Sequence record: NC_019405.1
Length of the DNA: 64,000 bases
Direction: 5' to 3' (one strand)
This document shows, piece after piece, positions 1-64,000 of the stretch (positions are counted from its first letter, which is position 1; the number at the start of each line of letters is the position of its first letter). A program made the position numbers and the translations under genes. Below the pieces are notes generated by a model. The model did no database searches. It was not told the origin of the DNA and worked only from the letters and a program-made list of their open reading frames with translations.

Positions 1-2
1 CG

Positions 3-3000
3 GCGACCGCCGCCACCGGAGCCTTCACGGGCCTGCGCAAGGCGCTCAACGTCCTGCCCGGCGTCGCCCTGGCGGGGGCCGTCGCCCTGGCGATCTTCGG
101 CAACAGCATCACCAAGCTGAACGACAAGGCCGTCTCGTACAACAACATCGCCGCCGGCGCCCTGGGCACGGTGGGCGACGAGATCGGCAACGGCATGACC
201 GGGCTGATCAACGGCATCCGGGGCCTGTTCGGCGCCCAGCAGAAGGCCCAGGGCACCGGCGACTGGCTGGTGGACCTCTCGGCGACGCTGATCGTCTTCG
301 GCAAGGCCATCTTCACCCTGGCGACCACGCTCGGTAAAATCCTCGGTACGCTGATGGCCAATGTCATCATCCCGTGGATCGAATTGGGTCAGAAGCTGGC
401 GTCGGGCGATCTGAAGGGCGCGGCGGCCAAGTCCGGTGAAGTCCTCATGGGTCAACTGGGCAAGGGTAACCGCGAGCGCTGGGCCGAACTGGGCAAGGAA
501 CTGGGCAAGGACTGGGGCAAGGCCCTGGACTACGCGGGCACGCGCCAATCGATCGTCAATGGCGCCCTGAAGTCGGCGGCCGGCGACAGCGCCGCCCAGC
601 AGGGGGCCAACGCCGCCGAGAAGATGACCGAGGCGGCCCTGGCGCAGATGAAGGCCGCCGACCAGCAGGCCCTCGCCGCCGCCGACCTGAAGGACGCCAC
701 GGCGAACTTCAAGAAGGACCTGGAGCCGCTCAACTTCAACGACCTCTTCAAGCGCGCCTCCGCCCTGGCCGATGGCAGCTTCGCACGCACCGCCGCCGCA
801 TCCAAGCCGGGCGGCGTGATGGCGCCGCCGGCCGTGGCGACCCAGCAAACCGCCGCCGCCGTCAAGGCGACCATCGCCTCGATGGGCGATCGCGTGTACG
901 CGACGGCCGGACAGCACCTCGGTCAGACCGAAACCAAGGACGCCGCGTCCCTGCAAGCCTACTTCAAGGCCAACGGCGTCACCATCGACCCCAAGAAGCT
1001 CTCCTGGTGCGCGGCCTTCGTCAATGCCGTCCTGGCCCAGAACGGGCTCTCGGGCTCGGGCTCGCTGGCGGCCTCGTCCTTCAAGGACTACGGTGACGAG
1101 GTCTCGCGCACCGACGCCCGCAAGGGCGACATCGTCGTCCTCAAGCCTCAGGCGGCGGGCGCGACCGGTCACGTCGGCTTCCTCGACGGCTTTGACCGCC
1201 ACGGCAACGTGCGCGTCCTGGGCGGCAACCAGGGCGCGGCCGGCGGCGGCGGCGTCAACGTCTCGACCTTCGCCTCCAATCAGGTCGTCTCCTTCCGCCG
1301 CACGGGCAGCGGCGGGGCCTCCAACTTCCTGGGCGGCGGGATCACCGAGGCCCAGGGCGAAGAAGGCGGCTCGCGCTACGAGCGCCGGATGAACGCCTTC
1401 AAGGCGCTCGGGACGATCACCGGCCAAGCCTCGCCGGCCGCCGACGCCCTGGCCGACTACCAAGGCAACCTCGAAAAGCTGCGCGACATCATCGTCTCGG
1501 AAGAGAAGCTGATGAAGGACGTCGGAGGCGACGGCCAGTCGTTCTTCAACAAGACGAACCTGGAAGCCCTGGTCGCCGCCCAGAAGAAGTGGAACCGCTC
1601 GATCGTCGAGGCGCTCAACCCGATCGCCAAGGAAGCCCGGAGCCTCTCCGAGGCCAACGACGTCCTGCAACTGCGCGCCAAGGGCCTGTCGCAGGAAGCC
1701 GACTGGCAAGAGCGCCTGACCGAACTGCGCAACTCCGGCATCAATGTCGACCTGATGCAGGACGAGGCCAAGTGGACCCAGTACCTGAACGAGTTGAAGA
1801 AGCAGGGCCTGGAGATCGACGTCAAGGCCCTGCAACTGAAGCCGGACGAACTGCGCTACCAGCAAGGCCGCGCCGAGGCGCTCCAGGCCGAACTCGACCT
1901 GACCAAGGCGCTGAACGACGCCAAGCTGGCGGGCATCGCCCGCACCGGCTCCAGCTACGACCGCACCCTGTCGGGCCTCGTCGCCGGCAAGGGCCGCGAC
2001 GGCGAGACGCTCGATCAGACCCGCCAGCGTCTGGCGGGGTCGGTCGGCAGCGACGGCCGCAACGCGCTGGAGGCCCTGCAAGAGCAGGCCGGCGTGATGG
2101 AAGGCTCGCGCATGGCTGACGTCAAGGCCAGCATGCAGTCGCAGCTTGAGATCATGCGCGAGAGCGCGCGCCTCAACAATACCCAGCGCGGCATCTACGA
2201 CGACTACCGCAACATCCTGGGCGAACTGCTGAACAAGCAGGGCGCCTCGCTGAAGGAACTGCTGGACTCGGCCGACGAGGAGACCAAGCGTCTCGCCCAG
2301 TCGTTCGTCCGCGCCAAGGCGGACTTCGAAAACCCGCCCGGCTTCCAGAAGTGGGCCGACTCCCTGGAGCCGCTGGACAAGCGCCTCCAGGACATCAAGG
2401 CCAACTTCCTCGACAACTTCTCCGGCGGCATCACCGATGCGCTGCTGGGTGAGAAGGTCGACTGGAAGGCGATGCTGCACGACACCTTCAAGCAGATGCT
2501 GCGCGCCCAGGTCGATGAGGGTCTGAAGAGCCTCACCTACAAGCTGCTCGGCCAGGGTGGCGACCAGGGCGCGGCCCAAACCCCCGAAGCCCAGGCGCTG
2601 GTCTCGGCGGCCGATGTCCAATTGCAGGCCGGCAACAGCCTGCAACAAGCCGCCGCGAGCCTGATGCAGGCGGCTCAGACCACCGCGACCGCCGGCGCGG
2701 GCGGCGGCCTGGGCGTGATGACGGGCGGACCCGCGATGGGCGGCCTCGGCAGTCTCCTGGGCGGGGGCGGCGCCATGGGTGGTGGCGGCGGCCTCGGCGC
2801 GCTGGCCGGCGTCCTGGGCGGCGGCGACGGCACGGCGACCAACCCGTTCTCGATCGCCGACTCCATTCTCAAGCCCCTGGTCGTCGACCAGACCGGCGGA
2901 CCGGGCTTCCAGGCGGCGGGCGCTGCGCTCCAGGGCCTGAACATCACCCCGCCGGGCGGCGGCGGCTTCCTGTCGGGCCTGGGCTCGATGTTCCAAGGCG

Positions 3001-3653
3001 GCCTGGGCTCGATGCTGCAAGGCGCCCTGAGCTTCGCCGGTCCGCTGCTGGGCGGCCTGCTGACGGGCGGCAAGAAGAGCCCCAAGACGCCGGCGAGCTA
3101 CCGCATGCCGGGCGGCGTCATCGGTCAGGCGAGCACCAACAGCGTCTCGGGCCGCGTGGTTGGCCCCAAGCAAAACCTGATCGGCTCTCTGGCGAACCTG
3201 GGCTTCCAGTTGTTCGCGGGCGGCATGGGCGGCGGCGGCGGCCTGATGAGCATGTTCGGCATGGGCGGCGCTGGTGGCGCGGGAAGCTTCATTGGCTTCA
3301 AGGAAGGCGGCCTGACGGGCGCGCCGGTCAACCGTTATACCGTCTCCTCGCTGGGCTCGATGTTCGCCAACGCTCCGCACTATGCCGAGGGCACCAGCAA
3401 CACCAAGCTGGCCAACGGCGGCATGCCGGCGATCGTCCACCCGGACGAGGCGGTGATCCCGCTGTCGCGTGGCCGCAACGTCCCGGTGGAACTGAAGGGC
3501 GCCGGCGGCGGAAGCTCGACCACCGTGGTCTCGCCGATCACCGTCTACGCCAACGACGTCGATAGCTTCCGCCCGGCCCAGGCGCAGATTGCCCGCAAGC
3601 AGAACCGCACCCTGCGCCGCGCGGCCTTGCGCAACGCCTCGATGGTCAACTAG
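3..3653 (+). CDS. Tail tape measure protein (5'-truncated by the window edge) with an internal CHAP/NlpC-like peptidoglycan hydrolase domain (TIGR02594-like)
   Basis: The frame is open from base 3 (the ORF track starts it at 171). Long Ala/Gly-rich helical sequence with an internal SWCAAFVNAVL...GDIVVL...GHVGF...VLGGNQ motif; lies directly upstream of the tail-tip genes. Confidence 0.88.
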   Translation, partial: ATAATGAFTGLRKALNVLPGVALAGAVALAIFGNSITKLNDKAVSYNNIAAGALGTVGDEIGNGMTGLINGIRGLFGAQQKAQGTGDWLVDLSATLIVFGKAIFTLATTLGKILGTLMANVIIPWIELGQKLASGDLKGAAAKSGEVLMGQLGKGNRERWAELGKELGKDWGKALDYAGTRQSIVNGALKSAAGDSAAQQGANAAEKMTEAALAQMKAADQQALAAADLKDATANFKKDLEPLNFNDLFKRASALADGSFARTAAASKPGGVMAPPAVATQQTAAAVKATIASMGDRVYATAGQHLGQTETKDAASLQAYFKANGVTIDPKKLSWCAAFVNAVLAQNGLSGSGSLAASSFKDYGDEVSRTDARKGDIVVLKPQAAGATGHVGFLDGFDRHGNVRVLGGNQGAAGGGGVNVSTFASNQVVSFRRTGSGGASNFLGGGITEAQGEEGGSRYERRMNAFKALGTITGQASPAADALADYQGNLEKLRDIIVSEEKLMKDVGGDGQSFFNKTNLEALVAAQKKWNRSIVEALNPIAKEARSLSEANDVLQLRAKGLSQEADWQERLTELRNSGINVDLMQDEAKWTQYLNELKKQGLEIDVKALQLKPDELRYQQGRAEALQAELDLTKALNDAKLAGIARTGSSYDRTLSGLVAGKGRDGETLDQTRQRLAGSVGSDGRNALEALQEQAGVMEGSRMADVKASMQSQLEIMRESARLNNTQRGIYDDYRNILGELLNKQGASLKELLDSADEETKRLAQSFVRAKADFENPPGFQKWADSLEPLDKRLQDIKANFLDNFSGGITDALLGEKVDWKAMLHDTFKQMLRAQVDEGLKSLTYKLLGQGGDQGAAQTPEAQALVSAADVQLQAGNSLQQAAASLMQAAQTTATAGAGGGLGVMTGGPAMGGLGSLLGGGGAMGGGGGLGALAGVLGGGDGTATNPFSIADSILKPLVVDQTGGPGFQAAGAALQGLNITPPGGGGFLSGLGSMFQGGLGSMLQGALSFAGPLLGGLLTGGKKSPKTPASYRMPGGVIGQASTNSVSGRVVGPKQNLIGSLANLGFQLFAGGMGGGGGLMSMFGMGGAGGAGSFIGFKEGGLTGAPVNRYTVSSLGSMFANAPHYAEGTSNTKLANGGMPAIVHPDEAVIPLSRGRNVPVELKGAGGGSSTTVVSPITVYANDVDSFRPAQAQIARKQNRTLRRAALRNASMVN

Positions 3654-3668
3654 CTGTCACCCACGACA

Positions 3669-3683
3669 GTCGTGAATCTTGAC
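3669..3683 (+). promoter_or_regulatory. Repeated phage promoter/operator motif GTCGTGAATCTTGAC
   Basis: Exact copy in the intergenic gap upstream of the DUF2460 gene; its last 5 nt form a TTGAC -35 box. Confidence 0.7.
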
Positions 3684-3736
3684 GTTCCTGGATGATCGTG
3701 GCATCCAGGGACACCTCCTTTCATGGTTAATGCCCG

Positions 3737-4387
3737 ATGCCGAGCTTCCACGACGTCCTGTTCCCCGAGACCATCAGCTACGGCTCGTCCGGTGGTCCGA
3801 AGTTCAAGACCACGATCTTCCAGGCCGACAGCGGCTTTGAGCAGCGCAACAAGGACTGGAGCGACATCCGCTGCGAGTACGATGTCGCCCAGTCGATCCG
3901 CTCGACCGAGGACATGGACGAGCTTCGCGCCTTCTTCATGGCCCGCAACGGCCGCGCCCACGGTTTCCGCTACAAGGACTGGGGCGACTTCCGCCTCAAG
4001 AACCAGTTGATCGGCGTCGGCGACGGCCTCACCAAGGTCTTCCAGATCGTCAAGACCTATACCAGCGTCGCCCACGACGGCACCGAGTACACCTACACCC
4101 GCACGATCCGCAAGCCCAAGTGGGACTCGATCGCCGGCGTCAAGGTCGGCGCCGTGGTCCAGGTCGCCCCGACCAACTACGAGGTCGACTATTCGACCGG
4201 CCTGATGACCTTCGTCACCGCGCCGCCGGCCGACGCCCCGGTCACCATTGGCCTGGGCGAGTTCCACGTCCCCGTCCGCTTCGACACCGACTTCATGGAC
4301 GTCACCCAGGAGTTCTGGATGCGCGAGACGTGGCCCAACATCCCGATCGTCGAAATCCGTGACTGGCAAGAGGCCCTGACGCCGTGA
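3737..4387 (+). CDS. GTA-like distal tail protein (DUF2460/TIGR02217 family)
   Basis: FHDVLFP..ISYGSSGGP.F.T...SG.EQRN..W and FF.AR.GRAHGFRYKDW.D motifs, plus C-terminal F.VPVRFDTD. Confidence 0.88.
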   Translation: MPSFHDVLFPETISYGSSGGPKFKTTIFQADSGFEQRNKDWSDIRCEYDVAQSIRSTEDMDELRAFFMARNGRAHGFRYKDWGDFRLKNQLIGVGDGLTKVFQIVKTYTSVAHDGTEYTYTRTIRKPKWDSIAGVKVGAVVQVAPTNYEVDYSTGLMTFVTAPPADAPVTIGLGEFHVPVRFDTDFMDVTQEFWMRETWPNIPIVEIRDWQEALTP

Positions 4388-6009
4388 AATCCGTCCCCGA
4401 AGACCTGATGGCGCACCTCCAGGAGGAGGTGACCACGCTGGCGACGTGCATCACGATCGTGCGCCAGGACGGCAAGGCGTTCTTCATGACCGACCACGAC
4501 CGGCCGATCAAGTTCGAGAACCAGACCTACGTCCCCTACGACTCCTACCAGCGCACGTCGATCCTGATGTCGTCGGAACTGGAAGTCGACACCGCCGACA
4601 TCACCGCCTTCCTGACCTCGAACGGGGTGACGCGCGACGACGTCGCCTCGGGCCTGTTCGACTACGCCGCGATCAAGGTCCAATTGCTGAACTACGAGCG
4701 GCCCGAGGACGGGGCGATCCTGCTCCGCAAAGGCACGTTCGGCGAAGTGACCATGAACCAGGACGAGACCTTCTCGGCCGAAATCCGGGGCATGACCCAG
4801 GTCCTGACCTACCGGGTCGGGGAGACCTATGCGCCTGAGTGCCGGGCGGACCTCGGCGACCGCCGCTGCAAGATCGGCCTGATGCCGGAAGAATGGCAAG
4901 CCAACAAATACTACGGCCTCGATGCCTGCGTGCTGGGCGAACTCGTCGCCCCGACGTCGTTCGTCAATCCCGTGGTCGTCAACGGCAACTTCGAGGACGG
5001 CGCCCTCAACGCCGTCGTCACCGCGCCGACGGGCTGGGTGGCCTATGGCGATCCGACTAGCCGCTGGGTCTACAAGCACGACTGGTACAACCTGTCGCGC
5101 CCACAGGTCGGCAACCAGTTCATCGCCGCCACCCGCACCTCGATCTCCGACAAGCAGGAAGTCGCGGGCATCTACCAGGACATCAACCTCATTTCCGCCG
5201 GCGTGCCCGCCGCCGCGATCGACGGCGGCCTCTGCCGCGTGCGCTACAAGTCCTTCGCCGCCTGCCTCAACAACCGCGCCCAGTCGCGCGAACGCCTGAC
5301 CTGCATCAAGGCCGACGGCTCGGTGGAGACGATCTGGGACACCGGCGAGATCAAGTACCCCGAGGATCGCTGGATCGCGGTCAACGCCGACGACATCCTG
5401 ATCCCGGCCGGCACGCGTGTCCTGCGCATCGACCTGTGGTCCAAGAAGCGCAGTGTCCACGAGGAGGGCGCGGCCTATGACGGGATCAGCCTGTCGATCA
5501 ACCTGCCGGCAGGCACCGCCGGCAACGCCCATGTCTATGGCGGGGTGATGTTCAAGTGCATCCAGGCGGGGATCAGTGGCGGCACTCAGCCGGCCTGGAC
5601 CAACGAACTGGGCGCCACCTATACCGACGGCACGGTCATCTGGCAGTGCGTGTCCAACTACAAGAAGGTGGGCACGGTCGCCACGGTCGCCTCCAACAAG
5701 TCGTTCACCTCGACCGACATCACCGAGCCGGCCGGTCACTACGACGGCGGCGTGCTCTACTGGGAGACCGGCCGCAACGCCGGACGCGCCCAGGAGATCA
5801 AGACCTGGGCCGCCAACCTCTTCACGCTTTTCCAGCGCACCTACTATCCAATCACGGCGGGCGACCGCTTCGTGGTCTATCCCGGCTGCGACAAGCGCCG
5901 CGCCACCTGCGCCGACAAGTTCCATAATATCCACAATTTCCGCGCCGAGCCCGACGTGCCCGGTCAGGACATCTACTACCGCACGCCCAACGCTCCGGAG
6001 CAGGAATGA
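4384..6009 (+). CDS. GTA-like tail hub/baseplate protein (DUF2163 + BR0599 C-terminus) with an inserted carbohydrate-binding-like domain
   Basis: N-terminal TTLATC..I.RQDG...F.TDHDR, central CRADLGD.RC, C-terminal GCDKRRATCADKFHNIHNFR.EP.VPG. Confidence 0.85.
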   Translation: MKSVPEDLMAHLQEEVTTLATCITIVRQDGKAFFMTDHDRPIKFENQTYVPYDSYQRTSILMSSELEVDTADITAFLTSNGVTRDDVASGLFDYAAIKVQLLNYERPEDGAILLRKGTFGEVTMNQDETFSAEIRGMTQVLTYRVGETYAPECRADLGDRRCKIGLMPEEWQANKYYGLDACVLGELVAPTSFVNPVVVNGNFEDGALNAVVTAPTGWVAYGDPTSRWVYKHDWYNLSRPQVGNQFIAATRTSISDKQEVAGIYQDINLISAGVPAAAIDGGLCRVRYKSFAACLNNRAQSRERLTCIKADGSVETIWDTGEIKYPEDRWIAVNADDILIPAGTRVLRIDLWSKKRSVHEEGAAYDGISLSINLPAGTAGNAHVYGGVMFKCIQAGISGGTQPAWTNELGATYTDGTVIWQCVSNYKKVGTVATVASNKSFTSTDITEPAGHYDGGVLYWETGRNAGRAQEIKTWAANLFTLFQRTYYPITAGDRFVVYPGCDKRRATCADKFHNIHNFRAEPDVPGQDIYYRTPNAPEQE

Positions 6010-6431
6010 CCCGCGACGACATCGTGACCGAAGCGCGCCGCTATGTCGCGCTCCAAACCCCCTGGCGCCATCGAGGCCGCACCGAACGCGGCCTCGACTG
6101 CATCGGGCTGGCCGTCATGATCTTCGAAAAGTTCAACCTGGAGTATATGGACCAGGACGGCTACGCGCGCACGCCCGACGGCGAGAAGTTCGTCGACGTG
6201 ATCCGCCAGCACATGACCCTGGCCGATCCGACGGCGCTCAAGCCGGGCATGCTGCTGTTGTTCAACGACGATGCCCGGCCCTGCCATGTCGGCATCCTGG
6301 CGCGCCAGCACGGACGCCTGACCCTGATCCACGCGACCGCCGACAAGAAGCGGACGGTCGAGGAAGTCTATGACCGCCGCTATGCCGCCCGGTTCCGCAT
6401 GGCCTTCGATTTCCCCGGCGTTGAGGACTAA
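6006..6431 (+). CDS. NlpC/P60 family tail-associated peptidase
   Basis: PWRHRGR...GLDCIGL catalytic Cys motif, HVGI and LIHA; position matches the GTA tail module. Confidence 0.88.
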   Translation: MTRDDIVTEARRYVALQTPWRHRGRTERGLDCIGLAVMIFEKFNLEYMDQDGYARTPDGEKFVDVIRQHMTLADPTALKPGMLLLFNDDARPCHVGILARQHGRLTLIHATADKKRTVEEVYDRRYAARFRMAFDFPGVED

Positions 6432-6433
6432 TC

Positions 6434-9400
6434 ATGGCCGCCGCCATTGCCCTTCCGATCGTCTCCGCCATTGTCAGCACGGCGATCAGCTACGCCTTCC
6501 CGAGCGACGGCCCGCGCCTGCGCGACACCAAGGTCTCGGCCTCGACCTACGGCAATGTGATCCCGGAAATCTACGGGACCGCCCGCGTCGGCGGCAACAT
6601 GATCTGGTCCAAGCCGTTCACCGAGAAGAAGAAGAAGAAGCGGGCCGGCAAGGGCGGCTCCTACTACAATGAGTACACCTACTACTGCGACTTCGCCATG
6701 GCGTTCTGCCGGGGTCCGGTCAAGGAAGTGCGCCGCATCTGGGCCGACGGCAAGGTGATCTACGACACCACCGGCGGCTCGGAGGTGATCGACAACAACA
6801 AGTACCGCTTCCGCTTCTATCCCGGCGACGAGGCGCAGCTTCCCGACAGCCTCATCGTCGAGGACAAGGGCGCCGACTACGCCCCCGCCTACCGGGGTCT
6901 CTGCTATGTCGTGTTCGACGACTTCGCCCTGGCCGATTTCGGCAACCGCATCCCGCAGATCATGGCCGAAGTCTACGCTGGAGACGAAGGCGGCGCGGCG
7001 ATCACCGACATCGTCCCGCTGCCCAGTTCTCCGGTCACCGGCGGCTCCTACCAGCTTGGCCAGATGATGATCGACGCCGACCGGGGCTACTTCTACCTCG
7101 TCGATCCGGTGTCCAACCCGGCGGGCACCGTCCTGCGCCGCTTCCTGCTGGCGAACGGCAAGGAAGACCGTCGCGAGATCGTCTCGATCCCGCAGGCCCA
7201 GTTCCCGCCCTCCGTCTATGACAGCCCTGAGCTAACCTCGGTCCGGGGCGTCACTTCCAAGGGCGAGCTTCTCTGCGTCTTCGGTGGCGTCAACAACTAC
7301 ATGCGGATCGAGAAACTCGATCCCTATTCCTGGCAGTCGCTGGGGACGATCGGCCGCAGTTATCCGTTCGAGGGCACGCCCGAGAACAGCCTGGAGCACT
7401 CCAACACCAACTTCGAGATTTCGCGGGACGAGAAAGGGAATTATCTCTGCCTGACGCTGGGGGTGTTTGGCGAGTACAACATCTTCGACCCGAGCGATAT
7501 GTCGTTCAAGGCCAAGGGCGACATGGCGGGCTGGAACGGACCAGCGACGCCGATGTACATCTGCGCCCGCCAGGGCGGCCCGGCGACCAGCCGCCGGTTC
7601 TACCATGTCACCTATGCCGGCGGGGCGTCCTTGCAGGTGTGCAGCCTGGGCGAGGTGCTCTACAACCATCCGGTGGAGTTCCCCGGCAATTCGCAGACCG
7701 CCACCGCTTGGGCCTTCTGGGACGAAGGCGATCCGGGCGTGGTCTTCTTCTATTCCGACGGCCCCAATCGCTACATCGCCAAGTGGTCGGAATCCACCGG
7801 CGTGCTCGCCTGGAAGACTCAGCTTCGCAACTCCGATCCGTTCTGCGGCTATGGGGTCTATGGTCTGCGCGCCCGGATCAAGGATAACGAGTTCCACTGG
7901 GTCTACAACAAGCACCTGTTCTCGATCAACACCGCCACGGGTCAGTGGATCGACCGGACCTTCGACCAGGACTTCTACAAGAGCGACAACGACAAAACCG
8001 CCGAACAGGTCAACGACGGCGACAAGGGCCTGCTGTTGCCCCGCGACATCTCCGAGGACTATGTCATCTACGATCCGCGCCGCAACATCGTGATTTGCGT
8101 CGGACAGATTCAGGGCCAAAACGGCATCGTCCACGTCGGAGGCTACACGGGGGGCAAGACCTCGGTGGGGGCCATTGTCGAGCGTCTTCTGGTCTCGACG
8201 GGGCAGATGACCTCGAACGACTACGACCTGACGCCGCTCTACGACATCCCGGTCTACGGGTACGGCTACGCCTCCTCGACCGACATTAAGTCGATCATCG
8301 CCGAACTGCGCAACCTCTTCATGTTCGACCTCGTCGAAAGCGACGGTCGACTGGTCGCGCGCGTGCGCGGCGATCAGGACCCTGACGCCGAGGTGCCCTG
8401 GAAGCTCCTGGGCTCCCAGAGCGGCCCGACCCCGGACAAGGCCGACTACTGGAAAGAGACCCGGATGTCGGAGTCCGACCTCCCGGCCTCGATCGACCTG
8501 ACCTATTCGAACATCGATGACGACTACAATCCGTCAACGGCCAAGTCCAAGCGGATCGCCTCGCCGGTGGCGACCATGCTGTCGCGTCAACAGGTCAAGG
8601 CCGAGTGCAACCTCGTCATGGACGCGACCGAGGCCAAGAACCGCGTCAACATCATGCTCTACACCCAGTGGGAGGAACGCACGCAGCACCAGACGGCCCT
8701 TCCCTGGCTCTACGCCAATCTCGACGCCTCGGACCTGATCTCGGTGACCATGGAGGACGGCCGCAACTATTTCGAGCGGATCGGTTCGATCGAGTTCGGC
8801 GCCGACTTCTCCTCGCGCCTGGAAACCTATGGCACCGACAGCGGTGCCTACCTTTCGGACAAGACCGGCGACGGCGGCGGCGCTGGCCGTCCGACCGTCG
8901 TGCCGGCCCCCAAGCCGGTGGTGGGCTTCATCCTCAACACCCCACTGCTGCGCGACACCCACGACAGCGGCGGCAACTTCTCCAACTGGTATAGCGCCAT
9001 CGGCGCGGGCGCGCCGGGCGTGTTCCTCGGCGGCACGATGTTCAAGTCCGCCAACGCCCAGGACTATGTCGATCTCTACCAGGAGCCGGAGAGCGCCGAG
9101 TGGGGCACGGTGATGGGGGCCGTGCCCTCCCCCTCGCACGGCTGGTTCGCGCTCGACTGGGAAACGCGCATCACCATCACGCCGGCGGTCGACTTCTTCG
9201 AACTGGAGTCGATCACCGACGACGAGCTTTGGGAAGGGCTCAATCTCGTGGTGATCGGCGACGAGGTCCTCCAGTTCCGCGACGCGGTCCAGAACGCCGA
9301 CGGCACCTGGACGATCTGGAACCTGCTGCGCGGCCGGCGCGGGACGCAGTATGCCTGCGACAATCACAAGGCCGGCGAGCGGTTCGTGTTCCTCGACGAG

Positions 9401-9910
9401 CGCTCGATCGAGTTCCAGGCCGAGAACCTCGACACCTCGGGCCAGAACCGCTGGTATAAGGCCGTCGGCTCGGGCATGTCGCTGTTCGAGACCGATCCGA
9501 TCCAGATCAACTACCAGCCCCGCGACCTCATGCCCTACCGCCCGGCCGACATCCGTCGGGCGGTCGCGGGCGGAGACGTCACCGTGACCTGGAAGCGCCG
9601 CACGCGCTTCACGGCCACGCTGAAGGACGGCACCGGCGTGGTCAGCCTCAACGAAGGCGCCGAAGCTTACGAGGCCTATGTGCTCGCCGCACCGTACTCG
9701 GGCGACCTGTCGCGTCAAGACGCGCCGACCGCCTACCGTCGCAAATACACCCTGACGAGCCCAAGCTTCACCTACACGGCGGCCGAGCAGACGGCTGATG
9801 GATTTGACGTGAATCTTGACACTCTGCACGTGGTGATCTATCAGTTGAGTTCGGTTGTTGGTCGGGGTTTCCCCGGCGCGCGCTCGATTGAGTCCTGGCA
9901 GGACTTCTAA
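6434..9910 (+). CDS. Large tail-tip/host-specificity protein (GTA g15-like, Phage-tail_3)
   Basis: STYG..IPEIYGTARVGGNMIWS, PAYRGLCYVVFDDF.LADFGNRIP and C-terminal NLLRGRRGT motifs; 1158 aa. Confidence 0.85.
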   Translation: MAAAIALPIVSAIVSTAISYAFPSDGPRLRDTKVSASTYGNVIPEIYGTARVGGNMIWSKPFTEKKKKKRAGKGGSYYNEYTYYCDFAMAFCRGPVKEVRRIWADGKVIYDTTGGSEVIDNNKYRFRFYPGDEAQLPDSLIVEDKGADYAPAYRGLCYVVFDDFALADFGNRIPQIMAEVYAGDEGGAAITDIVPLPSSPVTGGSYQLGQMMIDADRGYFYLVDPVSNPAGTVLRRFLLANGKEDRREIVSIPQAQFPPSVYDSPELTSVRGVTSKGELLCVFGGVNNYMRIEKLDPYSWQSLGTIGRSYPFEGTPENSLEHSNTNFEISRDEKGNYLCLTLGVFGEYNIFDPSDMSFKAKGDMAGWNGPATPMYICARQGGPATSRRFYHVTYAGGASLQVCSLGEVLYNHPVEFPGNSQTATAWAFWDEGDPGVVFFYSDGPNRYIAKWSESTGVLAWKTQLRNSDPFCGYGVYGLRARIKDNEFHWVYNKHLFSINTATGQWIDRTFDQDFYKSDNDKTAEQVNDGDKGLLLPRDISEDYVIYDPRRNIVICVGQIQGQNGIVHVGGYTGGKTSVGAIVERLLVSTGQMTSNDYDLTPLYDIPVYGYGYASSTDIKSIIAELRNLFMFDLVESDGRLVARVRGDQDPDAEVPWKLLGSQSGPTPDKADYWKETRMSESDLPASIDLTYSNIDDDYNPSTAKSKRIASPVATMLSRQQVKAECNLVMDATEAKNRVNIMLYTQWEERTQHQTALPWLYANLDASDLISVTMEDGRNYFERIGSIEFGADFSSRLETYGTDSGAYLSDKTGDGGGAGRPTVVPAPKPVVGFILNTPLLRDTHDSGGNFSNWYSAIGAGAPGVFLGGTMFKSANAQDYVDLYQEPESAEWGTVMGAVPSPSHGWFALDWETRITITPAVDFFELESITDDELWEGLNLVVIGDEVLQFRDAVQNADGTWTIWNLLRGRRGTQYACDNHKAGERFVFLDERSIEFQAENLDTSGQNRWYKAVGSGMSLFETDPIQINYQPRDLMPYRPADIRRAVAGGDVTVTWKRRTRFTATLKDGTGVVSLNEGAEAYEAYVLAAPYSGDLSRQDAPTAYRRKYTLTSPSFTYTAAEQTADGFDVNLDTLHVVIYQLSSVVGRGFPGARSIESWQDF
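9806..9844 (+). promoter_or_regulatory. Internal promoter in the 3' end of the tail-tip gene (motif variant GACGTGAATC-TTGACA, 17 bp spacer, TATCAG)
   Basis: One-mismatch motif copy with sigma70-like spacing; would drive the downstream tail fibre genes. Confidence 0.55.
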
Positions 9911-9982
9911 GCCCCCTTTCCACAATCCCGCGATCCCGGCCTGGGCGCCGGGATCGTCCCTTGTCATAAAAGTCGTGGAACG

Positions 9983-10825
9983 ATGAGCAATACGCCGATC
10001 CTGAGCATCCCCCAGGTTGCCCCCAACCAGAACCAAAAAGAAGACACCATCAACACGGGTCTGGCGATCCTGGAGGCGGCCCAGAACGACGACATCCAGC
10101 TTACGGTGTCGTCGGGCACCTACAATATCACCACCGTTCAGTTCACCCGCGCCTTCCTGCACCGCTATGCGGGTCACACCAACGCCACGGTCGTGGCCGT
10201 CGTCCCCAACACCCCGCGCTGGTTCGCCGTCTCCAATGAAGGCGGCTTCGCGATGGGCCTGAAGGTCTTCGGGCAAACCCCGGTGACGACGATCCAGCCG
10301 GGCAAGATCGTCCTCTTCCAGTCCGACGGGACCACGCTACGGGCGATCTCCGAGGGCGTCAGCCGCATCTTCGACCTCTCCGACGTCGACGGCTCCGACA
10401 CGCCGTCCGACGGACAGGTCCTGGTCTGGAGCACCACGACCAGCCGGTTCGAGCCGGCCGATCTACCGGCCGATGTCGACTTCTGGACGACGGGGGTGAC
10501 CCCCAACGACGGCGTCGTGCTGCGCAAGCTCTTCCTGCGTCCGGTGCGCTTCCTGGCCAACTTCCTGGGCTCGGTCGCCAAGGCGGGCGTCGCGGCGACC
10601 GCCAGCACCGTCTTCACGGTCAAGAAGACCACCGGCGTCACCACCACCACGGTCGGGACCATCACCTTCACGGGCTCCTCGGCCGCCTTTTCGACGGACC
10701 AGGGCAGCGGCGCGGTCACCGTCAATTTCGGGGCCGGCGACGTCATGACCATCACCGGACCGGCCTCGGCCGACGCCACCCTCGCTGACATCGTCGCTTC
10801 CCTCAAGGGCGTCATCCTGCAATGA
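9983..10825 (+). CDS. Tail fibre-associated protein; short paralogue of the downstream fibre
   Basis: Shares N-terminal TPIL..P.VAPNQNQKEDTINT and C-terminal DATLADI...LKG with 10822-15060. Confidence 0.7.
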   Translation: MSNTPILSIPQVAPNQNQKEDTINTGLAILEAAQNDDIQLTVSSGTYNITTVQFTRAFLHRYAGHTNATVVAVVPNTPRWFAVSNEGGFAMGLKVFGQTPVTTIQPGKIVLFQSDGTTLRAISEGVSRIFDLSDVDGSDTPSDGQVLVWSTTTSRFEPADLPADVDFWTTGVTPNDGVVLRKLFLRPVRFLANFLGSVAKAGVAATASTVFTVKKTTGVTTTTVGTITFTGSSAAFSTDQGSGAVTVNFGAGDVMTITGPASADATLADIVASLKGVILQ

Positions 10826-13800
10826 CCGATTACACGCCGATCCTGAAGCTCCCTGAGGTCGCGCCGAACCAAAACCAGAAGGAAGACACGATCAACACCG
10901 CGCTCGCCATCCTGGAGAGCGCGATGAACAACGTGAAGGTCTACACCCTCACCGGCGCGGGGCCGCGCAACCTCACCGAGGACGACTACACGCGCTACTT
11001 CCTGCACCGGTTCTCGGGGCAGACCGCAGCCTATGAGGTCACCGTCCCGGCCGCCCTGCCGCGTTGGTTCGCGGTCGAGAACGCCGGCACGTTCGCCATC
11101 ACCGTGCGTTGCCAGGGGGTCACCGGCGGCCTGCCGTTCGAGGTCCCGCCCGGCAAGATCGGGCTGGCGGTCTCCGATGGCTCGGACGTCCGCACCGTCG
11201 TGCCGCAGTCGGGCATGGGCCTGCTCCAGGACCTCTCGGACGTGTCAGGCGTGCCGACCGACAAGCAGGTCCTGCGCTACGACGCCGCCACCAGCCTGTG
11301 GAAGCCCTCGACCTTCACGATGGCCTTCACCCAACTGACCGACGTGCCGGGCAGCTATTCGGCCCAGCAGGGCAAGCTTGTGGCGGTCAACGCCGCCGGC
11401 ACGGGCCTGGAGTTCGTCACCTCGGCCTCCAACGTCAACGACTTCCTCGATCTCACCGACACGCCCAGTTCCTACGCGGGCGCGGCCGGCAAGACCGTCA
11501 AGGTCTCGTCGGGCGGCACGGGCCTCGTGTTCGGGAGCCCGACCTTCCTGGAGAGCACCGACACCCCGTCCAGCTACAGCGGCGGCGCCAACAAGTTCGT
11601 CCGGGTCAATCCCGGCTCCAGCGCCCTGATCTTCTCGGACGTCAAGCTGACCGACCTCTCGGACGGGCCGGGGACCTATACCGGCTTTGGGGGCATGTTC
11701 CTGCGCGTCAAGAACGACGGTACGGGGTTCGAATTCAACACCGGCTCGGGCGGCCCCGACAATTTCCTCGACCTGACCGACACGCCTGACGCGTACACGG
11801 GTCAGGGAAACAAGGCCGTGCGGGTCAAGTCCGACGTCTCGGGCCTGGAGTTCTATACCCCCAACTTCCTGCTTCTGTCGGACACCCCGGCCGATTATTC
11901 GGGAGCGGCCAACAAGGTCCTGCGCGTCAATGGTGCGGGCAACGCCGTCATCTTCAGCACCTTGGCCTTCCAGGACCTCCAGAACGTCCCGACGGCCCAG
12001 GCCAACAAGTGGCTGCGCTGGAACCCGACGGCTACGGCGCTGATCAACGACACTCCGACTTTCCTGGGTCTGTCGGACACCCCAGCGGCCTATGCCGGCA
12101 ACGAGGGCAAGTACGTCTACGTCAAGGGAGACGGCTCGGGCCTGGGCTTCACCGCGACCTCGGCCAACCTGTCGTTCCTGGAGTTGAACGACACCGTCGA
12201 CACGACCTACGATTCCAAGACCGACATGGTGCCGATCGTCACCATCGTCTCGGGCTCGCCGGTCCTGCAACTGGGCTATTACGCCTTCGCCAAGCTGGCG
12301 GGGGTCAGTCTGTCCTCGCCGACCAACGGGCAAATCCTCGGCTACAACGCCACCTCCGGCCTGTGGACCAACATTGACGCGCCCGAGGGCGGCGGCGGCT
12401 CGATCGGCGTGCCCTCGTATGGGGCGCATCCCTACTGGCGCCTGCTCCTGCATGCCACCGATGGCTCGACCGTCGAGTACGGCATCCAGGAGATCGAGTT
12501 CAAGCATACCAAGACCGGGGCTGATCTGGCCAACGGCGGCACCGCCTCGGCCTCCACGACGGCCGAAGGCTCGCCGGACGGGGCTTTCGACAACACCGTG
12601 GGCGCGGCGTGGTTCTCCTCGACGGCGGCGGATGGCCAGTGGATCAAATACCACTTCACCGCGCCGGTAGATGTGCGCTACCTGACCCTGAAGGGCTCGC
12701 AGTCGCGGCCCAACGGCTCGCCCTCGGCCTTCTCGGTCCAGTACAGCGACGACGACTCGGTCTGGACCACCGCCTGGGAAGTCACGGGGCAGACGGGTTG
12801 GGCGGCGGGCCAGACCCGCGAGTTCCACGCCCCGATCGACCTCTTCTTCACCGATCTCGCCGACGCCCCGCCCAGCTATATCGGACAGGCGGGCAAGGCC
12901 CTGCGCGTCAATACCGGCGAGACGGCGCTGGAGTTCTTCACGCCCGCCACGACGCTCGCGACCATGGGCGATGTCGACTTCACCTTCCCGCCGACCGATG
13001 GGCAGGTCCTGCGCTATGACAATGCGACCGGCAAGTGGAAGCCCTATACCCTGACGTCTGAGGGGCAGAAAGCGGCCTTCCGGGGCGAATGGTCCGCCTC
13101 GGGCGAGAACGTCACCCTGACCTTTGACGCCCTGACCATTCCGAGCGTCCTGTCGCCGGACGCGCCGGGCTGGACGATCGTCGGACAGCCCGACGCCACG
13201 GCCGGCACCACCCAGGCGCTGAAGTCGCGTCCGATCGGCAATAGCGGGCTCTGCTATGTCGAGCAGATCGTCAACTTCGTCGGCGATACGCCGTTCAAGG
13301 TACGCTACAAGGTCTCCTCGGAATCGGTCGACGTCTTCCGCATCCTGGTCGATGGCGCGATCGTACTCACCGACAGCGGCAACAACGGGACGTTCGAAGA
13401 GTTCTCGACCACCCTGTCGGGTACGCACACCATCCGCTACCAGTACAGCAAGGACCCCAGCGTCGCGGTGGGAGACGACTGCGTCTATATCAGCCAGATC
13501 ACCTACAAGAAGACGGCGGACACGCCGTTCATCTATGGTGACACCGTCACCTATTCCGGCAATACCTTCTTCTGCCTGACCGACAACACCACCGAGACGC
13601 CGGGCGTAGGAACCGACTGGTCGATGTTCGGCGGCTCGGGGTCGGGCACTTTTCTGGGCCTCACCGACACCCCGGCCAGCTATTCTGGCCAGTCGCTCAA
13701 GGCCGTGCGGGTCAAGGCCGACGAGACGGGGCTAGAGTTCTACACCGCCGCGACCGGCGGCGGCAGCGGGACGGGCGGCGTCCTGCCCGAGCGCACGCGC

Positions 13801-15060
13801 CTGCATCGCACCACCACCCAGGCGATCCCGTCGGCGACCTGGACCGCTATCCAGTGGGACTCGGAAGTGGAGGACCCGGTCGGGGCCTTCGTGTCGAGCG
13901 CCAATACCCGCATCACCGTCCCGGCCGGCGTCCAGAAGGCGCGGGTGACGGCCTATACGACCTGGAACACCAGCACCACCGGCGCGACGATCGGCTTGGC
14001 GCTGCGCCGCAATGGCGTCGAGATCGGCGCCTCGGGCGGCACCAACATCGCCGCCACCCGGACGGGGTTCGCCGAAAGCCACCTGAACCTCACCTCTGAG
14101 TGGTTCTCGGTCACGCAGGGCGACTACTACGAGGTCTATGTTCTCCAGAACTCCGGCTCCTCCCAGTCTCTGAACGGGCCGGTGTCGAAGTTCGGCGAGC
14201 ACTCCTATGTCCAGTTCGAGTGGGACGTGGGACCGGCGGCCCAGCAGTACGAAGCCCACGCCGCCCACCAGGGCTGGCGCGTGATCGTCACCGAGAGCCA
14301 GACCGACACCTTCGCCACGATGGCGGAACTGAAGTTCTATGATCGGTCCGGAACCCTGGTGCCCACGACCGGCGGCAAGGTCTACGACACCAACTCCCAT
14401 GGGACCTATCCGGCCTCCCAGGCGTTCGACGGCAACACCGCCACCTACTGGTCGTCGTTGCAGCAGACCTCGACCGACCTCCCCGGCGGCCCCGGCTATA
14501 TCTTCGCCTCGGGCGTGGACGTGGGGTCGTTCAAGATCACCACCACCGGCTCGGACTTCAACACCACCAACTCGCCCAAGAACTTCTCGCTGCAATATAC
14601 CGACGACGATGGGGCGTCGTGGAAGACCTACGCGGTCTACACCAACCAGACGGGCTGGGGCGTCAGCGAGGAACGCACCTTCACCGTGCCGGTGGTGGGC
14701 GTGGCGGCGAACGCGCCGGGCGGCGGTGACACCACGGCCGACTTCGGCTCCTTCATCGCCGGCAAGCCCCTGGCCAGCGAGAAGGCGATCCGCTACGTGG
14801 TCGCCACCCCGTTCACGGTCACGACCGGTCTCCACCAGGGCTCGGCCGAGACGGCGGCGACCGCCTCTCGCACGTTCAGCTTCGCCAAGAACGGCGTCGA
14901 GTTCCTTACCGCGACCTTCGCGGCGGCGGGGACGGTCGCCACGTTCTCGGCCAACACCGCCACGAGCTTCGCCGCCGGGGACATCCTGCTGATCACCGCC
15001 CCGTCGACCCAGGACGCCACCCTGGCGGACATCTCCTTCACCCTCAAGGGAATCCGATAG
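10822..15060 (+). CDS. Long tail fibre/receptor-binding protein with repeats and discoidin (F5/8 type C)-like domains
   Basis: 1412 aa; many F.DL.DTP..Y.G...K.V.V...G.GLEF repeats; two domains with AFD(N/G)...(T)W.S and P..F..QY.DD..W motifs. Confidence 0.8.
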   Translation: MTDYTPILKLPEVAPNQNQKEDTINTALAILESAMNNVKVYTLTGAGPRNLTEDDYTRYFLHRFSGQTAAYEVTVPAALPRWFAVENAGTFAITVRCQGVTGGLPFEVPPGKIGLAVSDGSDVRTVVPQSGMGLLQDLSDVSGVPTDKQVLRYDAATSLWKPSTFTMAFTQLTDVPGSYSAQQGKLVAVNAAGTGLEFVTSASNVNDFLDLTDTPSSYAGAAGKTVKVSSGGTGLVFGSPTFLESTDTPSSYSGGANKFVRVNPGSSALIFSDVKLTDLSDGPGTYTGFGGMFLRVKNDGTGFEFNTGSGGPDNFLDLTDTPDAYTGQGNKAVRVKSDVSGLEFYTPNFLLLSDTPADYSGAANKVLRVNGAGNAVIFSTLAFQDLQNVPTAQANKWLRWNPTATALINDTPTFLGLSDTPAAYAGNEGKYVYVKGDGSGLGFTATSANLSFLELNDTVDTTYDSKTDMVPIVTIVSGSPVLQLGYYAFAKLAGVSLSSPTNGQILGYNATSGLWTNIDAPEGGGGSIGVPSYGAHPYWRLLLHATDGSTVEYGIQEIEFKHTKTGADLANGGTASASTTAEGSPDGAFDNTVGAAWFSSTAADGQWIKYHFTAPVDVRYLTLKGSQSRPNGSPSAFSVQYSDDDSVWTTAWEVTGQTGWAAGQTREFHAPIDLFFTDLADAPPSYIGQAGKALRVNTGETALEFFTPATTLATMGDVDFTFPPTDGQVLRYDNATGKWKPYTLTSEGQKAAFRGEWSASGENVTLTFDALTIPSVLSPDAPGWTIVGQPDATAGTTQALKSRPIGNSGLCYVEQIVNFVGDTPFKVRYKVSSESVDVFRILVDGAIVLTDSGNNGTFEEFSTTLSGTHTIRYQYSKDPSVAVGDDCVYISQITYKKTADTPFIYGDTVTYSGNTFFCLTDNTTETPGVGTDWSMFGGSGSGTFLGLTDTPASYSGQSLKAVRVKADETGLEFYTAATGGGSGTGGVLPERTRLHRTTTQAIPSATWTAIQWDSEVEDPVGAFVSSANTRITVPAGVQKARVTAYTTWNTSTTGATIGLALRRNGVEIGASGGTNIAATRTGFAESHLNLTSEWFSVTQGDYYEVYVLQNSGSSQSLNGPVSKFGEHSYVQFEWDVGPAAQQYEAHAAHQGWRVIVTESQTDTFATMAELKFYDRSGTLVPTTGGKVYDTNSHGTYPASQAFDGNTATYWSSLQQTSTDLPGGPGYIFASGVDVGSFKITTTGSDFNTTNSPKNFSLQYTDDDGASWKTYAVYTNQTGWGVSEERTFTVPVVGVAANAPGGGDTTADFGSFIAGKPLASEKAIRYVVATPFTVTTGLHQGSAETAATASRTFSFAKNGVEFLTATFAAAGTVATFSANTATSFAAGDILLITAPSTQDATLADISFTLKGIR

Positions 15061-15270
15061 ATGGCCGATGGGACGGCTCGCGTCACACAGGAGACGGTGG
15101 AGGTCATCTCGACCTCCCCCAAGCCCGTTCGCCTGACCCAGGAGACGGTGGAGGTTATCTCGACCTCGCAGCGTCCCGCCCGTTTGACCCAGGTCACCGT
15201 GGAGGTGATCCGATCGATTGGGATCGTAACGGAACGCCCGCGTCGCCTCATCTTCATGCTCGGAGCCTGA
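15061..15270 (+). CDS. Small tail-associated protein with three tandem R(V/L)TQ(E/V)TVEVI repeats
   Basis: 69-aa ORF abutting both neighbours; the repeat is visible at protein and DNA level. Confidence 0.65.
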   Translation: MADGTARVTQETVEVISTSPKPVRLTQETVEVISTSQRPARLTQVTVEVIRSIGIVTERPRRLIFMLGA

Positions 15271-15271
15271 C

Positions 15272-16360
15272 ATGGCCTATATTTTCGTCGACGGCTGCGA
15301 TAGCGGCAGCGGCTCCACCAATACCCCGATGGCTCAAAAGTGGAGTTGGGCCGTAACCAACACGAGCTACCTCAACTGGGGTGGTACGGGACGCTTCGGC
15401 GGTCAGGCCTACTACGGCGGAGCCACCACACTCAACATCTATGGCGCCGGGAAAGCTTTCCCGCTCACCGGGACGGCGGTGGGCACCGATGAGTTCTTCA
15501 TGGGGTGCAGCCTCTACATGGCCGGCACGGCGAGCGGTGGCTACATCATGGCGTTCCAGAACACGACGCCGGTGCTCGACGGGTCGGTCACCTTCAGCAC
15601 CGGGTCGGCGCCCACCCAGTTGTCGATCCGCCTGACCGGTTCGATGACCCTGGCGATCTATCGAGGCGCGACGCTCCTGGCGACGGGAACCACGGTCCTG
15701 ACGGCGGGCCGGTGGTATCGCATCGAGGCGCGGATTGTGGTCTCCAACACCGGGGTGTTCGATATTCGCCTGAACGGCAATCCCGAGATCACCTTCTCGG
15801 GCGACACTTACGATACGGGCGACCTGGGCGTGCGGCAGTTCTGCATCGTTCCGACCGCCAACACCTCTGCGTCGCTGCGTTTCGACGACATCGTGCTCTA
15901 CAACAGCGCGGCGGTCGAGGGAGAGCCGACGACGTGGCTGGGCGACCTACGGATCGACACCCTGCGACCGACCGCCAACGGCGATGTCGTCAACTCCACG
16001 CCGCTCTCGGGCGCGGCCTATGCGGCGGTCGATGAGGTGGCTATCGATGGCGACACCACCTATACCGAGTCGACCAACATCGGCGACAAGGACCTCTACC
16101 AGCTTGGCGACTTGACCGAAACGCCGCAGACGATCCATGCCGTGGTCGTTACCGCCGTGGCCAAGTCGACGGGTACGACCAATCGGGCGATCAAGCTCAA
16201 GGTCAAGTCGAGCGTCGAGGGCGATAGCGCCGCCAAGACCGTGCCGCTGAGCGCCTATGGAGGCCTGCAAGCGTCGTTCTCTCGCGATCCGGCGACGACG
16301 GCGGCCTGGACCGCGACCGCTGTCAACGGCATGCAGGCTGGCTGGCAGGTCGACACCTGA
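15272..16360 (+). CDS. Virion/tail protein, lectin-like beta-sandwich
   Basis: 362 aa, Thr/Gly/Ala-rich; GRWYRIEARIV...FDIRLNG...FDDIVL pattern typical of concanavalin-like folds; last gene of the tail module. Confidence 0.6.
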   Translation: MAYIFVDGCDSGSGSTNTPMAQKWSWAVTNTSYLNWGGTGRFGGQAYYGGATTLNIYGAGKAFPLTGTAVGTDEFFMGCSLYMAGTASGGYIMAFQNTTPVLDGSVTFSTGSAPTQLSIRLTGSMTLAIYRGATLLATGTTVLTAGRWYRIEARIVVSNTGVFDIRLNGNPEITFSGDTYDTGDLGVRQFCIVPTANTSASLRFDDIVLYNSAAVEGEPTTWLGDLRIDTLRPTANGDVVNSTPLSGAAYAAVDEVAIDGDTTYTESTNIGDKDLYQLGDLTETPQTIHAVVVTAVAKSTGTTNRAIKLKVKSSVEGDSAAKTVPLSAYGGLQASFSRDPATTAAWTATAVNGMQAGWQVDT

Positions 16361-16365
16361 CGAAT

Positions 16366-16404
16366 GTCGTGAATCTTGACATCGGCATATTTCCGGACCA
16401 TAGT
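16366..16404 (+). promoter_or_regulatory. Lysis-cassette promoter with the repeated motif (GTCGTGAATC-TTGACA, 17 bp spacer, CATAGT)
   Basis: Exact motif copy followed by sigma70-like spacing, upstream of the endolysin. Confidence 0.7.
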
Positions 16405-16439
16405 CAAGGTCTTGATTTTCAGCACTTCCGGAATTCCAC

Positions 16440-17081
16440 ATGCGTGTCTCCGACACCGGCCTGAAGCTGATCCAGGCCTGGGAAGGCCTCGGTGACGGGA
16501 ACCCCGCCACGGTCGACCTGGAGCCCTATGTCTGCCCGGCCAAGGTCTGGACGGTCGGTTGGGGGCACGCCCTGAAGACGCCGACCGGTCAGATCATCGA
16601 CGTCGACGTCTTCGGTGCCGCCAGGGCCAAGGTCCTGGCGGCCGAATCCATGCAGCGCAAGTTCGGCAAGGGCGCGATCACCCGTGATCAGGCCGTCGCC
16701 CTGCTGCGCGAGGATGTCACCGGCTTCGAGCGCTCGGTCGACAAGATGATCGGCGCGGCCGGAGCCACCCAGGCCCAGTTCGACGCCCTGGTCTCGTTCG
16801 CCTTCAACTGCGGCTCGGCCAACCTCCAGTCCTCGACCCTCCTGCGCCTGCACAACGCCGGCAAGCGCGCGGTGGGCGACGTGTCGATGTCGGCGCTCTG
16901 CAAGGAGAGCAAGCTCTCCACGCCGATCGGTAACATCGCCGTGGCCTTCTCGCGTTGGAACAAGGTCAACAAGGTCTGGGCGCTGGGACTGTTCCGCCGC
17001 CGGCTGTCCGAGGTCCTGGTCTATGGCGGGCATAATCCCGACGAGGCGGTCAAGGCCGCCCAGGGCTTCAAGGGCTGCTGA
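16440..17081 (+). CDS. Endolysin, GH24 lysozyme
   Basis: IQAWEG...YVCPAKVWTVGWGH (Glu/Cys/Thr catalytic region), QAQFDALVSFAFNCG, and RWNKV...GL.RRR. Confidence 0.92.
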   Translation: MRVSDTGLKLIQAWEGLGDGNPATVDLEPYVCPAKVWTVGWGHALKTPTGQIIDVDVFGAARAKVLAAESMQRKFGKGAITRDQAVALLREDVTGFERSVDKMIGAAGATQAQFDALVSFAFNCGSANLQSSTLLRLHNAGKRAVGDVSMSALCKESKLSTPIGNIAVAFSRWNKVNKVWALGLFRRRLSEVLVYGGHNPDEAVKAAQGFKGC

Positions 17082-17083
17082 TC

Positions 17084-17572
17084 ATGAGCCTGTTCGGTGT
17101 CATCGCCCTGGCCTGGAAGTTCTTCCTCAACCCGGCCGTCATGGGCGTCGTCTTCGCGGCGATCGCCGCCCTGACGGGATTGTGGCTGCTGGGCGGCCCG
17201 GTCCTGTTTTGGAAGGTGGTGCGCGACGCGCGCCTCTGGCTCGTCGTCGCCTGCGCGGCGGTGATCTTCGGCTACGCCCATCTCCAGACCAAGCTCGAAA
17301 AGGCCGAGCAGCGCCTGGAGGAGATCGCCGACCAGAAGCAGGCCCATGACGACGGCCAGGAGGTCGTCAAGAACAACATCAAAAAGCAGGTCAAGCGCGC
17401 CAAGCAGGCGGCCAAGTACCAAGAGGTTATTCACGATGCCCCGACTGGCGAAAAGCTCGACGCGCTCCTCGACGAGTTCGCGCGTGATCAAGGCGGTGCT
17501 GCTCCCGTCCCTGGTGATGCTCAGCCTGACCCTGGCGGCGTGCCAGACCGTCCCGGTCGGGTTCTCCCCTGA
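17084..17572 (+). CDS. Inner-membrane spanin (Rz-like)
   Basis: N-terminal hydrophobic helices followed by a coiled-coil periplasmic region; follows the endolysin and overlaps a lipoprotein gene. Confidence 0.75.
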   Translation: MSLFGVIALAWKFFLNPAVMGVVFAAIAALTGLWLLGGPVLFWKVVRDARLWLVVACAAVIFGYAHLQTKLEKAEQRLEEIADQKQAHDDGQEVVKNNIKKQVKRAKQAAKYQEVIHDAPTGEKLDALLDEFARDQGGAAPVPGDAQPDPGGVPDRPGRVLP

Positions 17573-17825
17573 CGACCTCTATCCCAAGGAACTACGGACC
17601 TGCGCGCCCGCGCCGCAGGTCCCCCCGCGCCCGGCGCCCGGCGCCCCCCGCCCCGAGGACGTCCAGGCCGGCTACGTCAAGGATGACCATCTCGCCGGCG
17701 CCGATTGTCGCGACAAGGTCGAATCCTGGAACGAGCGGGCCGTCAAGTACGAGGCCCAGTACAAGGCCATGAACGCCGGCCCGGTCGGCAAGTTCTTCGG
17801 CAAGCTCAAAGGGCAGAAGCAGTGA
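17436..17825 (+). CDS. Outer-membrane spanin lipoprotein (Rz1-like)
   Basis: Overlaps the Rz-like gene in another frame; lipobox LSLTLAA-C followed by a Pro-rich stretch. The start could be ATG 17436 or GTG 17484. Confidence 0.75.
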   Translation: MPRLAKSSTRSSTSSRVIKAVLLPSLVMLSLTLAACQTVPVGFSPDDLYPKELRTCAPAPQVPPRPAPGAPRPEDVQAGYVKDDHLAGADCRDKVESWNERAVKYEAQYKAMNAGPVGKFFGKLKGQKQ

Positions 17826-18301
17826 CGCCGCCCTGGATCGCCGCGCCGCTGCGGGTCTGCGGGAACTTCTTCCGCTGGGTTCGCCTGACCCTGGACACGC
17901 TCTGCGATCGCCCTGACCACCTCCAGCGCTTGTCGATCATCGGCTCGGGCATGGCGGCCTTCCCGCTGATCATCGGGATCATCGCGATCCTGGTGCATTT
18001 CGGTCTGCACGGGCCGGACAGCGCCGCCGCCCTGGCGACCATCCCGATCATCGGCAACATGGGCTACGGCGCCCTGGCGCTCTACGCCCTCTCCCAGGTG
18101 GCGCTCCTGGGGATCATCAAGGGCGTGCGGCTTTCTGGCCCCGGCGGCGTCAATGTCGAGATCGAGACCACCTCGGGCGATGGTGACGGCCTGTCCGACA
18201 CCCACACCACGATCGTCGAGCGCGGCCGGCGTCACGGCCGCGATCACGATTGTGCTCCCAACCCTCAAGCCGGCTCTGGCGCCGGCGCTATCACGGAGTA
18301 G
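17822..18301 (+). CDS. Putative holin
   Basis: GTG start overlapping the spanin stop; two to three predicted hydrophobic helices and a hydrophilic C-tail; lies in the lysis cassette. Confidence 0.55.
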   Translation: MTPPWIAAPLRVCGNFFRWVRLTLDTLCDRPDHLQRLSIIGSGMAAFPLIIGIIAILVHFGLHGPDSAAALATIPIIGNMGYGALALYALSQVALLGIIKGVRLSGPGGVNVEIETTSGDGDGLSDTHTTIVERGRRHGRDHDCAPNPQAGSGAGAITE

Positions 18302-18306
18302 GGACC

Positions 18307-18480
18307 ATGCGCGAAGGCTTCATGCTGGAAGGCTATGGCGGTCTGAAGATCGGTCCGGGCGGCGGGGCTGACCCGTACACGACCTTGGGCGACGGCGGCT
18401 CGGAAGGCTGCATCCCGGTCAAGGACGACATCGCTCCGGATGGCGGGACCGAGATCATCTCCCCGCACGGCTACGGCTAA
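18307..18480 (+). CDS. Small Gly/Asp-rich hypothetical protein (57 aa)
   Basis: ATG preceded by GGAG; phage-like codon usage; no recognisable family. Confidence 0.5.
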   Translation: MREGFMLEGYGGLKIGPGGGADPYTTLGDGGSEGCIPVKDDIAPDGGTEIISPHGYG

Positions 18481-18503
18481 CACCCTGCGACATAACGTCG
18501 CAT

Positions 18504-18542
18504 GTCATGATCCTTGACAGAACGACGATCTTCGAGTATGGT
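18504..18542 (+). promoter_or_regulatory. Promoter (motif variant GTCATGATCC-TTGACA, 17 bp spacer, TATGGT)
   Basis: TTGACA at 18514-18519 and TATGGT at 18537-18542. Confidence 0.65.
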
Positions 18543-18547
18543 CGCGG

Positions 18548-18840
18548 CTCTTCGACGGCATCCCACCGTCACCTATGGCTCGCGACCCACCGTTCGCAGG
18601 GAGATGCTCGCGACCAAGGCGGTAGCCGGAACGACGCTAGGCTGCAAAGCCAAGCCTCCGGAACACGCAGCAGCCGGCTGGAACGCTAGGCCGTTACGTC
18701 CAAACGGGGCCAGGACCTGTGAGGCGAAAGCCGAAAGGCCCCACCACCCGACAAGGGTTCACGCGTGATGCGGAAGAAGGACGTCAGTCCTGAAGTGTCT
18801 CAGGTGCAGAAGGCCCACCGGTTTCCCGGCGGGCCTTTTT
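18548..18840 (+). ncRNA. Candidate ~290-nt structured ncRNA, family unknown
   Basis: Lies between a promoter and a terminator with no credible ORF; GNRA hairpins GGCT-GCAA-AGCC (18640-18651) and GGC-GAAA-GCC (18723-18732). Confidence 0.45.
18810..18840 (+). terminator. Intrinsic terminator between converging units
   Basis: AAGGCCCACCGG-TTTC-CCGGCGGGCC followed by TTTTT. Confidence 0.8.
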
Positions 18841-18859
18841 CTGGTCTGGGGACAGGGCC

Positions 18860-19660
18860 TTAGTCGACCGCTTCCAGGCGCCGGCGCTTGGGCGCGCTCG
18901 CCGGCAGGGACGGGGCCAGATCGCCGATCTTGCCGACCACCTTGCCGAGGAACACGATCCGCTTGGGATCGACGTCGACATGATCCTTCAAGTCGGCGCT
19001 ATAGACCCGGAACGCGCCACCCTTGGAGGGACGGGTGACGTGCGCGACCTGCATGACCTTGTCCATGCCGTAGACGAACTCGCCGCCGGCGGCGCTGGGC
19101 TCGACATCGCGGCGGACCACCGCCATGTCGCCCGGCTTGAGGCCAGGGGCGAAGTCGTGGATCGGGGCCAGGGCCAGATCGGTCGGCTCGGCCTCGAAGC
19201 GCTCGCGAAGCCAGTCGGGATCGAGGTTCCAGGTCCGGGCGCGCTTGAACTCGCCAAGGCGGCCTTTGAAGGTCACTTCCTCGACCGGGTTGGGCGCGCC
19301 GACCCCGAAGGTGATGTATTCGGGCGTCGTCTTGAGGACGTGGGCGATCTGCTCCAGCACGTCGATGTGCGGCTTGACGCTGTCGGACTCGTACATGATG
19401 TACGCCGTGCGCGCCAGCGGCCGGCGCTCGCCCGCCTGCTTGGGCTCCCAGCCCGGCTTGGTGCTGGTGTCCTTGCGCGAATTGCTCTGTTGGGTCAAGT
19501 AGACCTGCGAGGCCACTTGCTCCTGGGTCATGTCCAGGGCCTTCCGGCAGGCGGTGATCCGCTGCCCGATGGTCTGAGGATGCGCAAGATCGGCATCCTT
19601 GTGGATCAAGGAACGAGCGCGATGGGGCACCATCGGCTTCAGTTCGGCCACGGCTTGCAT
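18860..19660 (-). CDS. XRE-family HTH transcriptional regulator with a degenerate S24-like C-terminal domain
   Basis: IGQRITACRKALDMTQEQVA...YESDSVKPHIDVLEQIAHVLKTTPEYITFG; C-terminal LKPGDMAVV...G.V.G pattern; GGAG RBS. Confidence 0.82.
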   Translation of the reverse strand: MQAVAELKPMVPHRARSLIHKDADLAHPQTIGQRITACRKALDMTQEQVASQVYLTQQSNSRKDTSTKPGWEPKQAGERRPLARTAYIMYESDSVKPHIDVLEQIAHVLKTTPEYITFGVGAPNPVEEVTFKGRLGEFKRARTWNLDPDWLRERFEAEPTDLALAPIHDFAPGLKPGDMAVVRRDVEPSAAGGEFVYGMDKVMQVAHVTRPSKGGAFRVYSADLKDHVDVDPKRIVFLGKVVGKIGDLAPSLPASAPKRRRLEAVD

Positions 19661-19839
19661 TTCGTTCTCCTCCGTCCGTCGGGAACCGCGTCATTCGGTG
19701 TCGGGGTAACACCTGACATTTGCGATGGTTCCACGCCGCAACGTTTCCTTGTCGAAATTGACAAAGAGGGGATGTACACCCTCCTTGGCAACACATCAAG
19801 GCCAGAGATGAAAAAAGTTTGATACTCGACTTTAGGGGG

Positions 19840-20523
19840 TCAGGCGCCCGTCGAGCCGAACCCGCCGGCTCCCCGCTCCGTCTCGTCCAGGCTCTCGACC
19901 TCGACGACCGGCACGATCAGGCACTGTTCGAGGATGATCTGGGCGATGCGATCGCCGGGCTTGATCTCCACGGTCTCTCCGAAGAAGGGCGCGCCGAAGA
20001 CGTCGGCCTGCTTGCCGTGGTGGGTCAGGATGACCTTGACCTCGCCGGTGTAGTCCTCGTCCACCACGCCGGCCAGGACCCCGATGCCCTTGACGCCCAG
20101 GCCCGAGCGCGGCGCGACGCGGGCATAGGTTCCCTCGGGCGCGGTGATCGAGAGGCCCGTCGACAGCAGGGCGCGATCGCCGGGGTTCAGGCGCACTGTC
20201 GTCTCGCCGTCGTAATAGACGTCCAGGCCGGCGGCCTTGGGCGAGCCCCGCGTCGGGAGCTTGGCGGTCTGGGTCAGGCGCTTGACCTTCAGGACCGGGC
20301 CGTCGTGCTTCACCTTGGTCAACCCCCTCGCCTCCTCCCAGGACAGAAACTGGACGTCGCGCGTGAACCGCCCGTAGAGAGCGACGTTCTGATCGACGCC
20401 TGAGCGGACGTCCGCCTCGATGCCGGCGCCCCGAAGGGCGTCGGCGAGGGTGTAGGCCTGCTCAGCTTGCGCAGCCCTTTGATAGAAGACGGTAGCTCGG
20501 CCGTAAAGGTGGGTCGGGGACAT
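19840..20523 (-). CDS. dut: dUTPase (trimeric type) with an N-terminal extension
   Basis: AAGLD, VAPRSGL, GVVDEDYTGEV, GDRIAQ and RGAGGFGSTG motifs. Confidence 0.95.
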   Translation of the reverse strand: MSPTHLYGRATVFYQRAAQAEQAYTLADALRGAGIEADVRSGVDQNVALYGRFTRDVQFLSWEEARGLTKVKHDGPVLKVKRLTQTAKLPTRGSPKAAGLDVYYDGETTVRLNPGDRALLSTGLSITAPEGTYARVAPRSGLGVKGIGVLAGVVDEDYTGEVKVILTHHGKQADVFGAPFFGETVEIKPGDRIAQIILEQCLIVPVVEVESLDETERGAGGFGSTGA

Positions 20524-20540
20524 TATTTTCGGGCCTCTGG

Positions 20541-21974
20541 TTAACGGGGGATGTCGAGGTGATCGGCCAGGGCGTCGGCGCCGCCAATGAAGGCTTCCTC
20601 CTCGCCGGCCGCGTCCAGCAGGAAGATCATCGGCGAGGTGTTCCAGGTCGGGTGGCCCCAGTTCTGGCGGACGTCCTCGAACTTGGCGCGGCGGTCCTCG
20701 TCGCTGGGCTGGACGGCGTCATAGGGGATGCCCTCACGATCCAGGTAGGCCTTGGCCCGGTCGCAGTGCGGGCAGTTGGCCTTGGTGTAGACCCGGTATT
20801 CCGGCGCGCCGGCCGGCGCGGTGACCGCCACCTCGTCGAGGCGCTTGACCGACCAGTAACGCGGCGTCTCGGGGATCGCGCAGACGCCCTCCTCGGCGCA
20901 GCCGTCGTCCTCCAGAGGCGGCGTCCAGACCGGGCGCTGAAGGAAGCTGAACGCCCGTTCCCAGCCAGGGATTTCGCCCTTGCCGTACTCCGTCGAGCGC
21001 TGCTCGAAGAAGTTGGTGTGGGTCGGGGCGTTCATGATCCAGTCGAGCCAGTCGAACGGATTGTCCTTGACGCCGTAATTGGGCTTCAAGCCCAGTTGCA
21101 GCAGCCGGCGGTCGGCGATGTAGCGGATGTACTGCTTGGTGTCCTCGGGCGTGACGCCCTCGATCTGGAGCTTGCGGAACTTGCCCGAGCGGCGCTCGGC
21201 GCGGTTCTTCGCCGCCGGCTTGGCCTCGGACATGTCGGGGGCGATCGCGAAGGCCTGATCGATGAACGCGTCTTCGAGATCGACCATGGCGCGGCAGGCG
21301 TCATAGATGCGCTTCTTGGTCTCGTCGTTCCAGGAGCGCGGGTGCTCCTTGATCAACTCGTGCAGGAGCTTGATCATCGACTCCACGTGATGGCTCTCGT
21401 CGCGGATCGACCACTCGACGATCGTGGTCATGCCCTTCATGCGATTGCGACGCTGGAAGGACATCAGCAGAGCGAAGGACGAGAAAAGCTGCATCCCCTC
21501 GCCGAAGGCCGAGAACACGGCGATGTCGACCATCAGGTCGGCGATCGAGTTGCCGCTGTCCCGATTGAACATGTACTCGTGCTTCTCGCGCATCGCCTCG
21601 TAGTCGAGGAAGGCGCGGAACTCGACCTCGGGCAGGCCCAGGGTGTCGATCAGCGTCGAGTAGGCGTCGATGTGGTTGGCCTCGGCGGCGATGAACGCGC
21701 CCAGCATCATCCGCACTTCCGGGTGCGGGAAGCGCGGGCCGTACTTCTCGAAGTAGCCGCGCGCCACGTCGACGTCGGCCTGGGTGAAGAACCGGAAGAG
21801 TTGCGTCAGCAGGGACTTCTCGTCCGGCGTCAGCTTCTCGTTCCAGTCCTGGATGTCCTGGTCCATGGGGGCTTCGTGCGGAAGCCAGTGCATGGCCTGC
21901 ATGGTCTTGTAGGCCTCGTAGGCCCAGGGGTAGACGAACGGCTTGTAGTAGTCGCGGGACTTGAGCAGGGACAT
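20541..21974 (-). CDS. nrdB: Class I ribonucleotide reductase beta subunit fused to a C-terminal glutaredoxin domain
   Basis: FFTQADVDV, EANHIDAY, EGMQLFSSF, RDESHH and NFFEQR iron-site motifs; C-terminal VYTKANCPHCDRAK...TSPMIF...FIGG. Confidence 0.93.
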   Translation of the reverse strand: MSLLKSRDYYKPFVYPWAYEAYKTMQAMHWLPHEAPMDQDIQDWNEKLTPDEKSLLTQLFRFFTQADVDVARGYFEKYGPRFPHPEVRMMLGAFIAAEANHIDAYSTLIDTLGLPEVEFRAFLDYEAMREKHEYMFNRDSGNSIADLMVDIAVFSAFGEGMQLFSSFALLMSFQRRNRMKGMTTIVEWSIRDESHHVESMIKLLHELIKEHPRSWNDETKKRIYDACRAMVDLEDAFIDQAFAIAPDMSEAKPAAKNRAERRSGKFRKLQIEGVTPEDTKQYIRYIADRRLLQLGLKPNYGVKDNPFDWLDWIMNAPTHTNFFEQRSTEYGKGEIPGWERAFSFLQRPVWTPPLEDDGCAEEGVCAIPETPRYWSVKRLDEVAVTAPAGAPEYRVYTKANCPHCDRAKAYLDREGIPYDAVQPSDEDRRAKFEDVRQNWGHPTWNTSPMIFLLDAAGEEEAFIGGADALADHLDIPR

Positions 21975-22027
21975 GAAGGGGTCTCAGGAAAAGGAGGGAA
22001 GGGGAGGATGAAGGGGCCGCCGGCCCC

Positions 22028-24835
22028 TTACCCCTCACATGCCAAGCAGTCGGACGAGGCCGTCGGATTGAGGGCCAGCATCGCGGCCTCCTCGGCGGAG
22101 CCCTCGGTCACGGGCTCCTCGGCGAACTCGATCTTCTTGCGCTCGACCTTGGCGTTGGTGTTCTCGGCCCGCTTGGGGGTCGACGAGCGCAGGTAGTAGA
22201 ACGACTTGACGCCGGCGCCCTCGCCCCAGCCCAGGAAGTGGAGTTCCGAGAGGTACTCGGCGTCCGCGTCGTGAGGCACGAAGACGTTCAGGGACTGGCC
22301 CTGACAGATCGACTTGGAGCGGTCGACCGCCAGGGTCACGACCCAACGCTGATCCATCTCGCGGGCGGTCCGGTAGACCTTCAGGAGATGCAGGCGCTCG
22401 GCTTCCGGCATGGTCACGCCGTGCTCGGCCAGGAACTCGGGCGTGAAGTGCTGGATCGAACCCTCGGCCGCGACGATTGACTTCCAGACCGCCTCGGTGT
22501 TCAGGCCCAGTTCACCCAGGCGCTTCTTCAGCCAGCGGTTCTTGACGGCGAACGAGCCCGACAGGGTCTTGTGCAGGAAGGTGTTGGCCGGGATCGGCTC
22601 GATCGACGGCGAGGTGCCTCCGCAGAGGATCGAGGACGAGGCGTTGGGCGCCACGGCCAGCTTGTGGGCGAACCGCTCGCCCGTGCCTTCCATGTCCGGC
22701 GCCTCGCCGCGCTCCTTGCCCAGCAGCAGGGAAGCCGCGTCGGCCTGCTTGCGCATGTGGGCGAACAGTTCCAGGTTCAGCCGGCGGGCGGCGTGACTCT
22801 CGAACGGGATGTCCAGCATCTGGAGCAGCGAGTGGAAGCCGAGCAGGCCCAGGCCCACCGACCGTTCGCGCACGGCGCTGTAGGCGGCGCGGTGCATCTC
22901 GTCCGGCGCGTTGTCGATGAACACCTGGAGGCAGTTGTCCAGCATGCGCAGCAGGTCTTCGATGAAGGTCGGGTGATCCCGCCACTCCGGCCACTTCTCG
23001 GCGTTGACGCTGGAGAGGCAGCAGACGGCGGTCCGCATCTTGCCGAAGATGTCGCGGCCCGAGCCCAGCATGATCTCCGAGCAGTTGCCCGTCAGATAGC
23101 CGTTGAAGACCAGACGGTGGCGCAGGGGCTCGGTCGCGCAGAAGACGTCAGCCTTGTGCGCGAGCGGATGGACGTCGGCGACCGTCGCCGCCAGGATCGA
23201 GGCCACCCCGATCGCGGCGTCGCGCGGCTCGATCGCGTGGGCCAGGACGATGCCGCGATCCGACAGATAGGCCACATCCCACTCGGCGAGCGAGAAGGCG
23301 CTGACCGTGTCGGTCAGGCGGATGCGCGGGTGCAGGCCGGACTCGATGGCCATGAGGCGCATCTGGCGGATCAGGTCGACGTCGGTCGAGCCCACGGTCA
23401 GCCAACGCACGCCGTCGATCTCGACCCACTCGCCGGCCGCGTCCAGGGCGCCGGCCAGCCACGTCAGGCGGCGTTCGACGGTCCAGGCGAATGGCACCAC
23501 GCCGGGATTGATCACCTGCGGGTCAAAGCGCAGGGTCGTGCCGTGCTCGTCGCCTTCCAGGTTGGTCGACAGCGTCGACAGGCGCTTGAGCACCTCGCCC
23601 GGCAGGCTCGCGGGCACGAAGGCCGACAGCCGGTTTTTGTCGTCGAAGCCGGCGAAGGTCGTCCACCCGGCGGCATAGGCCTGCTCGATCGGCGGCGTCG
23701 CCTCGGCCAGCCCCTCGATCACCGGCGCCTGGGCCTTGGCCAGCACGGTCCCGAGCTTCAGTTCGCCGGCCCGCACCTCCACGCCGTCCTGGGTGTAGAA
23801 CTTGTGGTAGGGGGTGCAGTCGAGATAGTCGCCGTCCTCGAACCAGACGCGCACCAGCGAGGCCTTCTCGTCGGTGGGGTTGGTCTGCTGGATCAGGACG
23901 CGGCTGAATTCCTCGCCGTTCCAGACGTCGTGGTATTCGCCCTTCAGGGCCTCGATCGGCAGGTGGCCGTTGCGGGTCAGGATTTCGGTCTCGCCGGTCA
24001 CGCAGAGGTTCGACTGGCGGACCTTGAGGCCGAGCTTCTTCTGCGCCTCGGGGAAGTGGCGGTTGGAGGTGTCGATGAAGTGGATGTAGGGCTCGCCCGT
24101 CTGCATCCGCGTCTCGATCAGCAGGCGCCACAGTTCGCGCGCCCGCTCGACGCGGATCACCTCGCCGGTCTTGGGCGAGCGCAGGGCGAACTCGGTGTCG
24201 TCGCGCACCGCGATCATGAACTCGTCGGTGACGTTGACGGCGTTGTGCAGGTTGGTGATCTTGCGGTTCTGGTCGCCGCCAGTAGGCTTGCGGGCCGTGA
24301 TGAACTCGCGGATTTCCGGGTGGCTGATGTCCAGATAGACGGCGTTGGAGCCCCGGCGCGTGCCGCCTTGGCTGACGGCGAGAATCAGGCGATCGTCCAC
24401 CGCCATGAACGGGATCACGCCGGTCGACTGCGAACCCTTCGAGGTCTTCTCGCCCAGGCCGCGCAGGGCGCCGTAATAGGAGCCGATGCCGCCGCCCATC
24501 GACGAGAGCCAGATGACCTCGTCATAGTGCTCGGAGATCGACTCGCGGCTGTCCTCGATCGCGGTGAGGAAGCAGGAGATCGGCAGGCCGCGCGCGGACC
24601 CGCCGTTCGACAGCAGGGGCGTGGCGAACATGAACCAGAGGTTCGAGACATAGTCGTAGAGCCGCTGGCCGTGCTCGGCGTCATCCGCGAAGGCCGCACT
24701 CGCGCGCGCGAAGGCCTCCTGGGGCGAGCTTTCCCCAGGCAGCAGATAGCGTTCACGGAGGGTCTGAAGGGTGAAGTCGTCGAGCAGGGCGTCGCGGGTG
24801 AGATCGATCTTGATTTCGGAGGGTGCGACAGCCAT
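22028..24835 (-). CDS. nrdA: Class I ribonucleotide reductase alpha subunit, interrupted by an intein
   Basis: FMFATP, LPISCFL, QGGTRRGS, TGEPY, QSNL-[intein]-CSEI, LAVAPNASSS, KSFYYLRS and C-terminal CLACEG redox pair. Start ATG at 24835 chosen over the ORF-track start. Confidence 0.95.
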   Translation of the reverse strand: MAVAPSEIKIDLTRDALLDDFTLQTLRERYLLPGESSPQEAFARASAAFADDAEHGQRLYDYVSNLWFMFATPLLSNGGSARGLPISCFLTAIEDSRESISEHYDEVIWLSSMGGGIGSYYGALRGLGEKTSKGSQSTGVIPFMAVDDRLILAVSQGGTRRGSNAVYLDISHPEIREFITARKPTGGDQNRKITNLHNAVNVTDEFMIAVRDDTEFALRSPKTGEVIRVERARELWRLLIETRMQTGEPYIHFIDTSNRHFPEAQKKLGLKVRQSNLCVTGETEILTRNGHLPIEALKGEYHDVWNGEEFSRVLIQQTNPTDEKASLVRVWFEDGDYLDCTPYHKFYTQDGVEVRAGELKLGTVLAKAQAPVIEGLAEATPPIEQAYAAGWTTFAGFDDKNRLSAFVPASLPGEVLKRLSTLSTNLEGDEHGTTLRFDPQVINPGVVPFAWTVERRLTWLAGALDAAGEWVEIDGVRWLTVGSTDVDLIRQMRLMAIESGLHPRIRLTDTVSAFSLAEWDVAYLSDRGIVLAHAIEPRDAAIGVASILAATVADVHPLAHKADVFCATEPLRHRLVFNGYLTGNCSEIMLGSGRDIFGKMRTAVCCLSSVNAEKWPEWRDHPTFIEDLLRMLDNCLQVFIDNAPDEMHRAAYSAVRERSVGLGLLGFHSLLQMLDIPFESHAARRLNLELFAHMRKQADAASLLLGKERGEAPDMEGTGERFAHKLAVAPNASSSILCGGTSPSIEPIPANTFLHKTLSGSFAVKNRWLKKRLGELGLNTEAVWKSIVAAEGSIQHFTPEFLAEHGVTMPEAERLHLLKVYRTAREMDQRWVVTLAVDRSKSICQGQSLNVFVPHDADAEYLSELHFLGWGEGAGVKSFYYLRSSTPKRAENTNAKVERKKIEFAEEPVTEGSAEEAAMLALNPTASSDCLACEG
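23084..24004 (-). mobile_element. Intein (~307 aa) with a degenerate LAGLIDADG homing-endonuclease region
   Basis: Begins CVTGETEILT, has the block B motif LDCTPYHKF, ends HRLVFNGYLTGN with Cys as +1 residue; internal YAAGWTTFAG and WLAGALDAAG. Confidence 0.92.
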
Positions 24836-24918
24836 GGGGTCTCGTTCTCGCGTCGAGGCGCGATGCGTTAAAAAGCCCTGAGAAATCAGGGCCTTAGATT
24901 GACAGCAAAGGATGGTTA

Positions 24919-24956
24919 AGATAGCCTGAGGGGTCCCGAAAGTCAAGATTCACGAC
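24919..24956 (-). promoter_or_regulatory. nrdA promoter with the repeated motif (GTCGTGAATC-TTGACT, 17 bp spacer, TATCTT)
   Basis: Reverse-complement exact motif at 24942-24956 with canonical spacing. Confidence 0.72.
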
Positions 24957-24997
24957 ACTCGTGGACCCCTCAAAGATTCCTTGACAGCCCCTCGGAT

Positions 24998-25249
24998 TTA
25001 CTCGTCGGCGAACTTCATTCCGGCCGCCTGGAGGATGTCCTTGGTATTGCAGGGCTTCCCATCCAGGAGGAAACAGAGGCGGGTTTCGCGGACCCGATCC
25101 CCCAGCGCGGCGATCGCGCGTTCGAGGACCGTCATCCCATCGCCGAGGGGAGCGATCAGGGCTCCGGTCTCGCGCGGGAGGCGAGGGCCGCTGCCCTTCG
25201 CCTCCTTCGGGGTCTTGCTCCGCTTACCGGACAACGCCAGCCACCCCAA
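24998..25249 (-). CDS. Hypothetical protein (83 aa)
   Basis: Co-oriented ORF in the operon with typical codon usage. Confidence 0.55.
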   Translation of the reverse strand: MGWLALSGKRSKTPKEAKGSGPRLPRETGALIAPLGDGMTVLERAIAALGDRVRETRLCFLLDGKPCNTKDILQAAGMKFADE

Positions 25250-25571
25250 CCACCGCCTGGAACTCGGCCAGGGCTTGGTCGACGTCGTGCCCGGCGGCGA
25301 TCTTCGCCGAGAGGTCCGCGACGGCGGTATTGACCCGGTCGAGTTCGGCCTTGAAGTAGTCCGGGGTCTCCTTCAGGATGTTGACCAGCGCCAGGGTGAC
25401 GATGTCGACCACCGGGATGCGGATGGTCTCGCCGTCGGCTTCGTTGAACGAGGCCAGCGACAGGCCGATGGTGAAGCCGCTCGGATTATCCGGCGTCTCG
25501 GTCAGGGCCAGGACCGCTTGGGCGAGCGAGCGCTCTTCTTGGACCTGGATGTCTTCAGTGGGGGAGGTCAT
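25224..25571 (-). CDS. Hypothetical protein (115 aa)
   Basis: Co-oriented ORF, AGGA RBS, overlaps its neighbours. Confidence 0.65.
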   Translation of the reverse strand: MTSPTEDIQVQEERSLAQAVLALTETPDNPSGFTIGLSLASFNEADGETIRIPVVDIVTLALVNILKETPDYFKAELDRVNTAVADLSAKIAAGHDVDQALAEFQAVVGVAGVVR

Positions 25572-25860
25572 GGGATTCCTGCTGCATGAGGAGGGTGATG
25601 CGGTTGACGGCGTCGACTTCGCTGATCGGCCCGGCCTTCAACAGGGCGTCGATCGTGTCGGCGATCACCCCCTGCTGGTCGAGAGTCATGATCGCGAGGC
25701 CGTAGAGCAGCGCCTGGGACGCGTGGCGCCGGACGCTCGGGGTGGTGTGGTGGATGATCAGGTCGGCCTCGGCGCGGTCCCCGCTGGCGGGCACGAAGGC
25801 CGAAAGCGAGAATTCCGGGGCCAGATCGTCCGGGATATCGAGAGGGGCGGGGGAGGACAT
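25555..25860 (-). CDS. Hypothetical protein (101 aa)
   Basis: Co-oriented ORF downstream of a motif variant at 25899-25913. Confidence 0.65.
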   Translation of the reverse strand: MSSPAPLDIPDDLAPEFSLSAFVPASGDRAEADLIIHHTTPSVRRHASQALLYGLAIMTLDQQGVIADTIDALLKAGPISEVDAVNRITLLMQQESHDLPH

Positions 25861-25927
25861 GCTCGGCTCCGGTGATGTCGTGTCTCCTGACGATTGATGT
25901 CAGGATTCACGACATCGGTCAACAAGG

Positions 25928-26887
25928 TTAATTCGCCGCAGGGGCGTCCCAGACGGCTTCGCCCGGCACGAACTTGCGGAACTGCTGGAAGCCCCGGAAA
26001 TTGCCCTGGTGCGCCTTGGTCAGCGCGGCGCCCGGACGGGCGGCGCGGGCTTGGTGCTCCAGCGGCGAGGCGTGGACCGGCTGGGAGGCGGCCAGCTTCA
26101 GGAAGGTCCCGACGTCACGGGTGATCGAGGCCTTGGAGCCGTCGAAGTCGCGGTAGCTGGCGCGCGCGCAGCGCGACGCCGACGAGACGATCAGGAGGCG
26201 GTCGATCTCGGAGACCTCGCGCAGATTGACGAAGGCGAAGTCGATCAGGCCCAGATTGTAGTCGGCCTGAGCCCGCTCGTTGCGCAGGAAGCGCGAGATC
26301 GTGTCGATGTCTTCTTCCAGGTTGATGAACGGCAGGTGCCATTCGCCGGGCCGCAGCAGGCGCGGGGTCTGGGCATACAGGTCCGCCTTGATCCGCCGCG
26401 CCAGGGTCTGGATTTCGTCCTGGGCGCCGGCGTCGTCGCGCAGGGTTAGGAAGTTGATCCAGTCGGTGGCCGAGACCACGACCGAGATGTAGCCGAACCA
26501 TTCGGTGGCGCGGTTGACCCACTGCTTATGGATGTTGAGGCCGCCTTCCCCGCGCGGCAGGCCTAGCTTGGCGACGCCGGCGCGCACCGCGTCCGCCATC
26601 TCCATCCAGATCGCCTCGGCCGCCTCCTGGTCGGCGTTCGACAGGTAGTCGCCCGGCTGCATGCCCGGCTTGTTCTCGCGGAACAGCGGCACGTAGGGCT
26701 CGTCCAGCAGCATCTTCTTGAGCGGGATGGCCCGGCTCGACGAGGCGTTGCGGCTGAACACCCGATGGGTCATGAAGTCAGCGTGGACCATGCGCGGGTA
26801 GCGCAGCAGCAGGCTGTCCAGGCGCTTGCCGTCCTGGGTGATCGACGCGGCCAGCGGCGTCGTTTGAACGAAATCGAGGGTCGGCAT
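25928..26887 (-). CDS. thyX: FAD-dependent thymidylate synthase
   Basis: THRVFSRNASSSRAIP signature, WINFLTLR, SASRCARASY and HASPLEHQA. Confidence 0.9.
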   Translation of the reverse strand: MPTLDFVQTTPLAASITQDGKRLDSLLLRYPRMVHADFMTHRVFSRNASSSRAIPLKKMLLDEPYVPLFRENKPGMQPGDYLSNADQEAAEAIWMEMADAVRAGVAKLGLPRGEGGLNIHKQWVNRATEWFGYISVVVSATDWINFLTLRDDAGAQDEIQTLARRIKADLYAQTPRLLRPGEWHLPFINLEEDIDTISRFLRNERAQADYNLGLIDFAFVNLREVSEIDRLLIVSSASRCARASYRDFDGSKASITRDVGTFLKLAASQPVHASPLEHQARAARPGAALTKAHQGNFRGFQQFRKFVPGEAVWDAPAAN

Positions 26888-26890
26888 GGG

Positions 26891-27427
26891 TCAGTCCTGG
26901 TCGGCGTCGAGCACGATCATGGCGATCGCGTTGTGGAGATCGTCGATCCCCCGGTCGTTGGTGATGGTCCAGTCGGGGACGATCAGGTCCATCTCCAGTT
27001 CGGAGGCGTGCTGGGAGGCGGCGTCCTTGGTGACCTTGCGAGGGTCCTCGACGCGGATGATCCGGCCCTTCAGCGCCCGCACGGCGGCGGCCTCGTTCAG
27101 GAAGCGGCAGTCCGAGCAGACGACATGGCTGTAGCCGCCGGCCGCCCGCTTGAAGGCCTCGATCCAGGTGTCCGACTCGTAGGAGCGGAACATCTCGGTG
27201 CCGATCTTCTGGAGGATGTCGCGGGGGCTCTTGAAGGGGTAGCGGTCCAGGACCGTCTCCTTGAGCACCGGGTCCGACATTTCGAGGTCGGTCACGCCAT
27301 AGGCGATCTTGGCGATCTCCCGCAGCGGGTCGGCGAAGTTGATGTGGCGGTAGCCGGCGGCTTCCAGGCGGCGGGCGGCCGTCGTCTTGCCGTGCCCGCG
27401 CTTGCCGGTGATGGCAATCAGGTCCAT
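26891..27427 (-). CDS. Deoxynucleoside monophosphate kinase
   Basis: IAITGKRGHGKTT P-loop, FADPLR, PRDILQKIGTE, SDCRFLNE and HASE motifs. Confidence 0.9.
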   Translation of the reverse strand: MDLIAITGKRGHGKTTAARRLEAAGYRHINFADPLREIAKIAYGVTDLEMSDPVLKETVLDRYPFKSPRDILQKIGTEMFRSYESDTWIEAFKRAAGGYSHVVCSDCRFLNEAAAVRALKGRIIRVEDPRKVTKDAASQHASELEMDLIVPDWTITNDRGIDDLHNAIAMIVLDADQD

Positions 27428-27436
27428 GGGGTTCTC

Positions 27437-28771
27437 CTAGCGAAGGATGGTGAGGGTCTTGGCCGCGCGGGTGATGCCCGTGTAGAGCCATTTGTCTTCG
27501 TCGGCCCGGAAGCAGCCGCTTTCGTCGATCAGGACGACATCGTCCCACTGCGAACCCTGGCTGGCATGGCAGGTGATGGCGTAGGCCCAGTCCGCGACGA
27601 TCGAGCTTTTCAGCGCCCGCCAAGCCTTCTGCTCAGGCGCGGTGTAGCCCTTGTTGGTGCGCGAGAAGTGCTCCTCGAACATCCCCTGGAACATCGTCTT
27701 GTCGTGGTACTCGACGCCGTTCTCGTCGCTGAACGAGCCCTGGAACGTCGCGTCGCCATGGGTGAACTCGACCGACTTGAGCGAGGTCACTTCCGTGCCG
27801 TTGGTCAGGTCCGGGTTGTCACGGACGTTCTTGCGGATGATCAGCGGCTCGTTCTTCTGCGGCCCCACGCGCTCGCCGGGGTATTCGACGTAGCCGAATT
27901 CCGAGCGAAGCTGCTGGTTGACGTTCCACCGGGTCTTGTTGCGGCCGACGATGAACTGCGGGCGGTCCTCGAAATCGAAGACCTCCTCATATTCGGCGCG
28001 GCGCATGACTTTCACCCCGCTGCCGTAGTCGCGGAACGGCAGGTCCTTGCCTTCGCGCGCCAGGGTCGACAGGTGGATGATCGGATTGTCCTGGGCCTGC
28101 CGGTGGATTTCCGACAGGAAGAAGTCCGGATCATTGGCCAGCAGGCCCGCGTCGTCCTCGACCGGCGGAAGCTGACCAGGATCGCCCATGGCGAAGATCG
28201 GCACCCCGTATTCCATGAGGTCGTCGGTCATCCGGCGCCCGACCATGGACGCCTCGTCGACGACGATCAGGCTCGCCAACTGGATGGCGCTGTCGGGGTT
28301 CAGTTGGAAGTTGATCTTGTCCTCGCGGTAGGCCGCGCTGAGTTCGGCCTCCAGACGCTTGATCAGCTTCTTTTGCGTGAAGATGTGCTGGTCCTTGTCC
28401 GGATCGCCGCCTTCCATGGCGCAGATGTAGAGCGCTTCGCTGAGCGCTTCCCGGTGGTTTTCCAGGTCGGTTTCGAGTTGTGAGATCGGGGCCGGCTTGG
28501 CGCGGTAGATCGCCGAGTGGATCGTGCCCGCGTTGGTGTTGGCGTAGCCCTGGGCCTTCAGCTTGGTCCGCATGACCTTGGCGGCCTTGCCCGTCGGAGC
28601 GACGAAGGCCACGGTCTCGGGCGCGATGCCGAGGCTGTCGAGAATGAACGGCAGGATGGTGGACTTGCCCGAGCCGGCGAAGCCGGTCATCGTCGTCAGG
28701 GGTTGCCCGTCCTTGATCTTTTCGACAACGACCTTGCGGGCCGTGTCCTGTTGTGCGCTGAGCGTAGTCAT
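27437..28771 (-). CDS. RecD/Dda-like SF1B DNA helicase
   Basis: GFAGSGKS, APTGKAA, IVDEASMV, GDPGQLPPV, YAITCHASQGSQW and YTGITRA motifs. Confidence 0.92.
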   Translation of the reverse strand: MTTLSAQQDTARKVVVEKIKDGQPLTTMTGFAGSGKSTILPFILDSLGIAPETVAFVAPTGKAAKVMRTKLKAQGYANTNAGTIHSAIYRAKPAPISQLETDLENHREALSEALYICAMEGGDPDKDQHIFTQKKLIKRLEAELSAAYREDKINFQLNPDSAIQLASLIVVDEASMVGRRMTDDLMEYGVPIFAMGDPGQLPPVEDDAGLLANDPDFFLSEIHRQAQDNPIIHLSTLAREGKDLPFRDYGSGVKVMRRAEYEEVFDFEDRPQFIVGRNKTRWNVNQQLRSEFGYVEYPGERVGPQKNEPLIIRKNVRDNPDLTNGTEVTSLKSVEFTHGDATFQGSFSDENGVEYHDKTMFQGMFEEHFSRTNKGYTAPEQKAWRALKSSIVADWAYAITCHASQGSQWDDVVLIDESGCFRADEDKWLYTGITRAAKTLTILR

Positions 28772-28796
28772 CGGAGACTTTCGGACGAGACGAGGG

Positions 28797-28823
28797 AACC
28801 CGCCCGGACGCGCCGGGCGGGTT
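28797..28823 (-). terminator. Strong hairpin downstream of the SSB-like gene
   Basis: AACCCGCCCGG-ACGCG-CCGGGCGGGTT perfect 11-bp stem; the U-tract is weak. Confidence 0.5.
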
Positions 28824-28844
28824 GGTCGAAGGGATCAGGAGCGC

Positions 28845-29924
28845 TTAGAAGCGACCCCGGCCGCGCGAGGCGCGTTCGGTGCGCTCCTCGCCTTCGTCCT
28901 CGTCGTCGCGACCCCGGCCGCGCGTCGGACGCTCGTCACGCTCGTCCTCCTCGTCGCGGCTGCGACGGGCGGGGCGCTCGTCACGCTCCTCGCGGTCGTC
29001 GTCGCGGCTGCGGCGAGCCGGGCGCTCGTCTTCCTCGTCGCGCGAGCGACGGGCCGGACGTTCGTCCTCATCGTCACGGCTGCGGCGGGCGGGACGCTCT
29101 TCCGGTTCGTCGTCGCGCGCGGCGCGGCGGCTCGAACGCTCTTCGCGCTCCTCCGGCTCGTCATCGCGGCTGCGGCGGCTCGAACGCTCTTCGCGGTCGT
29201 CGTCACGCGAACGACGGGCCGGACGCTCGTCCTCGTCGTCGCGGCTGCGGCGCGAGCGCTTGTCCTCGACGGCCTTGGGCTTGTCGTCGTAGTCGTCCGG
29301 CGTGCCTTCCAGCAGCGCGGCCAGTTCCGTCTCCGGCATCCAGCGCACGATCTTGAACTTCGGCGCGTACTTGGTGACCTTCCGGCCGCCCTTGGTCTTG
29401 CCCTCGAAGGGGTTGGAGTCCAGGGCGATGATCGGCACCTCGCCGGGATGGTTGCGGAAGCTGTTGCCGAAGTCCTTCAGGAACGCGGCCAGCGCCCGGC
29501 GCTTGGAGACGTTGTTGGCCTGGAAGACCATCTCGACGTAGGGCTCGTCGATCAGACGGAAATCGATCGTGTACTGCTCGACCGGGCCGTCTTCCTCGCC
29601 GTAGGGACCGTGGTCCGGCAGGCTGTTCTTCGACGGCTGCGGGCCGTCTTGCAGGGCGACCATTTCTTCGTAGACGACCTTGCCGTCCACCCAGATCACC
29701 CAGCCGCGCTTGTAGGAGCGCAGGTTGGCGGCCATTTCGGTGCCGTTCTTCAGCGGCTCGTCCTCGGCGCCGTAGGAGTACGTGCCGTCGTTGCCGTCGA
29801 ACTTCATGAAGGCCTTGCCGTCGCCGCCGCCCTTGAGGTTGTTGGCCTCGTTGGCGATCGCGGCGTAGAAATCGTCCTGGCTGGCCAGATAGCCGCCGGC
29901 CGAACGCGTGGTGAGTTCACCCAT
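28845..29924 (-). CDS. Putative single-stranded DNA-binding protein with a long R/D/E repeat tail
   Basis: N-terminal ~200-aa domain (FMKFDGNDG...GWVIW...Y.P.FKIVRW) of the kind found next to phage PolA genes; C-terminal ERPARRSRDDED repeats. Function inferred from context. Confidence 0.6.
   Translation of the reverse strand: MGELTTRSAGGYLASQDDFYAAIANEANNLKGGGDGKAFMKFDGNDGTYSYGAEDEPLKNGTEMAANLRSYKRGWVIWVDGKVVYEEMVALQDGPQPSKNSLPDHGPYGEEDGPVEQYTIDFRLIDEPYVEMVFQANNVSKRRALAAFLKDFGNSFRNHPGEVPIIALDSNPFEGKTKGGRKVTKYAPKFKIVRWMPETELAALLEGTPDDYDDKPKAVEDKRSRRSRDDEDERPARRSRDDDREERSSRRSRDDEPEEREERSSRRAARDDEPEERPARRSRDDEDERPARRSRDEEDERPARRSRDDDREERDERPARRSRDEEDERDERPTRGRGRDDEDEGEERTERASRGRGRF
28860..29260 (-). 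repeat. Tandem coding repeats (E-R-P/S-A/S-R-R-S-R-D-D/E-E)
   Basis: About ten imperfect ~33-39 nt units within the SSB-like CDS. Confidence 0.85.
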
Positions 29925-29951
29925 TTGCTGATACCTATTTTCTGTGGGGTT

Positions 29952-30013
29952 CCTCGGAGGCGCGAGTGCCTCCGAGGCTGTTACTAGGACTAGGCTTAGA
30001 CTAGGCTAGGACT
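29952..30013. repeat. Perfect hairpin plus tandem CTAG(G) repeats in the leader of the SSB-like gene
   Basis: CCTCGGAGGC-GCGAGT-GCCTCCGAGG followed by ACTAGG ACTAGG CTTAG ACTAGG CTAGG ACTGG. Confidence 0.75.
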
Positions 30014-30036
30014 GGTGGAAGACTTCGTAAGTTGAG

Positions 30037-31173
30037 CTACTCCTCGTCCGCCTTCTGAGCACCCTTTTCAGAGATGTTCAGGCGACCGTGGCCTTCGCCT
30101 TCCCTCATGTAGTCTTCGATGTTGAGACCATTTTCCGCCAGCGCTTCGCGAACGGCGCTGGTGTCGAGGGTCTTGCGACCCTTGATCCACGAGATGGAGG
30201 CCTTGATCTTTCCGTCTGCCGACTTCGCGACCCGGACTCCGGTGTTGTGGAACCACTGCTTCAGAGCCTCCGAAGCAGCCTTGTGTCCCACTTCGGCCGC
30301 CTTTTTCGCAGCCGAGGCGCACCGCTCCTCGGTCACAAGGCGTTCGAACTCTTCCAGGATCGGCGCGGGCGTCGTCTTCGAGTTGGCCTCGCCGCTCGTG
30401 GGGGTGGATTTCTTGGTCGTCTGGGCGCAGGCGACCTTGAAGGGGCAGTAGGTGCAGGAGCTATCGATCTTGCCCTCGGCCATGACCTCCGACGGGTCCG
30501 TGATGGCGAAGACGTCGTGCGCGCGCTGCATGGCGACGTCGAACACCTTCTGGTCGAAGGGGACGACGAACACCTCGATGTCGTCGAAGAACGAGGCGTC
30601 GATGTAGATGATGACCGCGTAGTTGGGCCGCCAGGACGAAAGCTGACGCGTCAATCCCATCTGGACGATCGTCTGGCCCCTATGGATGCTCTTCTCCTCC
30701 TTCAGGTTCACCCGAGGATCGATCGACTTGATCTCCAGGTTGAAGCAGTTGGAGGGGTGCTCGACGTCCTTGCGCGAGCCGCCCAAGGAGGCGATGCCGT
30801 ACTCGGCCAGGGCGTCGTCGTCGGCATAGATCACCAGACCGTCGGGCGTGGCCGACAGGGGCGCTTCGGGCGAGATGAGGGTCCGCTGGTTCGCGCCGCC
30901 CCAGATCAACTGGGCGTCGCGGGTCAGGTTCTCGGTGATCCACTTCACGCCGGGCTCGACGAAGTAGTTTTCGATCAGGTCGCCGCGTTGCAGCGCGCCC
31001 CAGGACTGCTCGTAGTCCGGGTCCTTCGGGGCGCCGTGCTTGGCGAACCACACCTTGCGCAGGCACCCGAACGCCTCCGAGGCGCCGACCGACTTGCTGC
31101 GGTCGTGCTTCCACACCTTCTGGTGGGCCTCGACGTATTCGTTAAACCCGGATTTGAAGTTGATCGCAGCCAT
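30037..31173 (-). CDS. Cas4-like PD-(D/E)XK exonuclease with an Fe-S cluster
   Basis: GASEAFGCLRKVWF, RGDLIE, ATPDG, LEIKS, Q..VQM and CTYCPFKVAC (four-Cys arrangement). Confidence 0.85.
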   Translation of the reverse strand: MAAINFKSGFNEYVEAHQKVWKHDRSKSVGASEAFGCLRKVWFAKHGAPKDPDYEQSWGALQRGDLIENYFVEPGVKWITENLTRDAQLIWGGANQRTLISPEAPLSATPDGLVIYADDDALAEYGIASLGGSRKDVEHPSNCFNLEIKSIDPRVNLKEEKSIHRGQTIVQMGLTRQLSSWRPNYAVIIYIDASFFDDIEVFVVPFDQKVFDVAMQRAHDVFAITDPSEVMAEGKIDSSCTYCPFKVACAQTTKKSTPTSGEANSKTTPAPILEEFERLVTEERCASAAKKAAEVGHKAASEALKQWFHNTGVRVAKSADGKIKASISWIKGRKTLDTSAVREALAENGLNIEDYMREGEGHGRLNISEKGAQKADEE

Positions 31174-31324
31174 CGCGCACCGTCACATTTCTCTGGTATC
31201 GTGACTTGGGTTCATCCAGGGTCACGAGCCTGGGGCGCGGCGCGCTAGGGGCGATCGAGCTTGCTACGCAGCCAGATCAGGAAGGCGGCCCCGATGCAGC
31301 CGGCGGCGATCCAAAAGAGGTCGG

Positions 31325-31954
31325 TCACGCGGCCTTCTCCCGCATTTTGGCCGCGACCATGTCTTCCATGGCGTAGTAGCAGCGCTGGGTGGCGAGGACA
31401 TCGGCGATGGCGGTGTGGGCGTCCTCGAAACCCTCGCCGATGAGATGCTTGTGGAGGTCGATCAGCTTGGGCTTGCGATAGCCGCCCTGGCGGGCCGGCA
31501 GCTTCATCAGCGGCATGCCGGCCAGGATGGTGTCGAACATCGCCTTGCCAGCGAACGGATCGGCGTCCGGGCGCCCCAGGACGCGCCGCACGACGTTGGT
31601 CATGATCTTGTTATCGAACGAGACATGGTTGTGGCCAACGACCACGTCGGCGACCGCGACGAGGTCGCAGAAGGCCTCGATGACCAGCACCTCGGTGATC
31701 CCGATCTGCTCGGAAAGCTCGGGGCTGATCCCGTGGATGGCGGCGGCCCCACCCTTGCCGTCCTTGCCGACGGTCCAGTCTTGCAGCACGTTCGCCGGGA
31801 CATCGCCCAGGCGCAGGATCATGTCCAGGCGCTGCATTTCCTTGCGTTCCGGATTGGCCAGGATCGCGCCCAGTTGGACGACGCGAGGCTGTTCGTCCAG
31901 GGAGCGTTTGCTGTCCGGAAAGCCGGTGGTTTCGGTGTCGTAGAAAAGGATCAT
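31325..31954 (-). CDS. DEDDh 3'-5' exonuclease (DNA pol III epsilon-like)
   Basis: FYDTETTG, VGHNHVSFD and AHTAIADV motifs. Confidence 0.9.
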   Translation of the reverse strand: MILFYDTETTGFPDSKRSLDEQPRVVQLGAILANPERKEMQRLDMILRLGDVPANVLQDWTVGKDGKGGAAAIHGISPELSEQIGITEVLVIEAFCDLVAVADVVVGHNHVSFDNKIMTNVVRRVLGRPDADPFAGKAMFDTILAGMPLMKLPARQGGYRKPKLIDLHKHLIGEGFEDAHTAIADVLATQRCYYAMEDMVAAKMREKAA

Positions 31955-32002
31955 CGGGCGATCTCGTTCGGGAGTGTCTTGTTAACCAAGTTCCGTATGG
32001 GT

Positions 32003-32017
32003 GTCAAGATTCACGAC
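32003..32017 (-). promoter_or_regulatory. Repeated motif/promoter upstream of the DEDDh exonuclease
   Basis: Exact GTCGTGAATCTTGAC on the - strand; TTGACA, then 16 bp, then TTAACA. Confidence 0.68.
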
Positions 32018-32025
32018 ATAGAAAG

Positions 32026-32700
32026 TCACGAAGCACGACTCACGCCCTGGGCTTTGATGATCTCGTAGATGCGCTGGGCCGACAGGCTGTAGGCCTCGGC
32101 CAGTTGCGCCACCGGCTCGCCCTTGGCGTAGCAGTCGGCGATCTCGGCGTAGAACCGCTTCTTGGCCTCCTCCCGGCGCAGCTTGGCGTCGGGGGCGTGG
32201 CGGTCGATGAAGCGGTAGATCGCGATCCGGCTGACCCCGTAGTCCTTGGCGATCAAGGGCACGGGCGCGAAGGCGGCGTAGCTTTCGATGATGTCGGCGG
32301 CGTGGTCGGCGAGGGCCATGGTGTTCTCCAGGAGGGCGAGAGCGCGGTCGATCACCACCGCCGCGCGCTTCGAGGGCTGTTTGGTCAGGAAGCCGCAGCG
32401 GCGGCCGGCGGCGTAGGGCGGCTCCAGCCCTTCGCAGAGGTACTGGTCGGCGGTCGGGTCCGCGCGGTAGCCGCCGGCGGCCTCAAGCCACCAGTGGGTC
32501 CCGCCATCGGGGTCGCGTCCGACCATCGGCCGCCAGCCGCCGTCCCAACCGTCCAGCAGATGCCAGAGCGCCTCGGAGGCGACATAGCAGTGCCCGGCGG
32601 TCGGGTTGGAAGCCGTGTACGCGGAACGATAGGGCTCGTGCAGAAGCTCGGGTGTGAGGCTCTTCTGGACCGCGATAAGGGTTTCGAGCGGCGCCTGCAT
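32026..32700 (-). CDS. Hypothetical protein with a C-terminal tandem HTH-like region
   Basis: Start overlaps the polymerase stop; C-terminal IAKDYGVSRIAIYRFI and LAEAYSLSAQRIYEII look like HTHs; internal RBS+ATG (MALADH) may be a second start. Confidence 0.65.
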   Translation of the reverse strand: MQAPLETLIAVQKSLTPELLHEPYRSAYTASNPTAGHCYVASEALWHLLDGWDGGWRPMVGRDPDGGTHWWLEAAGGYRADPTADQYLCEGLEPPYAAGRRCGFLTKQPSKRAAVVIDRALALLENTMALADHAADIIESYAAFAPVPLIAKDYGVSRIAIYRFIDRHAPDAKLRREEAKKRFYAEIADCYAKGEPVAQLAEAYSLSAQRIYEIIKAQGVSRAS

Positions 32701-34946
32701 CAGTGCGTCTCCGCCCAGGTGCGGCCCCACTTGACGTCGACATCGACCGGCAGGCGGAAATCGAACCGTTCACCGGCTTCCTTCGCCGCGTCGACGATGT
32801 TGCGACGGCAGATTTCCTTGATCGCCGGATCATCGCGCACCGCCACCTGCATTTCGTCGTGGACCCAGGCCAGGACGGCGTAGTCACCGTGCCAGCCGTG
32901 GACGAGCCCGTCGTCTTCGTTGAAGGTCTCGAAGTTGACGCACCAGCCCTTGGCGATCGTGGCACCGGCGCCCTGGAGCTTGGTGTTGAGGGCCGAGTGC
33001 TTGGCCCGGACGAAGAGATGGCGACCGTCGAGGGCGTCGACATAGCCGCGCTTGGCTTCGCGCTGGACGGACTTGACCACCTGTTGCAGCGCCGGGATGC
33101 GCGTCATGATCCGCCGCCGCATTTCCGCGCCCAGGGCCTTGGCCTTGGCGACGTTCATGGTCAGGGACGGGTCGACGGTGCAGCCCAGCTTGTAGTCCTG
33201 GGCGCCGTAGATCATGGCGTAGATGAAGGTCTTGGCGGTGTCGCGCGACTCCATCTCCATGGCCGCTTGGTGGACGCCGTGGACGTCGCCGTCGAGCACG
33301 ATCTTGCCGTACTGCCCGTTGTCGAACTCCGCCATGAAGTGGGCCAGACAGCGCAGTTCGATACCGGCTTGGTCGGCGCCCATCAGGGTCCAGCCCTCGG
33401 GGACGTAGAAGAGGTCGCGGCAGTCCCAGCCGTGATCGCCCTCGCGGCCCTTCATCAGGACCTTCTTGGTGACCACCTCGCCCTTTTCGTTCAGGGTGAA
33501 CTCGCCCTCAGGCGTCAGCACCGGGCGGCCCCGGATTTGCTTACCGTCCGGGCCGAGCAGCGGAATCGTCTTGGCCTCGTCCTTCCACTGCGGCGGCGAC
33601 TTGAAGACGACGCGCGGGACCTGAGCGATGTTGGGGTTGGAGTGCGAGGCCCGGTTGGTCACCGTGCCCCCGACATTGACGCGGCCGTGAATCTTGCCGT
33701 CGCCGTTCCACTCCTCGCACTTGACCAGCCAGCCGTTCTTGCCGTCGACCAACTGCCCCAGGCGCTTCTTGTAATAGAAGATTTCCGCCAGGGTCTCGCA
33801 GATCGGGATCACCAGCTTCTTGGTGTTTTCGTCCTCGGCCTTGGCCAGATCGCGCAGCACCTCGTCGTCCAGCACCGGCGAGCCGGTTTCGGTGAACTCC
33901 TGGGGTTGCCAGCCATAGACCTTGGTCAGGCGGTCGATGATCTGCGGACGCGAGTTCGGGTTGAACGGCGTCAGCTTGACCGGGCAGAAAGCCGCGCCGG
34001 CGGTGCGGTCGCCCTTCATCGGGTCCTTGTACTTGACATCGCGCGTTGGGACCGTCACCTCGGCCCAGTGCTCGCGGCTGTCGTCCTCGCCGAACTCGGG
34101 GCGCGGCTTGTAGGCGACCTGCTCCTTCTCGGGCTTGCCGGTCTCGGGCGAGGTGTAGGTGGTCGACTTGTGGCGCTTGAGCCACTTGCCCGGCACCCAC
34201 CAGGAGCCGAAGTGCGCGATCGCCTCGTCCGACATCCTAGTGTGGGCGGTGCGCAGTTCCTCTTCCAGGCGCCGCGCCCGCTCGCGGTGGAACGGGAAGC
34301 CGTTGCGCTGCATCCGCTCCATCATGTCGTGGATCATGTGTTCGAGCGTGATCGCGGTCTTCGACCACGGCCGGCTCTCGATCTTGCGCCACAGGGCCTC
34401 GGTGACCTCGACGTCCTGGATCGCGTAGTCTTCCATGTCCTGATTCCAGGACCCCCAGACGTAGCGGCTGATCTCGGCCTTGTCGGTGATGCCCTTGGCC
34501 TTGGCCTCTTCCTCGGCCACGTCGGCGTAATCGCCCTTGGGGAAGCCCAGGCGCTGGCCCCAGGCGCCCAGTTCATGCGACCCGATATAGCCGCCCCACA
34601 GGTCGCCGCGCTTCCACATCCGGAAGTCGTCGTCCTTGAGGTCGGCGAACAGCATGCGCGTCATCACCAGGGTGTCGCGGATGATCCCCTGGGGATTGAA
34701 CTTGTCGCCGTAGACCTTCCACAGGGCCTCGCAGTCGAAGCCGATGATGTTGTGACCGATCAGCATGTCGGCGTCGTTCAACATCGCGACGCCTTCGAGG
34801 ATGTTGTCCTCGCGCTTGTTGCGGTGGAAGACCCAGCGCTGACGGGTGTCGGCGTCCTTGATCACCAGGATGTGGATGCGCGTCAGTTGCAGCAGCAGCC
34901 CATCGGTTTCCAAGTCGAACAGGAGCCGGCGCTTACGGAGCTTCAT
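32700..34946 (-). CDS. polA: Family A (T7-like) DNA polymerase with a 3'-5' exonuclease domain
   Basis: FDLETDG, GHNIIGFD, YAIQDV exonuclease motifs; GADQAGIELR (motif A), RDTAKTFIYAMIYG (motif B), WVHDE (motif C). Confidence 0.96.
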   Translation of the reverse strand: MKLRKRRLLFDLETDGLLLQLTRIHILVIKDADTRQRWVFHRNKREDNILEGVAMLNDADMLIGHNIIGFDCEALWKVYGDKFNPQGIIRDTLVMTRMLFADLKDDDFRMWKRGDLWGGYIGSHELGAWGQRLGFPKGDYADVAEEEAKAKGITDKAEISRYVWGSWNQDMEDYAIQDVEVTEALWRKIESRPWSKTAITLEHMIHDMMERMQRNGFPFHRERARRLEEELRTAHTRMSDEAIAHFGSWWVPGKWLKRHKSTTYTSPETGKPEKEQVAYKPRPEFGEDDSREHWAEVTVPTRDVKYKDPMKGDRTAGAAFCPVKLTPFNPNSRPQIIDRLTKVYGWQPQEFTETGSPVLDDEVLRDLAKAEDENTKKLVIPICETLAEIFYYKKRLGQLVDGKNGWLVKCEEWNGDGKIHGRVNVGGTVTNRASHSNPNIAQVPRVVFKSPPQWKDEAKTIPLLGPDGKQIRGRPVLTPEGEFTLNEKGEVVTKKVLMKGREGDHGWDCRDLFYVPEGWTLMGADQAGIELRCLAHFMAEFDNGQYGKIVLDGDVHGVHQAAMEMESRDTAKTFIYAMIYGAQDYKLGCTVDPSLTMNVAKAKALGAEMRRRIMTRIPALQQVVKSVQREAKRGYVDALDGRHLFVRAKHSALNTKLQGAGATIAKGWCVNFETFNEDDGLVHGWHGDYAVLAWVHDEMQVAVRDDPAIKEICRRNIVDAAKEAGERFDFRLPVDVDVKWGRTWAETH

Positions 34947-35991
34947 GGAGCACCTTGAGGATTTGATCGCCGATCCAGTCCACCATCGGGACGATCAGGC
35001 TGTTGCCGACGATGGTCCGGCGCTCGGTGTCCGAGAGTCCTTCGATCGCGGTGTGGCCGACGGGCATGCCCATCAGGCGCTCGTACTCGGACACGGTGTG
35101 ATTGCGGATGCGCCAGTCCTCGCCTTCCTTGACGAGCAGCATGGCGACGCTGGAGCCGCCGCCGGCCGTGCGCAGGCAGTTGGCGATTACGCCGCGCTCT
35201 TCGATTTGCTGGTCGGGGCGTCCGCGAACAGCGAGGGATCGAGCCCGTGGGACAGGGCGGCCGTCAATTCCGGCGACAAGGTCCGACCGGCTCGGATCGC
35301 GTTGTTCAGGAGGGTCAAACGCCGGGACGGGCTCATGTACAATCCGGCGGGGATCGATTCCGGAGCGTCGAGTACACGCGACAAGCACAAGCCGGGGGCG
35401 GGACTGGGGGATTCCGAACTGGGGACCGTCGAAGACCGTCCAGGCGATCGCGCGGCGCGGTCCCAGCACATAACCACAGTCCGGCCACCGATTCCCTGCC
35501 GCGTCGTCATCACCTTCGAGCTTTCCGTAGGGATAGAGGGGTTCTCGCTCGCCGGCGAGGCGTCCGAGGAATTGTCCAAAGGCGTTGTCCTTGTTGGAGA
35601 GGAGCTTGACCACGTTCTCGAAGCAGAAGATCGGAGGATCGACCTCGTCGATCACCCGCAGGCCCGAAAGGGTCAGTTGTCCGCGCGGGTCGGCCAGACC
35701 CAGGCCCTTGCCCGCCTCGCTCCACGGCTGGCAGGGGAACGACGCCCACAGGACGTCGACCTTGCCCTCGTGGGGCGTGCCGTCGATCTGTTCGAGGTTC
35801 CCGAGGTTCGGGACGGCCTTCCAATGCGTCTCCAGGAGACGGATCGGGGCCGAGGCGATCTCGCTGAAGAAGCGGGCCTTGCCGCCCTTCTTCTCCCACG
35901 CCACCGAGGGGACGTCGGCGCCGGAGCAAAGGGTCGCAAAGACCCACGGCGTGACGCCGGAGGCGTCCGCAGGGGAGGGGTTCGGGGACAT
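34933..35991 (-). CDS. C5-cytosine DNA methyltransferase
   Basis: SFPCQPWS catalytic motif IV, FENV motif VI, QSRPRL motif VIII, ERLMG and GNS motifs; motif I is atypical (LCSGAD). Confidence 0.88.
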   Translation of the reverse strand: MSPNPSPADASGVTPWVFATLCSGADVPSVAWEKKGGKARFFSEIASAPIRLLETHWKAVPNLGNLEQIDGTPHEGKVDVLWASFPCQPWSEAGKGLGLADPRGQLTLSGLRVIDEVDPPIFCFENVVKLLSNKDNAFGQFLGRLAGEREPLYPYGKLEGDDDAAGNRWPDCGYVLGPRRAIAWTVFDGPQFGIPQSRPRLVLVACTRRSGIDPRRIVHEPVPAFDPPEQRDPSRSDLVAGIDGRPVPRARSLAVRGRPDQQIEERGVIANCLRTAGGGSSVAMLLVKEGEDWRIRNHTVSEYERLMGMPVGHTAIEGLSDTERRTIVGNSLIVPMVDWIGDQILKVLHEAP

Positions 35992-36046
35992 GGCTCTATG
36001 GTTAACGGATGTCGTGAATCACGTCAAGAAATGTCGTCAACGACGA

Positions 36047-36835
36047 CTACTCTTGAGGGGCGGCGGGCCGTTGCAGGCGCGCGTGCATGGCCTCGATCTC
36101 GTCGTCCGACAGGGGCCGGCGGCCCGTGGTCTTGACCTCGCCACGCCAGATGACGTCGGCGAGCTTGAGGAACGCCTTGGCGAGCTTCTGCTTGTCGGTG
36201 TGCCCGATCGCGCGCTGAAGGCCCTCGGGCCAGCGCGGCGGCAGGGCGTAGAAATACATCAGCCCCGGCCGGGTCCAGACGTCGACGGCGAAGTCGCCCG
36301 CCTGCCGCTTTCCCACCGCGAACGACTGGTCGCCCAGCATCGCGACGTTGTTCTCGTCGTAGTAGCCGATCCCCAGCCTGATCTTGTCGATCTCGCTGTC
36401 ATAGGCCAGCCACAGGCAGCGCCCGTCGCCCAGCGGGACGTTCTCGATCTCCCAGTCCTGGGGATGACCCCAGACCGCGTCATGGGCCTCGCGGATGGCG
36501 TCGGCCAGCATGCCGGTGATCGTCTTTGGCGAGACCGAATCCCCAACCACCAGGAACGAGCCCGGCTCGATCTCCAGGGTCTTGTCGACCCCGAAGTGCT
36601 CGGCCAGCCGCCCGGCCTTGAACGAGAAGCCCTCGCGCTCGATGCGGTCGGCGATCTCGTAGGCGAACCCCGGCTTGAGGTTGAGGGTCATGACGTGCGA
36701 GACGTTCAGGCCCGAGGCGGATTCATGGCCCAGGCCGATTTGGATCGAGTGGGTCTCGGAGGTCACCAGGGCGTAGAGGAAGCCCCCGGAGGGCCGGGTC
36801 GGATAGGCGACCCGGCGAGAGAAGAGGAGGGTCAT
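36047..36835 (-). CDS. Hypothetical protein (262 aa)
   Basis: Co-oriented ORF with phage codon usage; no family recognised. Confidence 0.65.
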   Translation of the reverse strand: MTLLFSRRVAYPTRPSGGFLYALVTSETHSIQIGLGHESASGLNVSHVMTLNLKPGFAYEIADRIEREGFSFKAGRLAEHFGVDKTLEIEPGSFLVVGDSVSPKTITGMLADAIREAHDAVWGHPQDWEIENVPLGDGRCLWLAYDSEIDKIRLGIGYYDENNVAMLGDQSFAVGKRQAGDFAVDVWTRPGLMYFYALPPRWPEGLQRAIGHTDKQKLAKAFLKLADVIWRGEVKTTGRRPLSDDEIEAMHARLQRPAAPQE

Positions 36836-36845
36836 GGGACCTCGC

Positions 36846-38549
36846 TTACAGGCGCCAGTGGCGGCCGTTGAAGGTGATCAGCGCCCGCTTGCCATTCGGG
36901 TACTGCACGCAGTGGGTATGCGCCCAGGACGAGGGGCCGGTGTTGTAGCCCATGTCCAGCTTCGAGGTCGTGCCGGTGTTGTAGGCGCTCTCGAAAATGC
37001 CGGGCGAGTGGGTGTGACCGAACGTCACCTTCGGGCCGATCTTGGCGAACTGCTGGATGTTGCCGCGCGAGCCGTTGGCGCCGTTGTGGCCGTGGTTGGA
37101 GTGCTCGACCCCACCGACGACGCAGGTCTCGTCCTCGCGCAGGAACTTCACGCCGTTGCAGTTCCAGACGTCGAAGGCGTTGGTCATCACCTCCTCGAAG
37201 ATCGAGAAGTTCTTCTCGCCGGTCCGGATCGAGGCGTAGACCGCCCGCTGGCAGGAGAGGAAGAACTCGGCGTTGACCGGGTCGGCGCGGTAGTCGGCCG
37301 TCTTCAGCCACTTGTTGAGCGCCAGATCGTGGTTGCTCTCGACCACCGTGACCTTCGAGTCCGGCGCCTGCCGGCCCAGGATGGTCAGGAACATCGCCAC
37401 CTCGCGCAGTTCCTGCTCGACGCTTTCAGAGCCCTTGACATAGAGCCGGAAGCGGTCGTGCGGATCGGCGATGTTGTGGTGGTTGCGCGCCCGGAAGTCG
37501 GACACGTCATGGACGAAGATGTGCTCGGGCCGCAGGACGTCGATCATCGACGGCGTCGCCACGCTGCCCCACACTCGGCTCCCGTCGGCCGAGCGTTGCT
37601 CGGTCGGGAAGAAGCCGAAGGTGGCGGCCGAGACCTCCGGGTCGATCTGGGCGACGTGGATGTCCCCCGGCGTCAGGCAGGACACGCGATGGCCCTCGGT
37701 CACCACGCCGTCCTTGACGAACACGTCCAGATCATAGAACGACCCGTCGGTGTCGCCCAGCAGGTGGCGGCAGAAGAACTTGCCGTCCTCGTCGACCTCG
37801 ACCAGCACCGCGCCCAGTTGGTGGTGGAAGCTGGCCTTGATCCCGGCCTTCTTCGGCACGTAGTTGGGCTTGGTGACCGCGCCCGTCGTCATGATCTGCT
37901 TGGACGGGGTGTGCTTCATCGTCGGGACGCTGACGAGTTGCACCTTGGCGTGCGGGAAGATGCCCCAGCGCTCACGGGTGTAGGAGTGGAAGCCCGACAG
38001 CGGGTTCTCGGCCGTGGGGAGGGTGTTCATCTCGCCGCAGAAGTCGATCCGGTCGGCGATCCGGACGCGCTCGGCGACGAGATATTCCATCACCCGCTTG
38101 TGGAAGAACGCCGCGTGCTTGGCGTGATCCTCGAACAGGCGCTTGGAGTAGGTGAAGCCGGCGATCATGATCTCGCACGGCGCGTCCTGGCGCAGGTGCT
38201 CGGCATAGGCTTCCAGGTTGTCGACGAACCCCTCGTGGATGTGCGTCGAGTCCTGGGCCGAGGACAGGATGAACCGCCGGCGCCCGGTGGTCTCGTCCAC
38301 CGTCACAGTCCGCGCGGCCGGGGCCGGGCGGTGCGACAGCGGGTCCTTGCGCATCGAGTAGAGCCGGTTTTGCAGGGTCGTGCGCTTGACGCTGTACTTG
38401 CGCGAGAACGCCCGTTGACCGCCGGCCTTCTTGACCATCGCGTTCAGTTCTTCCGGGGTCACCGAGTAGATGTCGAAGGGACCCTCGGCCGGCAAGGCGT
38501 CCTTGGGCTTCTTGCCCGCCTTGGAAGCGTGTTCGAACTCAGCCGGCAT
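36846..38549 (-). CDS. Calcineurin-like metallophosphoesterase with an N-terminal HTH-like segment
   Basis: PGDIH, VHDVSDF, ESNHD, NHGH and GHTHS metal-binding motifs. Confidence 0.75.
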   Translation of the reverse strand: MPAEFEHASKAGKKPKDALPAEGPFDIYSVTPEELNAMVKKAGGQRAFSRKYSVKRTTLQNRLYSMRKDPLSHRPAPAARTVTVDETTGRRRFILSSAQDSTHIHEGFVDNLEAYAEHLRQDAPCEIMIAGFTYSKRLFEDHAKHAAFFHKRVMEYLVAERVRIADRIDFCGEMNTLPTAENPLSGFHSYTRERWGIFPHAKVQLVSVPTMKHTPSKQIMTTGAVTKPNYVPKKAGIKASFHHQLGAVLVEVDEDGKFFCRHLLGDTDGSFYDLDVFVKDGVVTEGHRVSCLTPGDIHVAQIDPEVSAATFGFFPTEQRSADGSRVWGSVATPSMIDVLRPEHIFVHDVSDFRARNHHNIADPHDRFRLYVKGSESVEQELREVAMFLTILGRQAPDSKVTVVESNHDLALNKWLKTADYRADPVNAEFFLSCQRAVYASIRTGEKNFSIFEEVMTNAFDVWNCNGVKFLREDETCVVGGVEHSNHGHNGANGSRGNIQQFAKIGPKVTFGHTHSPGIFESAYNTGTTSKLDMGYNTGPSSWAHTHCVQYPNGKRALITFNGRHWRL

Positions 38550-39222
38550 AGAGAAGCTCCGGTTTGGCGCTGACCGGCTTGGACCAATCCCAGACGTACC
38601 AAGCATAGGCGAAGCGCGGGGCGCCCTTGGTGCCGGCGATCCAGCGAGGGCGGTGGCGAAGGGTGACCTTCGCGGTGAAGGCGGGGTGATCGAACAGGTC
38701 CTTGCGCGAGCGCGCGGCGTCCCATTCGTGGCGGCAGAGGAAGGCGACGAGGCCCTGATCGGCCTCCATCAGCGACAGCGCGTGGCGCGCGGCGCGCTCG
38801 GCGTCCTTGCCGTAGGGCGGGTTGGTGATGATGGCGTCGGGACGCGGTGGCAGCGGCGTGGGCTTGCGCTCCTCGCCCTTCTCATCGACGATCGTTTCGG
38901 GCCGGGCCTTCAGCGCGCCCAGGCGGTCGAGGTCCGCCGGCGTCAGTTTGAAGAAGTCCTCCACCGCGTCCACCTCGAAACCCTCGTAGCGGTGGATGTC
39001 CGTGGAGAGGACCTCCTGCACGAAGGGCTTGAGCGGCGTGGCGATCGCGCCGTTGCCCGCGAAGGGCTCCCAGGCGAAGAACGGGGCGAAGTCGTCGCCC
39101 AGGGCCTCGATCAGGGCGTCGAAGGCCGGCCGAGGAGTCGGGTAAAAGTCCAGCGGGGTCCTGGCATATCCGGAGGCGCCCAGCATGGAGGGGTCTTTGC
39201 GACCAGCATCGGAGAGAGACAT
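38539..39222 (-). CDS. Amino (N6-adenine/N4-cytosine) DNA methyltransferase-like protein
   Basis: DFYPTP, WEPFAGNGAI (motif I) and ITNPPYG (motif IV). The start could be 39222 or 39240. Confidence 0.82.
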   Translation of the reverse strand: MSLSDAGRKDPSMLGASGYARTPLDFYPTPRPAFDALIEALGDDFAPFFAWEPFAGNGAIATPLKPFVQEVLSTDIHRYEGFEVDAVEDFFKLTPADLDRLGALKARPETIVDEKGEERKPTPLPPRPDAIITNPPYGKDAERAARHALSLMEADQGLVAFLCRHEWDAARSRKDLFDHPAFTAKVTLRHRPRWIAGTKGAPRFAYAWYVWDWSKPVSAKPELLYAG

Positions 39223-39254
39223 GGTCGTGAGGGATGTCATGGTTAACGAAGGGT

Positions 39255-39299
39255 GTCAAGATTCACGACATTGACTGTCGTGAGCCACCACGCTAGACA
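39255..39299. promoter_or_regulatory. Divergent promoters sharing the repeated motif
   Basis: Motif on the - strand at 39255-39269; + strand TTGACT (39271-39276), 17 bp spacer, TAGACA (39294-39299). Confidence 0.68.
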
Positions 39300-39300
39300 G

Positions 39301-39585
39301 GGGGCTACGGGCCGTCCTCCTGCGTTAGCCCCGCCGCCGCGCCTTCCAGGCGGCGAAGGTCGGGACGGAGCCGAAGGCGAGCCGGCCGAGGCAGCGGTTG
39401 GTGAGCAAAAGGAGAACCCGGCGAGCGGCGGAAGGCGTCGTTGACGCCCTCGGACTCGTCAAGCACGTGGTGATGCCGGAAATCACCGCGATCGCGCGGA
39501 CGTCTGGACGTTGCTAGGCGTAAGGCAGGCCTGCCGAGAAGTGGAAATGGCCGGGGCGGGCGGGACTTGACCTCGTCCGCCTTTC
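39301..39585 (+). ncRNA. Candidate ~285-nt structured ncRNA A
   Basis: Follows the promoter above; ends in the hairpin GGCGGGCG/CGTCCGCC plus TTT; no credible ORF. Confidence 0.4.
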
Positions 39586-39595
39586 CGCCTAAGCT
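39567..39595 (+). promoter_or_regulatory. Promoter TTGACC, 17 bp spacer, TAAGCT
   Basis: Canonical spacing; the -35 box lies in the loop of the upstream terminator-like hairpin. Confidence 0.6.
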
Positions 39596-39601
39596 TCCCT
39601 C

Positions 39602-39963
39602 ATTGCAGGCGCAGCACCGCCCTTCGCTAACGGCCCCGAGGGGTACGCAAGGGCTAGAAGCCTTGCCTGGGACAGGACTGCCTCTGATCCAGGAACGCCC
39701 TGGGCCGCGTAGCGCCCATGACGCGAACGCCGGCCGAGAATGGGCGACTAGGCGTGACGGCGGCCAGAGGCCGCAGCGACATTCCAAGCTCGATAGAGCG
39801 ATCGGCGGGCCGGGGCGAAAGCCCTGTTTCGAGAGCCAGGGCAACCCGTCATAGGTCCTGGTCGGGCGACGAGGCAGCAAGTCCCGCGAACGGAGCCTCT
39901 GAGGTGGCGTCACCAAGATGCAGCAGACGCAAAAAGGCCCCGATCGCGAGATCGGGGCCTTTT
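39602..39963 (+). ncRNA. Candidate ~350-nt structured ncRNA B
   Basis: Bounded by a promoter and a strong terminator; GGGC-GAAA-GCCC (39813-39824) and other short hairpins; no credible ORF. Confidence 0.45.
39931..39963. terminator. Bidirectional intrinsic terminator
   Basis: AAAAAGGCCCCGATC-GCGA-GATCGGGGCCTTTT. Confidence 0.85.
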
Positions 39964-39968
39964 CATGT

Positions 39969-40057
39969 TGGAGCTTCGGGAGGGACTCGAACCCTCATAG
40001 GTGTTCCCACCAGCAGAGATTTGCAATCCCGCGCCTAACCTCTCAGTCCACCGAAGC
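39969..40057 (-). tRNA. tRNA-Cys(GCA) with a long (type II) variable arm
   Basis: Acceptor GCTTCGG/CCGAAGC, U73, encoded CCA; anticodon loop TT-GCA-AA; T-arm GAGGG-TTCGAGT-CCCTC; variable hairpin GGTG-GGAA-CACC. Confidence 0.88.
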
Positions 40058-40059
40058 AC

Positions 40060-40235
40060 AAAAGGACCTCGACGCCCGAAGGCCCGAGGTCCGATCCGTA
40101 ACCAGGGGAGGGCCGTAGCTGTCCCCTGACCCTGAACGACAGGTGGCGGGCTTGGTCGTCATCCCGTCAGGCTCGCGGCGCCGCTCGCCTGACCCGCCGA
40201 TATGCCACGAGGGCAGTGATCCGCAGGTCCCCATA
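40060..40235 (-). ncRNA. Candidate ~175-nt structured RNA upstream of tRNA-Cys
   Basis: Internal TCAGGC...GCCTGA hairpin (40167-40192) and a terminal UUCG-capped hairpin (40064-40092) with a U4 tract just before the tRNA. Confidence 0.3.
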
Positions 40236-40241
40236 AATAGC

Positions 40242-40276
40242 AAAAAGGCCGCGATCCGCGAGGACCGTGGCCTTTT
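40242..40276. terminator. Bidirectional intrinsic terminator
   Basis: AAAAAGGCCGCGATCC-GCGA-GGACCGTGGCCTTTT. Confidence 0.8.
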
Positions 40277-41155
40277 CGTTTTCCGACGGGCTGAGACTAC
40301 ACCCATCAGCAATCCCGCTTCGAGGATTATTCCCCAGGTGCGACCCCAGGTATTCCCTCGACGTCCACCAGACCCCTTGCGGTAGTCCAGTCCGAGATCA
40401 TCGCCGCCGTTCTTGCGCACCCCGAAGGGATTGCGGGTCTGGCGTTTGACCCATCATGGCGAACTACTCGACAGTTCCTTCCCCGCTGGGCTTGCGACCC
40501 ACTCACCGGCGCTAACCGGCTGACGAAGCTCTTCCTATCGACACCTCGCGGGCTTGCGACCCTTGAGATGACTCCGTTACCCGAGGGCCGGAGCATTTGG
40601 CGACTTACGTCCGCCACTGGACCAGTCTTTGCGTTTTTCATCGAAGCGGGGATTGAACCCGCGACCGACAGCTAGGACGGCTGTTGCACTACCACTGTGC
40701 TATTCGCAAACCCACCAAGACGTGCTGGTCCAGTTGTTCCCAGAGCTTTTGACCCCAGAAATGCAACACGCCTCATATCTTTCGCCTTGCGGGCTACTCG
40801 ACTGCTCTTCAGGACCCCGTCTCCCCCGACCTTTCGGCCAGGATGCCCAGCACCCCTCGAACTGAAGCAAAGCTCTTCACCGCGAAGTGTCGAACCCTGC
40901 AACCCAAACGGTTATCCGTACTCCCTAGACGCGCTTGCACGGGATAGTCCGCTTGCGACGGACTGGCGGTTAAAGCCTCGGAGTTACCCCGGCCCCGCCT
41001 TGTCTCCCACGGTCTTCAGGTCTATCCCCTTTTGCAAGAGGCGGCCAGCTTCCCAGCCCGGACCCGTCGGCTTCCTCTGTCCTCTTGCGAGGTCGGGCGG
41101 CCTATGGGAGACCGTCCCTGTCACCCCGTCGCCGGGGCTTTCGTCAGAAGCGACG
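40277..41155 (-). ncRNA. Large (~880 nt) structured ncRNA, GOLLD-like candidate, with an embedded tRNA-like domain
   Basis: Own promoter (41161-41189) and terminator (40242-40276); no credible ORF; many - strand GNRA hairpins (GCAA at 40488-40500, 40550-40562, 40947-40963, 41081-41092; GAAA at 40830-40837). The family assignment is an inference. Confidence 0.62.
40638..40709 (-). pseudogene. Degenerate tRNA-like element (nominal anticodon TCC) inside the large ncRNA
   Basis: D-arm GCAC-AGTGGTA-GTGC, anticodon stem ACAGC/GCTGT with loop CGTCCTA (G33, not U33), T-arm GCGGG-TTCAATC-CCCGC; broken acceptor stem and no CCA. Confidence 0.7.
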
Positions 41156-41160
41156 ATGAC

Positions 41161-41189
41161 GTTCTAGCGACAGCCCACGTCGTCGTCAA
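41161..41189 (-). promoter_or_regulatory. Promoter of the large ncRNA (TTGACG, 17 bp spacer, TAGAAC)
   Basis: Canonical spacing on the - strand, divergent from the tmRNA promoter. Confidence 0.68.
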
Positions 41190-41245
41190 CGACTTTTTAC
41201 ATCCCGACGCGGAATTTTTTCGACAGTCGTGGATGACGACAGTGC

Positions 41246-41274
41246 TTGACATTCTCGTAGACCCATGCTAGGTG
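41246..41274 (+). promoter_or_regulatory. tmRNA promoter (TTGACA ... GCTAGGT)
   Basis: TTGACA at 41246-41251 with a GCTAG -10-like element 16-17 bp downstream. Confidence 0.6.
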
Positions 41275-41275
41275 T

Positions 41276-41658
41276 CGGAAATCGTTGTAATTCGGACAAC
41301 GGAACTGGCGGCAAGACAGGGGTGCGAATCCCCTCGCCTCCACCATCGACGCCCGGCGCTGGGAGTACGCGACTCCTGGGCAGGGAGTGTTACCCTGGCG
41401 GGCTGCGGCCCGAGCCAAAGGTAGCCGGGCGTCGTTGATGGGGGCGACTAGCTTTCGATTGGCGCTCGGGACTGAAAGACGCAACGGTGGGTGACCTCCA
41501 CATCGGCTTGCCGGTGATCGGGTCAGGCAACAGTAAATGTCGCCGCCAATGACAACGACGTCGTGGCTTTCGCCTCGGCTCGTGAAGCCATCGCCGCCTA
41601 ATAAGCGGTAGAGGAGCCCGCCGGGAGCTTGGCAACAGAATCCCGGCAACCCCCTTTC
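41276..41658 (+). ncRNA. ssrA: Circularly permuted (two-piece, alphaproteobacterial-type) tmRNA
   Basis: Acceptor piece with T-arm AGGGG-TGCGAAT-CCCCT and CGCCTCC-A-CCA (ends 41345); intervening stem TCGACGCCCGGC/GCCGGGCGTCG; coding piece begins GGGGGCG (41440) giving a G3.U70 Ala acceptor stem; tag frame AANDNDVVAFASAREAIAA then TAA TAA (41542-41604); downstream GGCAACAGAA motif. Confidence 0.92.
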
Positions 41659-41782
41659 GCAGGCGGGAACACCAACAGGCGATCTGTCGGGCGACCGATT
41701 TCCGATCCGTGTTCCCGTCTTCGAAAGGTGGTCAGGCCTACCCTCTTGGTGTGCTATCCAAGGGTCTGGCCACTTTACAGAA

Positions 41783-41861
41783 CGCGGGGTAGAGGAGTCC
41801 GGTTGTCCTCGTCTGGCTCATAACCAGGAGATCGTGGGTTCAAATCCCACTCCCGCTCCCA
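41783..41861 (+). tRNA. tRNA-Met(CAT), initiator-like
   Basis: CGCGGGG/TCCCGCT acceptor with a C1-U72 mismatch, loop CT-CAT-AA, T-loop TTCAAAT, encoded CCA; only two of the three anticodon-stem G-C pairs of canonical fMet. Confidence 0.88.
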
Positions 41862-41868
41862 ATGCGAA

Positions 41869-42000
41869 CGCCGGCTGTTGAGAACGACGGCGTGACAAGC
41901 TCGGAGAGAACGAGCACTCCAGTCCGGGGTATGAGGCCGGACTAGCGGACGCCGTAGCGATTGCAGGCGTGACACCCGGAGATAGCGGGACCGGCTTTCC
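41869..42000 (+). ncRNA. Candidate multi-hairpin small RNA
   Basis: GCCGG/CCGGC-TTT closing stem, ACGGCGT/ACGCCGT, GCTCG/CGAGC, AGTCCGG/CCGGACT and CCCG/CGGG hairpins. Confidence 0.3.
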
Positions 42001-42087
42001 GAGCCGCATGCTCGGCGCGTAAGACCGCAGGCCTCGGCCATCGGGCAGTGTCAGGGGATGAGGCTAGTCCTCGGCTAACCACCTAGC

Positions 42088-42227
42088 GGTGGAGCTAGGG
42101 CATGCGGTTCGGAAAGCCGGGTTCGCGGTTCGTCCGCTACGAGATGGAGATGTCGCCGGTTCGAGTCCGGCAGGTCCCCCAAAAGGAGGCCTTAGCTCAG
42201 TCGGTAGAGCGCTCCTATCCCACCTTT
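42088..42227 (+). ncRNA. Circularly permuted tRNA mimic, YrlA Y-RNA-like candidate
   Basis: The T-arm GCCGG-TTCGAGT-CCGGC comes BEFORE the D-arm GCTC-AGTCGGTA-GAGC; the acceptor-like stem AGGTCCC/GG(A)GGCCT is closed by a CCAAAA loop; there is no anticodon loop; the ends can pair (GGTGG/CCACC) and finish in TTT. Confidence 0.62.
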
Positions 42228-42312
42228 GGTACGGTGGCTCGACAGGTAAGGCATCGGCCTCATAAGCCGAGGGTTCGTCCCAATCCTGGTTCAAATCCAG
42301 GTCGTACCTCCA
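42228..42312 (+). tRNA. tRNA with CAT anticodon, long (type II) variable arm and U73 (Met or Ile2 uncertain)
   Basis: GGTACGG/TCGTACC acceptor, TCGGC-CTCATAA-GCCGA, variable hairpin GGG-TTCGT-CCC, T-arm CCTGG-TTCAAAT-CCAGG, encoded CCA. Confidence 0.85.
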
Positions 42313-42386
42313 AATAGACGCTTGACCCCCGGCCGCAGGCTGCTAAGCTTCCCCGGTCGGGATCGTCCCGCGTCCTTTCCAAGGTC

Positions 42387-42417
42387 AAGCCCCCGGAGCC
42401 TCGCTTCGGGGGCTTTT
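42387..42417. terminator. Intrinsic terminator at the end of the RNA island
   Basis: AAGCCCCCGGAG...TTCGGGGGCTTTT. Confidence 0.75.
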
Positions 42418-42770
42418 CAGTTCTTGACCACCCGCAGGCGCCGGGCCTCGTTGGCGCGTTCCTCCGCCGCCACGCGCGAGACGTCTTGCAGATGCGCCTT
42501 GGCGATCAGATCGGGCGCGCCCACGGCCCGGAAGGGTACCTTGACGGAAAGGTCGACATAGCGCCGCAAGAGCGGCTCGAACTCCAGACCGCGCGCCTGG
42601 GCGATCCGCGACAATGCGCCGGCGACGATCGCCACGACCAGGACGTTGGTCGGTGTCTCCTTGGTCAGGGTCCAGATGCCCGGTATAGACTGCCCAGGAT
42701 GAAGTTCCTGCCGCGCCACGTCATCGGCGGCGGCGCGGAAGAGGTTCTCGTAAGGGACGTTTTCGAGCAT
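42417..42770 (-). CDS. Hypothetical protein (~117 aa)
   Basis: Start MLENVPYE chosen within the longer ORF-track frame; helical sequence. Confidence 0.55.
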   Translation of the reverse strand: MLENVPYENLFRAAADDVARQELHPGQSIPGIWTLTKETPTNVLVVAIVAGALSRIAQARGLEFEPLLRRYVDLSVKVPFRAVGAPDLIAKAHLQDVSRVAAEERANEARRLRVVKN

Positions 42771-42849
42771 ACGACAACGATAGCGATCTTTTGCCGCCTG
42801 TCTACCCTCTACTCTTGATAGTAGTAAAGCCCCGATTTCAACATAAGAG

Positions 42850-43236
42850 CTAAAGCCGTCCGCCGTAATAGTCCCGCCACATTCCCTCCCAATAGTCGAT
42901 GTGCTTCTCGGTGCAGTCCGGGCAATACCGACGGTCCCGGTTGGGGTCCTCGCCCTTGCCATCCCAGTGGTAGCAGGTCATTGAGCCGACCATCCCCAGG
43001 CGCCAGAACGTCCCGCAGTGTTCGCATCCCCCAAGGGCGATGTTCTGCATCGTCCGGTGGTGGTTCCACTTGCAGAGCCAGTTGAACCAGAGTTCATAAT
43101 AGAGGGCGTCGCGGATGCTGCTGTACTGGGTGAGGCGGACCTGAACGACCTTGCGCCGGCCGTTAGGCTTCAGGTCGCGGTCATAGGTCGGCCTGTAGAA
43201 GACTTTGATCTTCGGAAACCAGCGGCGTTTCTTCAC
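42850..43236 (-). CDS. Hypothetical Cys-rich (Zn-binding) protein
   Basis: GTG start overlapping the helicase stop (GTGA); CEHC and CPDC motifs. Confidence 0.6.
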   Translation of the reverse strand: MKKRRWFPKIKVFYRPTYDRDLKPNGRRKVVQVRLTQYSSIRDALYYELWFNWLCKWNHHRTMQNIALGGCEHCGTFWRLGMVGSMTCYHWDGKGEDPNRDRRYCPDCTEKHIDYWEGMWRDYYGGRL

Positions 43237-45179
43237 GTGTCCATGACCTTTGCGATGTTGTCTTCCTTCTCCTTGGCGGCCTGGGCGATGCGCGCGTCGA
43301 GCGAGCCGTTGGCCACCAGGAAGAAGCACATGATTTTCTCGGCCGTCTGTCCGATCCGGCAGGCGCGGTCCTCGGCCTGCTCGATCAGGGTCGGCGTCCA
43401 GTCCCCCTCGGCGAACGCCACGTCGTGCGCCCGCGTCATGGTGAAGCCTACACCGGCGGCCTGGAGGTTACAAACGATGACCCGGCAGGACTCGTCGTCC
43501 TGGAACTTGTCGACCTGTAGCTGGCGCTTGTTGACGGGGGTCCCGCCATAGATCATCGCCGGATTGTAATCCGCCAGCGCCTCGGCCAGCGCCTTGACGA
43601 CGTCGGAGTGGTAGGCGAACAGGATCAGCTTGTCGCCGCCGTCGAGGAAGTTCTTGACCCAGGGGATGATCGCCGGGAGCTTGGCCATCCCCAGTTCGCG
43701 GCGGACGGCGGCGATCTCCTCGAACAGCACCGCCACGGCCGGCGGCGCGAGCCCCAGCACGGCGGCGGCGTAGTCGAGATTGAGCGCCCGCGAGTTGGGC
43801 TTGTCAGGATCACCGTCCTGTCCCACCGCCTTGTCGAAGCCGTAGCGCTGGGCCGTCTCCAGGATCGACAGACCCAGGCGGATGTCGCGCTGGTCCTCGG
43901 TCTCGTTCTCGCCGGCCAGCACCGTGGCCTCGTAGAGCTTCAGCGCCTGGGAAAGCTCGTCCTCGCGCGCCACGACCTCGCGGATTTCCGGGCTGTCGAG
44001 GAGGACGATCTGGCGGAACTTCGGCGGAAGCTCGGGCAGCACCTCGCGCTTGTTCCGCCGCACCATGAAGGTCGAGCGCAGCCGATAGCCCAGTTCCTCC
44101 AGGTTGGAGGCCCCGGTGAAATTATAGGCGCCGTGCTTGCCGCGCGTGTTGTCGAACCAGCCCTCGCAGTAGCGGTAGCCGAAGTCGTTGTAGCTCTTCC
44201 CCAGGCCATCGGGATCGAAGGCCTTGACGATCGACCACATCTCGATCGGGCGGTTCATCATCGGCGTGCCCGACAGGAACACGCGGCGCTTGGCGTCGAC
44301 CGGGTTGAACCAAATGTCGGCCAGCACCGGCTCGCGGTTCTCGGCCTCGGCCTTCTTGATCTCGGCGGCGTTGGCTTCCTTACGCTTCTTGCGCACCGCC
44401 GCCTTCGAGCGCGCATCCATCTGCTCGCCGCCGAGGATGAAGATCGTGCGCCCGCTGTCGGGGGTCTTGATCGCGTGACATTCGTCGCAGACCAGGAGGT
44501 CCCACGGCTGCTCGTGGATTTCCTTGGAGAAGCGCTCCAGGATGTCATAGTTGATGATCACGACATCGGTCTTAGGCCACCAGCGCGGGTGGACGACCTT
44601 CTTGAAACGCGGCTTGCCGTTCTTGTAGAAGCCGTCGCGCACGGTCTCGCGATAGCGCGTCTCGGCGATCCCGACGCTCAGGCCCTTGCTGCACCAGAGC
44701 AGCCATTCGCGCCGCCAGTTCTCCTTCAGCGAGGCGGGGACCACCACCAGCACGCGGCGGATTTTCTTGATCGCGTTGGAGACGCCGATCGCCTGGATCG
44801 TCTTGCCCAGCCCCGGCGGATCGGCGATCAGGGTGTCGCGCCGCCCCGGCAGGGTGGCGAAGTCGATCCCGGCGCGTTGGAAGGGCTTGAAGTCCCAGCC
44901 TTTGGCCTCGACCGCCTTGGAGATCGGCGGCCAGAAATCGCAGTCGGCCTTGTAGGAGAGCGCCCGGCTGATGTTGGCCAGATGCTCGCGGCGTCCCAGT
45001 TCGTCGAGCGCGTTGGTCTTCCAGACCACGCCGGGCACCGCTAGGGCGACAGCCGGGTTGTGGGTGATCAGCGCCCGGCGGGGCGGGCTCCAGGTGAAGC
45101 CGGCCTCCTGGAACCGCTTGCGGTCTTCCCATTCGGTGACGGCCCAGAAGTAGCCGTCGCGATAGTCGATAAAAGCCAT
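43233..45179 (-). CDS. SNF2-like (HARP/SMARCAL1-type) helicase
   Basis: DPPGLGKT, VVPASL, DECH, SGTPMMN, GVGFTMT and QAEDRACRIGQ motifs. Confidence 0.92.
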   Translation of the reverse strand: MAFIDYRDGYFWAVTEWEDRKRFQEAGFTWSPPRRALITHNPAVALAVPGVVWKTNALDELGRREHLANISRALSYKADCDFWPPISKAVEAKGWDFKPFQRAGIDFATLPGRRDTLIADPPGLGKTIQAIGVSNAIKKIRRVLVVVPASLKENWRREWLLWCSKGLSVGIAETRYRETVRDGFYKNGKPRFKKVVHPRWWPKTDVVIINYDILERFSKEIHEQPWDLLVCDECHAIKTPDSGRTIFILGGEQMDARSKAAVRKKRKEANAAEIKKAEAENREPVLADIWFNPVDAKRRVFLSGTPMMNRPIEMWSIVKAFDPDGLGKSYNDFGYRYCEGWFDNTRGKHGAYNFTGASNLEELGYRLRSTFMVRRNKREVLPELPPKFRQIVLLDSPEIREVVAREDELSQALKLYEATVLAGENETEDQRDIRLGLSILETAQRYGFDKAVGQDGDPDKPNSRALNLDYAAAVLGLAPPAVAVLFEEIAAVRRELGMAKLPAIIPWVKNFLDGGDKLILFAYHSDVVKALAEALADYNPAMIYGGTPVNKRQLQVDKFQDDESCRVIVCNLQAAGVGFTMTRAHDVAFAEGDWTPTLIEQAEDRACRIGQTAEKIMCFFLVANGSLDARIAQAAKEKEDNIAKVMDT

Positions 45180-45230
45180 GGGCGCCGCACGTGGTTAACG
45201 CGCGGACTGTCGCCCATCATGACACTAGAT

Positions 45231-45245
45231 GTCAAGATTCATGAC
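45231..45245 (-). promoter_or_regulatory. Repeated motif GTCATGAATCTTGAC between divergent genes
   Basis: Exact R=A variant, immediately followed on the + strand by a second TTGACC. Confidence 0.68.
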
Positions 45246-45317
45246 TTGACCCAAGGCGTTAACCATGTCACGTTCGCCGCACGGCCGAGAGATCGGCCGG
45301 TCACAAGGAGAACTATC

Positions 45318-45617
45318 ATGACCCTGATCGTCAAGATCATGTCGGGCGAGGACCTGCCCGACACCGCGCCCGAAAAGCGCTTCACCCTCCACGCCGGCGT
45401 CAAATCCTTCCATCCGGTGGTCCAGCCCCCGGAGGCTCCCGGCGGCCACCCCTATTGCTATGTCCGGCTCTACATCGCCGACCCGGTCAAGACCGCCGCC
45501 GTGCCCGGCTTCGTCGAGCATGAGGTCACGGTCGAGGCGCCGGGCAACGTCTACGTGATGAACGAGGCCGGCAAGACCATCGCCACCTGGACCCCGCCCT
45601 GCGGCAAGCCGAACTAG
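45318..45617 (+). CDS. Hypothetical protein (99 aa)
   Basis: AAGGAG RBS before the ATG; isolated + strand gene. Confidence 0.7.
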   Translation: MTLIVKIMSGEDLPDTAPEKRFTLHAGVKSFHPVVQPPEAPGGHPYCYVRLYIADPVKTAAVPGFVEHEVTVEAPGNVYVMNEAGKTIATWTPPCGKPN

Positions 45618-45853
45618 GCCTCGGTCGCTTCCGAACCCGGCGCGTCGTTCCAGGCCGCCGGGTTCTTCTGCCAGCCCATCCGCTCCAGCACGGCTTGGCA
45701 ATTCAGAGGCGCGCTGCCGTCCTTAGGCTCGTCCCCCAGGACCAGGAAAACAAACCGCCGCCCCTTGGGAGCCCGGTAACGCAAGCGCAGGTCCCCGTCC
45801 TCCGAGACGATCTCGCAGGACGTCATATTGACGACTTCACCAGCACGCATCAC
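45614..45853 (-). CDS. Hypothetical protein (79 aa)
   Basis: Overlaps the stop of the upstream co-oriented gene. Confidence 0.5.
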   Translation of the reverse strand: MMRAGEVVNMTSCEIVSEDGDLRLRYRAPKGRRFVFLVLGDEPKDGSAPLNCQAVLERMGWQKNPAAWNDAPGSEATEA

Positions 45854-46422
45854 GCGGCTTCCTTGATTTCCCGAGCCCGCTCGGTCCAGATCATCAGGTC
45901 ATAGTCGGCCGGGCTCATCCCGGCGCGATCGGCCAGCGCCAGGAAGGCCTCCTCCAGCCGCCGATAGACCTTGGCGTTGCCCGGCGTGGCCTTGGGGACC
46001 TCGACCCCGTGTTCGGCCAGATGCGCCAGGATGTGGGTGTCGAGCGCCGCCAGCCGCTGGTTGGGGCGCGAGTGCATCAGGAACATTCGGGCCGTCTTCG
46101 GTCCGACGCCGTGGATCGTCTCGAACTTCTCGACCGGGTCGGCGCGCAGGTCCAGGCCCCAGACGCTCTGGGTGAAGCAGGCCTCCAGGCGCCCGTACTG
46201 ACCGATGCCGAACATCTCCATGTAGCGCCGCAGCTTGTCCTCGTGGATCGCGCACCGCAGCTTGTCGAACGGCGAGCCGCCGGTCATGGCGTAGAGCATG
46301 CGGTCAAGCTTGGCGGCCTGGACGTCGGCGGTCTTGCCCGCGACGATGCAGGAAAACAGCCACCACTCCTCCAACTCGGCGTCGGTGCGGTCGAACTTGG
46401 TGACGTTGCGCGGATCGATCAT
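45850..46422 (-). CDS. HhH-GPD superfamily DNA glycosylase-like protein
   Basis: Helix-hairpin-helix IHGVGPKTARMFL followed by LDTHI with the catalytic Asp, and C-terminal YDLMIW. Confidence 0.75.
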   Translation of the reverse strand: MIDPRNVTKFDRTDAELEEWWLFSCIVAGKTADVQAAKLDRMLYAMTGGSPFDKLRCAIHEDKLRRYMEMFGIGQYGRLEACFTQSVWGLDLRADPVEKFETIHGVGPKTARMFLMHSRPNQRLAALDTHILAHLAEHGVEVPKATPGNAKVYRRLEEAFLALADRAGMSPADYDLMIWTERAREIKEAA

Positions 46423-46901
46423 CAGGGGGCCTTTGCGGCGGTGGTGGTCTTGTACTTCTTGGCGTGGCGCAGCCCCTTCCACGAGGCCTTGTAGCCGTCG
46501 AGGTTGCGCCAGCCGCCACAACAGGGCGCGCCGCAGGAACAGCGCATGTAGGCCTTCTCGGCGTGCCCGCGATTGACCAGGACCTTCATCGCCGAGGCGG
46601 TGTATTCGTCCGGCGTGGGAAAGACCTTCTCGGGCTCGGCCGCCATCTCGATCAGCAGCCGCTTGGGGCCGTCGTTTTGGCACCTGCGGCAGTAGGCGAC
46701 CTCGTCATAGGCCAGGGCCTCGGCCTCTAGCTCGGCCTGGGCCTTGACCTCCTCGACGAGTTCCTCGTAGGTCTGCGCCCCGCTCAGGTAGCGCGAGACC
46801 TCGTGGGTCCTCGGAATCGCCTTGGCGCAGTCCCGGCAGTGGACGGTGTACTGCGCCGTCCAGGCGGCGCGCTCGATATCGTCGAGATCGTAGGCTGTCA
46901 C
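46422..46901 (-). CDS. Hypothetical Zn-finger-like protein
   Basis: CRDC, CRRC and CSC...CC motifs; GTG start overlapping the upstream stop. Confidence 0.55.
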   Translation of the reverse strand: MTAYDLDDIERAAWTAQYTVHCRDCAKAIPRTHEVSRYLSGAQTYEELVEEVKAQAELEAEALAYDEVAYCRRCQNDGPKRLLIEMAAEPEKVFPTPDEYTASAMKVLVNRGHAEKAYMRCSCGAPCCGGWRNLDGYKASWKGLRHAKKYKTTTAAKAP

Positions 46902-47347
46902 AGGTGCGGAGCCAGTTCGCGGTCCATGCGGTCGAGTTCGCCACGCTTGTGGAGTTCGGCGACCCGGTGCAGGGCGATCAGTTTCTGCTCGATATAGGTC
47001 ATGGTCGCGGGCGAACGGGTCGGGAGTTCCGACAGGCCCGTACCGATGCCGTCCGAGGGCCAGACCACGATGCCGCCTTTCTTGACGTGGGCGAAGAGCC
47101 GGCGGAAGTCCTCGTCGATCGTCCGGCACTGGGCGTCGACCGCCACCGGATCGTCGCCGAAGAAGTCGGTGTCGTGCATGCCCGGCGTGCGCTTGGTCGC
47201 CACGCCCACGGCGTTGGGCTCGCCACGCATGTGGCCGGCCTGTCCGCCCATGCCCTTGCGGATCATGTTGTCCCCGAAGACGTAGAGCACGTCGGAATTG
47301 CGGCGCAGGTCTTCGCGGAAGATGCGGTGCTGATAGATGAGGGGCAT
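46898..47347 (-). CDS. Conserved-looking phage protein (YVFGDN...GGQA...RGEPNA.GVATK)
   Basis: Motif pattern I associate with many phage proteins; function not established. Confidence 0.6.
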   Translation of the reverse strand: MPLIYQHRIFREDLRRNSDVLYVFGDNMIRKGMGGQAGHMRGEPNAVGVATKRTPGMHDTDFFGDDPVAVDAQCRTIDEDFRRLFAHVKKGGIVVWPSDGIGTGLSELPTRSPATMTYIEQKLIALHRVAELHKRGELDRMDRELAPHL

Positions 47348-47405
47348 CGAAGCGATCCTTGAAAAGGCGGGGGCTGGCGAACCGGCCCCCTGGAGGTGGG
47401 GACTG

Positions 47406-49034
47406 TTAGGCGCTATGCGCCGCGACATAGGCCTTGGCGTAGGCCTCGCGGTAGGCGGCCTCGTGGACCACGCCCGCTTCGTCGGTGAGGTCCTCGAACG
47501 CCTCGTAGTGGACGCCATTGGAGGCGTCCAGGTCGAAAACGCCGTCGAGCCGGGCCTGCTGGGCGTCGGCGCGGCCGTCGATGTCGCCCACGAGCTTGGC
47601 CCAGGCCGCGTATTGCGCCTCGACCACCGCGTCGAAGGCGGCGATGTAGGCGTTGCTCATCGCCGCCTCGCTGTCGAGCGGCGATTCGGTGACGTCGTTG
47701 TAGCGCTCGCCCTCGAAGCCGTCGAGGATATCGACGATCGCGTCGGCCAACGCGTCCTCGTCGGTTTCGGCCATCGCCTCGGCGATCGCCTTATGGGCGT
47801 CCTGCTCGCCCCAGGTCCGAGCGATGCTCTCGCCCAGGACCGCGTCCTCGGTCGGGAAGCCGTTCTCGTCGAGCACCGGATCGGTGCTTTCGGCCGTTTC
47901 TTCGTCCTCGGCTTCGGGGCCGGGGTCGGTTTGCTCGGCGTCAGCCTTGCCGGCGGCGAAGGCCTCGCCATAGCCGCGCACATAGCCCTCCGAGTAGGCT
48001 TGCCGGGCCGAATCGGGGCCGTCGCTGAGTTCGCCCGGCATGTCGAAAGACGCGTCATACTCCCAGCCGTTCTCGGCGTCGGCGGCCCCGGCCTTGCGAC
48101 CAGCTTCTTCGCCGGCCTTATCCCAGTTGGTCTCGACGTCGTCGAACGACACCGACACCTCGGCGGTGGTCGCGGCTTCCGGCGCCGAGGCCGTCACGGT
48201 CACGCCGTCGGCGGCGGTGGCGTCGGTGGCGTCTTCCGGGTCCTCGACCGGCGCGGCGGCCTTCTCGTCGGCGAAGCGGCGCTCGACGGCGGCCGAGAAG
48301 TAGTTCTTGGCGTCGGCCTCGGGGATTTCAGCCAGCACTTCCATCTTGCAGCAGCGCAGCTTGGCTTGGTTGTAGTCGGTCGGGATCGCCGTCACGTCGC
48401 TCGGATTGATCTCGACGATGATGATCTTGCCAACGCCGTTGTGGAACTGGAGCAGGTAGTCGAACGAGCAGGCGTGCAGGCCACGCGAGCAGAGTGCATT
48501 GCGGTTGGGGTCGCACTTGTCGCGGTCCATCTCGACCGTCGAGCCGATCTTGTATTCGACCGTGCCCGAGTGGTGGTCGAAGAAGTCGGCGCGCACGCGC
48601 TTGAAGGCGTGGAAGTTGCCGTCCGGGGTCAGGGGCAGGCGACCCTTCTCCAGGAAGGCGTAGAGGTCCGCCGCGATCGACTTGTCGGGGTTGAGGTGAA
48701 CCTTCTCGATGAACTTGGTCAGCGGCTCGATGTCGAAGCCTTCCGACAGCACGCGCTTGAAAGTGCCGGCCGCCACGTAGTCGATCACGTGGCCGTCCAG
48801 GCGCAGCCGGTCGCGGTCGTCGAGGATGACGCGCCCGAACGACTGGGCCGCGACATAGGCGGCGACGTCGGCGATCAGGCGGATTTCGTCGATGTCCTGC
48901 GGCACCTTGCGCAGGGCTTCCTCCAGCTTCTTGGCCTGGGCCGAGGCGCGGGGGAACACGCGGTAGCGACCATCGAGCGTGATCGAGATCACGTCGTTGG
49001 TGATCGTCGACGCGATCTTCTTGGGGGTGGTCAT
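47406..49034 (-). CDS. rIIB: rIIB-like protein with an acidic C-terminal extension
   Basis: DLYAFLE...LTPDGNFHAFKRV, CSRGLHAC and KLRCCKMEV motifs; follows rIIA. Confidence 0.85.
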   Translation of the reverse strand: MTTPKKIASTITNDVISITLDGRYRVFPRASAQAKKLEEALRKVPQDIDEIRLIADVAAYVAAQSFGRVILDDRDRLRLDGHVIDYVAAGTFKRVLSEGFDIEPLTKFIEKVHLNPDKSIAADLYAFLEKGRLPLTPDGNFHAFKRVRADFFDHHSGTVEYKIGSTVEMDRDKCDPNRNALCSRGLHACSFDYLLQFHNGVGKIIIVEINPSDVTAIPTDYNQAKLRCCKMEVLAEIPEADAKNYFSAAVERRFADEKAAAPVEDPEDATDATAADGVTVTASAPEAATTAEVSVSFDDVETNWDKAGEEAGRKAGAADAENGWEYDASFDMPGELSDGPDSARQAYSEGYVRGYGEAFAAGKADAEQTDPGPEAEDEETAESTDPVLDENGFPTEDAVLGESIARTWGEQDAHKAIAEAMAETDEDALADAIVDILDGFEGERYNDVTESPLDSEAAMSNAYIAAFDAVVEAQYAAWAKLVGDIDGRADAQQARLDGVFDLDASNGVHYEAFEDLTDEAGVVHEAAYREAYAKAYVAAHSA

Positions 49035-49055
49035 GGTCGTCTCCTTGAGACCGGC

Positions 49056-51179
49056 TTAGCTGAACGCCAGGGTGAGCGGGATGGCCTTGATCAGGCCGGG
49101 CAGGGCCTTGATGCAGGCGGTGATCTGCGCCTCGGTCGAGGCGTGGTTCATCATGTCCAGGTACTTCCGGACCGGATGGTTGTAGTGCTTGTAAACCTTC
49201 TGGTGGCCCTCTTCGATGATCTGGATCGTCTTGCTCTTGGGCGGGGCCTTGTAGGAGCCGTTCTCCTCATAGAGCGACTTGAGGTAGGAGCGCTCGCGCT
49301 CGGTCCACTCGGCGATGTTCGCCGCCAGGAACGGCTTGAGCGCCACGAAGAAGGCCGCCAGCGGCGAGGAGGTCATGCGGCCCAGGGCGTCGTATTCCGC
49401 CGGGCAGTGCTTGACCGCGCGGGTGAAGAACCCGAAGGCCGTCGACGAGGAGGAGAACTTCCCCAGCAGATTGACGCACTCGTCGAGCGTGATCTTGTGC
49501 TTGGCTTGCAGGGCCGCGTCCACGGCCGCGCGCAGCGACGGGATGTTGGCCTCCTCGACGTGCTTCTGGGCGGTCGGCGAGGCGATGTAGATGTGCTTGA
49601 TCCCGAACTTGTTGGCCACCACGAAGGTGTCCTCGGGCTTCTTGCGGTACTGGTCCGACGTCACCCAGGCCACGCCGCCGTCGAGATCGGTCTCGACCTC
49701 GACCACCGCCCGCTGCTCGCCCGCCCGCTTGGCCAGGGCCAGACCCCGGATCGGCGGGGTGTAGACCGCCTGCGGCTTCTTGCCCTCGACCCGGCGCGGC
49801 ACCACGCCGCGCAGGTCATCGATGTCGACCTCAACGAACTTGGCCTTCGGCAGGGCGCATTGCCAGAACTTGGCGGGCTTGTCGAACGCCAGCAGGAAGT
49901 CGCCGGACTTCACCTTCAGCTTCTCCTCCAGGTAGAGGCGGAAGAGCCGGGCCAGACGGCGGGTCTCGCTCTGGCTGAACTCGCTCTGCGTCGAGGCGTC
50001 GCGCGAGGGGTCCATCAGGTCGGAGACGTCGCGGATCACGTAGAAGGTTCGCTCGGCGTCATTGTCGAGCGACAGGGTCTTCTCGATGCGGTAGCCCCAG
50101 CGCTCGCGGTACTGGTCGAACGTGGCCTTGTAGATGCACGACACGCCCGAGAAGGAGATGCTGGAGGTGGTCAGGCCCGTCGCCGGATGGGTCACCGACT
50201 TATTGAGGAACTGAGGCTTGAGCTTGTTGTAGGTCTTGAAGAACTCGACCACCGGCTCGATGTCCTTGACCTTGTCCCAGATCACCATCTCGACCTCGGT
50301 GGTGATCTCGCCGATCTTCTTGATCAGGGCCTCGACCGCGTCGGGCTTGTACTGAATCTCTTCCCGCGACGGGATCGGCTCCACCGTGCCGATCGGCACC
50401 GTGATCAGCCATTTGCGGCCCATGTCGTGCGGCAGCGTCAGCCCACCCTTGTTGGCCAGCGGATAGATCACGCAGCCCTGGCGCACGTTCCAGGTCGAGG
50501 GCAGCGACGAATTCTCATAGGCCGCCCAGGTGCCGTCGGTGGCCTCGAACTGCGGGGTCCCCAGGCCCTGTCCCAGGTCAATGTTGGTGTCGAACATCGG
50601 CGAGTAGCCGAGCGCGACGTTGCGGATCGCCTTCTCGAAGGCGGGGAAGTCCTTGGCCGCCACGCCGACCGTGACGCGCACCCCGACCGGCTCGGCGCAC
50701 TCCTCGGTGCCCTGGAGCATGATCCGGGGCCGCCCGCCCTCGCCGATCGCGGCGGTATAATGACGCACCACGTCGCCGTCATAGCAGGACACCGAGAACT
50801 GGCTGGTGTAGGCGAACGGGCTCTTGGAGCCCAGGCCGAAGGCGCCGACCAGATCGTCGGTCTGGTCCTTGTCCGACTCGAACAGCGTCGAGTAGAGAAA
50901 CATCACCTTCTCGTGGTTCATGCCAACGCCGTAGTCGCGGACGTAGAATTCCGGACGCAGTTCGTTCGGAGCGTGGACGAAGAAGGTGCCCTTGTAGCCC
51001 GAAACCAGTTGGGAGTCGTAGGCGTTGGTGGTGACTTCGCGCACCATCGAGCCGATCTTGTCCGAATAGAGGCCGTCGATCAGCATCCGGAAGGCCTTGC
51101 CGGAGGCCTTGATCGTGAACTCCTGCTCCTCCTCGACCCCGATGGTTTCAAGGATGACGGGCTCGGCTCCAAGACGCAT
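49056..51179 (-). CDS. rIIA: rIIA-like protein (N-terminal GHKL/HATPase domain)
   Basis: LYSDKIGSMVREVTTNAYD, VRDYGVGM, STLFESDK and GAFGLGSKSPFAY motifs. Confidence 0.87.
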   Translation of the reverse strand: MRLGAEPVILETIGVEEEQEFTIKASGKAFRMLIDGLYSDKIGSMVREVTTNAYDSQLVSGYKGTFFVHAPNELRPEFYVRDYGVGMNHEKVMFLYSTLFESDKDQTDDLVGAFGLGSKSPFAYTSQFSVSCYDGDVVRHYTAAIGEGGRPRIMLQGTEECAEPVGVRVTVGVAAKDFPAFEKAIRNVALGYSPMFDTNIDLGQGLGTPQFEATDGTWAAYENSSLPSTWNVRQGCVIYPLANKGGLTLPHDMGRKWLITVPIGTVEPIPSREEIQYKPDAVEALIKKIGEITTEVEMVIWDKVKDIEPVVEFFKTYNKLKPQFLNKSVTHPATGLTTSSISFSGVSCIYKATFDQYRERWGYRIEKTLSLDNDAERTFYVIRDVSDLMDPSRDASTQSEFSQSETRRLARLFRLYLEEKLKVKSGDFLLAFDKPAKFWQCALPKAKFVEVDIDDLRGVVPRRVEGKKPQAVYTPPIRGLALAKRAGEQRAVVEVETDLDGGVAWVTSDQYRKKPEDTFVVANKFGIKHIYIASPTAQKHVEEANIPSLRAAVDAALQAKHKITLDECVNLLGKFSSSSTAFGFFTRAVKHCPAEYDALGRMTSSPLAAFFVALKPFLAANIAEWTERERSYLKSLYEENGSYKAPPKSKTIQIIEEGHQKVYKHYNHPVRKYLDMMNHASTEAQITACIKALPGLIKAIPLTLAFS

Positions 51180-51272
51180 GGCAAACTCCGAAAGGCAGGC
51201 TTGAGTGAATGTGTTGCCGATCCTTCTAGCGAGGCGTTCTGGCTCTGTCAACACACTCCAGCCTGCCGGGAT

Positions 51273-51311
51273 GTCGTGAATCTTGACGTTCCGCGACGCC
51301 TGAGGCATGCT
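51273..51311 (+). promoter_or_regulatory. Promoter with the repeated motif (GTCGTGAATC-TTGACG, 17 bp spacer, CATGCT)
   Basis: Exact motif in the divergent region between rIIA and the + strand genes. Confidence 0.7.
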
Positions 51312-51558
51312 CGTATTCATGCGGAACATCACGGCTGAAGCGACGGGCAAGACCCGCACTTGCACGTCCGAGGATTATCCCTGGCCCCCGCGCGGGTCCG
51401 AGGGATGCGATTGCATGGAAAAGTCCAGCAACCCCAAGCGTGACTTCATGCTGATCGCCGACCGCACCGGTGTAATCGTATGGTACGCGAGGATGACATG
51501 CCCGATTCACGGCCCGAAGATCAAGACGTCGGACGTCGCAACCGAATCCACGACCTGA
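51307..51558 (+). CDS. Small hypothetical Cys-containing protein
   Basis: 83-aa ORF; the true start is probably the downstream ATG at 51320. Confidence 0.45.
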   Translation: MLVFMRNITAEATGKTRTCTSEDYPWPPRGSEGCDCMEKSSNPKRDFMLIADRTGVIVWYARMTCPIHGPKIKTSDVATESTT

Positions 51559-51905
51559 TCGTCGGCGACCCTCGGGAGGACGCCCGCTACGCCCGCAAGC
51601 TCAGTAACCGCGACAAGACGATGTTCGTCTGCGGGGTCCTCAACCATCCCGCCTCGGCCTTTGATCTCGATCTCCCGTTCCCGATCGAGGACTGGATCGC
51701 CTCGGACGACAACTCCCTGGTCTGCGCCGGGCTCTACCTGACCGATCTGCGCCTCCAGTTCTACGAGGCCCTGGCGCCGGCCCAGGACGACGAGCAGGCC
51801 TTCGTCCGCCAGGGCGAGGCCGAGTTCTGGTATCACCGCTTCAACGTCATGATCGAGCGGCGCGCCCACGGCGTGCTGGTCACCGACGGGCGCGTCCTCC
51901 ATTGA
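51498..51905 (+). CDS. Hypothetical protein (~135 aa)
   Basis: GAGGA RBS, phage codon usage. Confidence 0.6.
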   Translation: MPDSRPEDQDVGRRNRIHDLIVGDPREDARYARKLSNRDKTMFVCGVLNHPASAFDLDLPFPIEDWIASDDNSLVCAGLYLTDLRLQFYEALAPAQDDEQAFVRQGEAEFWYHRFNVMIERRAHGVLVTDGRVLH

Positions 51906-52276
51906 GCAGCGATCTGCCTCTCTACGATGGCGCGCTGACGGGCAAGCTTGTCGGCCGCTTCGTGCGCGCCGGGCAGGCGTTCGACGTCGTGCGTCCCGGC
52001 TTCGACGCCCAGGGGATCAAGCGCCAGACCTGGACCCAGATCGTGCATGGCGGCGTTCCCGTCTTCGAGGTCAAGGTCCGCACCGATCTCGACAACGTGA
52101 TCGACCGCTTCGACGAACTGTGGGAGCGTCATATCGGCGAGGACGAGGACCTGCTCGCCCGCGCCTTGGCCTCGGTCAAGAAGGAGCGGACCGCCAAGTT
52201 CCGGGATGGCAAGTCGGGGGTCACGCCGGCCCCGACCGTCCATGACGTCCGCATCCCCACCGCCTATAGCGGTTGA
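51902..52276 (+). CDS. Hypothetical protein (124 aa)
   Basis: TTG start overlapping the upstream TGA. Confidence 0.6.
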   Translation: MSSDLPLYDGALTGKLVGRFVRAGQAFDVVRPGFDAQGIKRQTWTQIVHGGVPVFEVKVRTDLDNVIDRFDELWERHIGEDEDLLARALASVKKERTAKFRDGKSGVTPAPTVHDVRIPTAYSG

Positions 52277-52355
52277 CATTTTGTTGGCGTTCGAGGGTTG
52301 ACAGCCCGGATTTCATGACTTAGATGCCTCCTCGACGACAACGAAGGAGGCTCTC

Positions 52356-52982
52356 ATGCCCAAGCGGATCAAAGGCAAGCGCATCGCCCTGCACCGGGCC
52401 AAGGTGCTCGACGCCGACGAGTTCAACAACCTGATCGAGGGCGTGTCCCGTCGCGAGCACGGTCTGCGTGACCGCGTGCTCTTCAAGCTCTCCTTCTATT
52501 GCGGCCTGCGCGTCGCCGAGATCGCCGGCCTGGAATGGCGCAAGCACCTGTTGGACGCCAGCGGTCGTCTGCGCCCCGCCATCCACGTCACCCACGACAT
52601 CGGCAAAAACTCGGTCGAGCGCTTCATCCCGATTGAAGCCTCACTGGCCGAGGACCTGCGCGCCCTGCGCAAGACCTGCCGCGACAACCGCTTCGTCATC
52701 TACCCCCTGCGCGTGACCATGCGGGGCGGCCCGGAGAAGACCGACGCCAACACCCTGGCGCAATACATGCGCCGGACGTTCCTGGAGTTCGGCCTGGACG
52801 GCGCTTCGTCGCACTCGGGCCGTCGCACCTTCATCACCGACCTCGCGCGGAAAGCGAACCTCGTGGGTTGCTCGCTCCGAGACATCCAGGGCATGGTGGG
52901 TCACAAGCGGATCGAGACCACCGGCAGCTATATCGAGACCAGCCGGCAGCAGGACCAACTCGTCGCCCTGGTCCTGCGATAG
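52356..52982 (+). CDS. Tyrosine recombinase, catalytic domain only (208 aa)
   Basis: GLRVAEI (Arg), SSHSGRRTF (HxxR), VGH and TGSY (Tyr); GAAGGAGG RBS. Confidence 0.9.
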
Positions 52983-52991
52983 GAGGGCGCG

Positions 52992-53405
52992 ATGACCTAT
53001 GTCTGCACCACCGAGACCGACGAGATCATCAACGCCCAGCCCGTCGATCTGGACGCGGCCGAGGCCCTGCTGCGTCCGCGTCCGAACTTCGCCAAGGCCA
53101 GGGGCGTCTGCCGCGAGTGCGGCGCGCCCAAGAACGAACGGCGCCTGGGTGCGGACTTCTGCTCGACCCGCTGCCGCTCGGACTTCCACAACCGGGCCAA
53201 GATCGAGGGCGCGTCGCTGATCCACATCGTCAAGCGCTGGCGGCGCTATCGTCGCCCTGGCGACTTCGCCTTGATGACCAAGATGGCGGATGACCTGATC
53301 CGCGCCGACAAGCTCGCCAACCGCAACTTCTATCCCGACCCGCCGGCCACGGCTCACGCCAAGGTCGTCGCCACCAACATCGCCGGGCGCCGCAAGGCCC
53401 GTTAG
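52992..53405 (+). CDS. Hypothetical Zn-finger protein
   Basis: CRECG...FCSTRCR motif; AGGAGG RBS. Confidence 0.7.
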   Translation: MTYVCTTETDEIINAQPVDLDAAEALLRPRPNFAKARGVCRECGAPKNERRLGADFCSTRCRSDFHNRAKIEGASLIHIVKRWRRYRRPGDFALMTKMADDLIRADKLANRNFYPDPPATAHAKVVATNIAGRRKAR

Positions 53406-53419
53406 TCCAGGAGTACAGT

Positions 53420-53674
53420 TTGACCACACCGAACCAAGCCCCCGTCCACACCGTCGAGAGCGGTGGTCACCTCTTCCAGGTCTATGCGGCCCCGGAGAAC
53501 CACACCCACCGCTACATCGGCTATTGCGACGGGGCGATCAGCGTCAGCGGCTCCAGCGTTGACGTCGTTCTGCGGGCCTTGGTGACCAAACATCCGGCGG
53601 TGCGGCCCAGCGGCGAGGTGATCGATTTCACCGCCTATCGCCTCAAACGCCTGGGCGAGGAATTCGCCGCCTGA
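53420..53674 (+). CDS. Hypothetical protein (84 aa)
   Basis: TTG start with AGGAG RBS. Confidence 0.6.
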   Translation: MTTPNQAPVHTVESGGHLFQVYAAPENHTHRYIGYCDGAISVSGSSVDVVLRALVTKHPAVRPSGEVIDFTAYRLKRLGEEFAA

Positions 53675-53691
53675 CGTCGTGATTTAACACT

Positions 53692-53706
53692 GTCATGAAT
53701 CTTGAC
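53692..53706 (+). promoter_or_regulatory. Repeated motif/promoter upstream of the primase-helicase
   Basis: GTCATGAATC-TTGACA, then 18 bp, then TAGATG. Confidence 0.68.
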
Positions 53707-53765
53707 ACCTGTCGGGATTGGAGGCTAGATGGCTCCCGCCTTTCACCCCCGTCCCGACAGGCTTC

Positions 53766-56700
53766 ATGTCCCACTCTTTCGATTTCCTCGCCGCGCTGTT
53801 CGCGGCGCATGAAGGCCCGATCGCCTTCGAGCACAACAACAAGACCGTCAAGACCCGCGATCCCGCGTTCGTGGAAGAGCACGACGGCGAACTCTATGTC
53901 TCTCCGACGACCCCGGACGGCCGCGTGGCCTTCGTGTTCGGCACGGACCAGGACGTCGACGCCGACGTCTGGGAGGCGTTTCGCCTCAAGCCGACCGTCG
54001 TCCTCTACAAGGAAAAGACCGGCGACATGATCGTGGCCTGGGCCTTCGAGGAGACCCAGGACATCGACGACGTGCGCCGCCTCGCCGAGGCGCTGGGCAT
54101 GGCCGATCTGGAAGAGCCGATCCCGCTGCCCGGCACCAACGGCTGGTCGCTGGTCCGCGCCGAGGAGAGCGACTACTACCTCCTCGACGAGGTCGAGCGC
54201 GTCTATGCCCCGGCCAAGAAGACCGGCTACGACGACCCGCCGAAGAACCGGCAAGAAAATCGGCAAATTTCTGACACGCAATCGGCGCAAGCTTCGGAAA
54301 AGGCTGGCAAAAAAGCCTCTTCCAAGACCGGCAAAAAGACCGGCGCCGACGCGCCGCCGTGGGACGAGGACCTCGGGACCTACGCCGACGCCGTGATCAA
54401 GCGCCCCTATGACGAGGGCGACCCGGCGCTGGCCCAGGAGATCATCGTCTCCGTCGGGGCCAACAGCAAGTCGATGAACTGGCAACCCAAGGCCATGCCG
54501 CTGGGCGCGTTCGTCGCCCAGTTCTGCCAGCACCGCGAGGGCGCCAAGGACGGCGTCTCCTTCGTGCTGGGCGACATGGTGCCGGGCCAGCGCAAGAAGA
54601 CGGCGATCAAGGCCCTCTACGCCGTGGGCCTGGACGTCGACGTGGGCATGTCCTCGGCGGCGATCGACGCGGCCCTGGCCAAGTTCGGGCGCATGGCAGT
54701 CCGCTATACGACCCATTCCCACCTGAAGGCGGTCACCGACGTCAAGAAGGACGTCCTGATCAAGTGGTGCGAGCAGGAAGCCGACGGCGCCGACTACGAG
54801 GAGGACGAGGTCCTCCAGCGCTACTTCCTGGCCAAGGAACTGATGACCCCGGACGTCGCCAAGACGGTCGAGTTCAACGGGACCGAGCACAAGGACGGCG
54901 GCATCATGGTCACCGTCAAGCACGCGCCGATCGCCAAGCACCGGATCATCGTCCCCCTGGCGGCGGCCTTCGACATCTCCAAGGTCGCGCCGACCCAGAA
55001 AGAGGCGATGGACAAGTGGGCCAAGGTCCCGACCGCGCTCGCCCGCGAACTGGGGGTGCCGCTGGACAAGTCGTGCCTGGACCCCTCGCGCCTGTTCTAT
55101 CTGCCGCGCCACGCCAAGGGCAAGCCGTTCGAGATCAGCCTGTTCGGCGGCGACCTGTTCGACTGGAAAAGCCTGACCCTCGACGATCCGTTCGAGGCCG
55201 AGATCGCCAAGCTGACCAAGGGGACCAGCAAGTCCAAGACCGAGGCCGGTCGCAACCTGGGCCGCTGGTCGATGAAGGCCGCCCACGGCTTCCAGGTCGT
55301 CCAGGTCATGGAGGAGCACTGCCCCGACAAGCTGCGCCACCAAGTCTCGGCCGGCTACGAGATCGAGTGCCCGTTCGACGAGCTTCACTCCAACGCTGGC
55401 GACACCGAGGATCGCGCCTGTCTGGCGGTCAACGCCGGCGATGGTCCGAGCGAGTGGTTCACCGTCCGTTGCCAGCACGAGTCCTGCCGCGAGTTCACCA
55501 ATCTCGACATGCTCGGCAAGATGGTCGAGGACGGCTGGTTCGACCGCGACGTGCTCGACGACGAGACCTACAACATCGTCGAGGCCGAGAACGCCCCCAA
55601 CCCGCAGGCGGCCAAGAAGATCGAGAAGGAGGACAAGGCCAAGGAAGCCTATATGCAGGCGATCTTTGACCTCCCCGAATCCGACTTCACCGACGACGAC
55701 GTCGAGAAGGTCCTGCGCGTCTGCTGCGAGGCCAACCTGGGGACCCTGGCCGAGAACAAGGCCAAGGAAGCCCTCAAGGCGCGCCTGGGCGTCACCGGCA
55801 CGGTGATCAACAAGATGTTCAAGGACATGAAGGCCACGGTCGCGCGCGAGCAGAACGCCGAGGGCGCGGTCAAGGACCCGCTGGGCCGCAGCATCTTCGC
55901 CTATGCGGGCGAGTTCAACTTCGACGAGGCCTTCGCCTGCTGCTTCCGCGCGCTGGTCAACACCAACCGCGAGAAGGACCAGCCGATCTTCTCCTGCTTG
56001 CAGGACAAGCCCGTGCGCATGGCTCCCGAGCCGGATGGTCGTCTGAAGTTCACCGAGATCGGCACGGCCGCCTCCATGGGGGCCGAACTGAACGAGCTTG
56101 TCACCTTCGTGCGCAAGAACGAGCAGGGCCAGGGCGCGCGCGGAAGGGTTCCCGACGACGTGGCGCGCCACGTGTTCGAGAAGGCCTACACCCGCCTGCC
56201 GCGCACGCCCGAGATCATGTACACCCCGATCTATACGGCCGAGGGTGACCTGATCCGCAAGCCCGGCTGGTATCAGAACCTCGACATCCTGATGGCCGAC
56301 ATCGGCTTCGACGTTCCGAAGGTGTTCAGCGATCCGACGCCCGAGGAGGTCGAGGACGCCGTGAAGCTCCTGACCGACGAGGTCCTGATCGACTTCCCGT
56401 TCCTGGACTATGACACCGCCGGCAACGAGCGGCGCGAGCCGTCCATGGCCAACGCCCTGGCGATGCTGATCACCCCGTTCATGCGCCGCATGATCGATAG
56501 TTGCACGCCGGTGTTCTTCGTCTCCAAGCCGACGCCGGGCACGGGCGGGACCTTCCTGGGGATGGTGCCGATCATCCTGTTCGACGGCGAGGAGCCGGCC
56601 CCGATTCGCTACACCCAGAACGAAGAGGAAATGCAGAAGGCGCTTTTGGCTTCTCTCATGAATTCAAAGGCTTACCTCTTCTTCGATGACGTCAAGGAGT

Positions 56701-57422
56701 TCAACAACCGGGTGTTGCTGATGGCGATCACCTCGCGTTATATTGGTGGTCGCGTCCTCGGCTCCTCGAAGAACATCGAGATGCCGAACAACTCGATCTG
56801 GATCGCCACGGGCAACAACCCGCTGATCTCCTCGGAAATGGCCCGGCGGGTGGTCGACATCCGCCTCAACGCCAAGACCTCGGACATCCAGAAGCGCACC
56901 TACAAGCACCCCGACTACGTCCAGTGGCTCAAGGCCAATCGCGGCGAGATCGTCCACGCGATCCTCACCCTGATCGCCCATTGGATCAACTGCGGCATGC
57001 CGAAGTTCACGGCCCGCAAGCGCGCGTCGTTCGAGGACTGGTCCGAGAAGGTGGGCGGCGTGCTGATGTGCGCCAACATCGAGGGCTTCCTGGACAACCG
57101 CCGCTCGGTCGCCGCCGACATGGATGAGGCCGCGATCAAGCAACTGGTCCGCGATTGGCTGCTCAAGTGGGGCGAGAAGACCCAGGTCAAGATCGCCGAC
57201 CTGTGGAGCTACGCCTACGACATGGAACTCGACATCGTTTCGGGGGCCAACGACGACCAGAAGAAGGCCCGCTTCATGCGCATCCTTCCAACCCTGGACG
57301 GCCGGACGTTCAAGATGCCGCGCGGCGACTGCATGGTCCGCGCCGGCTCCGACGCCGACGGCAATGTCACCTATCATCTGGAGCGCCTGAGCGCGACGGA
57401 GGAGGTCCTGGAGACTGCCTGA
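53766..57422 (+). CDS. Multidomain primase/polymerase-helicase (AEP/RepB-like N-terminus, Zn-binding region, P-loop helicase C-terminus)
   Basis: LDVDVG...YTTHSH...HRIIVPL...DPSRLFYLP primpol-like motifs; CPF..H...C...C.HESC Zn motif; KPTPGTGGT Walker A, FFDDV, ATGNN and ARRVV. Start set at ATG 53766. Confidence 0.8.
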   Translation: MSHSFDFLAALFAAHEGPIAFEHNNKTVKTRDPAFVEEHDGELYVSPTTPDGRVAFVFGTDQDVDADVWEAFRLKPTVVLYKEKTGDMIVAWAFEETQDIDDVRRLAEALGMADLEEPIPLPGTNGWSLVRAEESDYYLLDEVERVYAPAKKTGYDDPPKNRQENRQISDTQSAQASEKAGKKASSKTGKKTGADAPPWDEDLGTYADAVIKRPYDEGDPALAQEIIVSVGANSKSMNWQPKAMPLGAFVAQFCQHREGAKDGVSFVLGDMVPGQRKKTAIKALYAVGLDVDVGMSSAAIDAALAKFGRMAVRYTTHSHLKAVTDVKKDVLIKWCEQEADGADYEEDEVLQRYFLAKELMTPDVAKTVEFNGTEHKDGGIMVTVKHAPIAKHRIIVPLAAAFDISKVAPTQKEAMDKWAKVPTALARELGVPLDKSCLDPSRLFYLPRHAKGKPFEISLFGGDLFDWKSLTLDDPFEAEIAKLTKGTSKSKTEAGRNLGRWSMKAAHGFQVVQVMEEHCPDKLRHQVSAGYEIECPFDELHSNAGDTEDRACLAVNAGDGPSEWFTVRCQHESCREFTNLDMLGKMVEDGWFDRDVLDDETYNIVEAENAPNPQAAKKIEKEDKAKEAYMQAIFDLPESDFTDDDVEKVLRVCCEANLGTLAENKAKEALKARLGVTGTVINKMFKDMKATVAREQNAEGAVKDPLGRSIFAYAGEFNFDEAFACCFRALVNTNREKDQPIFSCLQDKPVRMAPEPDGRLKFTEIGTAASMGAELNELVTFVRKNEQGQGARGRVPDDVARHVFEKAYTRLPRTPEIMYTPIYTAEGDLIRKPGWYQNLDILMADIGFDVPKVFSDPTPEEVEDAVKLLTDEVLIDFPFLDYDTAGNERREPSMANALAMLITPFMRRMIDSCTPVFFVSKPTPGTGGTFLGMVPIILFDGEEPAPIRYTQNEEEMQKALLASLMNSKAYLFFDDVKEFNNRVLLMAITSRYIGGRVLGSSKNIEMPNNSIWIATGNNPLISSEMARRVVDIRLNAKTSDIQKRTYKHPDYVQWLKANRGEIVHAILTLIAHWINCGMPKFTARKRASFEDWSEKVGGVLMCANIEGFLDNRRSVAADMDEAAIKQLVRDWLLKWGEKTQVKIADLWSYAYDMELDIVSGANDDQKKARFMRILPTLDGRTFKMPRGDCMVRAGSDADGNVTYHLERLSATEEVLETA

Positions 57423-57449
57423 CGGGGGTGAGTGCTCCAGGCCCACGAG

Positions 57450-57480
57450 AAAGGCCCCAGGATCGCTCCTGGGGCCTTTT
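57450..57480. terminator. Bidirectional intrinsic terminator
   Basis: AAAGGCCCCAGGA-TCGC-TCCTGGGGCCTTTT. Confidence 0.85.
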
Positions 57481-57500
57481 GAGTGTCTGAGGCTGGCCGA

Positions 57501-57845
57501 CTAGAGCCAGATGATCTGAGGGGCCTTGCCGCGCTTCCTGACGATCTGCACGAGGCCTTCGGCGACGAGCTTGCCGTACAACCGGTCGAGCGAGGCGGTC
57601 TTGGTCCGGCCTTTGTCCCCGGCTTGCTGGCGCCGCCGCGCCTTGCGGTTCATCGCCTCCCGTCCGTAGGTCATCTCGATCCCGGTCTGGAGGTCCTGGC
57701 GCGTCAGCTTGCCGCTGGCGAGGGCTTGATCGAGCACCTCCACGGCCTCGGGCGGGTACTTCTCCCGCGCGGCCTTCAGATAGGCCGCCTTCTCCTCGGG
57801 GGACAGGGTTTCGACGGGGTCTTGTTCGGGGGTCGGCGCGGTCAT
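57501..57845 (-). CDS. Hypothetical protein, possible C-terminal winged helix (114 aa)
   Basis: GGAG RBS; LDRLYGKLVAEGLVQIVRKRG pattern. Confidence 0.6.
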   Translation of the reverse strand: MTAPTPEQDPVETLSPEEKAAYLKAAREKYPPEAVEVLDQALASGKLTRQDLQTGIEMTYGREAMNRKARRRQQAGDKGRTKTASLDRLYGKLVAEGLVQIVRKRGKAPQIIWL

Positions 57846-57960
57846 GAAAATCTCCAGGCGCGGGAATGTCACCCCTGATGACACACCCAGCACGAGACGT
57901 AAAGTGTTGACAGACGACACTCGCAGCCGGTATTGAACCTCCTGTACGGTAAGGGAAAAC

Positions 57961-58560
57961 ATGATCGACGACGAGTCAGACTGGCAGGAAGGCGAGCTTT
58001 CGCCGCCCCGCGCCCCGATCACCACCAAGGACCTGACGGCCGCCGCCCAGAGCGTCGCCGGCGGGCGCATGGCGGCGATGCGGGCGGCTGGAGAATCCCA
58101 TCGACGCGATTTCCTGATCCTGCGTGGACCGCTGGGCGTTGTCCGGCTCTCGTTCGCGCATGTTCCGGTCCTCCAGGCGCTTTGGCGTGTCTGGGCTCGC
58201 AAGCGGCTCCAGCGGATCGATGATCCCGGCGCCAATCTTGCAGAGATCGGAGCCGAGATGGGTTTGGAGGTCAGCGCGGTCCGCCCGGTGATCACCAGCC
58301 TGCACAAGAACCGACTGATCCGCACGCGCCGCAGCCACCACGGCTGGCAGGGCGTGCGGGCGACCTACTACCCGTCGGAGATCGCCGTCCAGGCCCTGGG
58401 CTTGGCGGAGGTCCTCGGCCCTGGTCACGCCGTCCAGGTGGGGCGTAACGCCTCGGCCTGGGCGAGCCGCAGCCAGACCGAGCCCGGCAACCTGTTCCAA
58501 CACGCCGCGCTGTTGCGGGGCGGGGCTCATGCCAGGGCCTACGATTCGGAGTATTCATGA
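57961..58560 (+). CDS. Winged-helix DNA-binding protein
   Basis: LAEIGAEMGLEVSAVRPVITSLHKNRLIRTRR wHTH pattern. Confidence 0.65.
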   Translation: MIDDESDWQEGELSPPRAPITTKDLTAAAQSVAGGRMAAMRAAGESHRRDFLILRGPLGVVRLSFAHVPVLQALWRVWARKRLQRIDDPGANLAEIGAEMGLEVSAVRPVITSLHKNRLIRTRRSHHGWQGVRATYYPSEIAVQALGLAEVLGPGHAVQVGRNASAWASRSQTEPGNLFQHAALLRGGAHARAYDSEYS

Positions 58561-58561
58561 A

Positions 58562-58978
58562 ATGCCGCAAACCGCGAAAGACCTCAAAGCCGCCGACGTC
58601 CAGCCCGCCGGGGCTAAGGGAAGCGCGCAGCCTGGAGGTGCTGAAGGGGCGACCTCCACGGGTGCGGTCCTTCTGAGCAAGGAGGCCATCGGCCAGATCG
58701 GGGAAGCCCTCGGCGGCCGGACCCATTGGCAGGCCTCGATCGCGCGTCGGGTCGGCGTCTCCAAGTCGCAGATCACCCGCTATCTCAATGGCGATCGCAC
58801 GCCCAACACCGCCCTGGGCGACATCTTCATGGACCTGATCGTCGGGAACATCGAGGAACTGTCCGACCTCCTGAGCACGCCCGGCCTGCCCGAGGCCGAG
58901 GGCGCGGTGGTCGCCGAAGCCCAGCGCCACATCCAACAAGCCGTGCAGTTGCTGCGCGACAAAATCCTGTATTCCTGA
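58562..58978 (+). CDS. XRE-like HTH protein
   Basis: QASIARRVGVSKSQITRYLNGDRTP. Confidence 0.75.
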   Translation: MPQTAKDLKAADVQPAGAKGSAQPGGAEGATSTGAVLLSKEAIGQIGEALGGRTHWQASIARRVGVSKSQITRYLNGDRTPNTALGDIFMDLIVGNIEELSDLLSTPGLPEAEGAVVAEAQRHIQQAVQLLRDKILYS

Positions 58979-58986
58979 GGTCCCGC

Positions 58987-59457
58987 ATGTCCCTGATCGA
59001 AAAGCTCAACAACGACGCCCTGGCCGCCCGCAAGGCGGCGATGCGCAAGGAAGCCGGCGGCGAGCACGCCGTTCTCCTGGCGACGGTCGCGGCGGACGCC
59101 GCCATGATCGCCAAGAACGACCGCCAGAACCCCGGCCGCGACGTCACGGACGAGGACGTCGTCGCCACGCTGAAGAAGCACATCGGCGGCATCGACACCA
59201 CCCTGGCGGAACTGACCAAGCGCGGCCGGTCGGAGGAGGAGCAGTCGCGCTTCATCGTCGAGCGCCGGCGCCTGGAGGCCTATCTGCCCCAGACCCTGTC
59301 GGGCGGCGATCTGACCGACGCCATCCACGCCACGGCCGCCAAGCTCGGCGTCGACCTGCATGTCAAGAGCACCAAGGCGATCGTCGCCGATCTGCAAGAG
59401 CAGTTCCCTGGCCAGATTGATTCTTCGGAAGTCGCGCGCTATCTTAAGAACGTCTGA
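58987..59457 (+). CDS. GatB/YqeY-domain protein
   Basis: LIEKL..D...A.K......DEDVVATLKK......E...LEAYLPQTLS..DL..AI pattern. Confidence 0.75.
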   Translation: MSLIEKLNNDALAARKAAMRKEAGGEHAVLLATVAADAAMIAKNDRQNPGRDVTDEDVVATLKKHIGGIDTTLAELTKRGRSEEEQSRFIVERRRLEAYLPQTLSGGDLTDAIHATAAKLGVDLHVKSTKAIVADLQEQFPGQIDSSEVARYLKNV

Positions 59458-59484
59458 TCCCAGACGAAATCCCAGTCAGAACTT

Positions 59485-59515
59485 AAAAGGCCCCGGAGCG
59501 ATCCGGGGCCTTCTT
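59485..59515. terminator. Intrinsic terminator between converging units
   Basis: AAAAGGCCCCGGA-GCGA-TCCGGGGCCTTCTT. Confidence 0.8.
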
Positions 59516-59535
59516 CTATGCGGGGATCGGAAGCC

Positions 59536-60597
59536 TTACGCCGCTTCCGTCTCGGGACCGTCCTCGATCCAGGCCGCGTAGAGGTCTTCCAGAACCTTGA
59601 CGCGCGCCGGGTCCATGTCGGACGGATCGCGGATGCCTTCGAAGACCCCGTGGCGCGGCAGGTCGTAGTCGCCGGCCAGGGCGTAGCTCATCTTGATGAA
59701 CTGCCCCAGCGGCGGGTTCTCGTAGAACTCCGCCTTCTGCTTGGCGTTGAGCCCCGAGGCGATCCTGGCGACCTTGCCGGGCCATTCAGGGAAGATGACC
59801 AGCAGGCCGCCGGCGATGCCCTTGCCGACCTTGCCGGCCTTGTGGGTCGAGCGTTTGGTGTAGCCGCGCTCGTCGAGCGTGGCCTCGTTAGTGTTGGCCT
59901 TCTCCTCGTAGCGCCCGATGCAGACGCCCTCCAGATCGGCCTTGTCCTTGGCCTTGACGTTGAACCCCTCCAGGACGGTCGAGCGGCCGGGCTTGTAGGG
60001 GCCGTCGATCGCGCAGAAGATCAGCCCCTCGTCGTCGTTTTCGAGGGCCTCATAGAACATCGCCACCGCCTGTTCGGCGGTTTCGAGCAGGCGCTGCTCC
60101 AGGACGATGACCCAGGGCGGCAGGTCCCCTTCCAGCGCCTTGAGGGCGGCGAGACGCTCGGCCTTGCCGCCCGGCGCCAGGAAGTGCTCGAAGACGTAGT
60201 AGCGGATGTCCGGCTCGCCCTCCTGGGTCATGACCGCCGAGGTCGAGCCCCGGAAGTTCAGCTTGCCGTCGGTCAGGATGCCGATTTCGCCATCCAGGCC
60301 GTGCGGCAGGGTCGACAGGAGCCGGCGCACGTGGTGATTGGGGATGTACTTGAGCGAGCGAGTGATCCCGTGTCCGATCTCATCGACCTCGGTCGTCACC
60401 CAGCCCTGCTCCGTATGGATCAGCGCCGCCTCGATCTTGTCGGGATGCACCGGAGAGACGCTGGCCCGCACCCCGTCTTTCTTGAACGAGGCATAGCACG
60501 GGAATTTGATCCGCGCGGCGAACTCGCTCGGCTTGACCGAGTCGGTGTCGGCCAGGGCGATACGGAATCGCTTGTAGGGCTTGAACGGCTTGCTCAT
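59536..60597 (-). CDS. ATP-dependent DNA ligase
   Basis: KKDGVR (KxDG), LDGEI, YYVFE, EGLIF and VKAK motifs; C-terminal OB fold ending PRHGVFEGIRD. Confidence 0.92.
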   Translation of the reverse strand: MSKPFKPYKRFRIALADTDSVKPSEFAARIKFPCYASFKKDGVRASVSPVHPDKIEAALIHTEQGWVTTEVDEIGHGITRSLKYIPNHHVRRLLSTLPHGLDGEIGILTDGKLNFRGSTSAVMTQEGEPDIRYYVFEHFLAPGGKAERLAALKALEGDLPPWVIVLEQRLLETAEQAVAMFYEALENDDEGLIFCAIDGPYKPGRSTVLEGFNVKAKDKADLEGVCIGRYEEKANTNEATLDERGYTKRSTHKAGKVGKGIAGGLLVIFPEWPGKVARIASGLNAKQKAEFYENPPLGQFIKMSYALAGDYDLPRHGVFEGIRDPSDMDPARVKVLEDLYAAWIEDGPETEAA

Positions 60598-61046
60598 CTC
60601 AACTTTCCCTCGATAAGTTTGAGGCCGGGCTGATCCCGGTTCATTTGGTAGACGGCGTAGCGATCGCCATTGAACTCGACGCTGTAGACGGTCATGCCGG
60701 CGTTGAGGCACTGCATCCACATGTTCCGCGTGCCCGGTCCGCCAGGAAAGGCCACGCAGACATCGGCCCCGCTCTCCTTGCGCATCCGGGTGTTGCGGTT
60801 CTTCGGCGCGTCGTCGCCTTCGCCGTCCAGGGCCGGATCGACGGGATAGACCTCGATGCCAAAGCCCCATTTCTCGGCCCAGGCACGGCAGAGCCGGTCA
60901 TAGCCCTCGGCGTCGCCGTCGACCCAGACCATGTCGCGCGGCCAGCGAAGCATCGAGACCAGAGCCGACAGGACCAGACGCGGGGCCTGCTCGACGACCC
61001 CGACCCGGCCGCCGCAGACCACCGCCTTGAACGGATCAGGCTTCAT
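60594..61046 (-). CDS. SLOG-superfamily protein (YspA/DUF2493-like)
   Basis: AVVCGGR, DGDAEGYD and AFPGGPGTRNM motifs. Confidence 0.8.
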   Translation of the reverse strand: MKPDPFKAVVCGGRVGVVEQAPRLVLSALVSMLRWPRDMVWVDGDAEGYDRLCRAWAEKWGFGIEVYPVDPALDGEGDDAPKNRNTRMRKESGADVCVAFPGGPGTRNMWMQCLNAGMTVYSVEFNGDRYAVYQMNRDQPGLKLIEGKLR

Positions 61047-62694
61047 CGCCGAAAATCTCCGGATCGAGCACGTCTTCCTCCATGTCGGTGAACCCCGCCG
61101 CCGAGGTCTGGCGCTCGTGCAGGTTCACCTTCTCCAGCATGATCTCGTCATGGACCCGCGACTGGGTGATGTAGTCGTAATCGACCCGCCGCGCGCCCAG
61201 CACGTTGGGGCGCAGCAAATCCGAATAGCGATGGCGCCCATGCACGCGCCGGGCCTCCTCCAGGAATTCTCGATAGGCTTCGCGGGTGGACGCCGCATGA
61301 GCGCCGGCGGCGTTCAGCGCCTCGACCAGGGGCTTGAACGAGGTCGCCCCGTCGCTCAGGTGGGTGATGTCGTCGAAGAATGGCTCCAGGCTTCCCGCGC
61401 CTTGCGGCCTGATCCCCAGCCATTCCGCCAGCCGCTCCGGCTTGACGTCATAGCACGAGCCGTCGATCGCCCAGGCGCCTTCCTGGGCGTCCCAGGTCCA
61501 GGCGGCGTTGTTGATCGTCGCCAAGACCCCGAAAGCGTCGCAGCGGTTGCGGCCGTCGCGCAGGACGCCGTAGCCGAACTTGGCCTTGCCGAGCATCGCG
61601 GTCCATTCGAGCAGCACCGTCGGTTCGATGTTCAACGCCGACAGATGCTGGGCCAACCGCCGCGTGCTTTCCGACGCCGGGTTGCGGTTGCTCATGACCT
61701 CATATTCGAAGGCCGACCAATCGTCATAGTCCGCGAATCGGTAGTGCTCGGGATAGTCCTCGAACGCGAGATTGGGATCGCCGACGTAATCGAAGGGGTT
61801 GGCGTTCGGACCCCTGTAATGGTAGTCGCGCCCGCCGCCGCCGCCCCGGATCAGCGAGAGGTTGTTGTTGAGCCGCAGGGCGTAGCCGAGTTCGACAAGG
61901 CGGTCCCGGCGATCGTTTGCCCGCCCCAGGGTCTGCTTGTCTGGCACCCAGTAGCCCGTCCACTCGCCCTTCGGACCCCAGATGAAAAGCTGCGCGATCT
62001 CAGGCCGCACATAGCGCAGGCGCGGCTCGGAGTCGGGCAGATAATGAGCCACTTCAGCGCACCTATGCGCCATCTCGTGGACATGGCGCTCGTAGCGGCG
62101 CAGGGCGTCGTTGTAGCGCCCGCCGGAATAGGGCTCGATCATGTTGATGGTCTTCTCGTAATACTGGCCGGACAGCCAATCCATGGCGTACTTCTGATAG
62201 GGGTAGGGCGCGAAGGCCTTGGCCATGTTCTGGGTGATGACGGCCTCGGACTTGTGCATCTGGGCGACGATCTGCTGGAGCCGCGACTTGCCGGCTTTCC
62301 GAGGCGCGACGAGCAGATCGCCCAGGCCCAGAGTCGTGTCCTCGATGATCTTGAGGTCCTTCCAAGTCGTCGCACTCACGCCCCCGGACGGCGAGGCAGG
62401 GTCGACCGCCAGGATCATCTTGCCGATCTTGCCGTCGAGCGCCGCCACGGTCTGCGCCATCTTCGAGAGCGGCAGGCTGTTGTCGAGAGGAAACACTGCA
62501 TCGAGCGTGTCCGTCGGAAACAGCGGCTTGGCGTAGGCGTCCCGCAGCTTCGTAAGCGCTTCCAGGGCCTTGCCGGTCGGGGCGATCATCTGGGCGATCG
62601 CCGTTTCAGGCGGGCGCGCGGTCTTGCCTCCCAGGCCCAGATTGCTCAGAAAGTCCGGCTCAGGCGGAGCGGAGGCGGACGACAGGCTGATCAC
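61036..62694 (-). CDS. Large hypothetical protein (~550 aa)
   Basis: Long open frame with phage-like codon usage; start uncertain (GTG 62694 or ATG 62589), because the ORF-track start overlaps the DUF1643 gene. Confidence 0.65.
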   Translation of the reverse strand: MISLSSASAPPEPDFLSNLGLGGKTARPPETAIAQMIAPTGKALEALTKLRDAYAKPLFPTDTLDAVFPLDNSLPLSKMAQTVAALDGKIGKMILAVDPASPSGGVSATTWKDLKIIEDTTLGLGDLLVAPRKAGKSRLQQIVAQMHKSEAVITQNMAKAFAPYPYQKYAMDWLSGQYYEKTINMIEPYSGGRYNDALRRYERHVHEMAHRCAEVAHYLPDSEPRLRYVRPEIAQLFIWGPKGEWTGYWVPDKQTLGRANDRRDRLVELGYALRLNNNLSLIRGGGGGRDYHYRGPNANPFDYVGDPNLAFEDYPEHYRFADYDDWSAFEYEVMSNRNPASESTRRLAQHLSALNIEPTVLLEWTAMLGKAKFGYGVLRDGRNRCDAFGVLATINNAAWTWDAQEGAWAIDGSCYDVKPERLAEWLGIRPQGAGSLEPFFDDITHLSDGATSFKPLVEALNAAGAHAASTREAYREFLEEARRVHGRHRYSDLLRPNVLGARRVDYDYITQSRVHDEIMLEKVNLHERQTSAAGFTDMEEDVLDPEIFGDEA

Positions 62695-63298
62695 CTCGGA
62701 GATAGAGGGGATGGCGCGGGTGGCCGTCCTTGGACTTCCCGAGGCACTTGACCTCGACCCCGGTGATTTCCGCCTGTTGGACCGCGCCATAATCCTGATC
62801 CTTGAACTCCCCATGCACGCCCCAGGCGGCGATCACGTCGGCGCCGGCGGTCATGGCATATTCGAACACGTGCTGGAGGACGCGGGCGTTCATCGGCCCG
62901 ATCGGGTCCTCGGCCGCCTTCATCGCCGCCGGCGAGGGCGAGCGGAAGGCGAAGAGATTGGCGACGATGATCCCGCCATAGTCATCCCGGCGAGCAAAGC
63001 CCATGCAGCGCCGGATCGTCGGATCGTCCAGCCGCGCCGTCGCGGTCGACGGGTTCAGCATCAGGAAGATCAGCAGCGGCTTGCCAGGGTCCCAGACCCG
63101 CATGAGGAGATAGCGGAAGGTCTCGCACCGCGACAGCAGGGCGGCCTTGATCACGCCATCCTCCACCACCGCGTCGCCGTAGACATCGGTCAGGTCGGGA
63201 TCGAACACGGCCTCCAGCGAGGTTCCGTCCAGGACCTGGAGCAGGCCCTTCCAGGTGGCTTCCACCGCCTCGCCGGTGATCTGGGGTGCTGTCGTCAT
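62660..63298 (-). CDS. DUF1643 family protein
   Basis: FLMLNPSTA...DDPTIRRC..FA...ANLFA.RS, VIAAWG and GHPRHPLY motifs. Confidence 0.85.
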   Translation of the reverse strand: MTTAPQITGEAVEATWKGLLQVLDGTSLEAVFDPDLTDVYGDAVVEDGVIKAALLSRCETFRYLLMRVWDPGKPLLIFLMLNPSTATARLDDPTIRRCMGFARRDDYGGIIVANLFAFRSPSPAAMKAAEDPIGPMNARVLQHVFEYAMTAGADVIAAWGVHGEFKDQDYGAVQQAEITGVEVKCLGKSKDGHPRHPLYLRGDQPVVRLRSA

Positions 63299-63345
63299 TC
63301 CTGACATTTGCCCTGAAACGCCGGGGCCTGTCAACGCTTGAAATC

Positions 63346-63376
63346 AAAAGGGCCGCCCCAGCGGGACGGCCCTTTC
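63346..63376. terminator. Intrinsic terminator-like hairpin
   Basis: AAAAGGGCCGCCCC...GGGACGGCCCTTT. Confidence 0.6.
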
Positions 63377-63596
63377 TCGATCTTGTCGAACTTCGCCGAT
63401 CCGAAACCGGGGCTTCCCGGCGACCGCCTCGGAGTTCGACCTTGTAGCGCCTCTAACGCTTGCCCCGCGTCGCGGCTTGGGAGCACCGAGCCTTGACGCT
63501 GATCTAGTGGGCGGCAGGTGATCGCGGCGGTCATTGCCTCCTTCAAGGGCGAGGCCCTCTCATGCCCGCGCAGCTTAGGCGGCGGCGCGGATCACG

Positions 63597-63980
63597 TCAA
63601 TCCCCCGGATAGCTGGCGCAGACCTCGCGCAGGATAGAGCGCAGCGGCTCGCCCGGCACCGCCAGGGGCTTGAGCTTGCGGCTCTCGTCCCAGGCCATGG
63701 CGTTGGCGTGCAGAAGCCAGAGCACGAAGGCACGCAGGTCCTTGACCCCGTCGGGCAGCGGGATGCCGCGCGCGGTGGGGACGTGGAAGACCCGCCCATC
63801 ATCCGTGTACGCGAGAACCTCGTCGAGCACCGTGGCCCGCTTCTTAGCTTCGGCGAGGACAGCGACACCCTTCTGGAACTCACTGACCTGGATGAGCGCC
63901 CGGCGCTCCTTAGGGAAGTGGGTCTTGGTCCACCAGGAGGGCTTGCTGTTTGAGGACACGGTTACGCTCCAGGAGGGCAC
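63597..63980 (-). CDS. Hypothetical protein (~120 aa)
   Basis: Open frame with phage codon usage; start uncertain. Confidence 0.5.
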   Translation of the reverse strand: MPSWSVTVSSNSKPSWWTKTHFPKERRALIQVSEFQKGVAVLAEAKKRATVLDEVLAYTDDGRVFHVPTARGIPLPDGVKDLRAFVLWLLHANAMAWDESRKLKPLAVPGEPLRSILREVCASYPGD

Positions 63981-64000
63981 GCAGCGAGGGGATGTCGCCG

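Follow-up and report, generated by a model that had tools for sequence, protein, structure and literature searches.

In the middle promoters of phage T4, the -35 region holds a conserved, phage-specific MotA box and the -10 element, of the TAnnnT type, is that of host sigma-70; transcription involves the activator MotA together with AsiA. The Mor- or C-dependent promoters of phage Mu typically lack a good -35 hexamer, and the stoperators of temperate mycobacteriophages are many copies of a short asymmetric word, located in short intergenic gaps and oriented with transcription.

The fused-box promoter class described here, from Caulobacter phage phiCbK, is a variant of this familiar phage strategy; the window considered is a whole stretch of 64,000 nucleotides, i.e., positions 62001-126000 of record JX100813. 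As in T4, a conserved phage box occupies the -35 region, the -10 is of the TAnnnT type and the proposed reader would be made early; unlike in T4, where the MotA box replaces the -35 hexamer, this hexamer is intact in phiCbK and the box lies upstream of it. As for lambda CI at OR2/PRM, the -35 is touched by a pseudo-palindrome of ~15-17 bp, the phage encodes a possibly CI-like protein (gp109), and dual use would be possible, the site serving activation in one geometry and repression if placed inside the core promoter; in contrast with lambda, the dyad centre is ~3 bp closer to the start, the site thus overlapping the whole -35 hexamer, and ~20 promoters are concerned rather than one control region, in a phage used as virulent. 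With Mu, phiCbK shares a dyad element that, in non-early promoters, coincides with the -35 or precedes it, and a Mor-like protein (gp122), but its promoters have a good -35 and the box is present in phages devoid of gp122. The GANTC in the promoter and a phage-encoded GcrA homologue recall Caulobacter GcrA/CcrM, whereas context and position are wrong and relatives keep the box without GcrA and without GANTC. Like stoperators, one short word occurs in many transcription-oriented copies in intergenic gaps; unlike them, these copies have full promoter geometry (-35, 17 bp, -10) and stand before operons rather than punctuating them. The phiCbK promoters are described neither in the genome paper (Gill 2012) nor in other searchable papers, and no published description of the motif was found in the literature searched. 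Studies of the Caulobacter cell cycle use phiCbK as their standard phage. Mapping two promoter classes at sequence level allows the published infection time course to be read directly, and it names a small set of testable candidate regulators.

Copies of the box and anatomy of the promoters

Within the window, the 15-mer GTCGTGAATCTTGAC occurs in six exact copies and in four copies with one mismatch; at up to three mismatches, 17 matches were found vs 1.40 +/- 1.11 expected (100 shuffles). When rechecked within the window, all coordinates and strands given by the sequence-only reading were correct, but the eight exact copies it counted are six (3669+, 16366+, 24942-, 32003-, 39255- and 51273+), since those at 45231- and 53692+ read GTCATG, i.e., one mismatch, and are exact only if its motif allowed R at position 4. 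The near copies it listed have one mismatch each at 9806+ and 25899-, and three at 18504+. Eight of the 10 strong sites are fully intergenic (P 6e-8; the intergenic share of the window is 7.9% in the phiCbK annotation), with two exceptions, namely 9806, within the final 105 nt of gp099, and 51273, inside the doubtful 45-codon ORF gp139. All 10 are oriented toward the downstream gene, as had been noticed, with 31-162 nt from box end to start codon. The motif had further been called genome-wide: ~20 copies are indeed spread across the genome, all in structural, lysis and replication modules, but they are restricted to 19-116 kb of the record plus one at 200 kb, and the whole-genome scan found none in 116-200 kb, in the early region or in the terminal repeat.

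Among 21 aligned sites, G1, C3, G6, A7, C10 and each position from T12 to C15 are present in all 21, T5, T9 and T11 in 20, T2 and A8 in 19, and G4 and A16 in 16. The -35 hexamer is thereby near TTGACA, with TTGAC in 20/21 sites and A next in 16/21. The -10-like hexamer previously suspected is real, if weak, lying 17 bp after TTGACA with A in 15/21 and a final T in 14/21. The aligned TTGACA, the 17-bp spacer and the weak TAnnnT therefore point to sigma-70-type promoters (host sigma-73), and a promoter scan called two box sites as sigma-70-like with 10/12 matches. Extra GTCGTG/CACGAC hexamers occur just upstream of the boxes (6 vs 0.47 expected, P 1e-5), three of them sharing an identical 7-bp spacing to the box. 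Fuller palindromes of the box type are found inside promoter spacers, and one sits just 3' of an early promoter (record 137896). At the promoters themselves, the arms GTCGTGA and TCTTGAC pair at five of seven positions (six of seven at 36011), and the description of the box as one mismatch from a perfect inverted repeat was thus too generous. This anatomy fits a distinct phiCbK promoter class, the -35 region of which would be marked by the 15-mer, with an upstream half that appears to behave like a protein half-site. Of the two proposals made earlier, an operator bound by a dimeric regulator and an extended promoter element specific to the phage, a blend fits, the reader being presumed dimeric and the site presumed an operator. 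Separately, the box promoters are enriched in TTAACC(AT) words, which are of the CtrA half-site type.

Individual promoters and their counterparts in relatives

In the tail module, the exact box and -35 at 3669..3683 (+) belong to a putative gp096 promoter, 53 nt before the start codon, and are kept at the orthologous place in CcrRogue. At 9806..9820 (+), in the gp099 3' end, a copy with one mismatch (GAC...) belongs to a putative promoter for tail genes gp100-101; this variant is itself kept in Rogue, with related boxes at orthologous places in Colossus, Bajun and Bambus. The exact copy at 16366..16380 (+), where the blastn match between phiCbK and Rogue begins exactly, marks a putative lysis cassette promoter (endolysin gp104) and received a sigma-70-like scan call of 10/12. 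Further on, at 18504..18518 (+), the degenerate box GTCATGATCCTTGAC, without GANTC, is part of TTGACA-17-TATGGT and has downstream an unannotated conserved region of ~300 nt ending at a terminator (18812-18835).

On the other strand, the exact copy at 24942..24956 (-) marks the putative promoter of the ribonucleotide reductase operon (gp112-110), the orthologues of which carry their own lineage's box in Colossus, Bajun and CcrBL9, that of Bambus being only loosely similar. The variant GTCGTGAATCCTGAC at 25899..25913 (-) is 3 nt 3' of a separate TTGACC and may therefore lie in the spacer; its Colossus orthologue is a perfect 15-bp palindrome. The exact copy at 32003..32017 (-), with a weak tandem copy at 32025-32039, corresponds to a putative exonuclease gp121 promoter. 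What had been taken for a half site at 36011..36025 is actually a nearly full palindrome, GTCGTGAATCACGTC, located in the 17 bp that separate TTGACG from TAACCA in a leftward promoter of the cytosine methylase gp124; by its position it would be operator-like, and the arrangement is kept in Rogue and related in Bajun. At 39255..39269 (-), the exact copy of a putative promoter for gp127-124 has 7 bp upstream an extra inverted half-site (39277..39282, -), CACGAC on the promoter strand, and this spacing recurs at two sites outside the window. The GTCATG copies mark putative promoters for the helicase gp131 (45231..45245, -) and for gp146 (53692..53706, +), the latter place being occupied by lineage-specific boxes in three metagenomic relatives (L254, L258 and L259). 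The exact copy at 51273..51287 (+), for a putative gp140-145 promoter, is back to back with an early-type promoter.

In contrast to the box promoters, the early region and the terminal repeat carry 16-22 copies of GTGTTGACA followed by 17 bp and a TAGAAG-like hexamer. Within the window, this early type is represented by putative promoters at 51246..51254 (-), complete with 17 bp and TAGAAG, for rIIA/rIIB, and at 57904..57912 (+) for gp148-gp150; in all nine lineages read, the gp148 orthologue stands behind such an early-type promoter, with host-type (GT)GTTGACA.

In Rogue, the box is retained although its flanks have diverged. Across the relatives AATC-TTGAC is held, whereas the 3-4 bases upstream switch by lineage and are uniform inside each genome; most lineages read share AATC-TTGAC(A), and some have ATTC or TTTC instead. 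The box is TGCCAGGAATCTTGAC in Colossus, at five places, besides close variants; CGTCGTGAATCTTGAC (five copies), CGTCGTCGATCTTGAC (five) and CGTCGCGAATCTTGAC (two) in Bajun; TGACGTAAATCTTGAC in Bambus (three); GTGACG..(A/T)TTCTTGAC in CcrBL9; and it differs again in each of four metagenomic lineages. As phiCbK and Colossus have the host strain CB15 in common and yet carry different boxes, the host factor formerly listed among the possible readers is unlikely, and boxes that are lineage-specific, but internally uniform even on one host strain, argue for a co-evolving phage-encoded reader instead.

Candidate readers of the box

As judged from sequence, the most likely box reader is gp148 (57961..58560, +), a winged-helix protein, possibly together with its neighbour gp149. 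It fits best among the three candidates named in the sequence-only reading, the XRE protein gp109 being a less likely candidate. Homologues of gp148 occur in every lineage sampled (49 phage records), and the family is closed, a search of 1.84 billion representatives yielding 40 members, each with E below 1e-17. A structure model of gp148 shows a winged helix (pLDDT 83.6), for which the best Foldseek match, among those listed for two models, is ZitR (6fi9, E 2e-4 to 6e-4), followed by MexR and PadR; since the TM is only 0.3-0.47, the match covers the core only, and gp148 scores below threshold against Pfam MarR (12.9 bits vs a cut-off of 24.6). Variability in a 47-sequence family peaks at the exposed positions 104-106, 109 and 112 of the recognition helix (3.1-3.6 bits) and is lowest in the C-terminal region (1.79 bits). 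A clean residue-to-base code between helix and box did not emerge over 10 lineages; box and protein variants form a natural, matched series for studying factor-site co-evolution. The depositors of the Brevundimonas phages named the gp148 orthologue 'middle transcription regulatory protein motA'. The name is unsupported: the MotA Pfam family was not found in the gp148 family (11 members, E up to 1), and no MotA chain appeared in PDB profile searches or, for either of the two models, in the 50 Foldseek matches listed.

Always paired with gp148, the HTH_3 protein gp149 (58562..58978, +) has an almost invariant recognition helix and therefore cannot read the variable box bases. As an alternative reader, gp109 (18860..19660, -) combines an XRE HTH (HTH_3 at 29 bits; match to the phrog_4 repressor family, E 6e-12) with a C-terminal part judged S24-like, i.e., repressor-like, by eye only. 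It was found in four of the lineages read; phiCbK and Bajun have nearly identical boxes but different exposed helix residues in gp109, and no autoregulatory box copy was found at its gene. Another alternative, gp122 (32026..32700, -), has a C-terminal Mor-family HTH, marginal against Pfam Mor PF08765 (25.9 vs a threshold of 24.9 bits), and matches late-activator PHROGs; by tblastn it was not found beyond Shapirovirus and Poindextervirus, being weak in Bajun and absent from Colossus and Bertelyvirus, and the syntenic genes in Colossus and CcrBL9 are unrelated. As such, gp122 is not present wherever the box is, whereas a Mu Mor/C-type system would be expected to have protein and box together. 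Finally, a further alternative reader, gp126 (36846..38549, -), is a T5 A1-like metallophosphoesterase with an extra N-terminal HTH (Gill 2012), and its helix, like that of gp109, likewise varies with phylogeny.

Readings of the box promoters

The motif, its promoter anatomy, its restriction to non-early modules and its variation by lineage are observed. From these, we infer that a phage protein reads the box, which protein this may be and the sign of regulation. Our confidence is evenly balanced for the reading in which the phiCbK box promoters, serving replication, nucleotide-metabolism, structural and lysis genes, would be used by host RNA polymerase together with an early-made phage reader, likely gp148, both reader and box having co-evolved across Dolichocephalovirinae. 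The polymerase would contact TTGACA and the -10, while the fused upstream decamer (GTCGTGAATC, about -45 to -36) would be contacted by the phage-encoded sequence-specific DNA-binding protein. Produced from its early, host-type promoter, gp148 would sit beside sigma region 4 and turn the class on after the early genes; with a fuller palindrome within a promoter spacer, the same protein would repress. We lean toward activation over repression. Against this, promoters that depend on an activator seldom combine a consensus -35 with 17-bp spacing, most MarR-like proteins repress, and a symmetric dimer bound to the 15-mer would mask the -35, an arrangement closer to repression. The published infection time course classes replication genes as early and those for structure and lysis as middle to late; the box alone therefore does not set one timing.

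A broader proposal, possible but doubtful, is that gp148 could be the founder of an uncharacterised family of winged-helix factors confined to Dolichocephalovirinae, i.e., middle/late activators that would read a box fused to the -35 and leave sigma in place there, the helix and box of which would have diversified together into a private promoter code for each lineage on a shared host, with the CtrA-type words linking these promoters to the host cell cycle as well as to the deferred or episomal states reported for the phages. If box promoters were also gated by host cell-cycle factors, this would bear on the proposed lytic deferment and on episomal persistence in the subfamily.

Rather unlikely is a silencing operator, in which strong host-type promoters would be covered at the -35 by a phage repressor, i.e., the possibly CI-like gp109 or gp148 acting negatively, and replication, structural and lysis genes would be held off in a deferred or episomal state or until the repressor is titrated out. 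The perfect TTGACA with 17-bp spacer at the sites would suit this reading, as would the fuller palindromes in spacers and 3' of the early promoter, the phrog_4 match of gp109 and its occurrence in four lineages, and the resemblance of the gp148 fold to MarR/PadR repressors. Moreover, persistence as episomal pseudolysogens occurs in relatives (PMC12195562), and for phiCbK a state of lytic deferment has been put forward (PMC9437464). Against silencing, these pseudolysogens lack superinfection immunity (PMC12195562), a repressor synthesised only once the phage has entered comes too late to stop the first round of firing, and gp109 differs in its exposed helix between phiCbK and Bajun on nearly the same boxes. 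The right arm, furthermore, is TTGAC in 20/21 sites and not the half-site complement, which indicates selection for sigma binding rather than for a symmetric operator.

The box could also be without any dedicated reader, its upstream bases making an extended -35 or UP-like contact with host RNA polymerase and the lineage differences resulting from drift as promoter cassettes spread within each genome. This we regard as improbable: while the AATC-TTGAC(A) common to most lineages would be expected, a common host reader would not maintain the different, internally uniform boxes of two phages on one host strain, the auxiliary half-sites and spacer palindromes would have no role, and spacers and flanks are unrelated between copies, so that recent duplication cannot explain box identity.

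Poorly supported, and in our view very improbable, is methylation-dependent activation by the phage GcrA homologue gp222 through the box GAATC as a CcrM-type GANTC: GcrA is a sigma-70 cofactor at methylated promoters (PMC4647560), GANTC (GAATC or GATTC) is present in 19/19 phiCbK sites with at most one mismatch and, by tblastn, GcrA homologues occur exactly in the two genera with this exact box (Shapirovirus and Poindextervirus), but GcrA is unmatched in Bajun, Bambus, Colossus and CcrBL9 (tblastn, E 1e-3), where the box architecture is kept, GANTC is in only about half of the copies in GcrA-less relatives and in none of Bambus, GcrA sites showed no positional signal in an earlier screen of these phages, the box context TGAATCT (reverse complement AGATTCA) ranks 32/32 for host GcrA, which favours YGAKTCK (PMC4647560), and host GcrA sites lie near -20 and +2 to +30 (PMC4647560), the box GANTC spanning approximately -41 to -37 relative to the inferred start. 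The GANTC site, like the second (early) promoter class and the two further HTH proteins gp122 and gp126, goes beyond the content of the sequence-only reading.

Copies of the box and its promoter context

At 100% identity, the window corresponds to positions 62001-126000 of the record of Caulobacter phage phiCbK (JX100813), from which the gene annotation was taken, the window coordinate being the record coordinate minus 62000. Direct sequence checking confirmed the repeated box, i.e., ten upstream bases fused to the TTGAC of a -35 element (GTCGTGAATCTTGAC), as a real feature, present at every place where the sequence-only reading had put it, though of the copies it called exact only six are so, two others reading GTCATG. 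The window holds ten strong copies, namely six exact and four with one mismatch, and 17 matches with up to three mismatches against 1.4 expected. As proposed, all ten face the downstream gene, the box ending 31-162 nt ahead of the start codon; the claim that all but one are intergenic stands for eight of them, which lie wholly in intergenic DNA, a fraction of 7.9% of the window (P 6e-8). With at most one mismatch, the box is found in the record at positions 19453, 22396, 25477, 30465, 33212, 47394, 53089, 56755, 65669 and 71806, then at 78366, 86942, 87899, 94003, 101255, 107231, 113273, 115692 and 200176, upstream of portal, capsid, tail, lysis, nucleotide-metabolism, replication and terminase modules. 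At that threshold, the whole phiCbK record carries no copy in the terminal repeat or at 116-200 kb, a stretch occupied by small early genes, tgrL and the GcrA homologue among them.

In a scan of viral contigs, the 15-mer was multi-copy only in three phiCbK-like contigs of ~220 kb, other matches being single and expected by chance, while the matches listed in an exact-match scan of bacterial genomes included scattered singles at about the chance rate, a result uninformative for Caulobacter chromosomes. One contig of 3477 bp from an Opitutaceae metagenome-assembled genome, a non-host bacterium, bears two exact 15-mers ~590 bp apart and is probably a mis-binned piece of a phiCbK-like phage.

Alignment of 21 phiCbK box sites shows each of the 15 columns conserved in 16-21 sites, with an A following TTGAC in 16 of 21. 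The -10-like hexamer anticipated by the sequence-only reading lies exactly 17 bp on and is weak (A in 15/21, final T in 14/21). The box sites have the anatomy of sigma-70-type promoters with TTGACA as -35, the ten upstream bases falling at about -45 to -36 relative to the inferred start; a simple promoter scan called two of them, at 10 of 12 matches. Regarding symmetry, the box had been described as one mismatch from a perfect inverted repeat, but its arms pair at 5/7 and not 6/7 positions. In the 30-nt stretches preceding the 21 sites, GTCGTG or its complement was counted six times where 0.47 would be expected (P 1e-5), with an identical 7-bp spacing in three cases. Free of the -35 constraint, a fuller palindrome occurs at 36011 within the gp124 promoter spacer, and the orthologue of the 25899 site in the related phage Colossus is a perfect palindrome.

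The early region bears a second promoter class, in 16-22 copies, composed of GTGTTGACA, 17 bp and a TAGAAG-like -10, so that the 15-mer is the mark of a separate, non-early class. Early-type promoters are spread over 113-197 kb of the phiCbK record, e.g., ahead of rIIA/rIIB (window 51246-51254, -) and of gp148-150 (window 57904-57912, +), and also occur in the metagenomic phage relatives L254, L258 and L259 and in L256. Their transcripts share a conserved leader box, CGACGACA, adjoining the ribosome-binding site, which may serve RNA stability or translational control. That this leader box is a half-site of the same protein was rejected, since it is unchanged in lineages with different boxes. 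The annotated gp139 (45 codons, window 51201-51338, +) is overlapped by back-to-back promoters, one early-type leftward and one box-type rightward, and is probably not a gene.

The motif is not mentioned in the phiCbK genome paper, the XRE time-course paper or the CtrA paper, and a literature search with its part GAATCTTGAC together with several topic searches found no description of it. Phage promoter classes with their own box are a known kind of feature, of which this is a variant.

Divergence of the box and candidate readers

In CcrRogue, the box is kept at orthologous places while the flanks have diverged. Farther relatives retain AATC-TTGAC as a core, with ATTC or TTTC in place of AATC in some lineages, and differ in three or four upstream bases, uniformly inside each genome: TGCCAGGAATCTTGAC at five places in Colossus, with near variants elsewhere, CGTCGTGAATC, CGTCGTCGATC and CGTCGCGAATC in Bajun, TGACGTAAATC in Bambus, GTGACG followed by two free bases in CcrBL9, and another form in each of four metagenomic lineages. 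phiCbK and Colossus share one host strain, and a reader of host origin would not maintain both types of box, so that the box would most economically be read by a phage-encoded protein co-evolving with it; the host factor entertained by the sequence-only reading is therefore unlikely. In the Colossus record, a phiCbK-type near-palindrome (half-site GTCGTGA) lies at ~26165-26179, upstream of the gp109 orthologue; Colossus promoter boxes use another half-site. Just upstream of the Colossus endolysin promoter, gp133 (18983-19837 of the same record) is annotated as "RNA polymerase alpha subunit C-terminal domain protein", and a phage-borne version of this polymerase domain, which contacts DNA upstream of the -35, could affect the reading of these promoters.

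Among the candidates, gp148 (window 57961-58560), one of the proteins named by the sequence-only reading, fits best because (i) its homologues occur in 49 phage records representing all lineages sampled, (ii) an early-type promoter always precedes it in the lineages read, (iii) its family, with proteins of ~200 residues, is closed, (iv) its predicted fold is a winged helix (pLDDT 83.6) matching MarR/PadR, and (v) variability within the family peaks at exposed recognition-helix positions, and conservation in a C-terminal segment. Ten lineages yielded no readable residue-to-base code; comparisons of residues with bases track phylogeny for gp126, gp109 and gp148 alike and do not tell these candidates apart. 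Other annotators have called gp148 orthologues "MotA", a name that is unsupported and was rejected.

Regarding gp109 (window 18860-19660), an XRE protein matching a repressor PHROG and found in four lineages, phiCbK and Bajun have different exposed helix residues despite nearly identical boxes. The protein gp126 (window 36846-38549, -) is a T5 A1-like enzyme bearing an extra helix-turn-helix at its N-terminus; its alignment with T5 A1 ("DNA transfer protein") begins only at residue ~74, and the helix-turn-helix in the first ~70 residues is common to other alphaproteobacterial phages and absent in T5-like phages. The GcrA homologue and gp122, a Mor-family helix-turn-helix protein, are restricted to the two genera with the exact box, and relatives without a match keep the architecture. 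A reading by GcrA of the methylation-type GANTC site within the box is weakened, as this context ranks last for host GcrA and the GANTC stands at the wrong distance (PMC4647560), besides being missing from many boxes in relatives without a GcrA match. GANTC is depleted in the phiCbK record (303 sites versus ~688 expected from base composition), and the box context TGAATCT accounts for 12 of the 85 sites in the window. Finally, gp149 (window 58562-58978), likewise named by the sequence-only reading, was dismissed as the protein that reads the variable bases, since lineages that differ in their boxes have almost the same helix.

Timing and sign of regulation

The regulatory interpretation is in part supported and sharpened. 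In the one sentence of the text of McLaughlin (2023; PMC10688885) that constitutes the timing evidence, replication genes are assigned to early expression, and the genes for structure and lysis to a later time. The box alone sets no single expression time. As for the sign, we lean towards activation, in line with the presumed early synthesis of the regulator, a -10 that is weaker in non-early than in early promoters, and the usual logic of lytic phages. Repression by a protein sitting on the pseudo-palindrome would in turn agree with a perfect -35 overlapped by that pseudo-palindrome, the palindromes within spacers, the predicted MarR-like fold of gp148 and the deferred or episomal states reported. 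In the reading towards which we lean, repression would apply where a full palindrome sits inside the core promoter.

Words and RNAs near the box sites

TTAACC words, often TTAACCAT/C, gather near window sites 3669, 24942, 25899, 32003, 39255 and 45231 as well as others outside, 13 of the 48 genome copies falling in the -60 to +80 interval around the 21 sites versus 0.68 expected (P 1e-13). Mostly located between the -35 and the start, and sometimes supplying the -10, they resemble CtrA half-sites, and the 8-mer TTAACCAT/C has been linked to CtrA/SciP. An unannotated stretch of ~300 nt that follows the lysis cassette (window 18519-18848, +), bounded by the degenerate 18504 box and a terminator, is possibly a conserved non-coding RNA; Rogue, Bajun, Bambus and Colossus retain sequence blocks of it. 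No Rfam family matches this stretch, the fold energy of which is unremarkable (z -0.96). Two further RNAs lack annotation in the record, namely a GOLLD RNA (window 40288-40774, -; 165 bits in Rfam against a 150-bit threshold), with the annotated tRNA-Gly lying inside it, and a permuted tmRNA (window 41283-41601, +; 71 bits in Rfam).

Follow-up and report, generated by a model that had tools for sequence, protein, structure and literature searches.

Described RNAs and the phiCbK island

The tRNA cluster of phage T4 also gives rise to stable RNAs that are not tRNAs (species 1 and 2) and are released by tRNA processing, while the maturation of two-piece tmRNAs removes an intervening segment. As a type, the permuted two-piece tmRNA of Alphaproteobacteria, the Caulobacter host included, is described in Keiler, Shapiro and Williams (2000), and the bacterial Y RNA YrlA belongs to an rsr-yrlBA-rtcBA locus (Chen et al. 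2014, PMC4201824). GOLLD RNAs have been described close to the tRNA islands of phages, at times carrying tRNAs within their linker, and assemble as a 14-mer cage, which, as the published discussion speculates, may hold the linker tRNAs. For Caulobacter phage phiCbK, the genome paper reported no RNAs beyond tRNAs.

Positions 39270-42417 of the window (the whole 64-kb stretch of DNA analysed, to which all the coordinates below refer) correspond to NC_019405.1 101270-104417, with 100% identity to phiCbK, and form an island of ~3.1 kb between a DNA-methyltransferase gene and the helicase module, containing a tmRNA, a GOLLD RNA, three unusual tRNAs, a tRNA mimic and two unannotated structured RNAs. 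The RNA-gene island proposed in an earlier note on this DNA is thus borne out, as the tmRNA, GOLLD, mimic, atypical tRNAs, promoters and terminators are all present and a protein gene is absent. The accompanying claim that the combination was undescribed stands in part: only tRNAs were given as RNA genes in the phiCbK genome paper, whereas GOLLD beside phage tRNAs with linker tRNAs had already been published, with the phiCbK copy listed in the alignment at identical coordinates. What looks new are the A RNA (39597-39965) and X RNA (41862-42126), both structured, covarying and devoid of an Rfam match, the two-hairpin motif common to them, a tRNA mimic with no Ro60 partner found among product names or 20 Pfam-scanned proteins, and a GOLLD pseudo-tRNA anticodon loop in which five adjacent bases differ among near-identical phages.

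In our reading, translation-support RNA genes gather here at a modular hot spot and do not make up one integrated system, and the explanation that, judging from sequence, we hold to be the probable one is that of independent RNA modules in a protein-free island, organized in three units with host-type promoters. The first unit (plus strand) would be the structured A RNA, stopping at a terminator; the second (minus strand) a GOLLD RNA of ~900 nt, whose linker holds a tRNA-like element, followed by tRNA-Cys through read-through; and the third (plus strand) a single long precursor comprising the permuted tmRNA, tRNA-Met 1, X RNA, the tRNA-like module and tRNA-Met 2. The promoters of all three units are predicted to be of the host housekeeping type, and the precursor would be cut at the tRNA borders by host RNase P and tRNA 3'-end enzymes, such cuts presumably leading to the release of the inter-tRNA pieces. 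The modules would share a landing site and early, host-polymerase-driven expression without constituting one machine, the island position being a putative RNA-gene hot spot across Dolichocephalovirinae.

Transcription signals, tmRNA and tRNA genes

Scanning both strands of the 64-kb window for the pattern TTGAC-N17-19-TARR returned 10 matches, half of which (5/10) fall within the 3.1-kb island (at +39271, +39567, -41189, +41246 and +42322), in agreement with the at least four sigma70-like promoters claimed earlier. Site P-A1 (TTGACT-N17-TAGA; 39271..39297, plus strand) is kept in Rogue, BL10, RBC8 and BL57 despite diverged flanks, and the TTGACC block of P-A2 (39567..39593, plus strand) in Rogue, BL10 and RBC8. 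The promoter-like site that would serve GOLLD and, through read-through, tRNA-Cys (41163..41189, minus strand) has equivalents in BL57 and Bajun, and the TTGACA block of the one preceding the tmRNA/tRNA-Met operon (41246..41272, plus strand) is aligned in 7/7 relatives. The fifth site (42322..42347, plus strand), located 3' of the last tRNA and resembling one in BL57, would give a putative transcript of ~65 nt.

Terminator-like hairpins number 9 in 38500-43500, versus 3.8 +/- 1.9 in shuffles, with four convincing ones; the earlier note had claimed four. The hairpin at 39931-39963, bidirectional and assignable to both A RNA (plus strand) and tRNA-Cys (minus strand), matches an Rfam sRNA model in its terminator portion and is conserved, with compensatory changes in its loop, whereas that at 40064-40085 (minus strand) lies directly upstream of tRNA-Cys and carries a terminator annotation in phage Karma. 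Another bidirectional one (40249-40270) marks the GOLLD 3' end, and the last (42399-42417, plus strand) closes the plus-strand operon and abuts the opposite-strand gene gp289 at its stop codon; from the tmRNA gene's end (41692) up to 42399, the hairpin scan found no terminator-like hairpin. Because two such hairpins precede tRNA-Cys, expression of this gene through read-through is assumed.

The tmRNA, as claimed, was found by both ARAGORN (circularly permuted, two-piece type; 41253..41692, plus strand) and RF04321 (41283-41601, 71.4 bits vs a gathering score of 47). It shows a T arm, a CCA end and, in the Rfam alignment, a G3-U70 wobble in the acceptor pairing, with a tag frame (41539-41604) reading (V)AANDNDVVAFASAREAIAA, followed by two stop codons. 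The permuted order, the tRNA-like domain (G3-U70, CCA) and a tag frame that has AA and stop codons at its end are all shared with the alphaproteobacterial two-piece tmRNA, from which, the host gene being compared by type only, the phage version differs in being phage-encoded and, as predicted, co-transcribed with tRNAs. It also differs in its tag, which varies between phage genera with the C-terminal AA preserved (the gene being kept in 7 phages of at least 4 genera and conserved in Rogue, BL10, BL57, Karma, Bajun and Colossus), and, in Bajun, in having the distal half of X inside the intervening segment. The phage tmRNA would be charged with alanine and work with host SmpB, freeing ribosomes stalled during infection and tagging their products for proteolysis. 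In some phiCbK relatives, the tmRNA is already annotated.

The atypical tRNAs noted previously are a tRNA-Cys and two tRNA-Met of unusual lengths, all with an encoded CCA. The tRNA-Cys(GCA) (39969..40057, minus strand, 89 nt; ARAGORN, and Rfam tRNA at 33.8 bits) has extra bases 3' of the anticodon (a long variable arm) and was found in all the relatives; tRNA-Met(CAT) 1 (41783..41861, plus strand, 79 nt; ARAGORN and Rfam) has an enlarged D loop and a first base that is not Watson-Crick paired with base 72; and tRNA-Met(CAT) 2 (42228..42312, plus strand, 85 nt; ARAGORN and Rfam) has a long variable arm. Borders of tRNAs directly adjoin X and the tRNA mimic. The three tRNAs may supplement initiator/Met and Cys decoding; the BL10 annotation gives tRNA-Met 1 as tRNA-fMet.

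A RNA, X RNA and the two-hairpin motif

Folding and covariation indicate a structured RNA candidate, A RNA, at 39597..39965 (plus strand), which ends in the terminator, has a folding z-score of -3.4, keeps 19/93 predicted pairs pairing through two-sided changes (6 phages) and has no Rfam match at E <= 5. X RNA (41862..42126, plus strand), identified by alignments and covariation and likewise lacking an Rfam match, fills the gap between the tRNA-Met genes with a conserved structure, in which 41985-42016 pairs with 42094-42126 as a helix of 31 bp and 42050-42075 forms a hairpin whose loop is invariant; nine pairs of X are changed on both sides, a number reached by 0/500 shuffles, with slid controls giving 0-2. 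Like T4 species 1 and 2, to which they are likened by description, these are structured non-tRNA RNAs lying within a phage tRNA operon and would be freed by tRNA processing; unlike the T4 species, they have in common a motif found widely in other phages.

This two-hairpin motif, which model R1 detects within the phiCbK genome in the island only, has one copy inside A RNA (39723..39780, plus strand, 46.4 bits), kept in Rogue, BL10, BL57 and Bajun and present as three tandem copies in Colossus, a second starting 3 nt after tRNA-Met 1 (41864..41920, plus strand, 49.6 bits) and a third at 41945..41995 (plus strand, 37.5 bits), whose hairpin 1 bears a compensatory change in BL10. It recurs in more than 116 viral contigs, as well as in cultured cyanophages and phages of Ralstonia, Pseudomonas and Rhodobacter. 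There it usually lies a short distance ahead of a tRNA or an ORF: in 10 cases a tRNA follows 5-25 nt downstream, and in 69/123 an ORF start is within 70 nt. Within the modular explanation, the motif in A and X would be a cis-acting leader or spacer element, involved in processing or protein binding, and not a trans-acting RNA.

That A and X instead are trans-acting regulatory or scaffold RNAs and not processed spacers seems unlikely, albeit with several observations pointing that way: covariation occurs in both together with invariant loops, A RNA has its own predicted promoter and terminator, and, in the long X helix, strong conservation of the loops and of one half of the stem goes beyond the needs of a mere processing hairpin, which counts against the modular explanation and could reflect such a role. 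X may, for example, bind tRNA-Met via loops showing AUG-containing sequences, as its loops UAUGAG and AUGAGGC are complementary to the anticodon loop common to both flanking tRNA-Met, and 4/10 of the motif copies preceding a tRNA in viral contigs precede tRNA-Met. This complementarity, however, spans just 6-9 nt, was noticed post hoc, shows no covariation and suffers an extra mismatch in the Rogue variant; moreover, the motif mostly lies ahead of unrelated ORFs, and part of X is within the discarded tmRNA segment in Bajun.

GOLLD, the tRNA mimic and the distribution of the modules

The claimed giant ncRNA is a GOLLD RNA, whose conserved 3' region (40288..40774, minus strand) matches the full RF02032 model above the gathering score (165.3 bits vs 150). 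Its probable variable 5' region (40775..41150, minus strand), near-identical in close relatives, ~95% in BL57 and loosely alignable in Bajun, is delimited from promoter to Rfam match because of the promoter-like site at 41189-41163. Downstream, the spacer separating GOLLD from tRNA-Cys (40086..40248, minus strand) is nearly invariant in close relatives (2 substitutions), has a folding z-score of only -1.6 and, in the part beside tRNA-Cys (to ~40125), is alignable with Rogue and Bajun. By analogy, the RNA probably forms its known cage. The full-length match, adjoining tRNA genes and tRNA-like linker element are as in the GOLLD of phage and prophage tRNA islands, whereas the predicted divergent transcription from the tmRNA operon and the nature of the pseudo-tRNA (40637..40710, minus strand; ARAGORN "Gly(tcc)") are not: the latter has a weak acceptor stem and a non-canonical anticodon loop switching between the alleles CGTCCTA, CATCCTA and CTCTTAA, all 5/5 differences from Karma, Magneto and RBC57 falling within these 7 nt. 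The five-base swap confined to the loop hints at a selection that the modular explanation leaves unaccounted for.

The Y-RNA-like element, an accessory insertion at 42130..42227 (plus strand), could be upheld as a tRNA-like module, though not as a complete Y RNA: its match to RF02553 (42147-42214) scores 29.7 bits, under the gathering score of 69 (E = 5e-5 on the short stretch), and covers model positions 23-85 of 114, i.e., the tRNA-like module alone, with the Ro60-binding stem absent. The permuted layout of a T arm, a loop-closed acceptor-like stem and a canonical D arm is that of YrlA, from which it differs, besides the score and missing stem, in being inserted immediately upstream of a tRNA. 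Of the partner genes sought genome-wide, RtcB, also part of the YrlA locus, is encoded full-length by phiCbK (gp240; Pfam RtcB, E = 3e-124), albeit 33 kb from the island and not adjoining the module, while TROVE/Ro60, SmpB and a CCA-adding enzyme were not found among the phiCbK product names or in a Pfam scan of 20 proteins. phiCbK, Karma, RBC57 and Ccr10 carry the insertion, which is replaced in Magneto, while BL57, Rogue, BL10 and RBC8 lack it; the module occurs in only part of the Shapirovirus group.

The order MTase - tRNA-Cys - (GOLLD) - tmRNA - tRNA-Met - X - tRNA-Met - helicase is found in Rogue, BL10, BL57, Bajun and Colossus, with GOLLD absent from Rogue, BL10 and Colossus. The tmRNA, tRNA-Cys, both tRNA-Met genes and a portion of X are the only parts common to all the relatives, the others being gained and lost independently, and this distribution, with GOLLD and the mimic missing in several relatives, lends no support to the one integrated system suggested earlier. 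We find it quite improbable that the island is an integrated RNA counter-defence module, in which mimics and atypical tRNAs decoy or replace anticodon-nuclease targets, with the tmRNA removing the ribosomes stalled as a result and GOLLD serving as a shelter for RNAs. The presence of RtcB, the tRNA-mimicking YrlA-type module, the unusual length of many phiCbK tRNAs (84-91 nt), the speculation on tRNA-holding GOLLD cages and the pseudo-tRNA loop variation, which fits diversifying selection on a nuclease target, would all suit such a module; yet no Ro60 partner was found among the product names or the 20 proteins scanned, the Ro-binding part of YrlA is missing, sister genera do without GOLLD and the mimic, and the distant RtcB is common among phages (592 records) and occurs in 30 Caulobacter phage records, including relatives without the mimic, e.g., Swift.

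As for protein coding, the absence of a credible protein gene asserted in the earlier note is upheld for gp290 (39305..39877, minus strand; a 190-aa hypothetical protein in GenBank), which we judged to be non-coding and rejected as a real gene. Its GC by codon position (0.71/0.64/0.69) shows no GC3 bias, the neighbouring genes having GC3 of 0.83-0.94 and GC2 of 0.42-0.48; substitutions relative to Rogue are even over the codon positions (72/79/78); the indels are mostly frame-breaking ones of 1-2 nt (13 of 1, 4 of 2, 2 of 3 and 1 of 16 nt); and no Pfam match was found. That the stretch is coding (gp290 and shadow ORFs), with the RNA-like features outside the tRNAs due to chance, is therefore exceedingly improbable, despite the GenBank annotation and ORFs at homologous positions in Karma, Magneto, Ccr10 and Rogue, as these ORFs vary in length and are absent from other annotations, and strong RNA family matches and covariation lie on the strands concerned.

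The RNA-gene island and its relatives

The island at window positions 39270-42417, which is 100% identical to positions 101270-104417 of the Caulobacter phage phiCbK record NC_019405.1, is probably best understood as a modular hot spot of RNA genes that is read from host-type promoters and supplies RNAs supporting translation, with a two-hairpin motif acting there in cis. Its counterparts in Karma, Magneto, Swift, Ccr2, Ccr5, Ccr10, Ccr29 and RBC57 are 96-98% identical, while those of BL57 and the Poindextervirus group (Rogue, BL10, RBC8 and others) can be aligned in part only. A DNA methyltransferase and a “DNA transfer protein” are encoded on one side of it, and two small ORFs and a helicase on the other. 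The phiCbK genome paper found no RNA besides tRNAs, and the GenBank annotation of the island consists of four tRNAs and the hypothetical protein gp290 (39305-39877, minus strand). This ORF was negative in every coding test applied, in line with the claim of the earlier note that no credible protein gene is present: its third-position GC content is 0.69 (versus 0.83-0.94 in the neighbouring genes) and thus shows no excess, substitutions in its alignment with Rogue are distributed 72/79/78 by codon position, 17 of the 20 indels seen there are frame-breaking, and a Pfam search returned no match. The gp290 that is still annotated over part of the island in public records is, therefore, a spurious protein gene.

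Calling RNA genes with ARAGORN and Rfam 15 recovered the tmRNA, GOLLD and atypical tRNA genes that had been proposed from the sequence alone. The tRNAs are a tRNA-Cys(GCA) of 89 nt (39969-40057, minus strand) and two tRNA-Met(CAT) of 79 and 85 nt (41783-41861 and 42228-42312, respectively, plus strand). As the anticodon is found at position 34 in both tRNA-Cys and tRNA-Met 2, their surplus bases must lie 3' of it, in a long variable arm, and tRNA-Met 1 has an enlarged D loop in the Rfam alignment. Long tRNAs are typical of phiCbK as a whole; those of its main cluster (record positions 47778-52586) measure 84-91 nt. ARAGORN also reported a 96-nt “tRNA-???” with a four-base anticodon at 7516-7611 (minus strand), within the tail protein gene gp319 (record 68434-71910), for which there was no Rfam call and which is probably a false positive. 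Inteins are annotated elsewhere in the record, in the large subunits of ribonucleotide reductase (84028-86835) and terminase (203470-206202).

At least four promoters had been suspected in the island, and a promoter-like pattern built from the island's own sites, when scanned over the 64-kb window, matched ten times, five of these matches being in the island; terminator-like hairpins, likewise suspected, are about twice as numerous as in shuffled sequences. One promoter-like site, at 42322, is kept in the close relatives, with a similar one in BL57, and is followed some 50 nt on by the operon terminator, predicting a transcript of about 65 nt within 42322-42417 that is convergent with the end of gp289.

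Comparison with Karma, Magneto, BL57, Rogue, BL10, RBC8, Brevundimonas phage Bajun and Colossus revealed a common order of methyltransferase, tRNA-Cys, (GOLLD), tmRNA, tRNA-Met, spacer RNA, tRNA-Met and the helicase side. Every relative compared has the tmRNA, tRNA-Cys and both tRNA-Met genes; GOLLD is present in the Shapirovirus group, BL57 and Bajun (104 bits in the latter, which is below the threshold) and lacking in Rogue, BL10 and Colossus. Immediately ahead of tRNA-Met 2, phiCbK, Karma, RBC57 and Ccr10 share an insertion of about 100 nt, which holds a tRNA-like module and is discussed below; Magneto and Swift carry a different insert at this position, which has no Rfam match, and BL57, Rogue, BL10 and RBC8 have no insertion there at all. 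Parts of the island are thus present or absent independently of one another, which makes the island modular.

tmRNA, GOLLD and the YrlA-type module

The tmRNA gene (41253-41692, plus strand) is a permuted one, matched by the full RF04321 model at 71.4 bits (gathering score 47), with ARAGORN in agreement. A tRNA-like domain with T arm, acceptor stem and 3' CCA is found, in which 41440-41446 pairs with 41334-41340, the third pair being a G-U that corresponds, in the RF04321 alignment, to the alanine identity pair G3-U70. The permuted order is evident from the CCA end (at about 41343) lying upstream of the 5' acceptor strand at 41440, and is reflected in the ARAGORN flag tmRNA*. The tag frame encodes (V)AANDNDVVAFASAREAIAA and closes with two stops; its C-terminus is ...REAIAA, and the tags of all relatives finish in AA. 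What is conserved from genus to genus is the promoter block, the tRNA-like domain and the tag's end, the middle of the tag being variable. Going by the established behaviour of the family, the phiCbK tmRNA would be charged with alanine, would make use of the host's SmpB and would tag its products for proteolysis; no SmpB was found among the phiCbK product names genome-wide, nor in 20 proteins scanned with Pfam. Such genes are not new per se: a tmRNA is annotated in the record of Bajun, and tmRNA genes in phiCbK-like phages have been counted in a 2026 announcement.

GOLLD is matched on the minus strand at 40288-40774 with 165.3 bits (RF02032, model positions 1-416; gathering score 150), and the same model scores 171.2 bits in Karma and 169.7 in BL57. 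A promoter-like site (41189-41163, minus strand) and a terminator (40270-40249) bracket about 900 nt, of which the Rfam match covers the last 487; the putative 5' part, about 375 nt from the promoter-like site to the model match, is kept in the close relatives, three sequences being too few for its covariation to be decisive. According to Kretsch et al. 2025, GOLLD is carried by phages and prophages close to tRNA islands; its 3' region is conserved and its 5' region variable, its linker in some cases accommodates tRNAs, and it assembles into a 14-mer cage without a known function, the cage being known only from cryo-EM of another member; their supplementary GOLLD alignment already includes the phiCbK copy, with its exact coordinates. 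This copy resembles the published pattern in being phage-borne, in adjoining tRNA genes and in having a tRNA-like element in its linker.

That element is a pseudo-tRNA (40637-40710) with a poor acceptor stem, and its 7-nt anticodon loop (40666-40672, minus strand) comes in three alleles: CGTCCTA in phiCbK and Ccr10, CATCCTA in BL57, and CTCTTAA in Karma, Magneto and RBC57. Five adjacent bases of this loop account for all of the pseudo-tRNA differences between phiCbK and Karma/Magneto/RBC57, the remainder being identical, and the ARAGORN call switches with the allele from Gly(tcc) to Lys(ctt). Apart from this five-base change, GOLLD is almost invariant over its 900 nt; diversifying selection or a small conversion tract are possible explanations for the change. 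The alleles do not follow the grouping seen in the region of X, the spacer RNA between the two tRNA-Met genes, which suggests recombination.

The insertion upstream of tRNA-Met 2 (42130-42227) had been taken for a Y-RNA-like tRNA mimic, a claim that holds for its tRNA-like module only. A match to YrlA (42147-42214) covers model positions 23-85 with high posterior probabilities, comprising the T arm, a loop-closed acceptor stem and the D arm, at a score of 29.7 bits that is below the family gathering threshold of 69; model positions 1-22 and 86-114, that is, the basal stem with the Ro60-binding motif, are unmatched. The module stops just 13 nt short of tRNA-Met 2. When bacterial genomes were scanned for relatives of the module, as a T arm closely followed by a D arm, only tandem tRNA genes were returned.

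Among the partner genes that the earlier note had considered, RtcB was found, and TROVE/Ro60, SmpB and a CCA-adding enzyme were not, as judged by product names and the 20 Pfam-scanned proteins. More specifically, Pfam detected no TROVE domain in the neighbouring genes, and Ro60/TROVE was seen neither in the product names genome-wide nor in 10 further large proteins (three hypothetical ones of 350-647 aa being outside the scan); no CCA-adding enzyme was recognisable in product names across the genome or by Pfam on the 20 proteins. Two annotations that might bear on tRNA metabolism are a “nucleotidyltransferase”, gp299 (28845-29924), without a Pfam match at E <= 0.01, and a “tRNA amidotransferase”, gp268 (58987-59457). 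The RtcB is gp240 (NC_019405.1 136644-137876, minus strand), a full-length RNA ligase with a Pfam E-value of 3e-124. Together with the anticodon-loop switching in the GOLLD pseudo-tRNA, its presence is the best support for reading the island as an integrated decoy or counter-defence system; RtcB homologues are, however, found in 592 phage records, including 30 of Caulobacter phages and all of the phiCbK-like phages listed, so that RtcB does not track the mimic, and we regard such a system as quite improbable compared with a modular, translation-supporting hot spot.

The named RNA families are, then, already known, and this GOLLD copy has been catalogued; the candidates for novelty are the Ro60-less mimic, the two structured RNAs A and X, and the two-hairpin motif common to both of the latter. 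phiCbK is a standard laboratory phage, and its host a standard model bacterium; the island offers a genetically tractable and culturable setting for GOLLD (whose cage structure is solved), phage tmRNAs and Ro60-less tRNA mimics alike.

The A and X RNAs

X (41862-42126, plus strand) occupies the 265 nt between the tRNA-Met genes and is kept in each of the nine relatives at close or middle distance. Its structure as predicted by RNAalifold comprises a 31-bp helix and several hairpins, with nine pairs changing on both sides yet staying paired, a count equalled in 0 of 500 column shuffles and contrasting with 0-2 for slid partners. Colossus and PW have a counterpart of the 5' half of X; the distal half, with an invariant hairpin, is found in Bajun within the intervening segment of the permuted tmRNA (2480-2595 of the fetched locus), which maturation should remove. 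Scans for the exact motif of this hairpin hit only known phages among viral contigs and nothing in bacterial genomes; a single match in metagenomes fell in a coding region and was dismissed as chance.

A (39597-39965, plus strand) lies between a promoter-like site and a terminator, folds with a z-score of -3.4 against shuffles and covaries in 19 of 93 pairs (six phages). Noise aside, neither A, X nor the two-hairpin motif had a match in Rfam 15 at E <= 5 over 39000-42700. Of two further stretches, 39300-39565 (plus strand), upstream of A, folds no better than shuffles (z = -0.1) and is not put forward as a structured RNA, and folding of 40086-40248 (minus strand) is weak (z = -1.6).

Two conserved hairpins of X, at 41926-41938 and 42052-42066, display UAUGAG and AUGAGGC, which complement the anticodon loops of both tRNA-Met (near 41816-41822 and 42259-42265). 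The complementarity takes in adjacent stem bases too, was noticed post hoc, is not accompanied by covariation and may be due to chance; an action of X, or of A, in trans seems unlikely to us, and the cis-acting role of the motif that they share is the reading followed here.

The two-hairpin motif

Under the covariance model R1, the motif occurs in phiCbK three times, at 39723-39780 in A and at 41864-41920 and 41945-41995 in X, and nowhere else in the genome; a looser regular expression had given coding-region noise and was replaced by this model. The motif measures about 50 nt and consists of a first hairpin with the stem ACGCC/GGCGU, flanked by GA and GUGAC, and a second one with a freely covarying stem and a GGAGAGA-type loop. 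Colossus has five copies, three of which belong to tandem units preceding tRNA-Cys. These units (1242-2043 of the fetched locus) are about 230-250 nt each and end in the motif, two of them being followed by a TTGAC-type promoter-like block; tRNA-Cys is there on the plus strand as fetched, the same as the tmRNA, unlike in phiCbK.

In IMG/VR, a pattern anchored on hairpin 1 gave 119 matches, 17 of which had the expected second hairpin, and no non-tRNA Rfam family reached its gathering score in the 17 motif-bearing viral contigs. Covariation in the motif alignment A4 overstates independence, since hairpin 1 is invariant by construction of the search and the filter demanded the stem of hairpin 2. 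A better test of the motif is the second scan, with an independent pattern anchored on the 3' half, which found at least 123 copies in at least 116 contigs. Among the 123 matches listed, a complementary ACGCC is found no more than 45 nt upstream in 80 (about 4% would be expected by chance), and many of the remaining ones have wobble variants of it. A same-strand tRNA begins 5-25 nt downstream in 10 of these listed matches (tRNA-Met in four of the ten), and in 69 an ORF of 60 aa or more starts within 70 nt downstream, ORF calls in GC-rich DNA being weak evidence. As the ORFs downstream in viral contigs appear, by eye, mutually unrelated, a gene-specific riboswitch is unlikely; no tool result supported a known ribozyme, riboswitch, T-box-like or nut-like site, and none is claimed.

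A and X might, as a tentative proposal, represent a class of phage RNA elements not yet described, with this motif as its core. Such a class would conceivably extend over phages of Alpha-, Beta- and Gammaproteobacteria and of Cyanobacteria, with the motif as a leader directly upstream of tRNA or protein genes, and in phiCbK the motif would perhaps have been joined with a tmRNA, GOLLD and a Ro60-less mimic in a locus that contains RNA genes only and is transcribed by the host polymerase. As a new signal in cis, the motif could serve processing, antitermination, or the binding of a protein or ligand. The analysis points to two structured RNAs and a small motif without family assignment as recurring in many uncultivated and cultured phages, and if phage tRNA and protein genes generally used the motif as a leader signal, a new element would be added to the control of phage gene expression.

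Among cultured phages, the 3' half of the motif is found, unannotated and mostly intergenic, in those of Ralstonia (GP4-like), Pseudomonas (Itty13), Rhodobacter (RcCWillis) and Planktothrix/Synechococcus. In GP4 it lies (at about 1480-1548 of the fetched locus) in an unannotated gap about 25 nt upstream of an HNH homing endonuclease gene and near the small terminase gene; the RcCWillis copy (about 1480-1529 of its locus) is in an unannotated gap beside a tyrosine integrase gene, on the opposite strand; and that of Itty13 is within an 880-nt gene-free gap (1456-2337 of its locus).

Follow-up and report, generated by a model that had tools for sequence, protein, structure and literature searches.

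The window analysed here, a stretch of 64,000 nucleotides from sequence record NC_019405.1, contains on its minus strand, around positions 40277-41189, a region with tRNA-Cys, two-piece tmRNA and two tRNA-Met genes on its sides, and the question is what this region encodes. A sequence-only reading had proposed that it specifies a giant non-coding RNA in the genome of an alphaproteobacterial phage, either a member of the GOLLD family or an analogous new giant RNA. The origin was recognized correctly, the window being that of Caulobacter phage phiCbK (100% identity). The GOLLD family (Rfam RF02032) was reportedly described by Weinberg et al. in 2009. Its members are expected to be single long RNAs that rise during lytic growth. 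To our knowledge, no function has been established for any of them, a situation that has persisted since 2009 despite the solution of the cage structure in 2025.

The family assignment was addressed with the Rfam GOLLD model, the cmsearch that the sequence-only reading had itself proposed. With Rfam release 15, the model matches the minus strand at 40288-40774 with 165.3 bits (E 1.4e-44), compared with a gathering cut-off of 150 bits, and the match spans model positions 1-416 of 416; the result was reproduced by a local search. The ROOL model gave no gathering-score match in the window and none at E<=1 in 39300-42900. The gene is encoded by a phage and adjoins tRNA genes (tRNA-Cys, tmRNA, two tRNA-Met), and the Rfam model also finds GOLLD in every Shapirovirus relative as well as in seven other alphaproteobacterial phages. 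The RNA encoded here is a full-length GOLLD of phiCbK, non-coding, about 0.9 kb long and with the architecture of its family. It is a correct rediscovery of a catalogued copy and no new RNA class: Supplementary File 3 of Kretsch et al. 2025 (PMC12286853) lists a GOLLD at NC_019405.1 102288-102774, which equals 40288-40774 of the window. Both GenBank and the 2012 phiCbK genome paper missed this gene and, likewise, the neighbouring tmRNA; from Rfam, the 2012 paper reported tRNAs alone, an outcome that was not reproduced with Rfam release 15.

The second option of the sequence-only reading, a new class of giant RNA merely resembling GOLLD, has next to no probability. The score stands just 15 bits over the gathering cut-off, and no sequence similarity could be detected between the 5' domain and that of the marine GOLLD env-38 (a search with nhmmer of a 5'-domain profile against env-38 gave no match, the env-38 text having been extracted imperfectly from a PDF, 815 vs 833 nt). 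Against this, the match takes in all 416 model positions from end to end, contains few non-canonical pairs and has an E-value of 1e-44, closer relatives score up to 193 bits with the same model, and divergence of the 5' region has itself been described for GOLLD RNAs (PMC12286853).

The part of the gene upstream of the Rfam match is a 5' domain of about 380 nt (~41155-40775, minus strand) composed of GNRA-rich helices. Ten helices comprising 42 pairs covary in 35 homologues: 91.5% of the 5'-domain cells are paired, compared with 38-41% in slid controls, and the covariation score is 0.81 versus 0.12-0.15 in slid controls, with none of 500 shuffles as high. Changes on both sides are seen in 37 of the 42 pairs, which are the compensatory base changes on which the sequence-only reading had staked its claim of a structured RNA. 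The proximal part of the domain, in which helices 5-10 show 84-100% pairing and changes in both strands, ends in a conserved GAGUAG-CCC-GCAA-GGC-GAAAG hairpin (40802-40779). A covariance model of this part, R1, for which 32 sequences excluding all Caulobacter phages were used, has one match in the 64 kb, at 40776-40924, covering the full model with 74.7 bits (E 9.3e-18). R1 does not match the GOLLDs of Brevundimonas phage Bajun and CcrBL9, and for this reason their 5' domains are considered a different variant. The distal part is nearly invariant across Shapirovirus; its motifs (CUCCCA, GCAAG, AUAG..GAAG) align one by one with those of 32 other 5' domains, its helices 1-4 covary within the family, and Bajun and CcrBL9 share its first two hairpins, with compensatory changes. 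A second covariance model, R2, which represents the 5'-most 100 nt and likewise contains no Caulobacter sequences, scored 6.2 bits (E 0.29), the expected place ranking third; the support for the distal 230 nt comes entirely from the alignment and the Dolichocephalovirinae relatives. On these comparisons, the first ~230 nt of the phiCbK GOLLD are lineage-specific in detail. A long-range helix suggested by RNAalifold (GCAAGCC/GGYGUGU, columns 153-159 with 551-557) was rejected, as it displays no both-side changes and its 3' strand is already part of an Rfam hairpin.

It might be argued that the upstream 380 nt are a separate small RNA or leader and that GOLLD consists of 40288-40774 alone. Such a division would agree with the limits of Rfam model coverage, with the failure of a covariance model from other lineages to recognize the distal 5' part, and with the far greater variability of the 5' domain than of the 3' domain among Shapirovirus phages. 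We nevertheless consider it very improbable. The R1 match abuts the Rfam match seamlessly (40776 vs 40774), the order of motifs is colinear into the Rfam region in 35 relatives, and a scan of 41160-40288 revealed no promoter-like or terminator-like site; moreover, GOLLD RNAs are known to have, adjoining the 3' region, a 5' stretch of ~400 nt that is structured yet weakly conserved and lies outside the Rfam model (PMC12286853), and the ~380 nt found here correspond to it.

The preferred model, a single transcript, has predicted ends that rest on flanking signals. The TTGACG-17-TAGAAC promoter that had been read on the minus strand is matched exactly, and its -35 and -10 elements are invariant or consensus-preserving in five Shapirovirus phages, with eight changes in the spacer of BL57. 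TTGAC and CTA.A.C are found at the equivalent place in BL57, Bajun and CcrBL9, with divergent spacers, and in Bajun and CcrBL9 the hexamers lie directly upstream of the conserved first hairpins. The Caulobacter sigma-73 consensus is reportedly GCTANAWC (Malakooti and Ely, 1995), which we take to be satisfied by the extended -10 element GCTAGAAC at 41168-41161. A generic sigma-70 promoter scan called no site at 41189-41161 because the -10 hexamer ends in C; the promoter becomes visible solely through the Caulobacter consensus and conservation. We therefore predict a host-type, sigma-73-like promoter at 41189-41161, with a start at about 41155. The terminator thought to bound the stretch was also recovered at 40276-40242, as a hairpin followed by a U-run; it is bidirectional in form and is the 3'-terminal hairpin in the minimum free energy fold. 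From the putative start to the U-run at ~40242, the predicted minus-strand transcript measures about 915 nt, compared with the ~880 nt of the sequence-only reading.

The bounds of the transcript on the minus strand are supported by a strand asymmetry in folding energy and GNRA loops. The folding energy is -400.5 kcal/mol (z -3.8) for the minus strand and -334.9 kcal/mol (z -1.2) for the plus strand, and GNRA-capped hairpins number eight on the minus strand versus two on the plus strand, in line with the strand specificity noted in the sequence-only reading; shuffles contain 2.1 such hairpins on average and reached eight in 3 of 1000 cases, and the GNRA-hairpin score of the GOLLD region is the highest in the window. 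The stretch had also been called ORF-free, which is literally untrue: mechanical ORFs of up to 156 aa are present within the region, in this GC-rich DNA, though none of the four tested against Pfam and PHROGs matched a family. Single-nucleotide indels in BL57 and Swift break these ORFs, frame-breaking indels occurring among relatives that are 95-99% identical, and a protein-coding reading was rejected on both grounds. The broader supposition that nothing but normal intergenic DNA and a single tRNA gene lies here, or else an unannotated small protein gene, could point, beyond the mechanical ORFs, to GenBank, where tRNA-Gly or tRNA-Lys is shown alone, and to BL57_146c, a 68-aa CDS that overlaps the 5' domain in BL57. 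It is refuted by the strong RNA-type covariation and the covariance-model results; with the frames broken, no domain family matched and the 2012 tRNA-only statement failing with Rfam release 15, we accord it practically no chance.

Within the Rfam-matched region (Table 1), the 3' bulge of the hairpin 40774-40717 carries the 5' strand of a long-range helix. A stem at this place had been reported as 7 bp long, with a tRNA inserted into it. The stem exists, but it has 9 bp (40733-40725 with 40625-40617) and makes a pseudoknot with the hairpin before it; this pseudoknot closes the GOLLD linker, so the tRNA lies in the linker. Positions 4-9 of the helix form standard pairs throughout 35 sequences (20 distinct strands), and five of these six positions each show two to four Watson-Crick types, which constitutes compensatory change in this stem as well. 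Past the first conserved hairpin, GOLLD RNAs characteristically have a variable linker that a long-range helix closes off and that sometimes contains a tRNA; the phiCbK linker is ~95 nt long with its tRNA-like module, compared with 53-68 nt in relatives that have no module. The 13-mer GGGTCGCAAGCCC, correctly seen to occur twice, is confined in both copies to the minus strand, although in detail the two are U.G-closed CGCAA pentaloop hairpins of the GOLLD consensus.

Table 1. Sequence and structural features of the GOLLD gene of phiCbK, in window coordinates.
Feature	Position	Strand	Remarks
Predicted promoter	41161..41189	-	-35 TTGACG 41189-41184, 17-nt spacer, -10 TAGAAC 41166-41161; exact match
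Distal 5' domain	40925..41156	-	First hairpin 41156-41141; GCGA-capped hairpin 41137-41124; further GNRA hairpins
Proximal 5' domain, helices 5-10	40776..40924	-	Covariance model R1
Rfam-matched region	40288..40774	-	Last 5'-region hairpin, linker, conserved 3' domain ending GGGUGUAGUCUCAGCCC (40304-40288)
Hairpin, Rfam model positions 1-62, UCAAAAG loop	40717..40774	-	cmscan alignment
Pseudoknot 5' strand CUGGACCAG	40725..40733	-	Pairs with 40625-40617
tRNA-like module in linker	40637..40710	-	ARAGORN tRNA-Gly(UCC); GenBank tRNA-Gly(UCC)
Anticodon loop CGUCCUA	40673..40679	-	G33, U37, non-canonical
Pseudoknot 3' strand CUGGUCCAG	40617..40625	-	Preceded by conserved AAAAACGCAAAGA
13-mer GGGTCGCAAGCCC / GGGUCGCAAGCCC, first copy	40550..40562	-	U.G-closed CGCAA hairpin, 3' domain
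13-mer GGGTCGCAAGCCC / GGGUCGCAAGCCC, second copy	40488..40500	-	U.G-closed CGCAA hairpin, 3' domain
Predicted intrinsic terminator	40242..40276	-	A-tract, GC-rich hairpin, U5; terminator scan of both strands

Embedded tRNAs are an already known feature of GOLLD. The phiCbK insert had been described as a degenerate tRNA at 40638-40709; the degeneracy is borne out by a mismatched acceptor stem and the lack of CCA, and the limits shift to 40637-40710. The D (40700-40686), anticodon (40684-40668) and T (40662-40646) arms are all normal and form a cloverleaf that the Rfam tRNA model scores at 42.5 bits, above the gathering threshold of 29, in a local match to model positions 4-67. There is no acceptor stem of seven base pairs leading to a free 3' end with a discriminator and an encoded or addable CCA: pairs form at 1:72 (U.G) and 4-7 only, with U.U at 2:71 and G.A at 3:70, and the 3' side continues directly into the conserved GOLLD AAAAACGCAAAGA. 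The 7-nt anticodon loop also departs from the canonical U33 and purine-37, having G33 and U37. Among 44 sequences examined, 28 have a parsable module at the equivalent place, giving 24 distinct modules, and these relatives retain U33 in 21 of 24 cases and purine-37 in 22 of 24.

It has to be asked whether the module is a precursor, a real tRNA cut out by RNase P and 3' processing enzymes. GOLLD would then be left in two pieces held by the pseudoknot, like the alphaproteobacterial two-piece tmRNA, and in a storage variant the cage would delay tRNA maturation; an 'inhibited storage' idea for the GOLLD tRNA appears in PMC12990946. The canonical D, anticodon and T arms, the frequency of U33 and purine-37 among relatives and the GenBank annotation as a tRNA all suit such a scheme, the 9-bp pseudoknot could keep the two pieces joined, and in some lineages the anticodon loop is unchanged over 19-27% divergence, which implies selection on the anticodon. 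In addition, the acceptor stems of the homologues L021 and L045 pair perfectly over all 7 bp, and L045 also encodes CCA. In phiCbK, however, the mismatches at 2:71 and 3:70, the lack of CCA and the G33/U37 loop speak against excision of a working tRNA, and the Rfam tRNA score, 56.1 bits in Magneto, falls to 42.5. The anticodon is redundant with free-standing phage tRNAs: phiCbK has two tRNA-Gly(UCC) genes, a tRNA-Lys(CUU) and a tRNA-Lys(UUU), and in several related contigs a flanking free-standing tRNA shares the anticodon of the embedded module. The notion that the phiCbK module supplies a missing isoacceptor was rejected because of these UCC, CUU and UUU tRNAs. Furthermore, Bajun has the same tRNA-Cys-GOLLD-tmRNA synteny with a GOLLD that is free of insert, and the pseudo-tRNA of a mycobacterial GOLLD was not detected as a separate tRNA by Northern blot (PMC6582537). 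We thus view the precursor scheme as rather unlikely. The module most likely stays in the RNA and is not released as a working tRNA; the canonical U33 and purine-37 of most relatives, together with the perfect stems of L021 and L045, indicate that release may occur in some lineages.

The anticodon loop itself varies in an unusual manner. In an otherwise identical module, Magneto, Swift and Karma carry CUCUUAA and BL57 carries CAUCCUA. Between phiCbK and Magneto, five of the seven loop nucleotides differ, versus 2 of 854 elsewhere (p 1e-10), and the homologues L022 or L024 differ from L020 at five of seven loop positions at 8% divergence. As many as four different loops are found on one identical anticodon stem, and a tree of 25 GOLLDs requires at least 15 changes among 10 triplets. 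Family-wide, triplet variability is no greater than that at other variable positions. A search of the literature produced no report of abrupt switching of an embedded GOLLD anticodon loop. An internal partner of the loop, such as a kissing loop or specifier, was considered and rejected, as the few sequence differences that remain among Shapirovirus GOLLDs do not follow the state of the loop; with no compensating change elsewhere in GOLLD, the partner of the loop would lie outside the RNA.

These patterns allow a tentative and, on balance, improbable proposal: the anticodon stem-loop may be the working part of the RNA, the cage displaying or shielding many copies of it, and a swap of the loop would let phages retarget it. 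The candidate readers could include, for example, a host anticodon nuclease or other tRNA-targeting defence, for which the loop would be a decoy, a synthetase, a modification enzyme or the ribosome. The proposal draws on the abrupt changes between near-identical phages, the number of triplet changes on the tree and of loops per stem, the preservation of the loop elsewhere with U33 and R37 retained, and the frequent duplication of a free-standing phage tRNA by the 'anticodon'. It is weakened by the unexceptional variability of the triplet family-wide, by the possibility that recombination among co-circulating phages swaps loops without selection, and by the non-canonical phiCbK loop, which may be decaying.

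We are confident that the locus as a whole is best explained as a GOLLD RNA gene with predicted ends, a cage expected from homology, an embedded tRNA-like module and a speculative role. A sigma-73-like, host-type promoter would drive a minus-strand transcript of ~915 nt to the intrinsic terminator at 40276-40242. This RNA comprises the ~380-nt 5' domain, the hairpin 40774-40717, whose bulge pairs with 40625-40617, the ~95-nt linker that the resulting 9-bp pseudoknot closes around the module (40710-40637), and the universally conserved 3' domain, running to 40288. By analogy with the GOLLDs solved by cryo-EM, it probably assembles by itself, unaided by protein, into a closed homo-oligomeric cage in which the tRNA-like modules would face the interior. 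More speculatively, the cage could act in the phage tRNA and translation economy during lytic growth, through the presentation or shielding of an anticodon stem-loop recognized by some anticodon-reading factor. A folded linker insert of 74 nt might also alter cage assembly. The phiCbK copy adds no new family, yet it resides in a leading laboratory phage-host pair, phiCbK and Caulobacter crescentus NA1000/CB15. The phiCbK, Magneto and BL57 GOLLDs are almost identical save for the anticodon loop of the module and form, with the insert-free GOLLD of Bajun, a natural series for probing the role of the linker cargo. The tRNA-Gly and tRNA-Lys annotations and the BL57_146c CDS are to be re-annotated as parts of the GOLLD gene.

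Among known systems, the closest structural reference is the marine env-38 GOLLD, shown by cryo-EM to be a 14-mer cage self-assembled without protein (Kretsch et al. 2025, PMC12286853); the 3' domain of the Streptococcus agalactiae GOLLD alone forms 8-, 10- and 12-mers, and in both RNAs the linker faces into the lumen (PMC12286853, PMC12990946). The phiCbK RNA shares with env-38 and RF02032 the conserved 3' domain with its terminal GUA.UCUCAGCC hairpin and CGCAA hairpins, a variable 5' region of ~400 nt, a linker past the first conserved hairpin, a location in a phage among tRNA genes and a total length of more than 800 nt. It differs in being GC-rich (60%) and alphaproteobacterial, with a 5' domain devoid of sequence similarity to env-38; the env-38 linker is a disordered stretch of ~40 nt, whereas that of phiCbK carries a folded tRNA-like module.

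Mycobacterium and Mycolicibacterium GOLLDs with an embedded (pseudo-)tRNA (Morgado et al. 2020, as cited in PMC12990946) offer the nearest parallel to the module. They likewise have a tRNA-like element within the linker (J13/15) and a gene inside a tRNA array, and the embedded element is similarly defective-looking, none being found as a separate RNA in M. aubagnense (PMC6582537). They belong, however, to another phylum and have another 5' domain, the element reported there is tRNA-Phe rather than Gly(UCC), or Lys(CUU) in the sister phages, and phiCbK is a virulent model phage whose GOLLD has its own predicted promoter and terminator. The other alphaproteobacterial phage GOLLDs compared (Mesorhizobium Cp1R7A-A1, Sinorhizobium Phosso, Erythrobacter L02, the roseophages DSS3P8, DSS3_MAL1 and MD18, and about 35 IMG/VR contigs) possess the 5' variant with the R1 motif GAGUAG..GCAAG..GAAAG, the same pseudoknot, an identical insertion point of the module and, often, an adjacent two-piece tmRNA; their identity to phiCbK is at most 60-72%, the distal 5' hairpins of phiCbK are lineage-specific, and their 'anticodons' are Leu, Arg, Glu, Asn, Lys, Ile and UCA.

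ROOL RNA is a further large, ornate phage RNA found by tRNA islands and forms a cage (8-mer) with a disordered internal linker, although it is unrelated in sequence and fold. Finally, tmRNA, YrlA (Y RNA-like) and viral tRNA-like structures also contain a non-decoding, tRNA-shaped module in a larger RNA. Their mimicry is centred on the acceptor and T arm and serves aminoacylation or processing, whereas in the GOLLD module the acceptor end is degraded and the anticodon arm is kept and varied.

The Rfam model of GOLLD (RF02032), a family of large phage non-coding RNAs, matches the minus strand over its entire length (model positions 1-416) at 165.3 bits, above the gathering score of 150 (E = 1.4e-44), which we regard as decisive between the two options left by the sequence-only reading, a GOLLD or an analogous new RNA; the Rfam ROOL model gave no match at the locus even at E ≤ 1. 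RF02032 scores 169-170 bits in the close relatives Magneto, Swift and BL57, 193.5 bits in Mesorhizobium phage Cp1R7A-A1, 186.6 bits in Sinorhizobium phage Phosso and 150.7-169.6 bits in the roseophages MD18, DSS3_MAL1 and DSS3P8. The structural signs by which the RNA had been noticed hold up as well. The 13-mer GGGTCGCAAGCCC occurs twice, on the minus strand only, and both copies are conserved U·G-closed CGCAA hairpins of the family; GNRA-capped hairpins number eight on the minus and two on the plus strand, with a mean of 2.1 in shuffled sequences (3 of 1000 reach eight), and the GNRA score of the region is the highest in the whole window. The folding energy is -400.5 kcal/mol (z -3.8) on the minus strand versus -334.9 kcal/mol (z -1.2) on the plus strand. 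The GOLLD of phiCbK is a known RNA, rediscovered correctly here: Kretsch et al. 2025 list NC_019405.1:c102774-102288 in their GOLLD alignment (Supplementary File 3), and with it every Shapirovirus, Bertelyvirus, Mesorhizobium, roseophage and Erythrobacter phage GOLLD match, and embedded tRNAs in the GOLLD linker have already been described (PMC6582537 among other sources). What appears to be unreported is the omission of GOLLD and tmRNA from the 2012 phiCbK genome paper and the sequence records, the 5'-domain variant common to alphaproteobacterial phage GOLLDs, and the anticodon-loop switching of the embedded module.

The GOLLD gene, with the architecture typical of the family, lies in a tRNA/tmRNA island of a virulent phage, flanked by tRNA-Cys on one side and two tRNA-Met genes on the other. 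The surrounding 971 bases are 100% identical in the phiCbK records NC_019405.1, JX100813 and JX163858 and in records Ccr32, Ccr34 and S2L, and 94.8-99.7% identical in Ccr2, Ccr5, Ccr10, Ccr29, Magneto, Karma, Swift, RBC57 and BL57 of Shapirovirus, the genus of phiCbK. The sole GenBank feature at the locus is a 'tRNA-Gly' in phiCbK and a 'tRNA-Lys' in Magneto, Karma and Swift; the records carry neither GOLLD nor tmRNA features, and the 2012 paper states that Rfam yielded tRNAs only. The tmRNA, a two-piece (permuted) alphaproteobacterial type with tag peptide VAANDNDVVAFASAREAIAA, is divergent from the GOLLD promoter, unannotated in NC_019405 and unmentioned in 2012. A tmRNA next to GOLLD is seen in Bajun, DSS3P8, DSS3_MAL1 and MD18 as well, and the two genes lie within a few kb of each other in two IMG/VR loci (L019, L041). 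Directly after GOLLD comes tRNA-Cys in phiCbK, Bajun, L011, L032, L037 and L043; in phiCbK a structured spacer of ~180 nt (z -2.05) separates them, ended by a second terminator-like hairpin just upstream of tRNA-Cys. Between the two tRNA-Met genes there is a sub-threshold match (29.7 bits, gathering score 69, E = 0.0013) to YrlA, a Y RNA-like RNA that carries a tRNA-like domain. Elsewhere in the window, ARAGORN reports a 96-nt 'tRNA-???' with a four-base anticodon (ccgc), where the Rfam tRNA model has no match.

Features of the GOLLD locus and other RNA features, in window coordinates (NC_019405.1 coordinate minus 62000)
Feature	Coordinates	Strand	Basis
Promoter -35, TTGACG	41189-41184	-	
Promoter -10, TAGAAC	41166-41161	-	
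Inverted repeat GTCGTCGTCAACGAC	41179-41193		
Distal 5' part	41156-40925	-	
R1 match	40776-40924	-	covariance model
RF02032 match	40288-40774	-	Rfam
Pseudoknot strands, 9 nt each	40733-40725 with 40625-40617	-	complementarity, covariation
tRNA-like element	40637-40710	-	ARAGORN, Rfam tRNA
Anticodon loop of module	40673-40679	-	sequence comparison
13-mer copies	40562-40550 and 40500-40488	-	
Intrinsic terminator	40276-40242	-	terminator scan
GOLLD/tRNA-Cys spacer	39969-40241	-	
Second terminator-like hairpin	40085-40064		
tmRNA	41253-41692	+	
YrlA sub-threshold match	42147-42214	+	
'tRNA-???'	7516-7611	-	ARAGORN

A single transcript of ~915 nt is predicted to run from a host-type promoter to the intrinsic terminator. 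Both elements had been proposed from the sequence and both are present, the promoter with a 17-nt spacer; a generic sigma-70 scan left it uncalled. Shapirovirus phages all have the same -35 hexamer and their sole -10 change falls at the N of GCTANAWC, while the spacer of BL57 carries eight changes; hexamers that are kept while the spacer drifts are the footprint expected of a real promoter, and a promoter is predicted. GCTANAWC is the Caulobacter sigma-73 consensus that Malakooti and Ely reportedly described in 1995. TTGAC and CTA.A.C recur at matching spacing in Brevundimonas phage Bajun and Caulobacter phage CcrBL9. The inverted repeat overlapping the GOLLD -35, on the plus strand a terminator-like hairpin with a T-run, might act as an insulator between the divergent promoters of tmRNA and GOLLD. 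The description of the region as ORF-free fails literally, since mechanical ORFs reach 156 aa, but these have no match in Pfam or PHROGs and are disrupted by 1-nt indels in BL57 and Swift. A 68-aa 'hypothetical protein' annotated in BL57 on the GOLLD strand within the 5' domain (BL57_146c, L004 1510-1716) is probably a false gene call.

The Rfam model is confined to the conserved part, and according to the GOLLD literature a further, poorly conserved 5' region extends over ~400 nt. Relatives were gathered by the domain-boundary motif GCAAGNNGAAAG..GGYGUGUWGYAUU (35 IMG/VR contigs, plus phage records), and the 380 nt upstream of it align among them via a fixed order of motifs. RNAalifold gave 48 pairs, 37 with changes on both sides; one long-range helix was dropped as unsupported, leaving 42 pairs in 10 helices, with 91.5% of cells paired versus 38-41% when partners were slid by 1-3 columns, a covariation score of 0.81 versus 0.12-0.15 in the slid controls, and 0 of 500 shuffles as high as the value observed. 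Compensatory changes among homologues, whose lack the sequence-only reading had said would count against it, are present in both the 5' domain and the linker stem. Covariance models of helices 5-10 (R1) and of the 5'-most 100 nt (R2) were built from 32 sequences, all Caulobacter phages excluded. R1 has exactly one match in the 64-kb window (74.7 bits, E = 9.3e-18), abutting the Rfam match, and also matches the Erythrobacter phage L02 locus; R2 is not significant at its expected place (6.2 bits, E = 0.29), so the evidence for the distal ~230 nt is weaker. This distal part is near-invariant within Shapirovirus and aligns at motif level with relatives. The first small hairpin and the GNRA-capped second hairpin recur in Bajun and CcrBL9 at the phiCbK spacing, and the second, CCCCG-GCGA-CGGGG in phiCbK, is CCGG-GCAA-CCGG and CCGGG-GCAA-CUCGG in the other two, so that its changes are compensatory. 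No sequence similarity links the 5'-domain profile to env-38, a marine GOLLD solved by cryo-EM, in keeping with the divergence already known for 5' regions of GOLLD. CcrBL9 (L047) and Bajun (L048) share the phiCbK-like promoter and first two hairpins but have another 5'-domain variant. R1 does not match their GOLLDs, and both lack a tRNA-like insert, so that 5' domains and linker cargo are swapped within the subfamily Dolichocephalovirinae.

The stem said to enclose the tRNA is real and strongly supported, but its strands are longer than had been proposed and it is a pseudoknot instead of an ordinary stem. In a set of 35 sequences (20 different 5' strands), standard pairs are always formed at six of the nine positions, five of them with two to four Watson-Crick pair types, and the 5' strand belongs to the 3' bulge in the hairpin with which the Rfam model opens, so that the helix is a pseudoknot closing the linker. 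The enclosed loop is ~95 nt long with the tRNA-like module and 53-68 nt without it.

The tRNA-like element itself is present as claimed, and of the 44 sequences examined, 28 yielded a module (24 distinct ones) at this insertion point. The D, anticodon and T arms are canonical, and mismatches at 2:71 and 3:70 are typical of the acceptor stem; in phiCbK this stem starts with U·G, continues with the mismatches U·U and G·A and ends in four pairs. CCA is absent, the 3' strand continuing directly into conserved GOLLD sequence AAAAACGCAAAGA, and the Rfam tRNA model matches locally, at positions 4-67 only. Free-standing phiCbK tRNAs include two tRNA-Gly(UCC), tRNA-Lys(CUU) and tRNA-Lys(UUU), and in the flanking DNA of several related contigs there is a free-standing tRNA with the anticodon of the embedded module. 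Bajun has the tRNA-Cys-GOLLD-tmRNA synteny of phiCbK with an insertless GOLLD, and a Northern blot in Mycobacterium aubagnense detected no separate RNA from the GOLLD pseudo-tRNA (PMC6582537). Given the acceptor mismatches, missing CCA, duplicate tRNAs, insertless Bajun and the Northern blot, we read the module as a tRNA-like domain that would stay within the RNA; its excision from GOLLD, which the perfect acceptor stem and CCA of one contig's module (L045) would favor, seems to us unlikely. The tRNA array of L045 also contains a CUA (amber) tRNA, and the modules of L025 and L041 have the opal-suppressor-like 'anticodon' UCA.

The 3' domain is almost invariant among Shapirovirus GOLLDs, and differences are concentrated in the 5' domain and at 40678-40674, five consecutive bases at anticodon-loop positions 33-37. 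The loop is CGUCCUA in phiCbK, CAUCCUA in BL57 (triplet UCC in both) and CUCUUAA in Magneto, Swift and Karma (triplet CUU); between phiCbK and Magneto, 5 of 7 loop positions differ versus 2 of 854 elsewhere (Fisher p = 1e-10). The loop is swapped at the equivalent position in many IMG/VR loci too: 5 of 7 differ between loci L022 or L024 and L020 at 8% divergence, and other pairs have identical loops despite 19-27% divergence. With the loop masked, a tree of 25 GOLLDs needs a minimum of 15 triplet changes among 10 states, and as many as four different loops occur on one and the same anticodon stem. U33 is found in 21 and purine-37 in 22 of the 24 modules, phiCbK and BL57 being exceptions. None of the few other Shapirovirus GOLLD differences tracks the loop state, which places the partner of the loop outside GOLLD. 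We found no paper on anticodon-loop switching. The pattern is suggestive, not conclusive: family-wide triplet entropy is no higher than at other variable positions and recombination could move loops without selection.

By analogy with its homologues, the RNA would assemble without protein into a closed cage, with the linkers, here carrying tRNA-like modules, facing the lumen. Roles proposed in print are that GOLLD encapsulates tRNAs or ribosomes, or that it keeps the embedded tRNA in 'inhibited storage'; our preferred, speculative reading is that the cage displays or shields an anticodon stem-loop recognized by an external factor. The 3' domain of the S. agalactiae GOLLD forms 8-, 10- and 12-mers, and the env-38 GOLLD is a D7 14-mer with linker nt 497-538 inside the cage.
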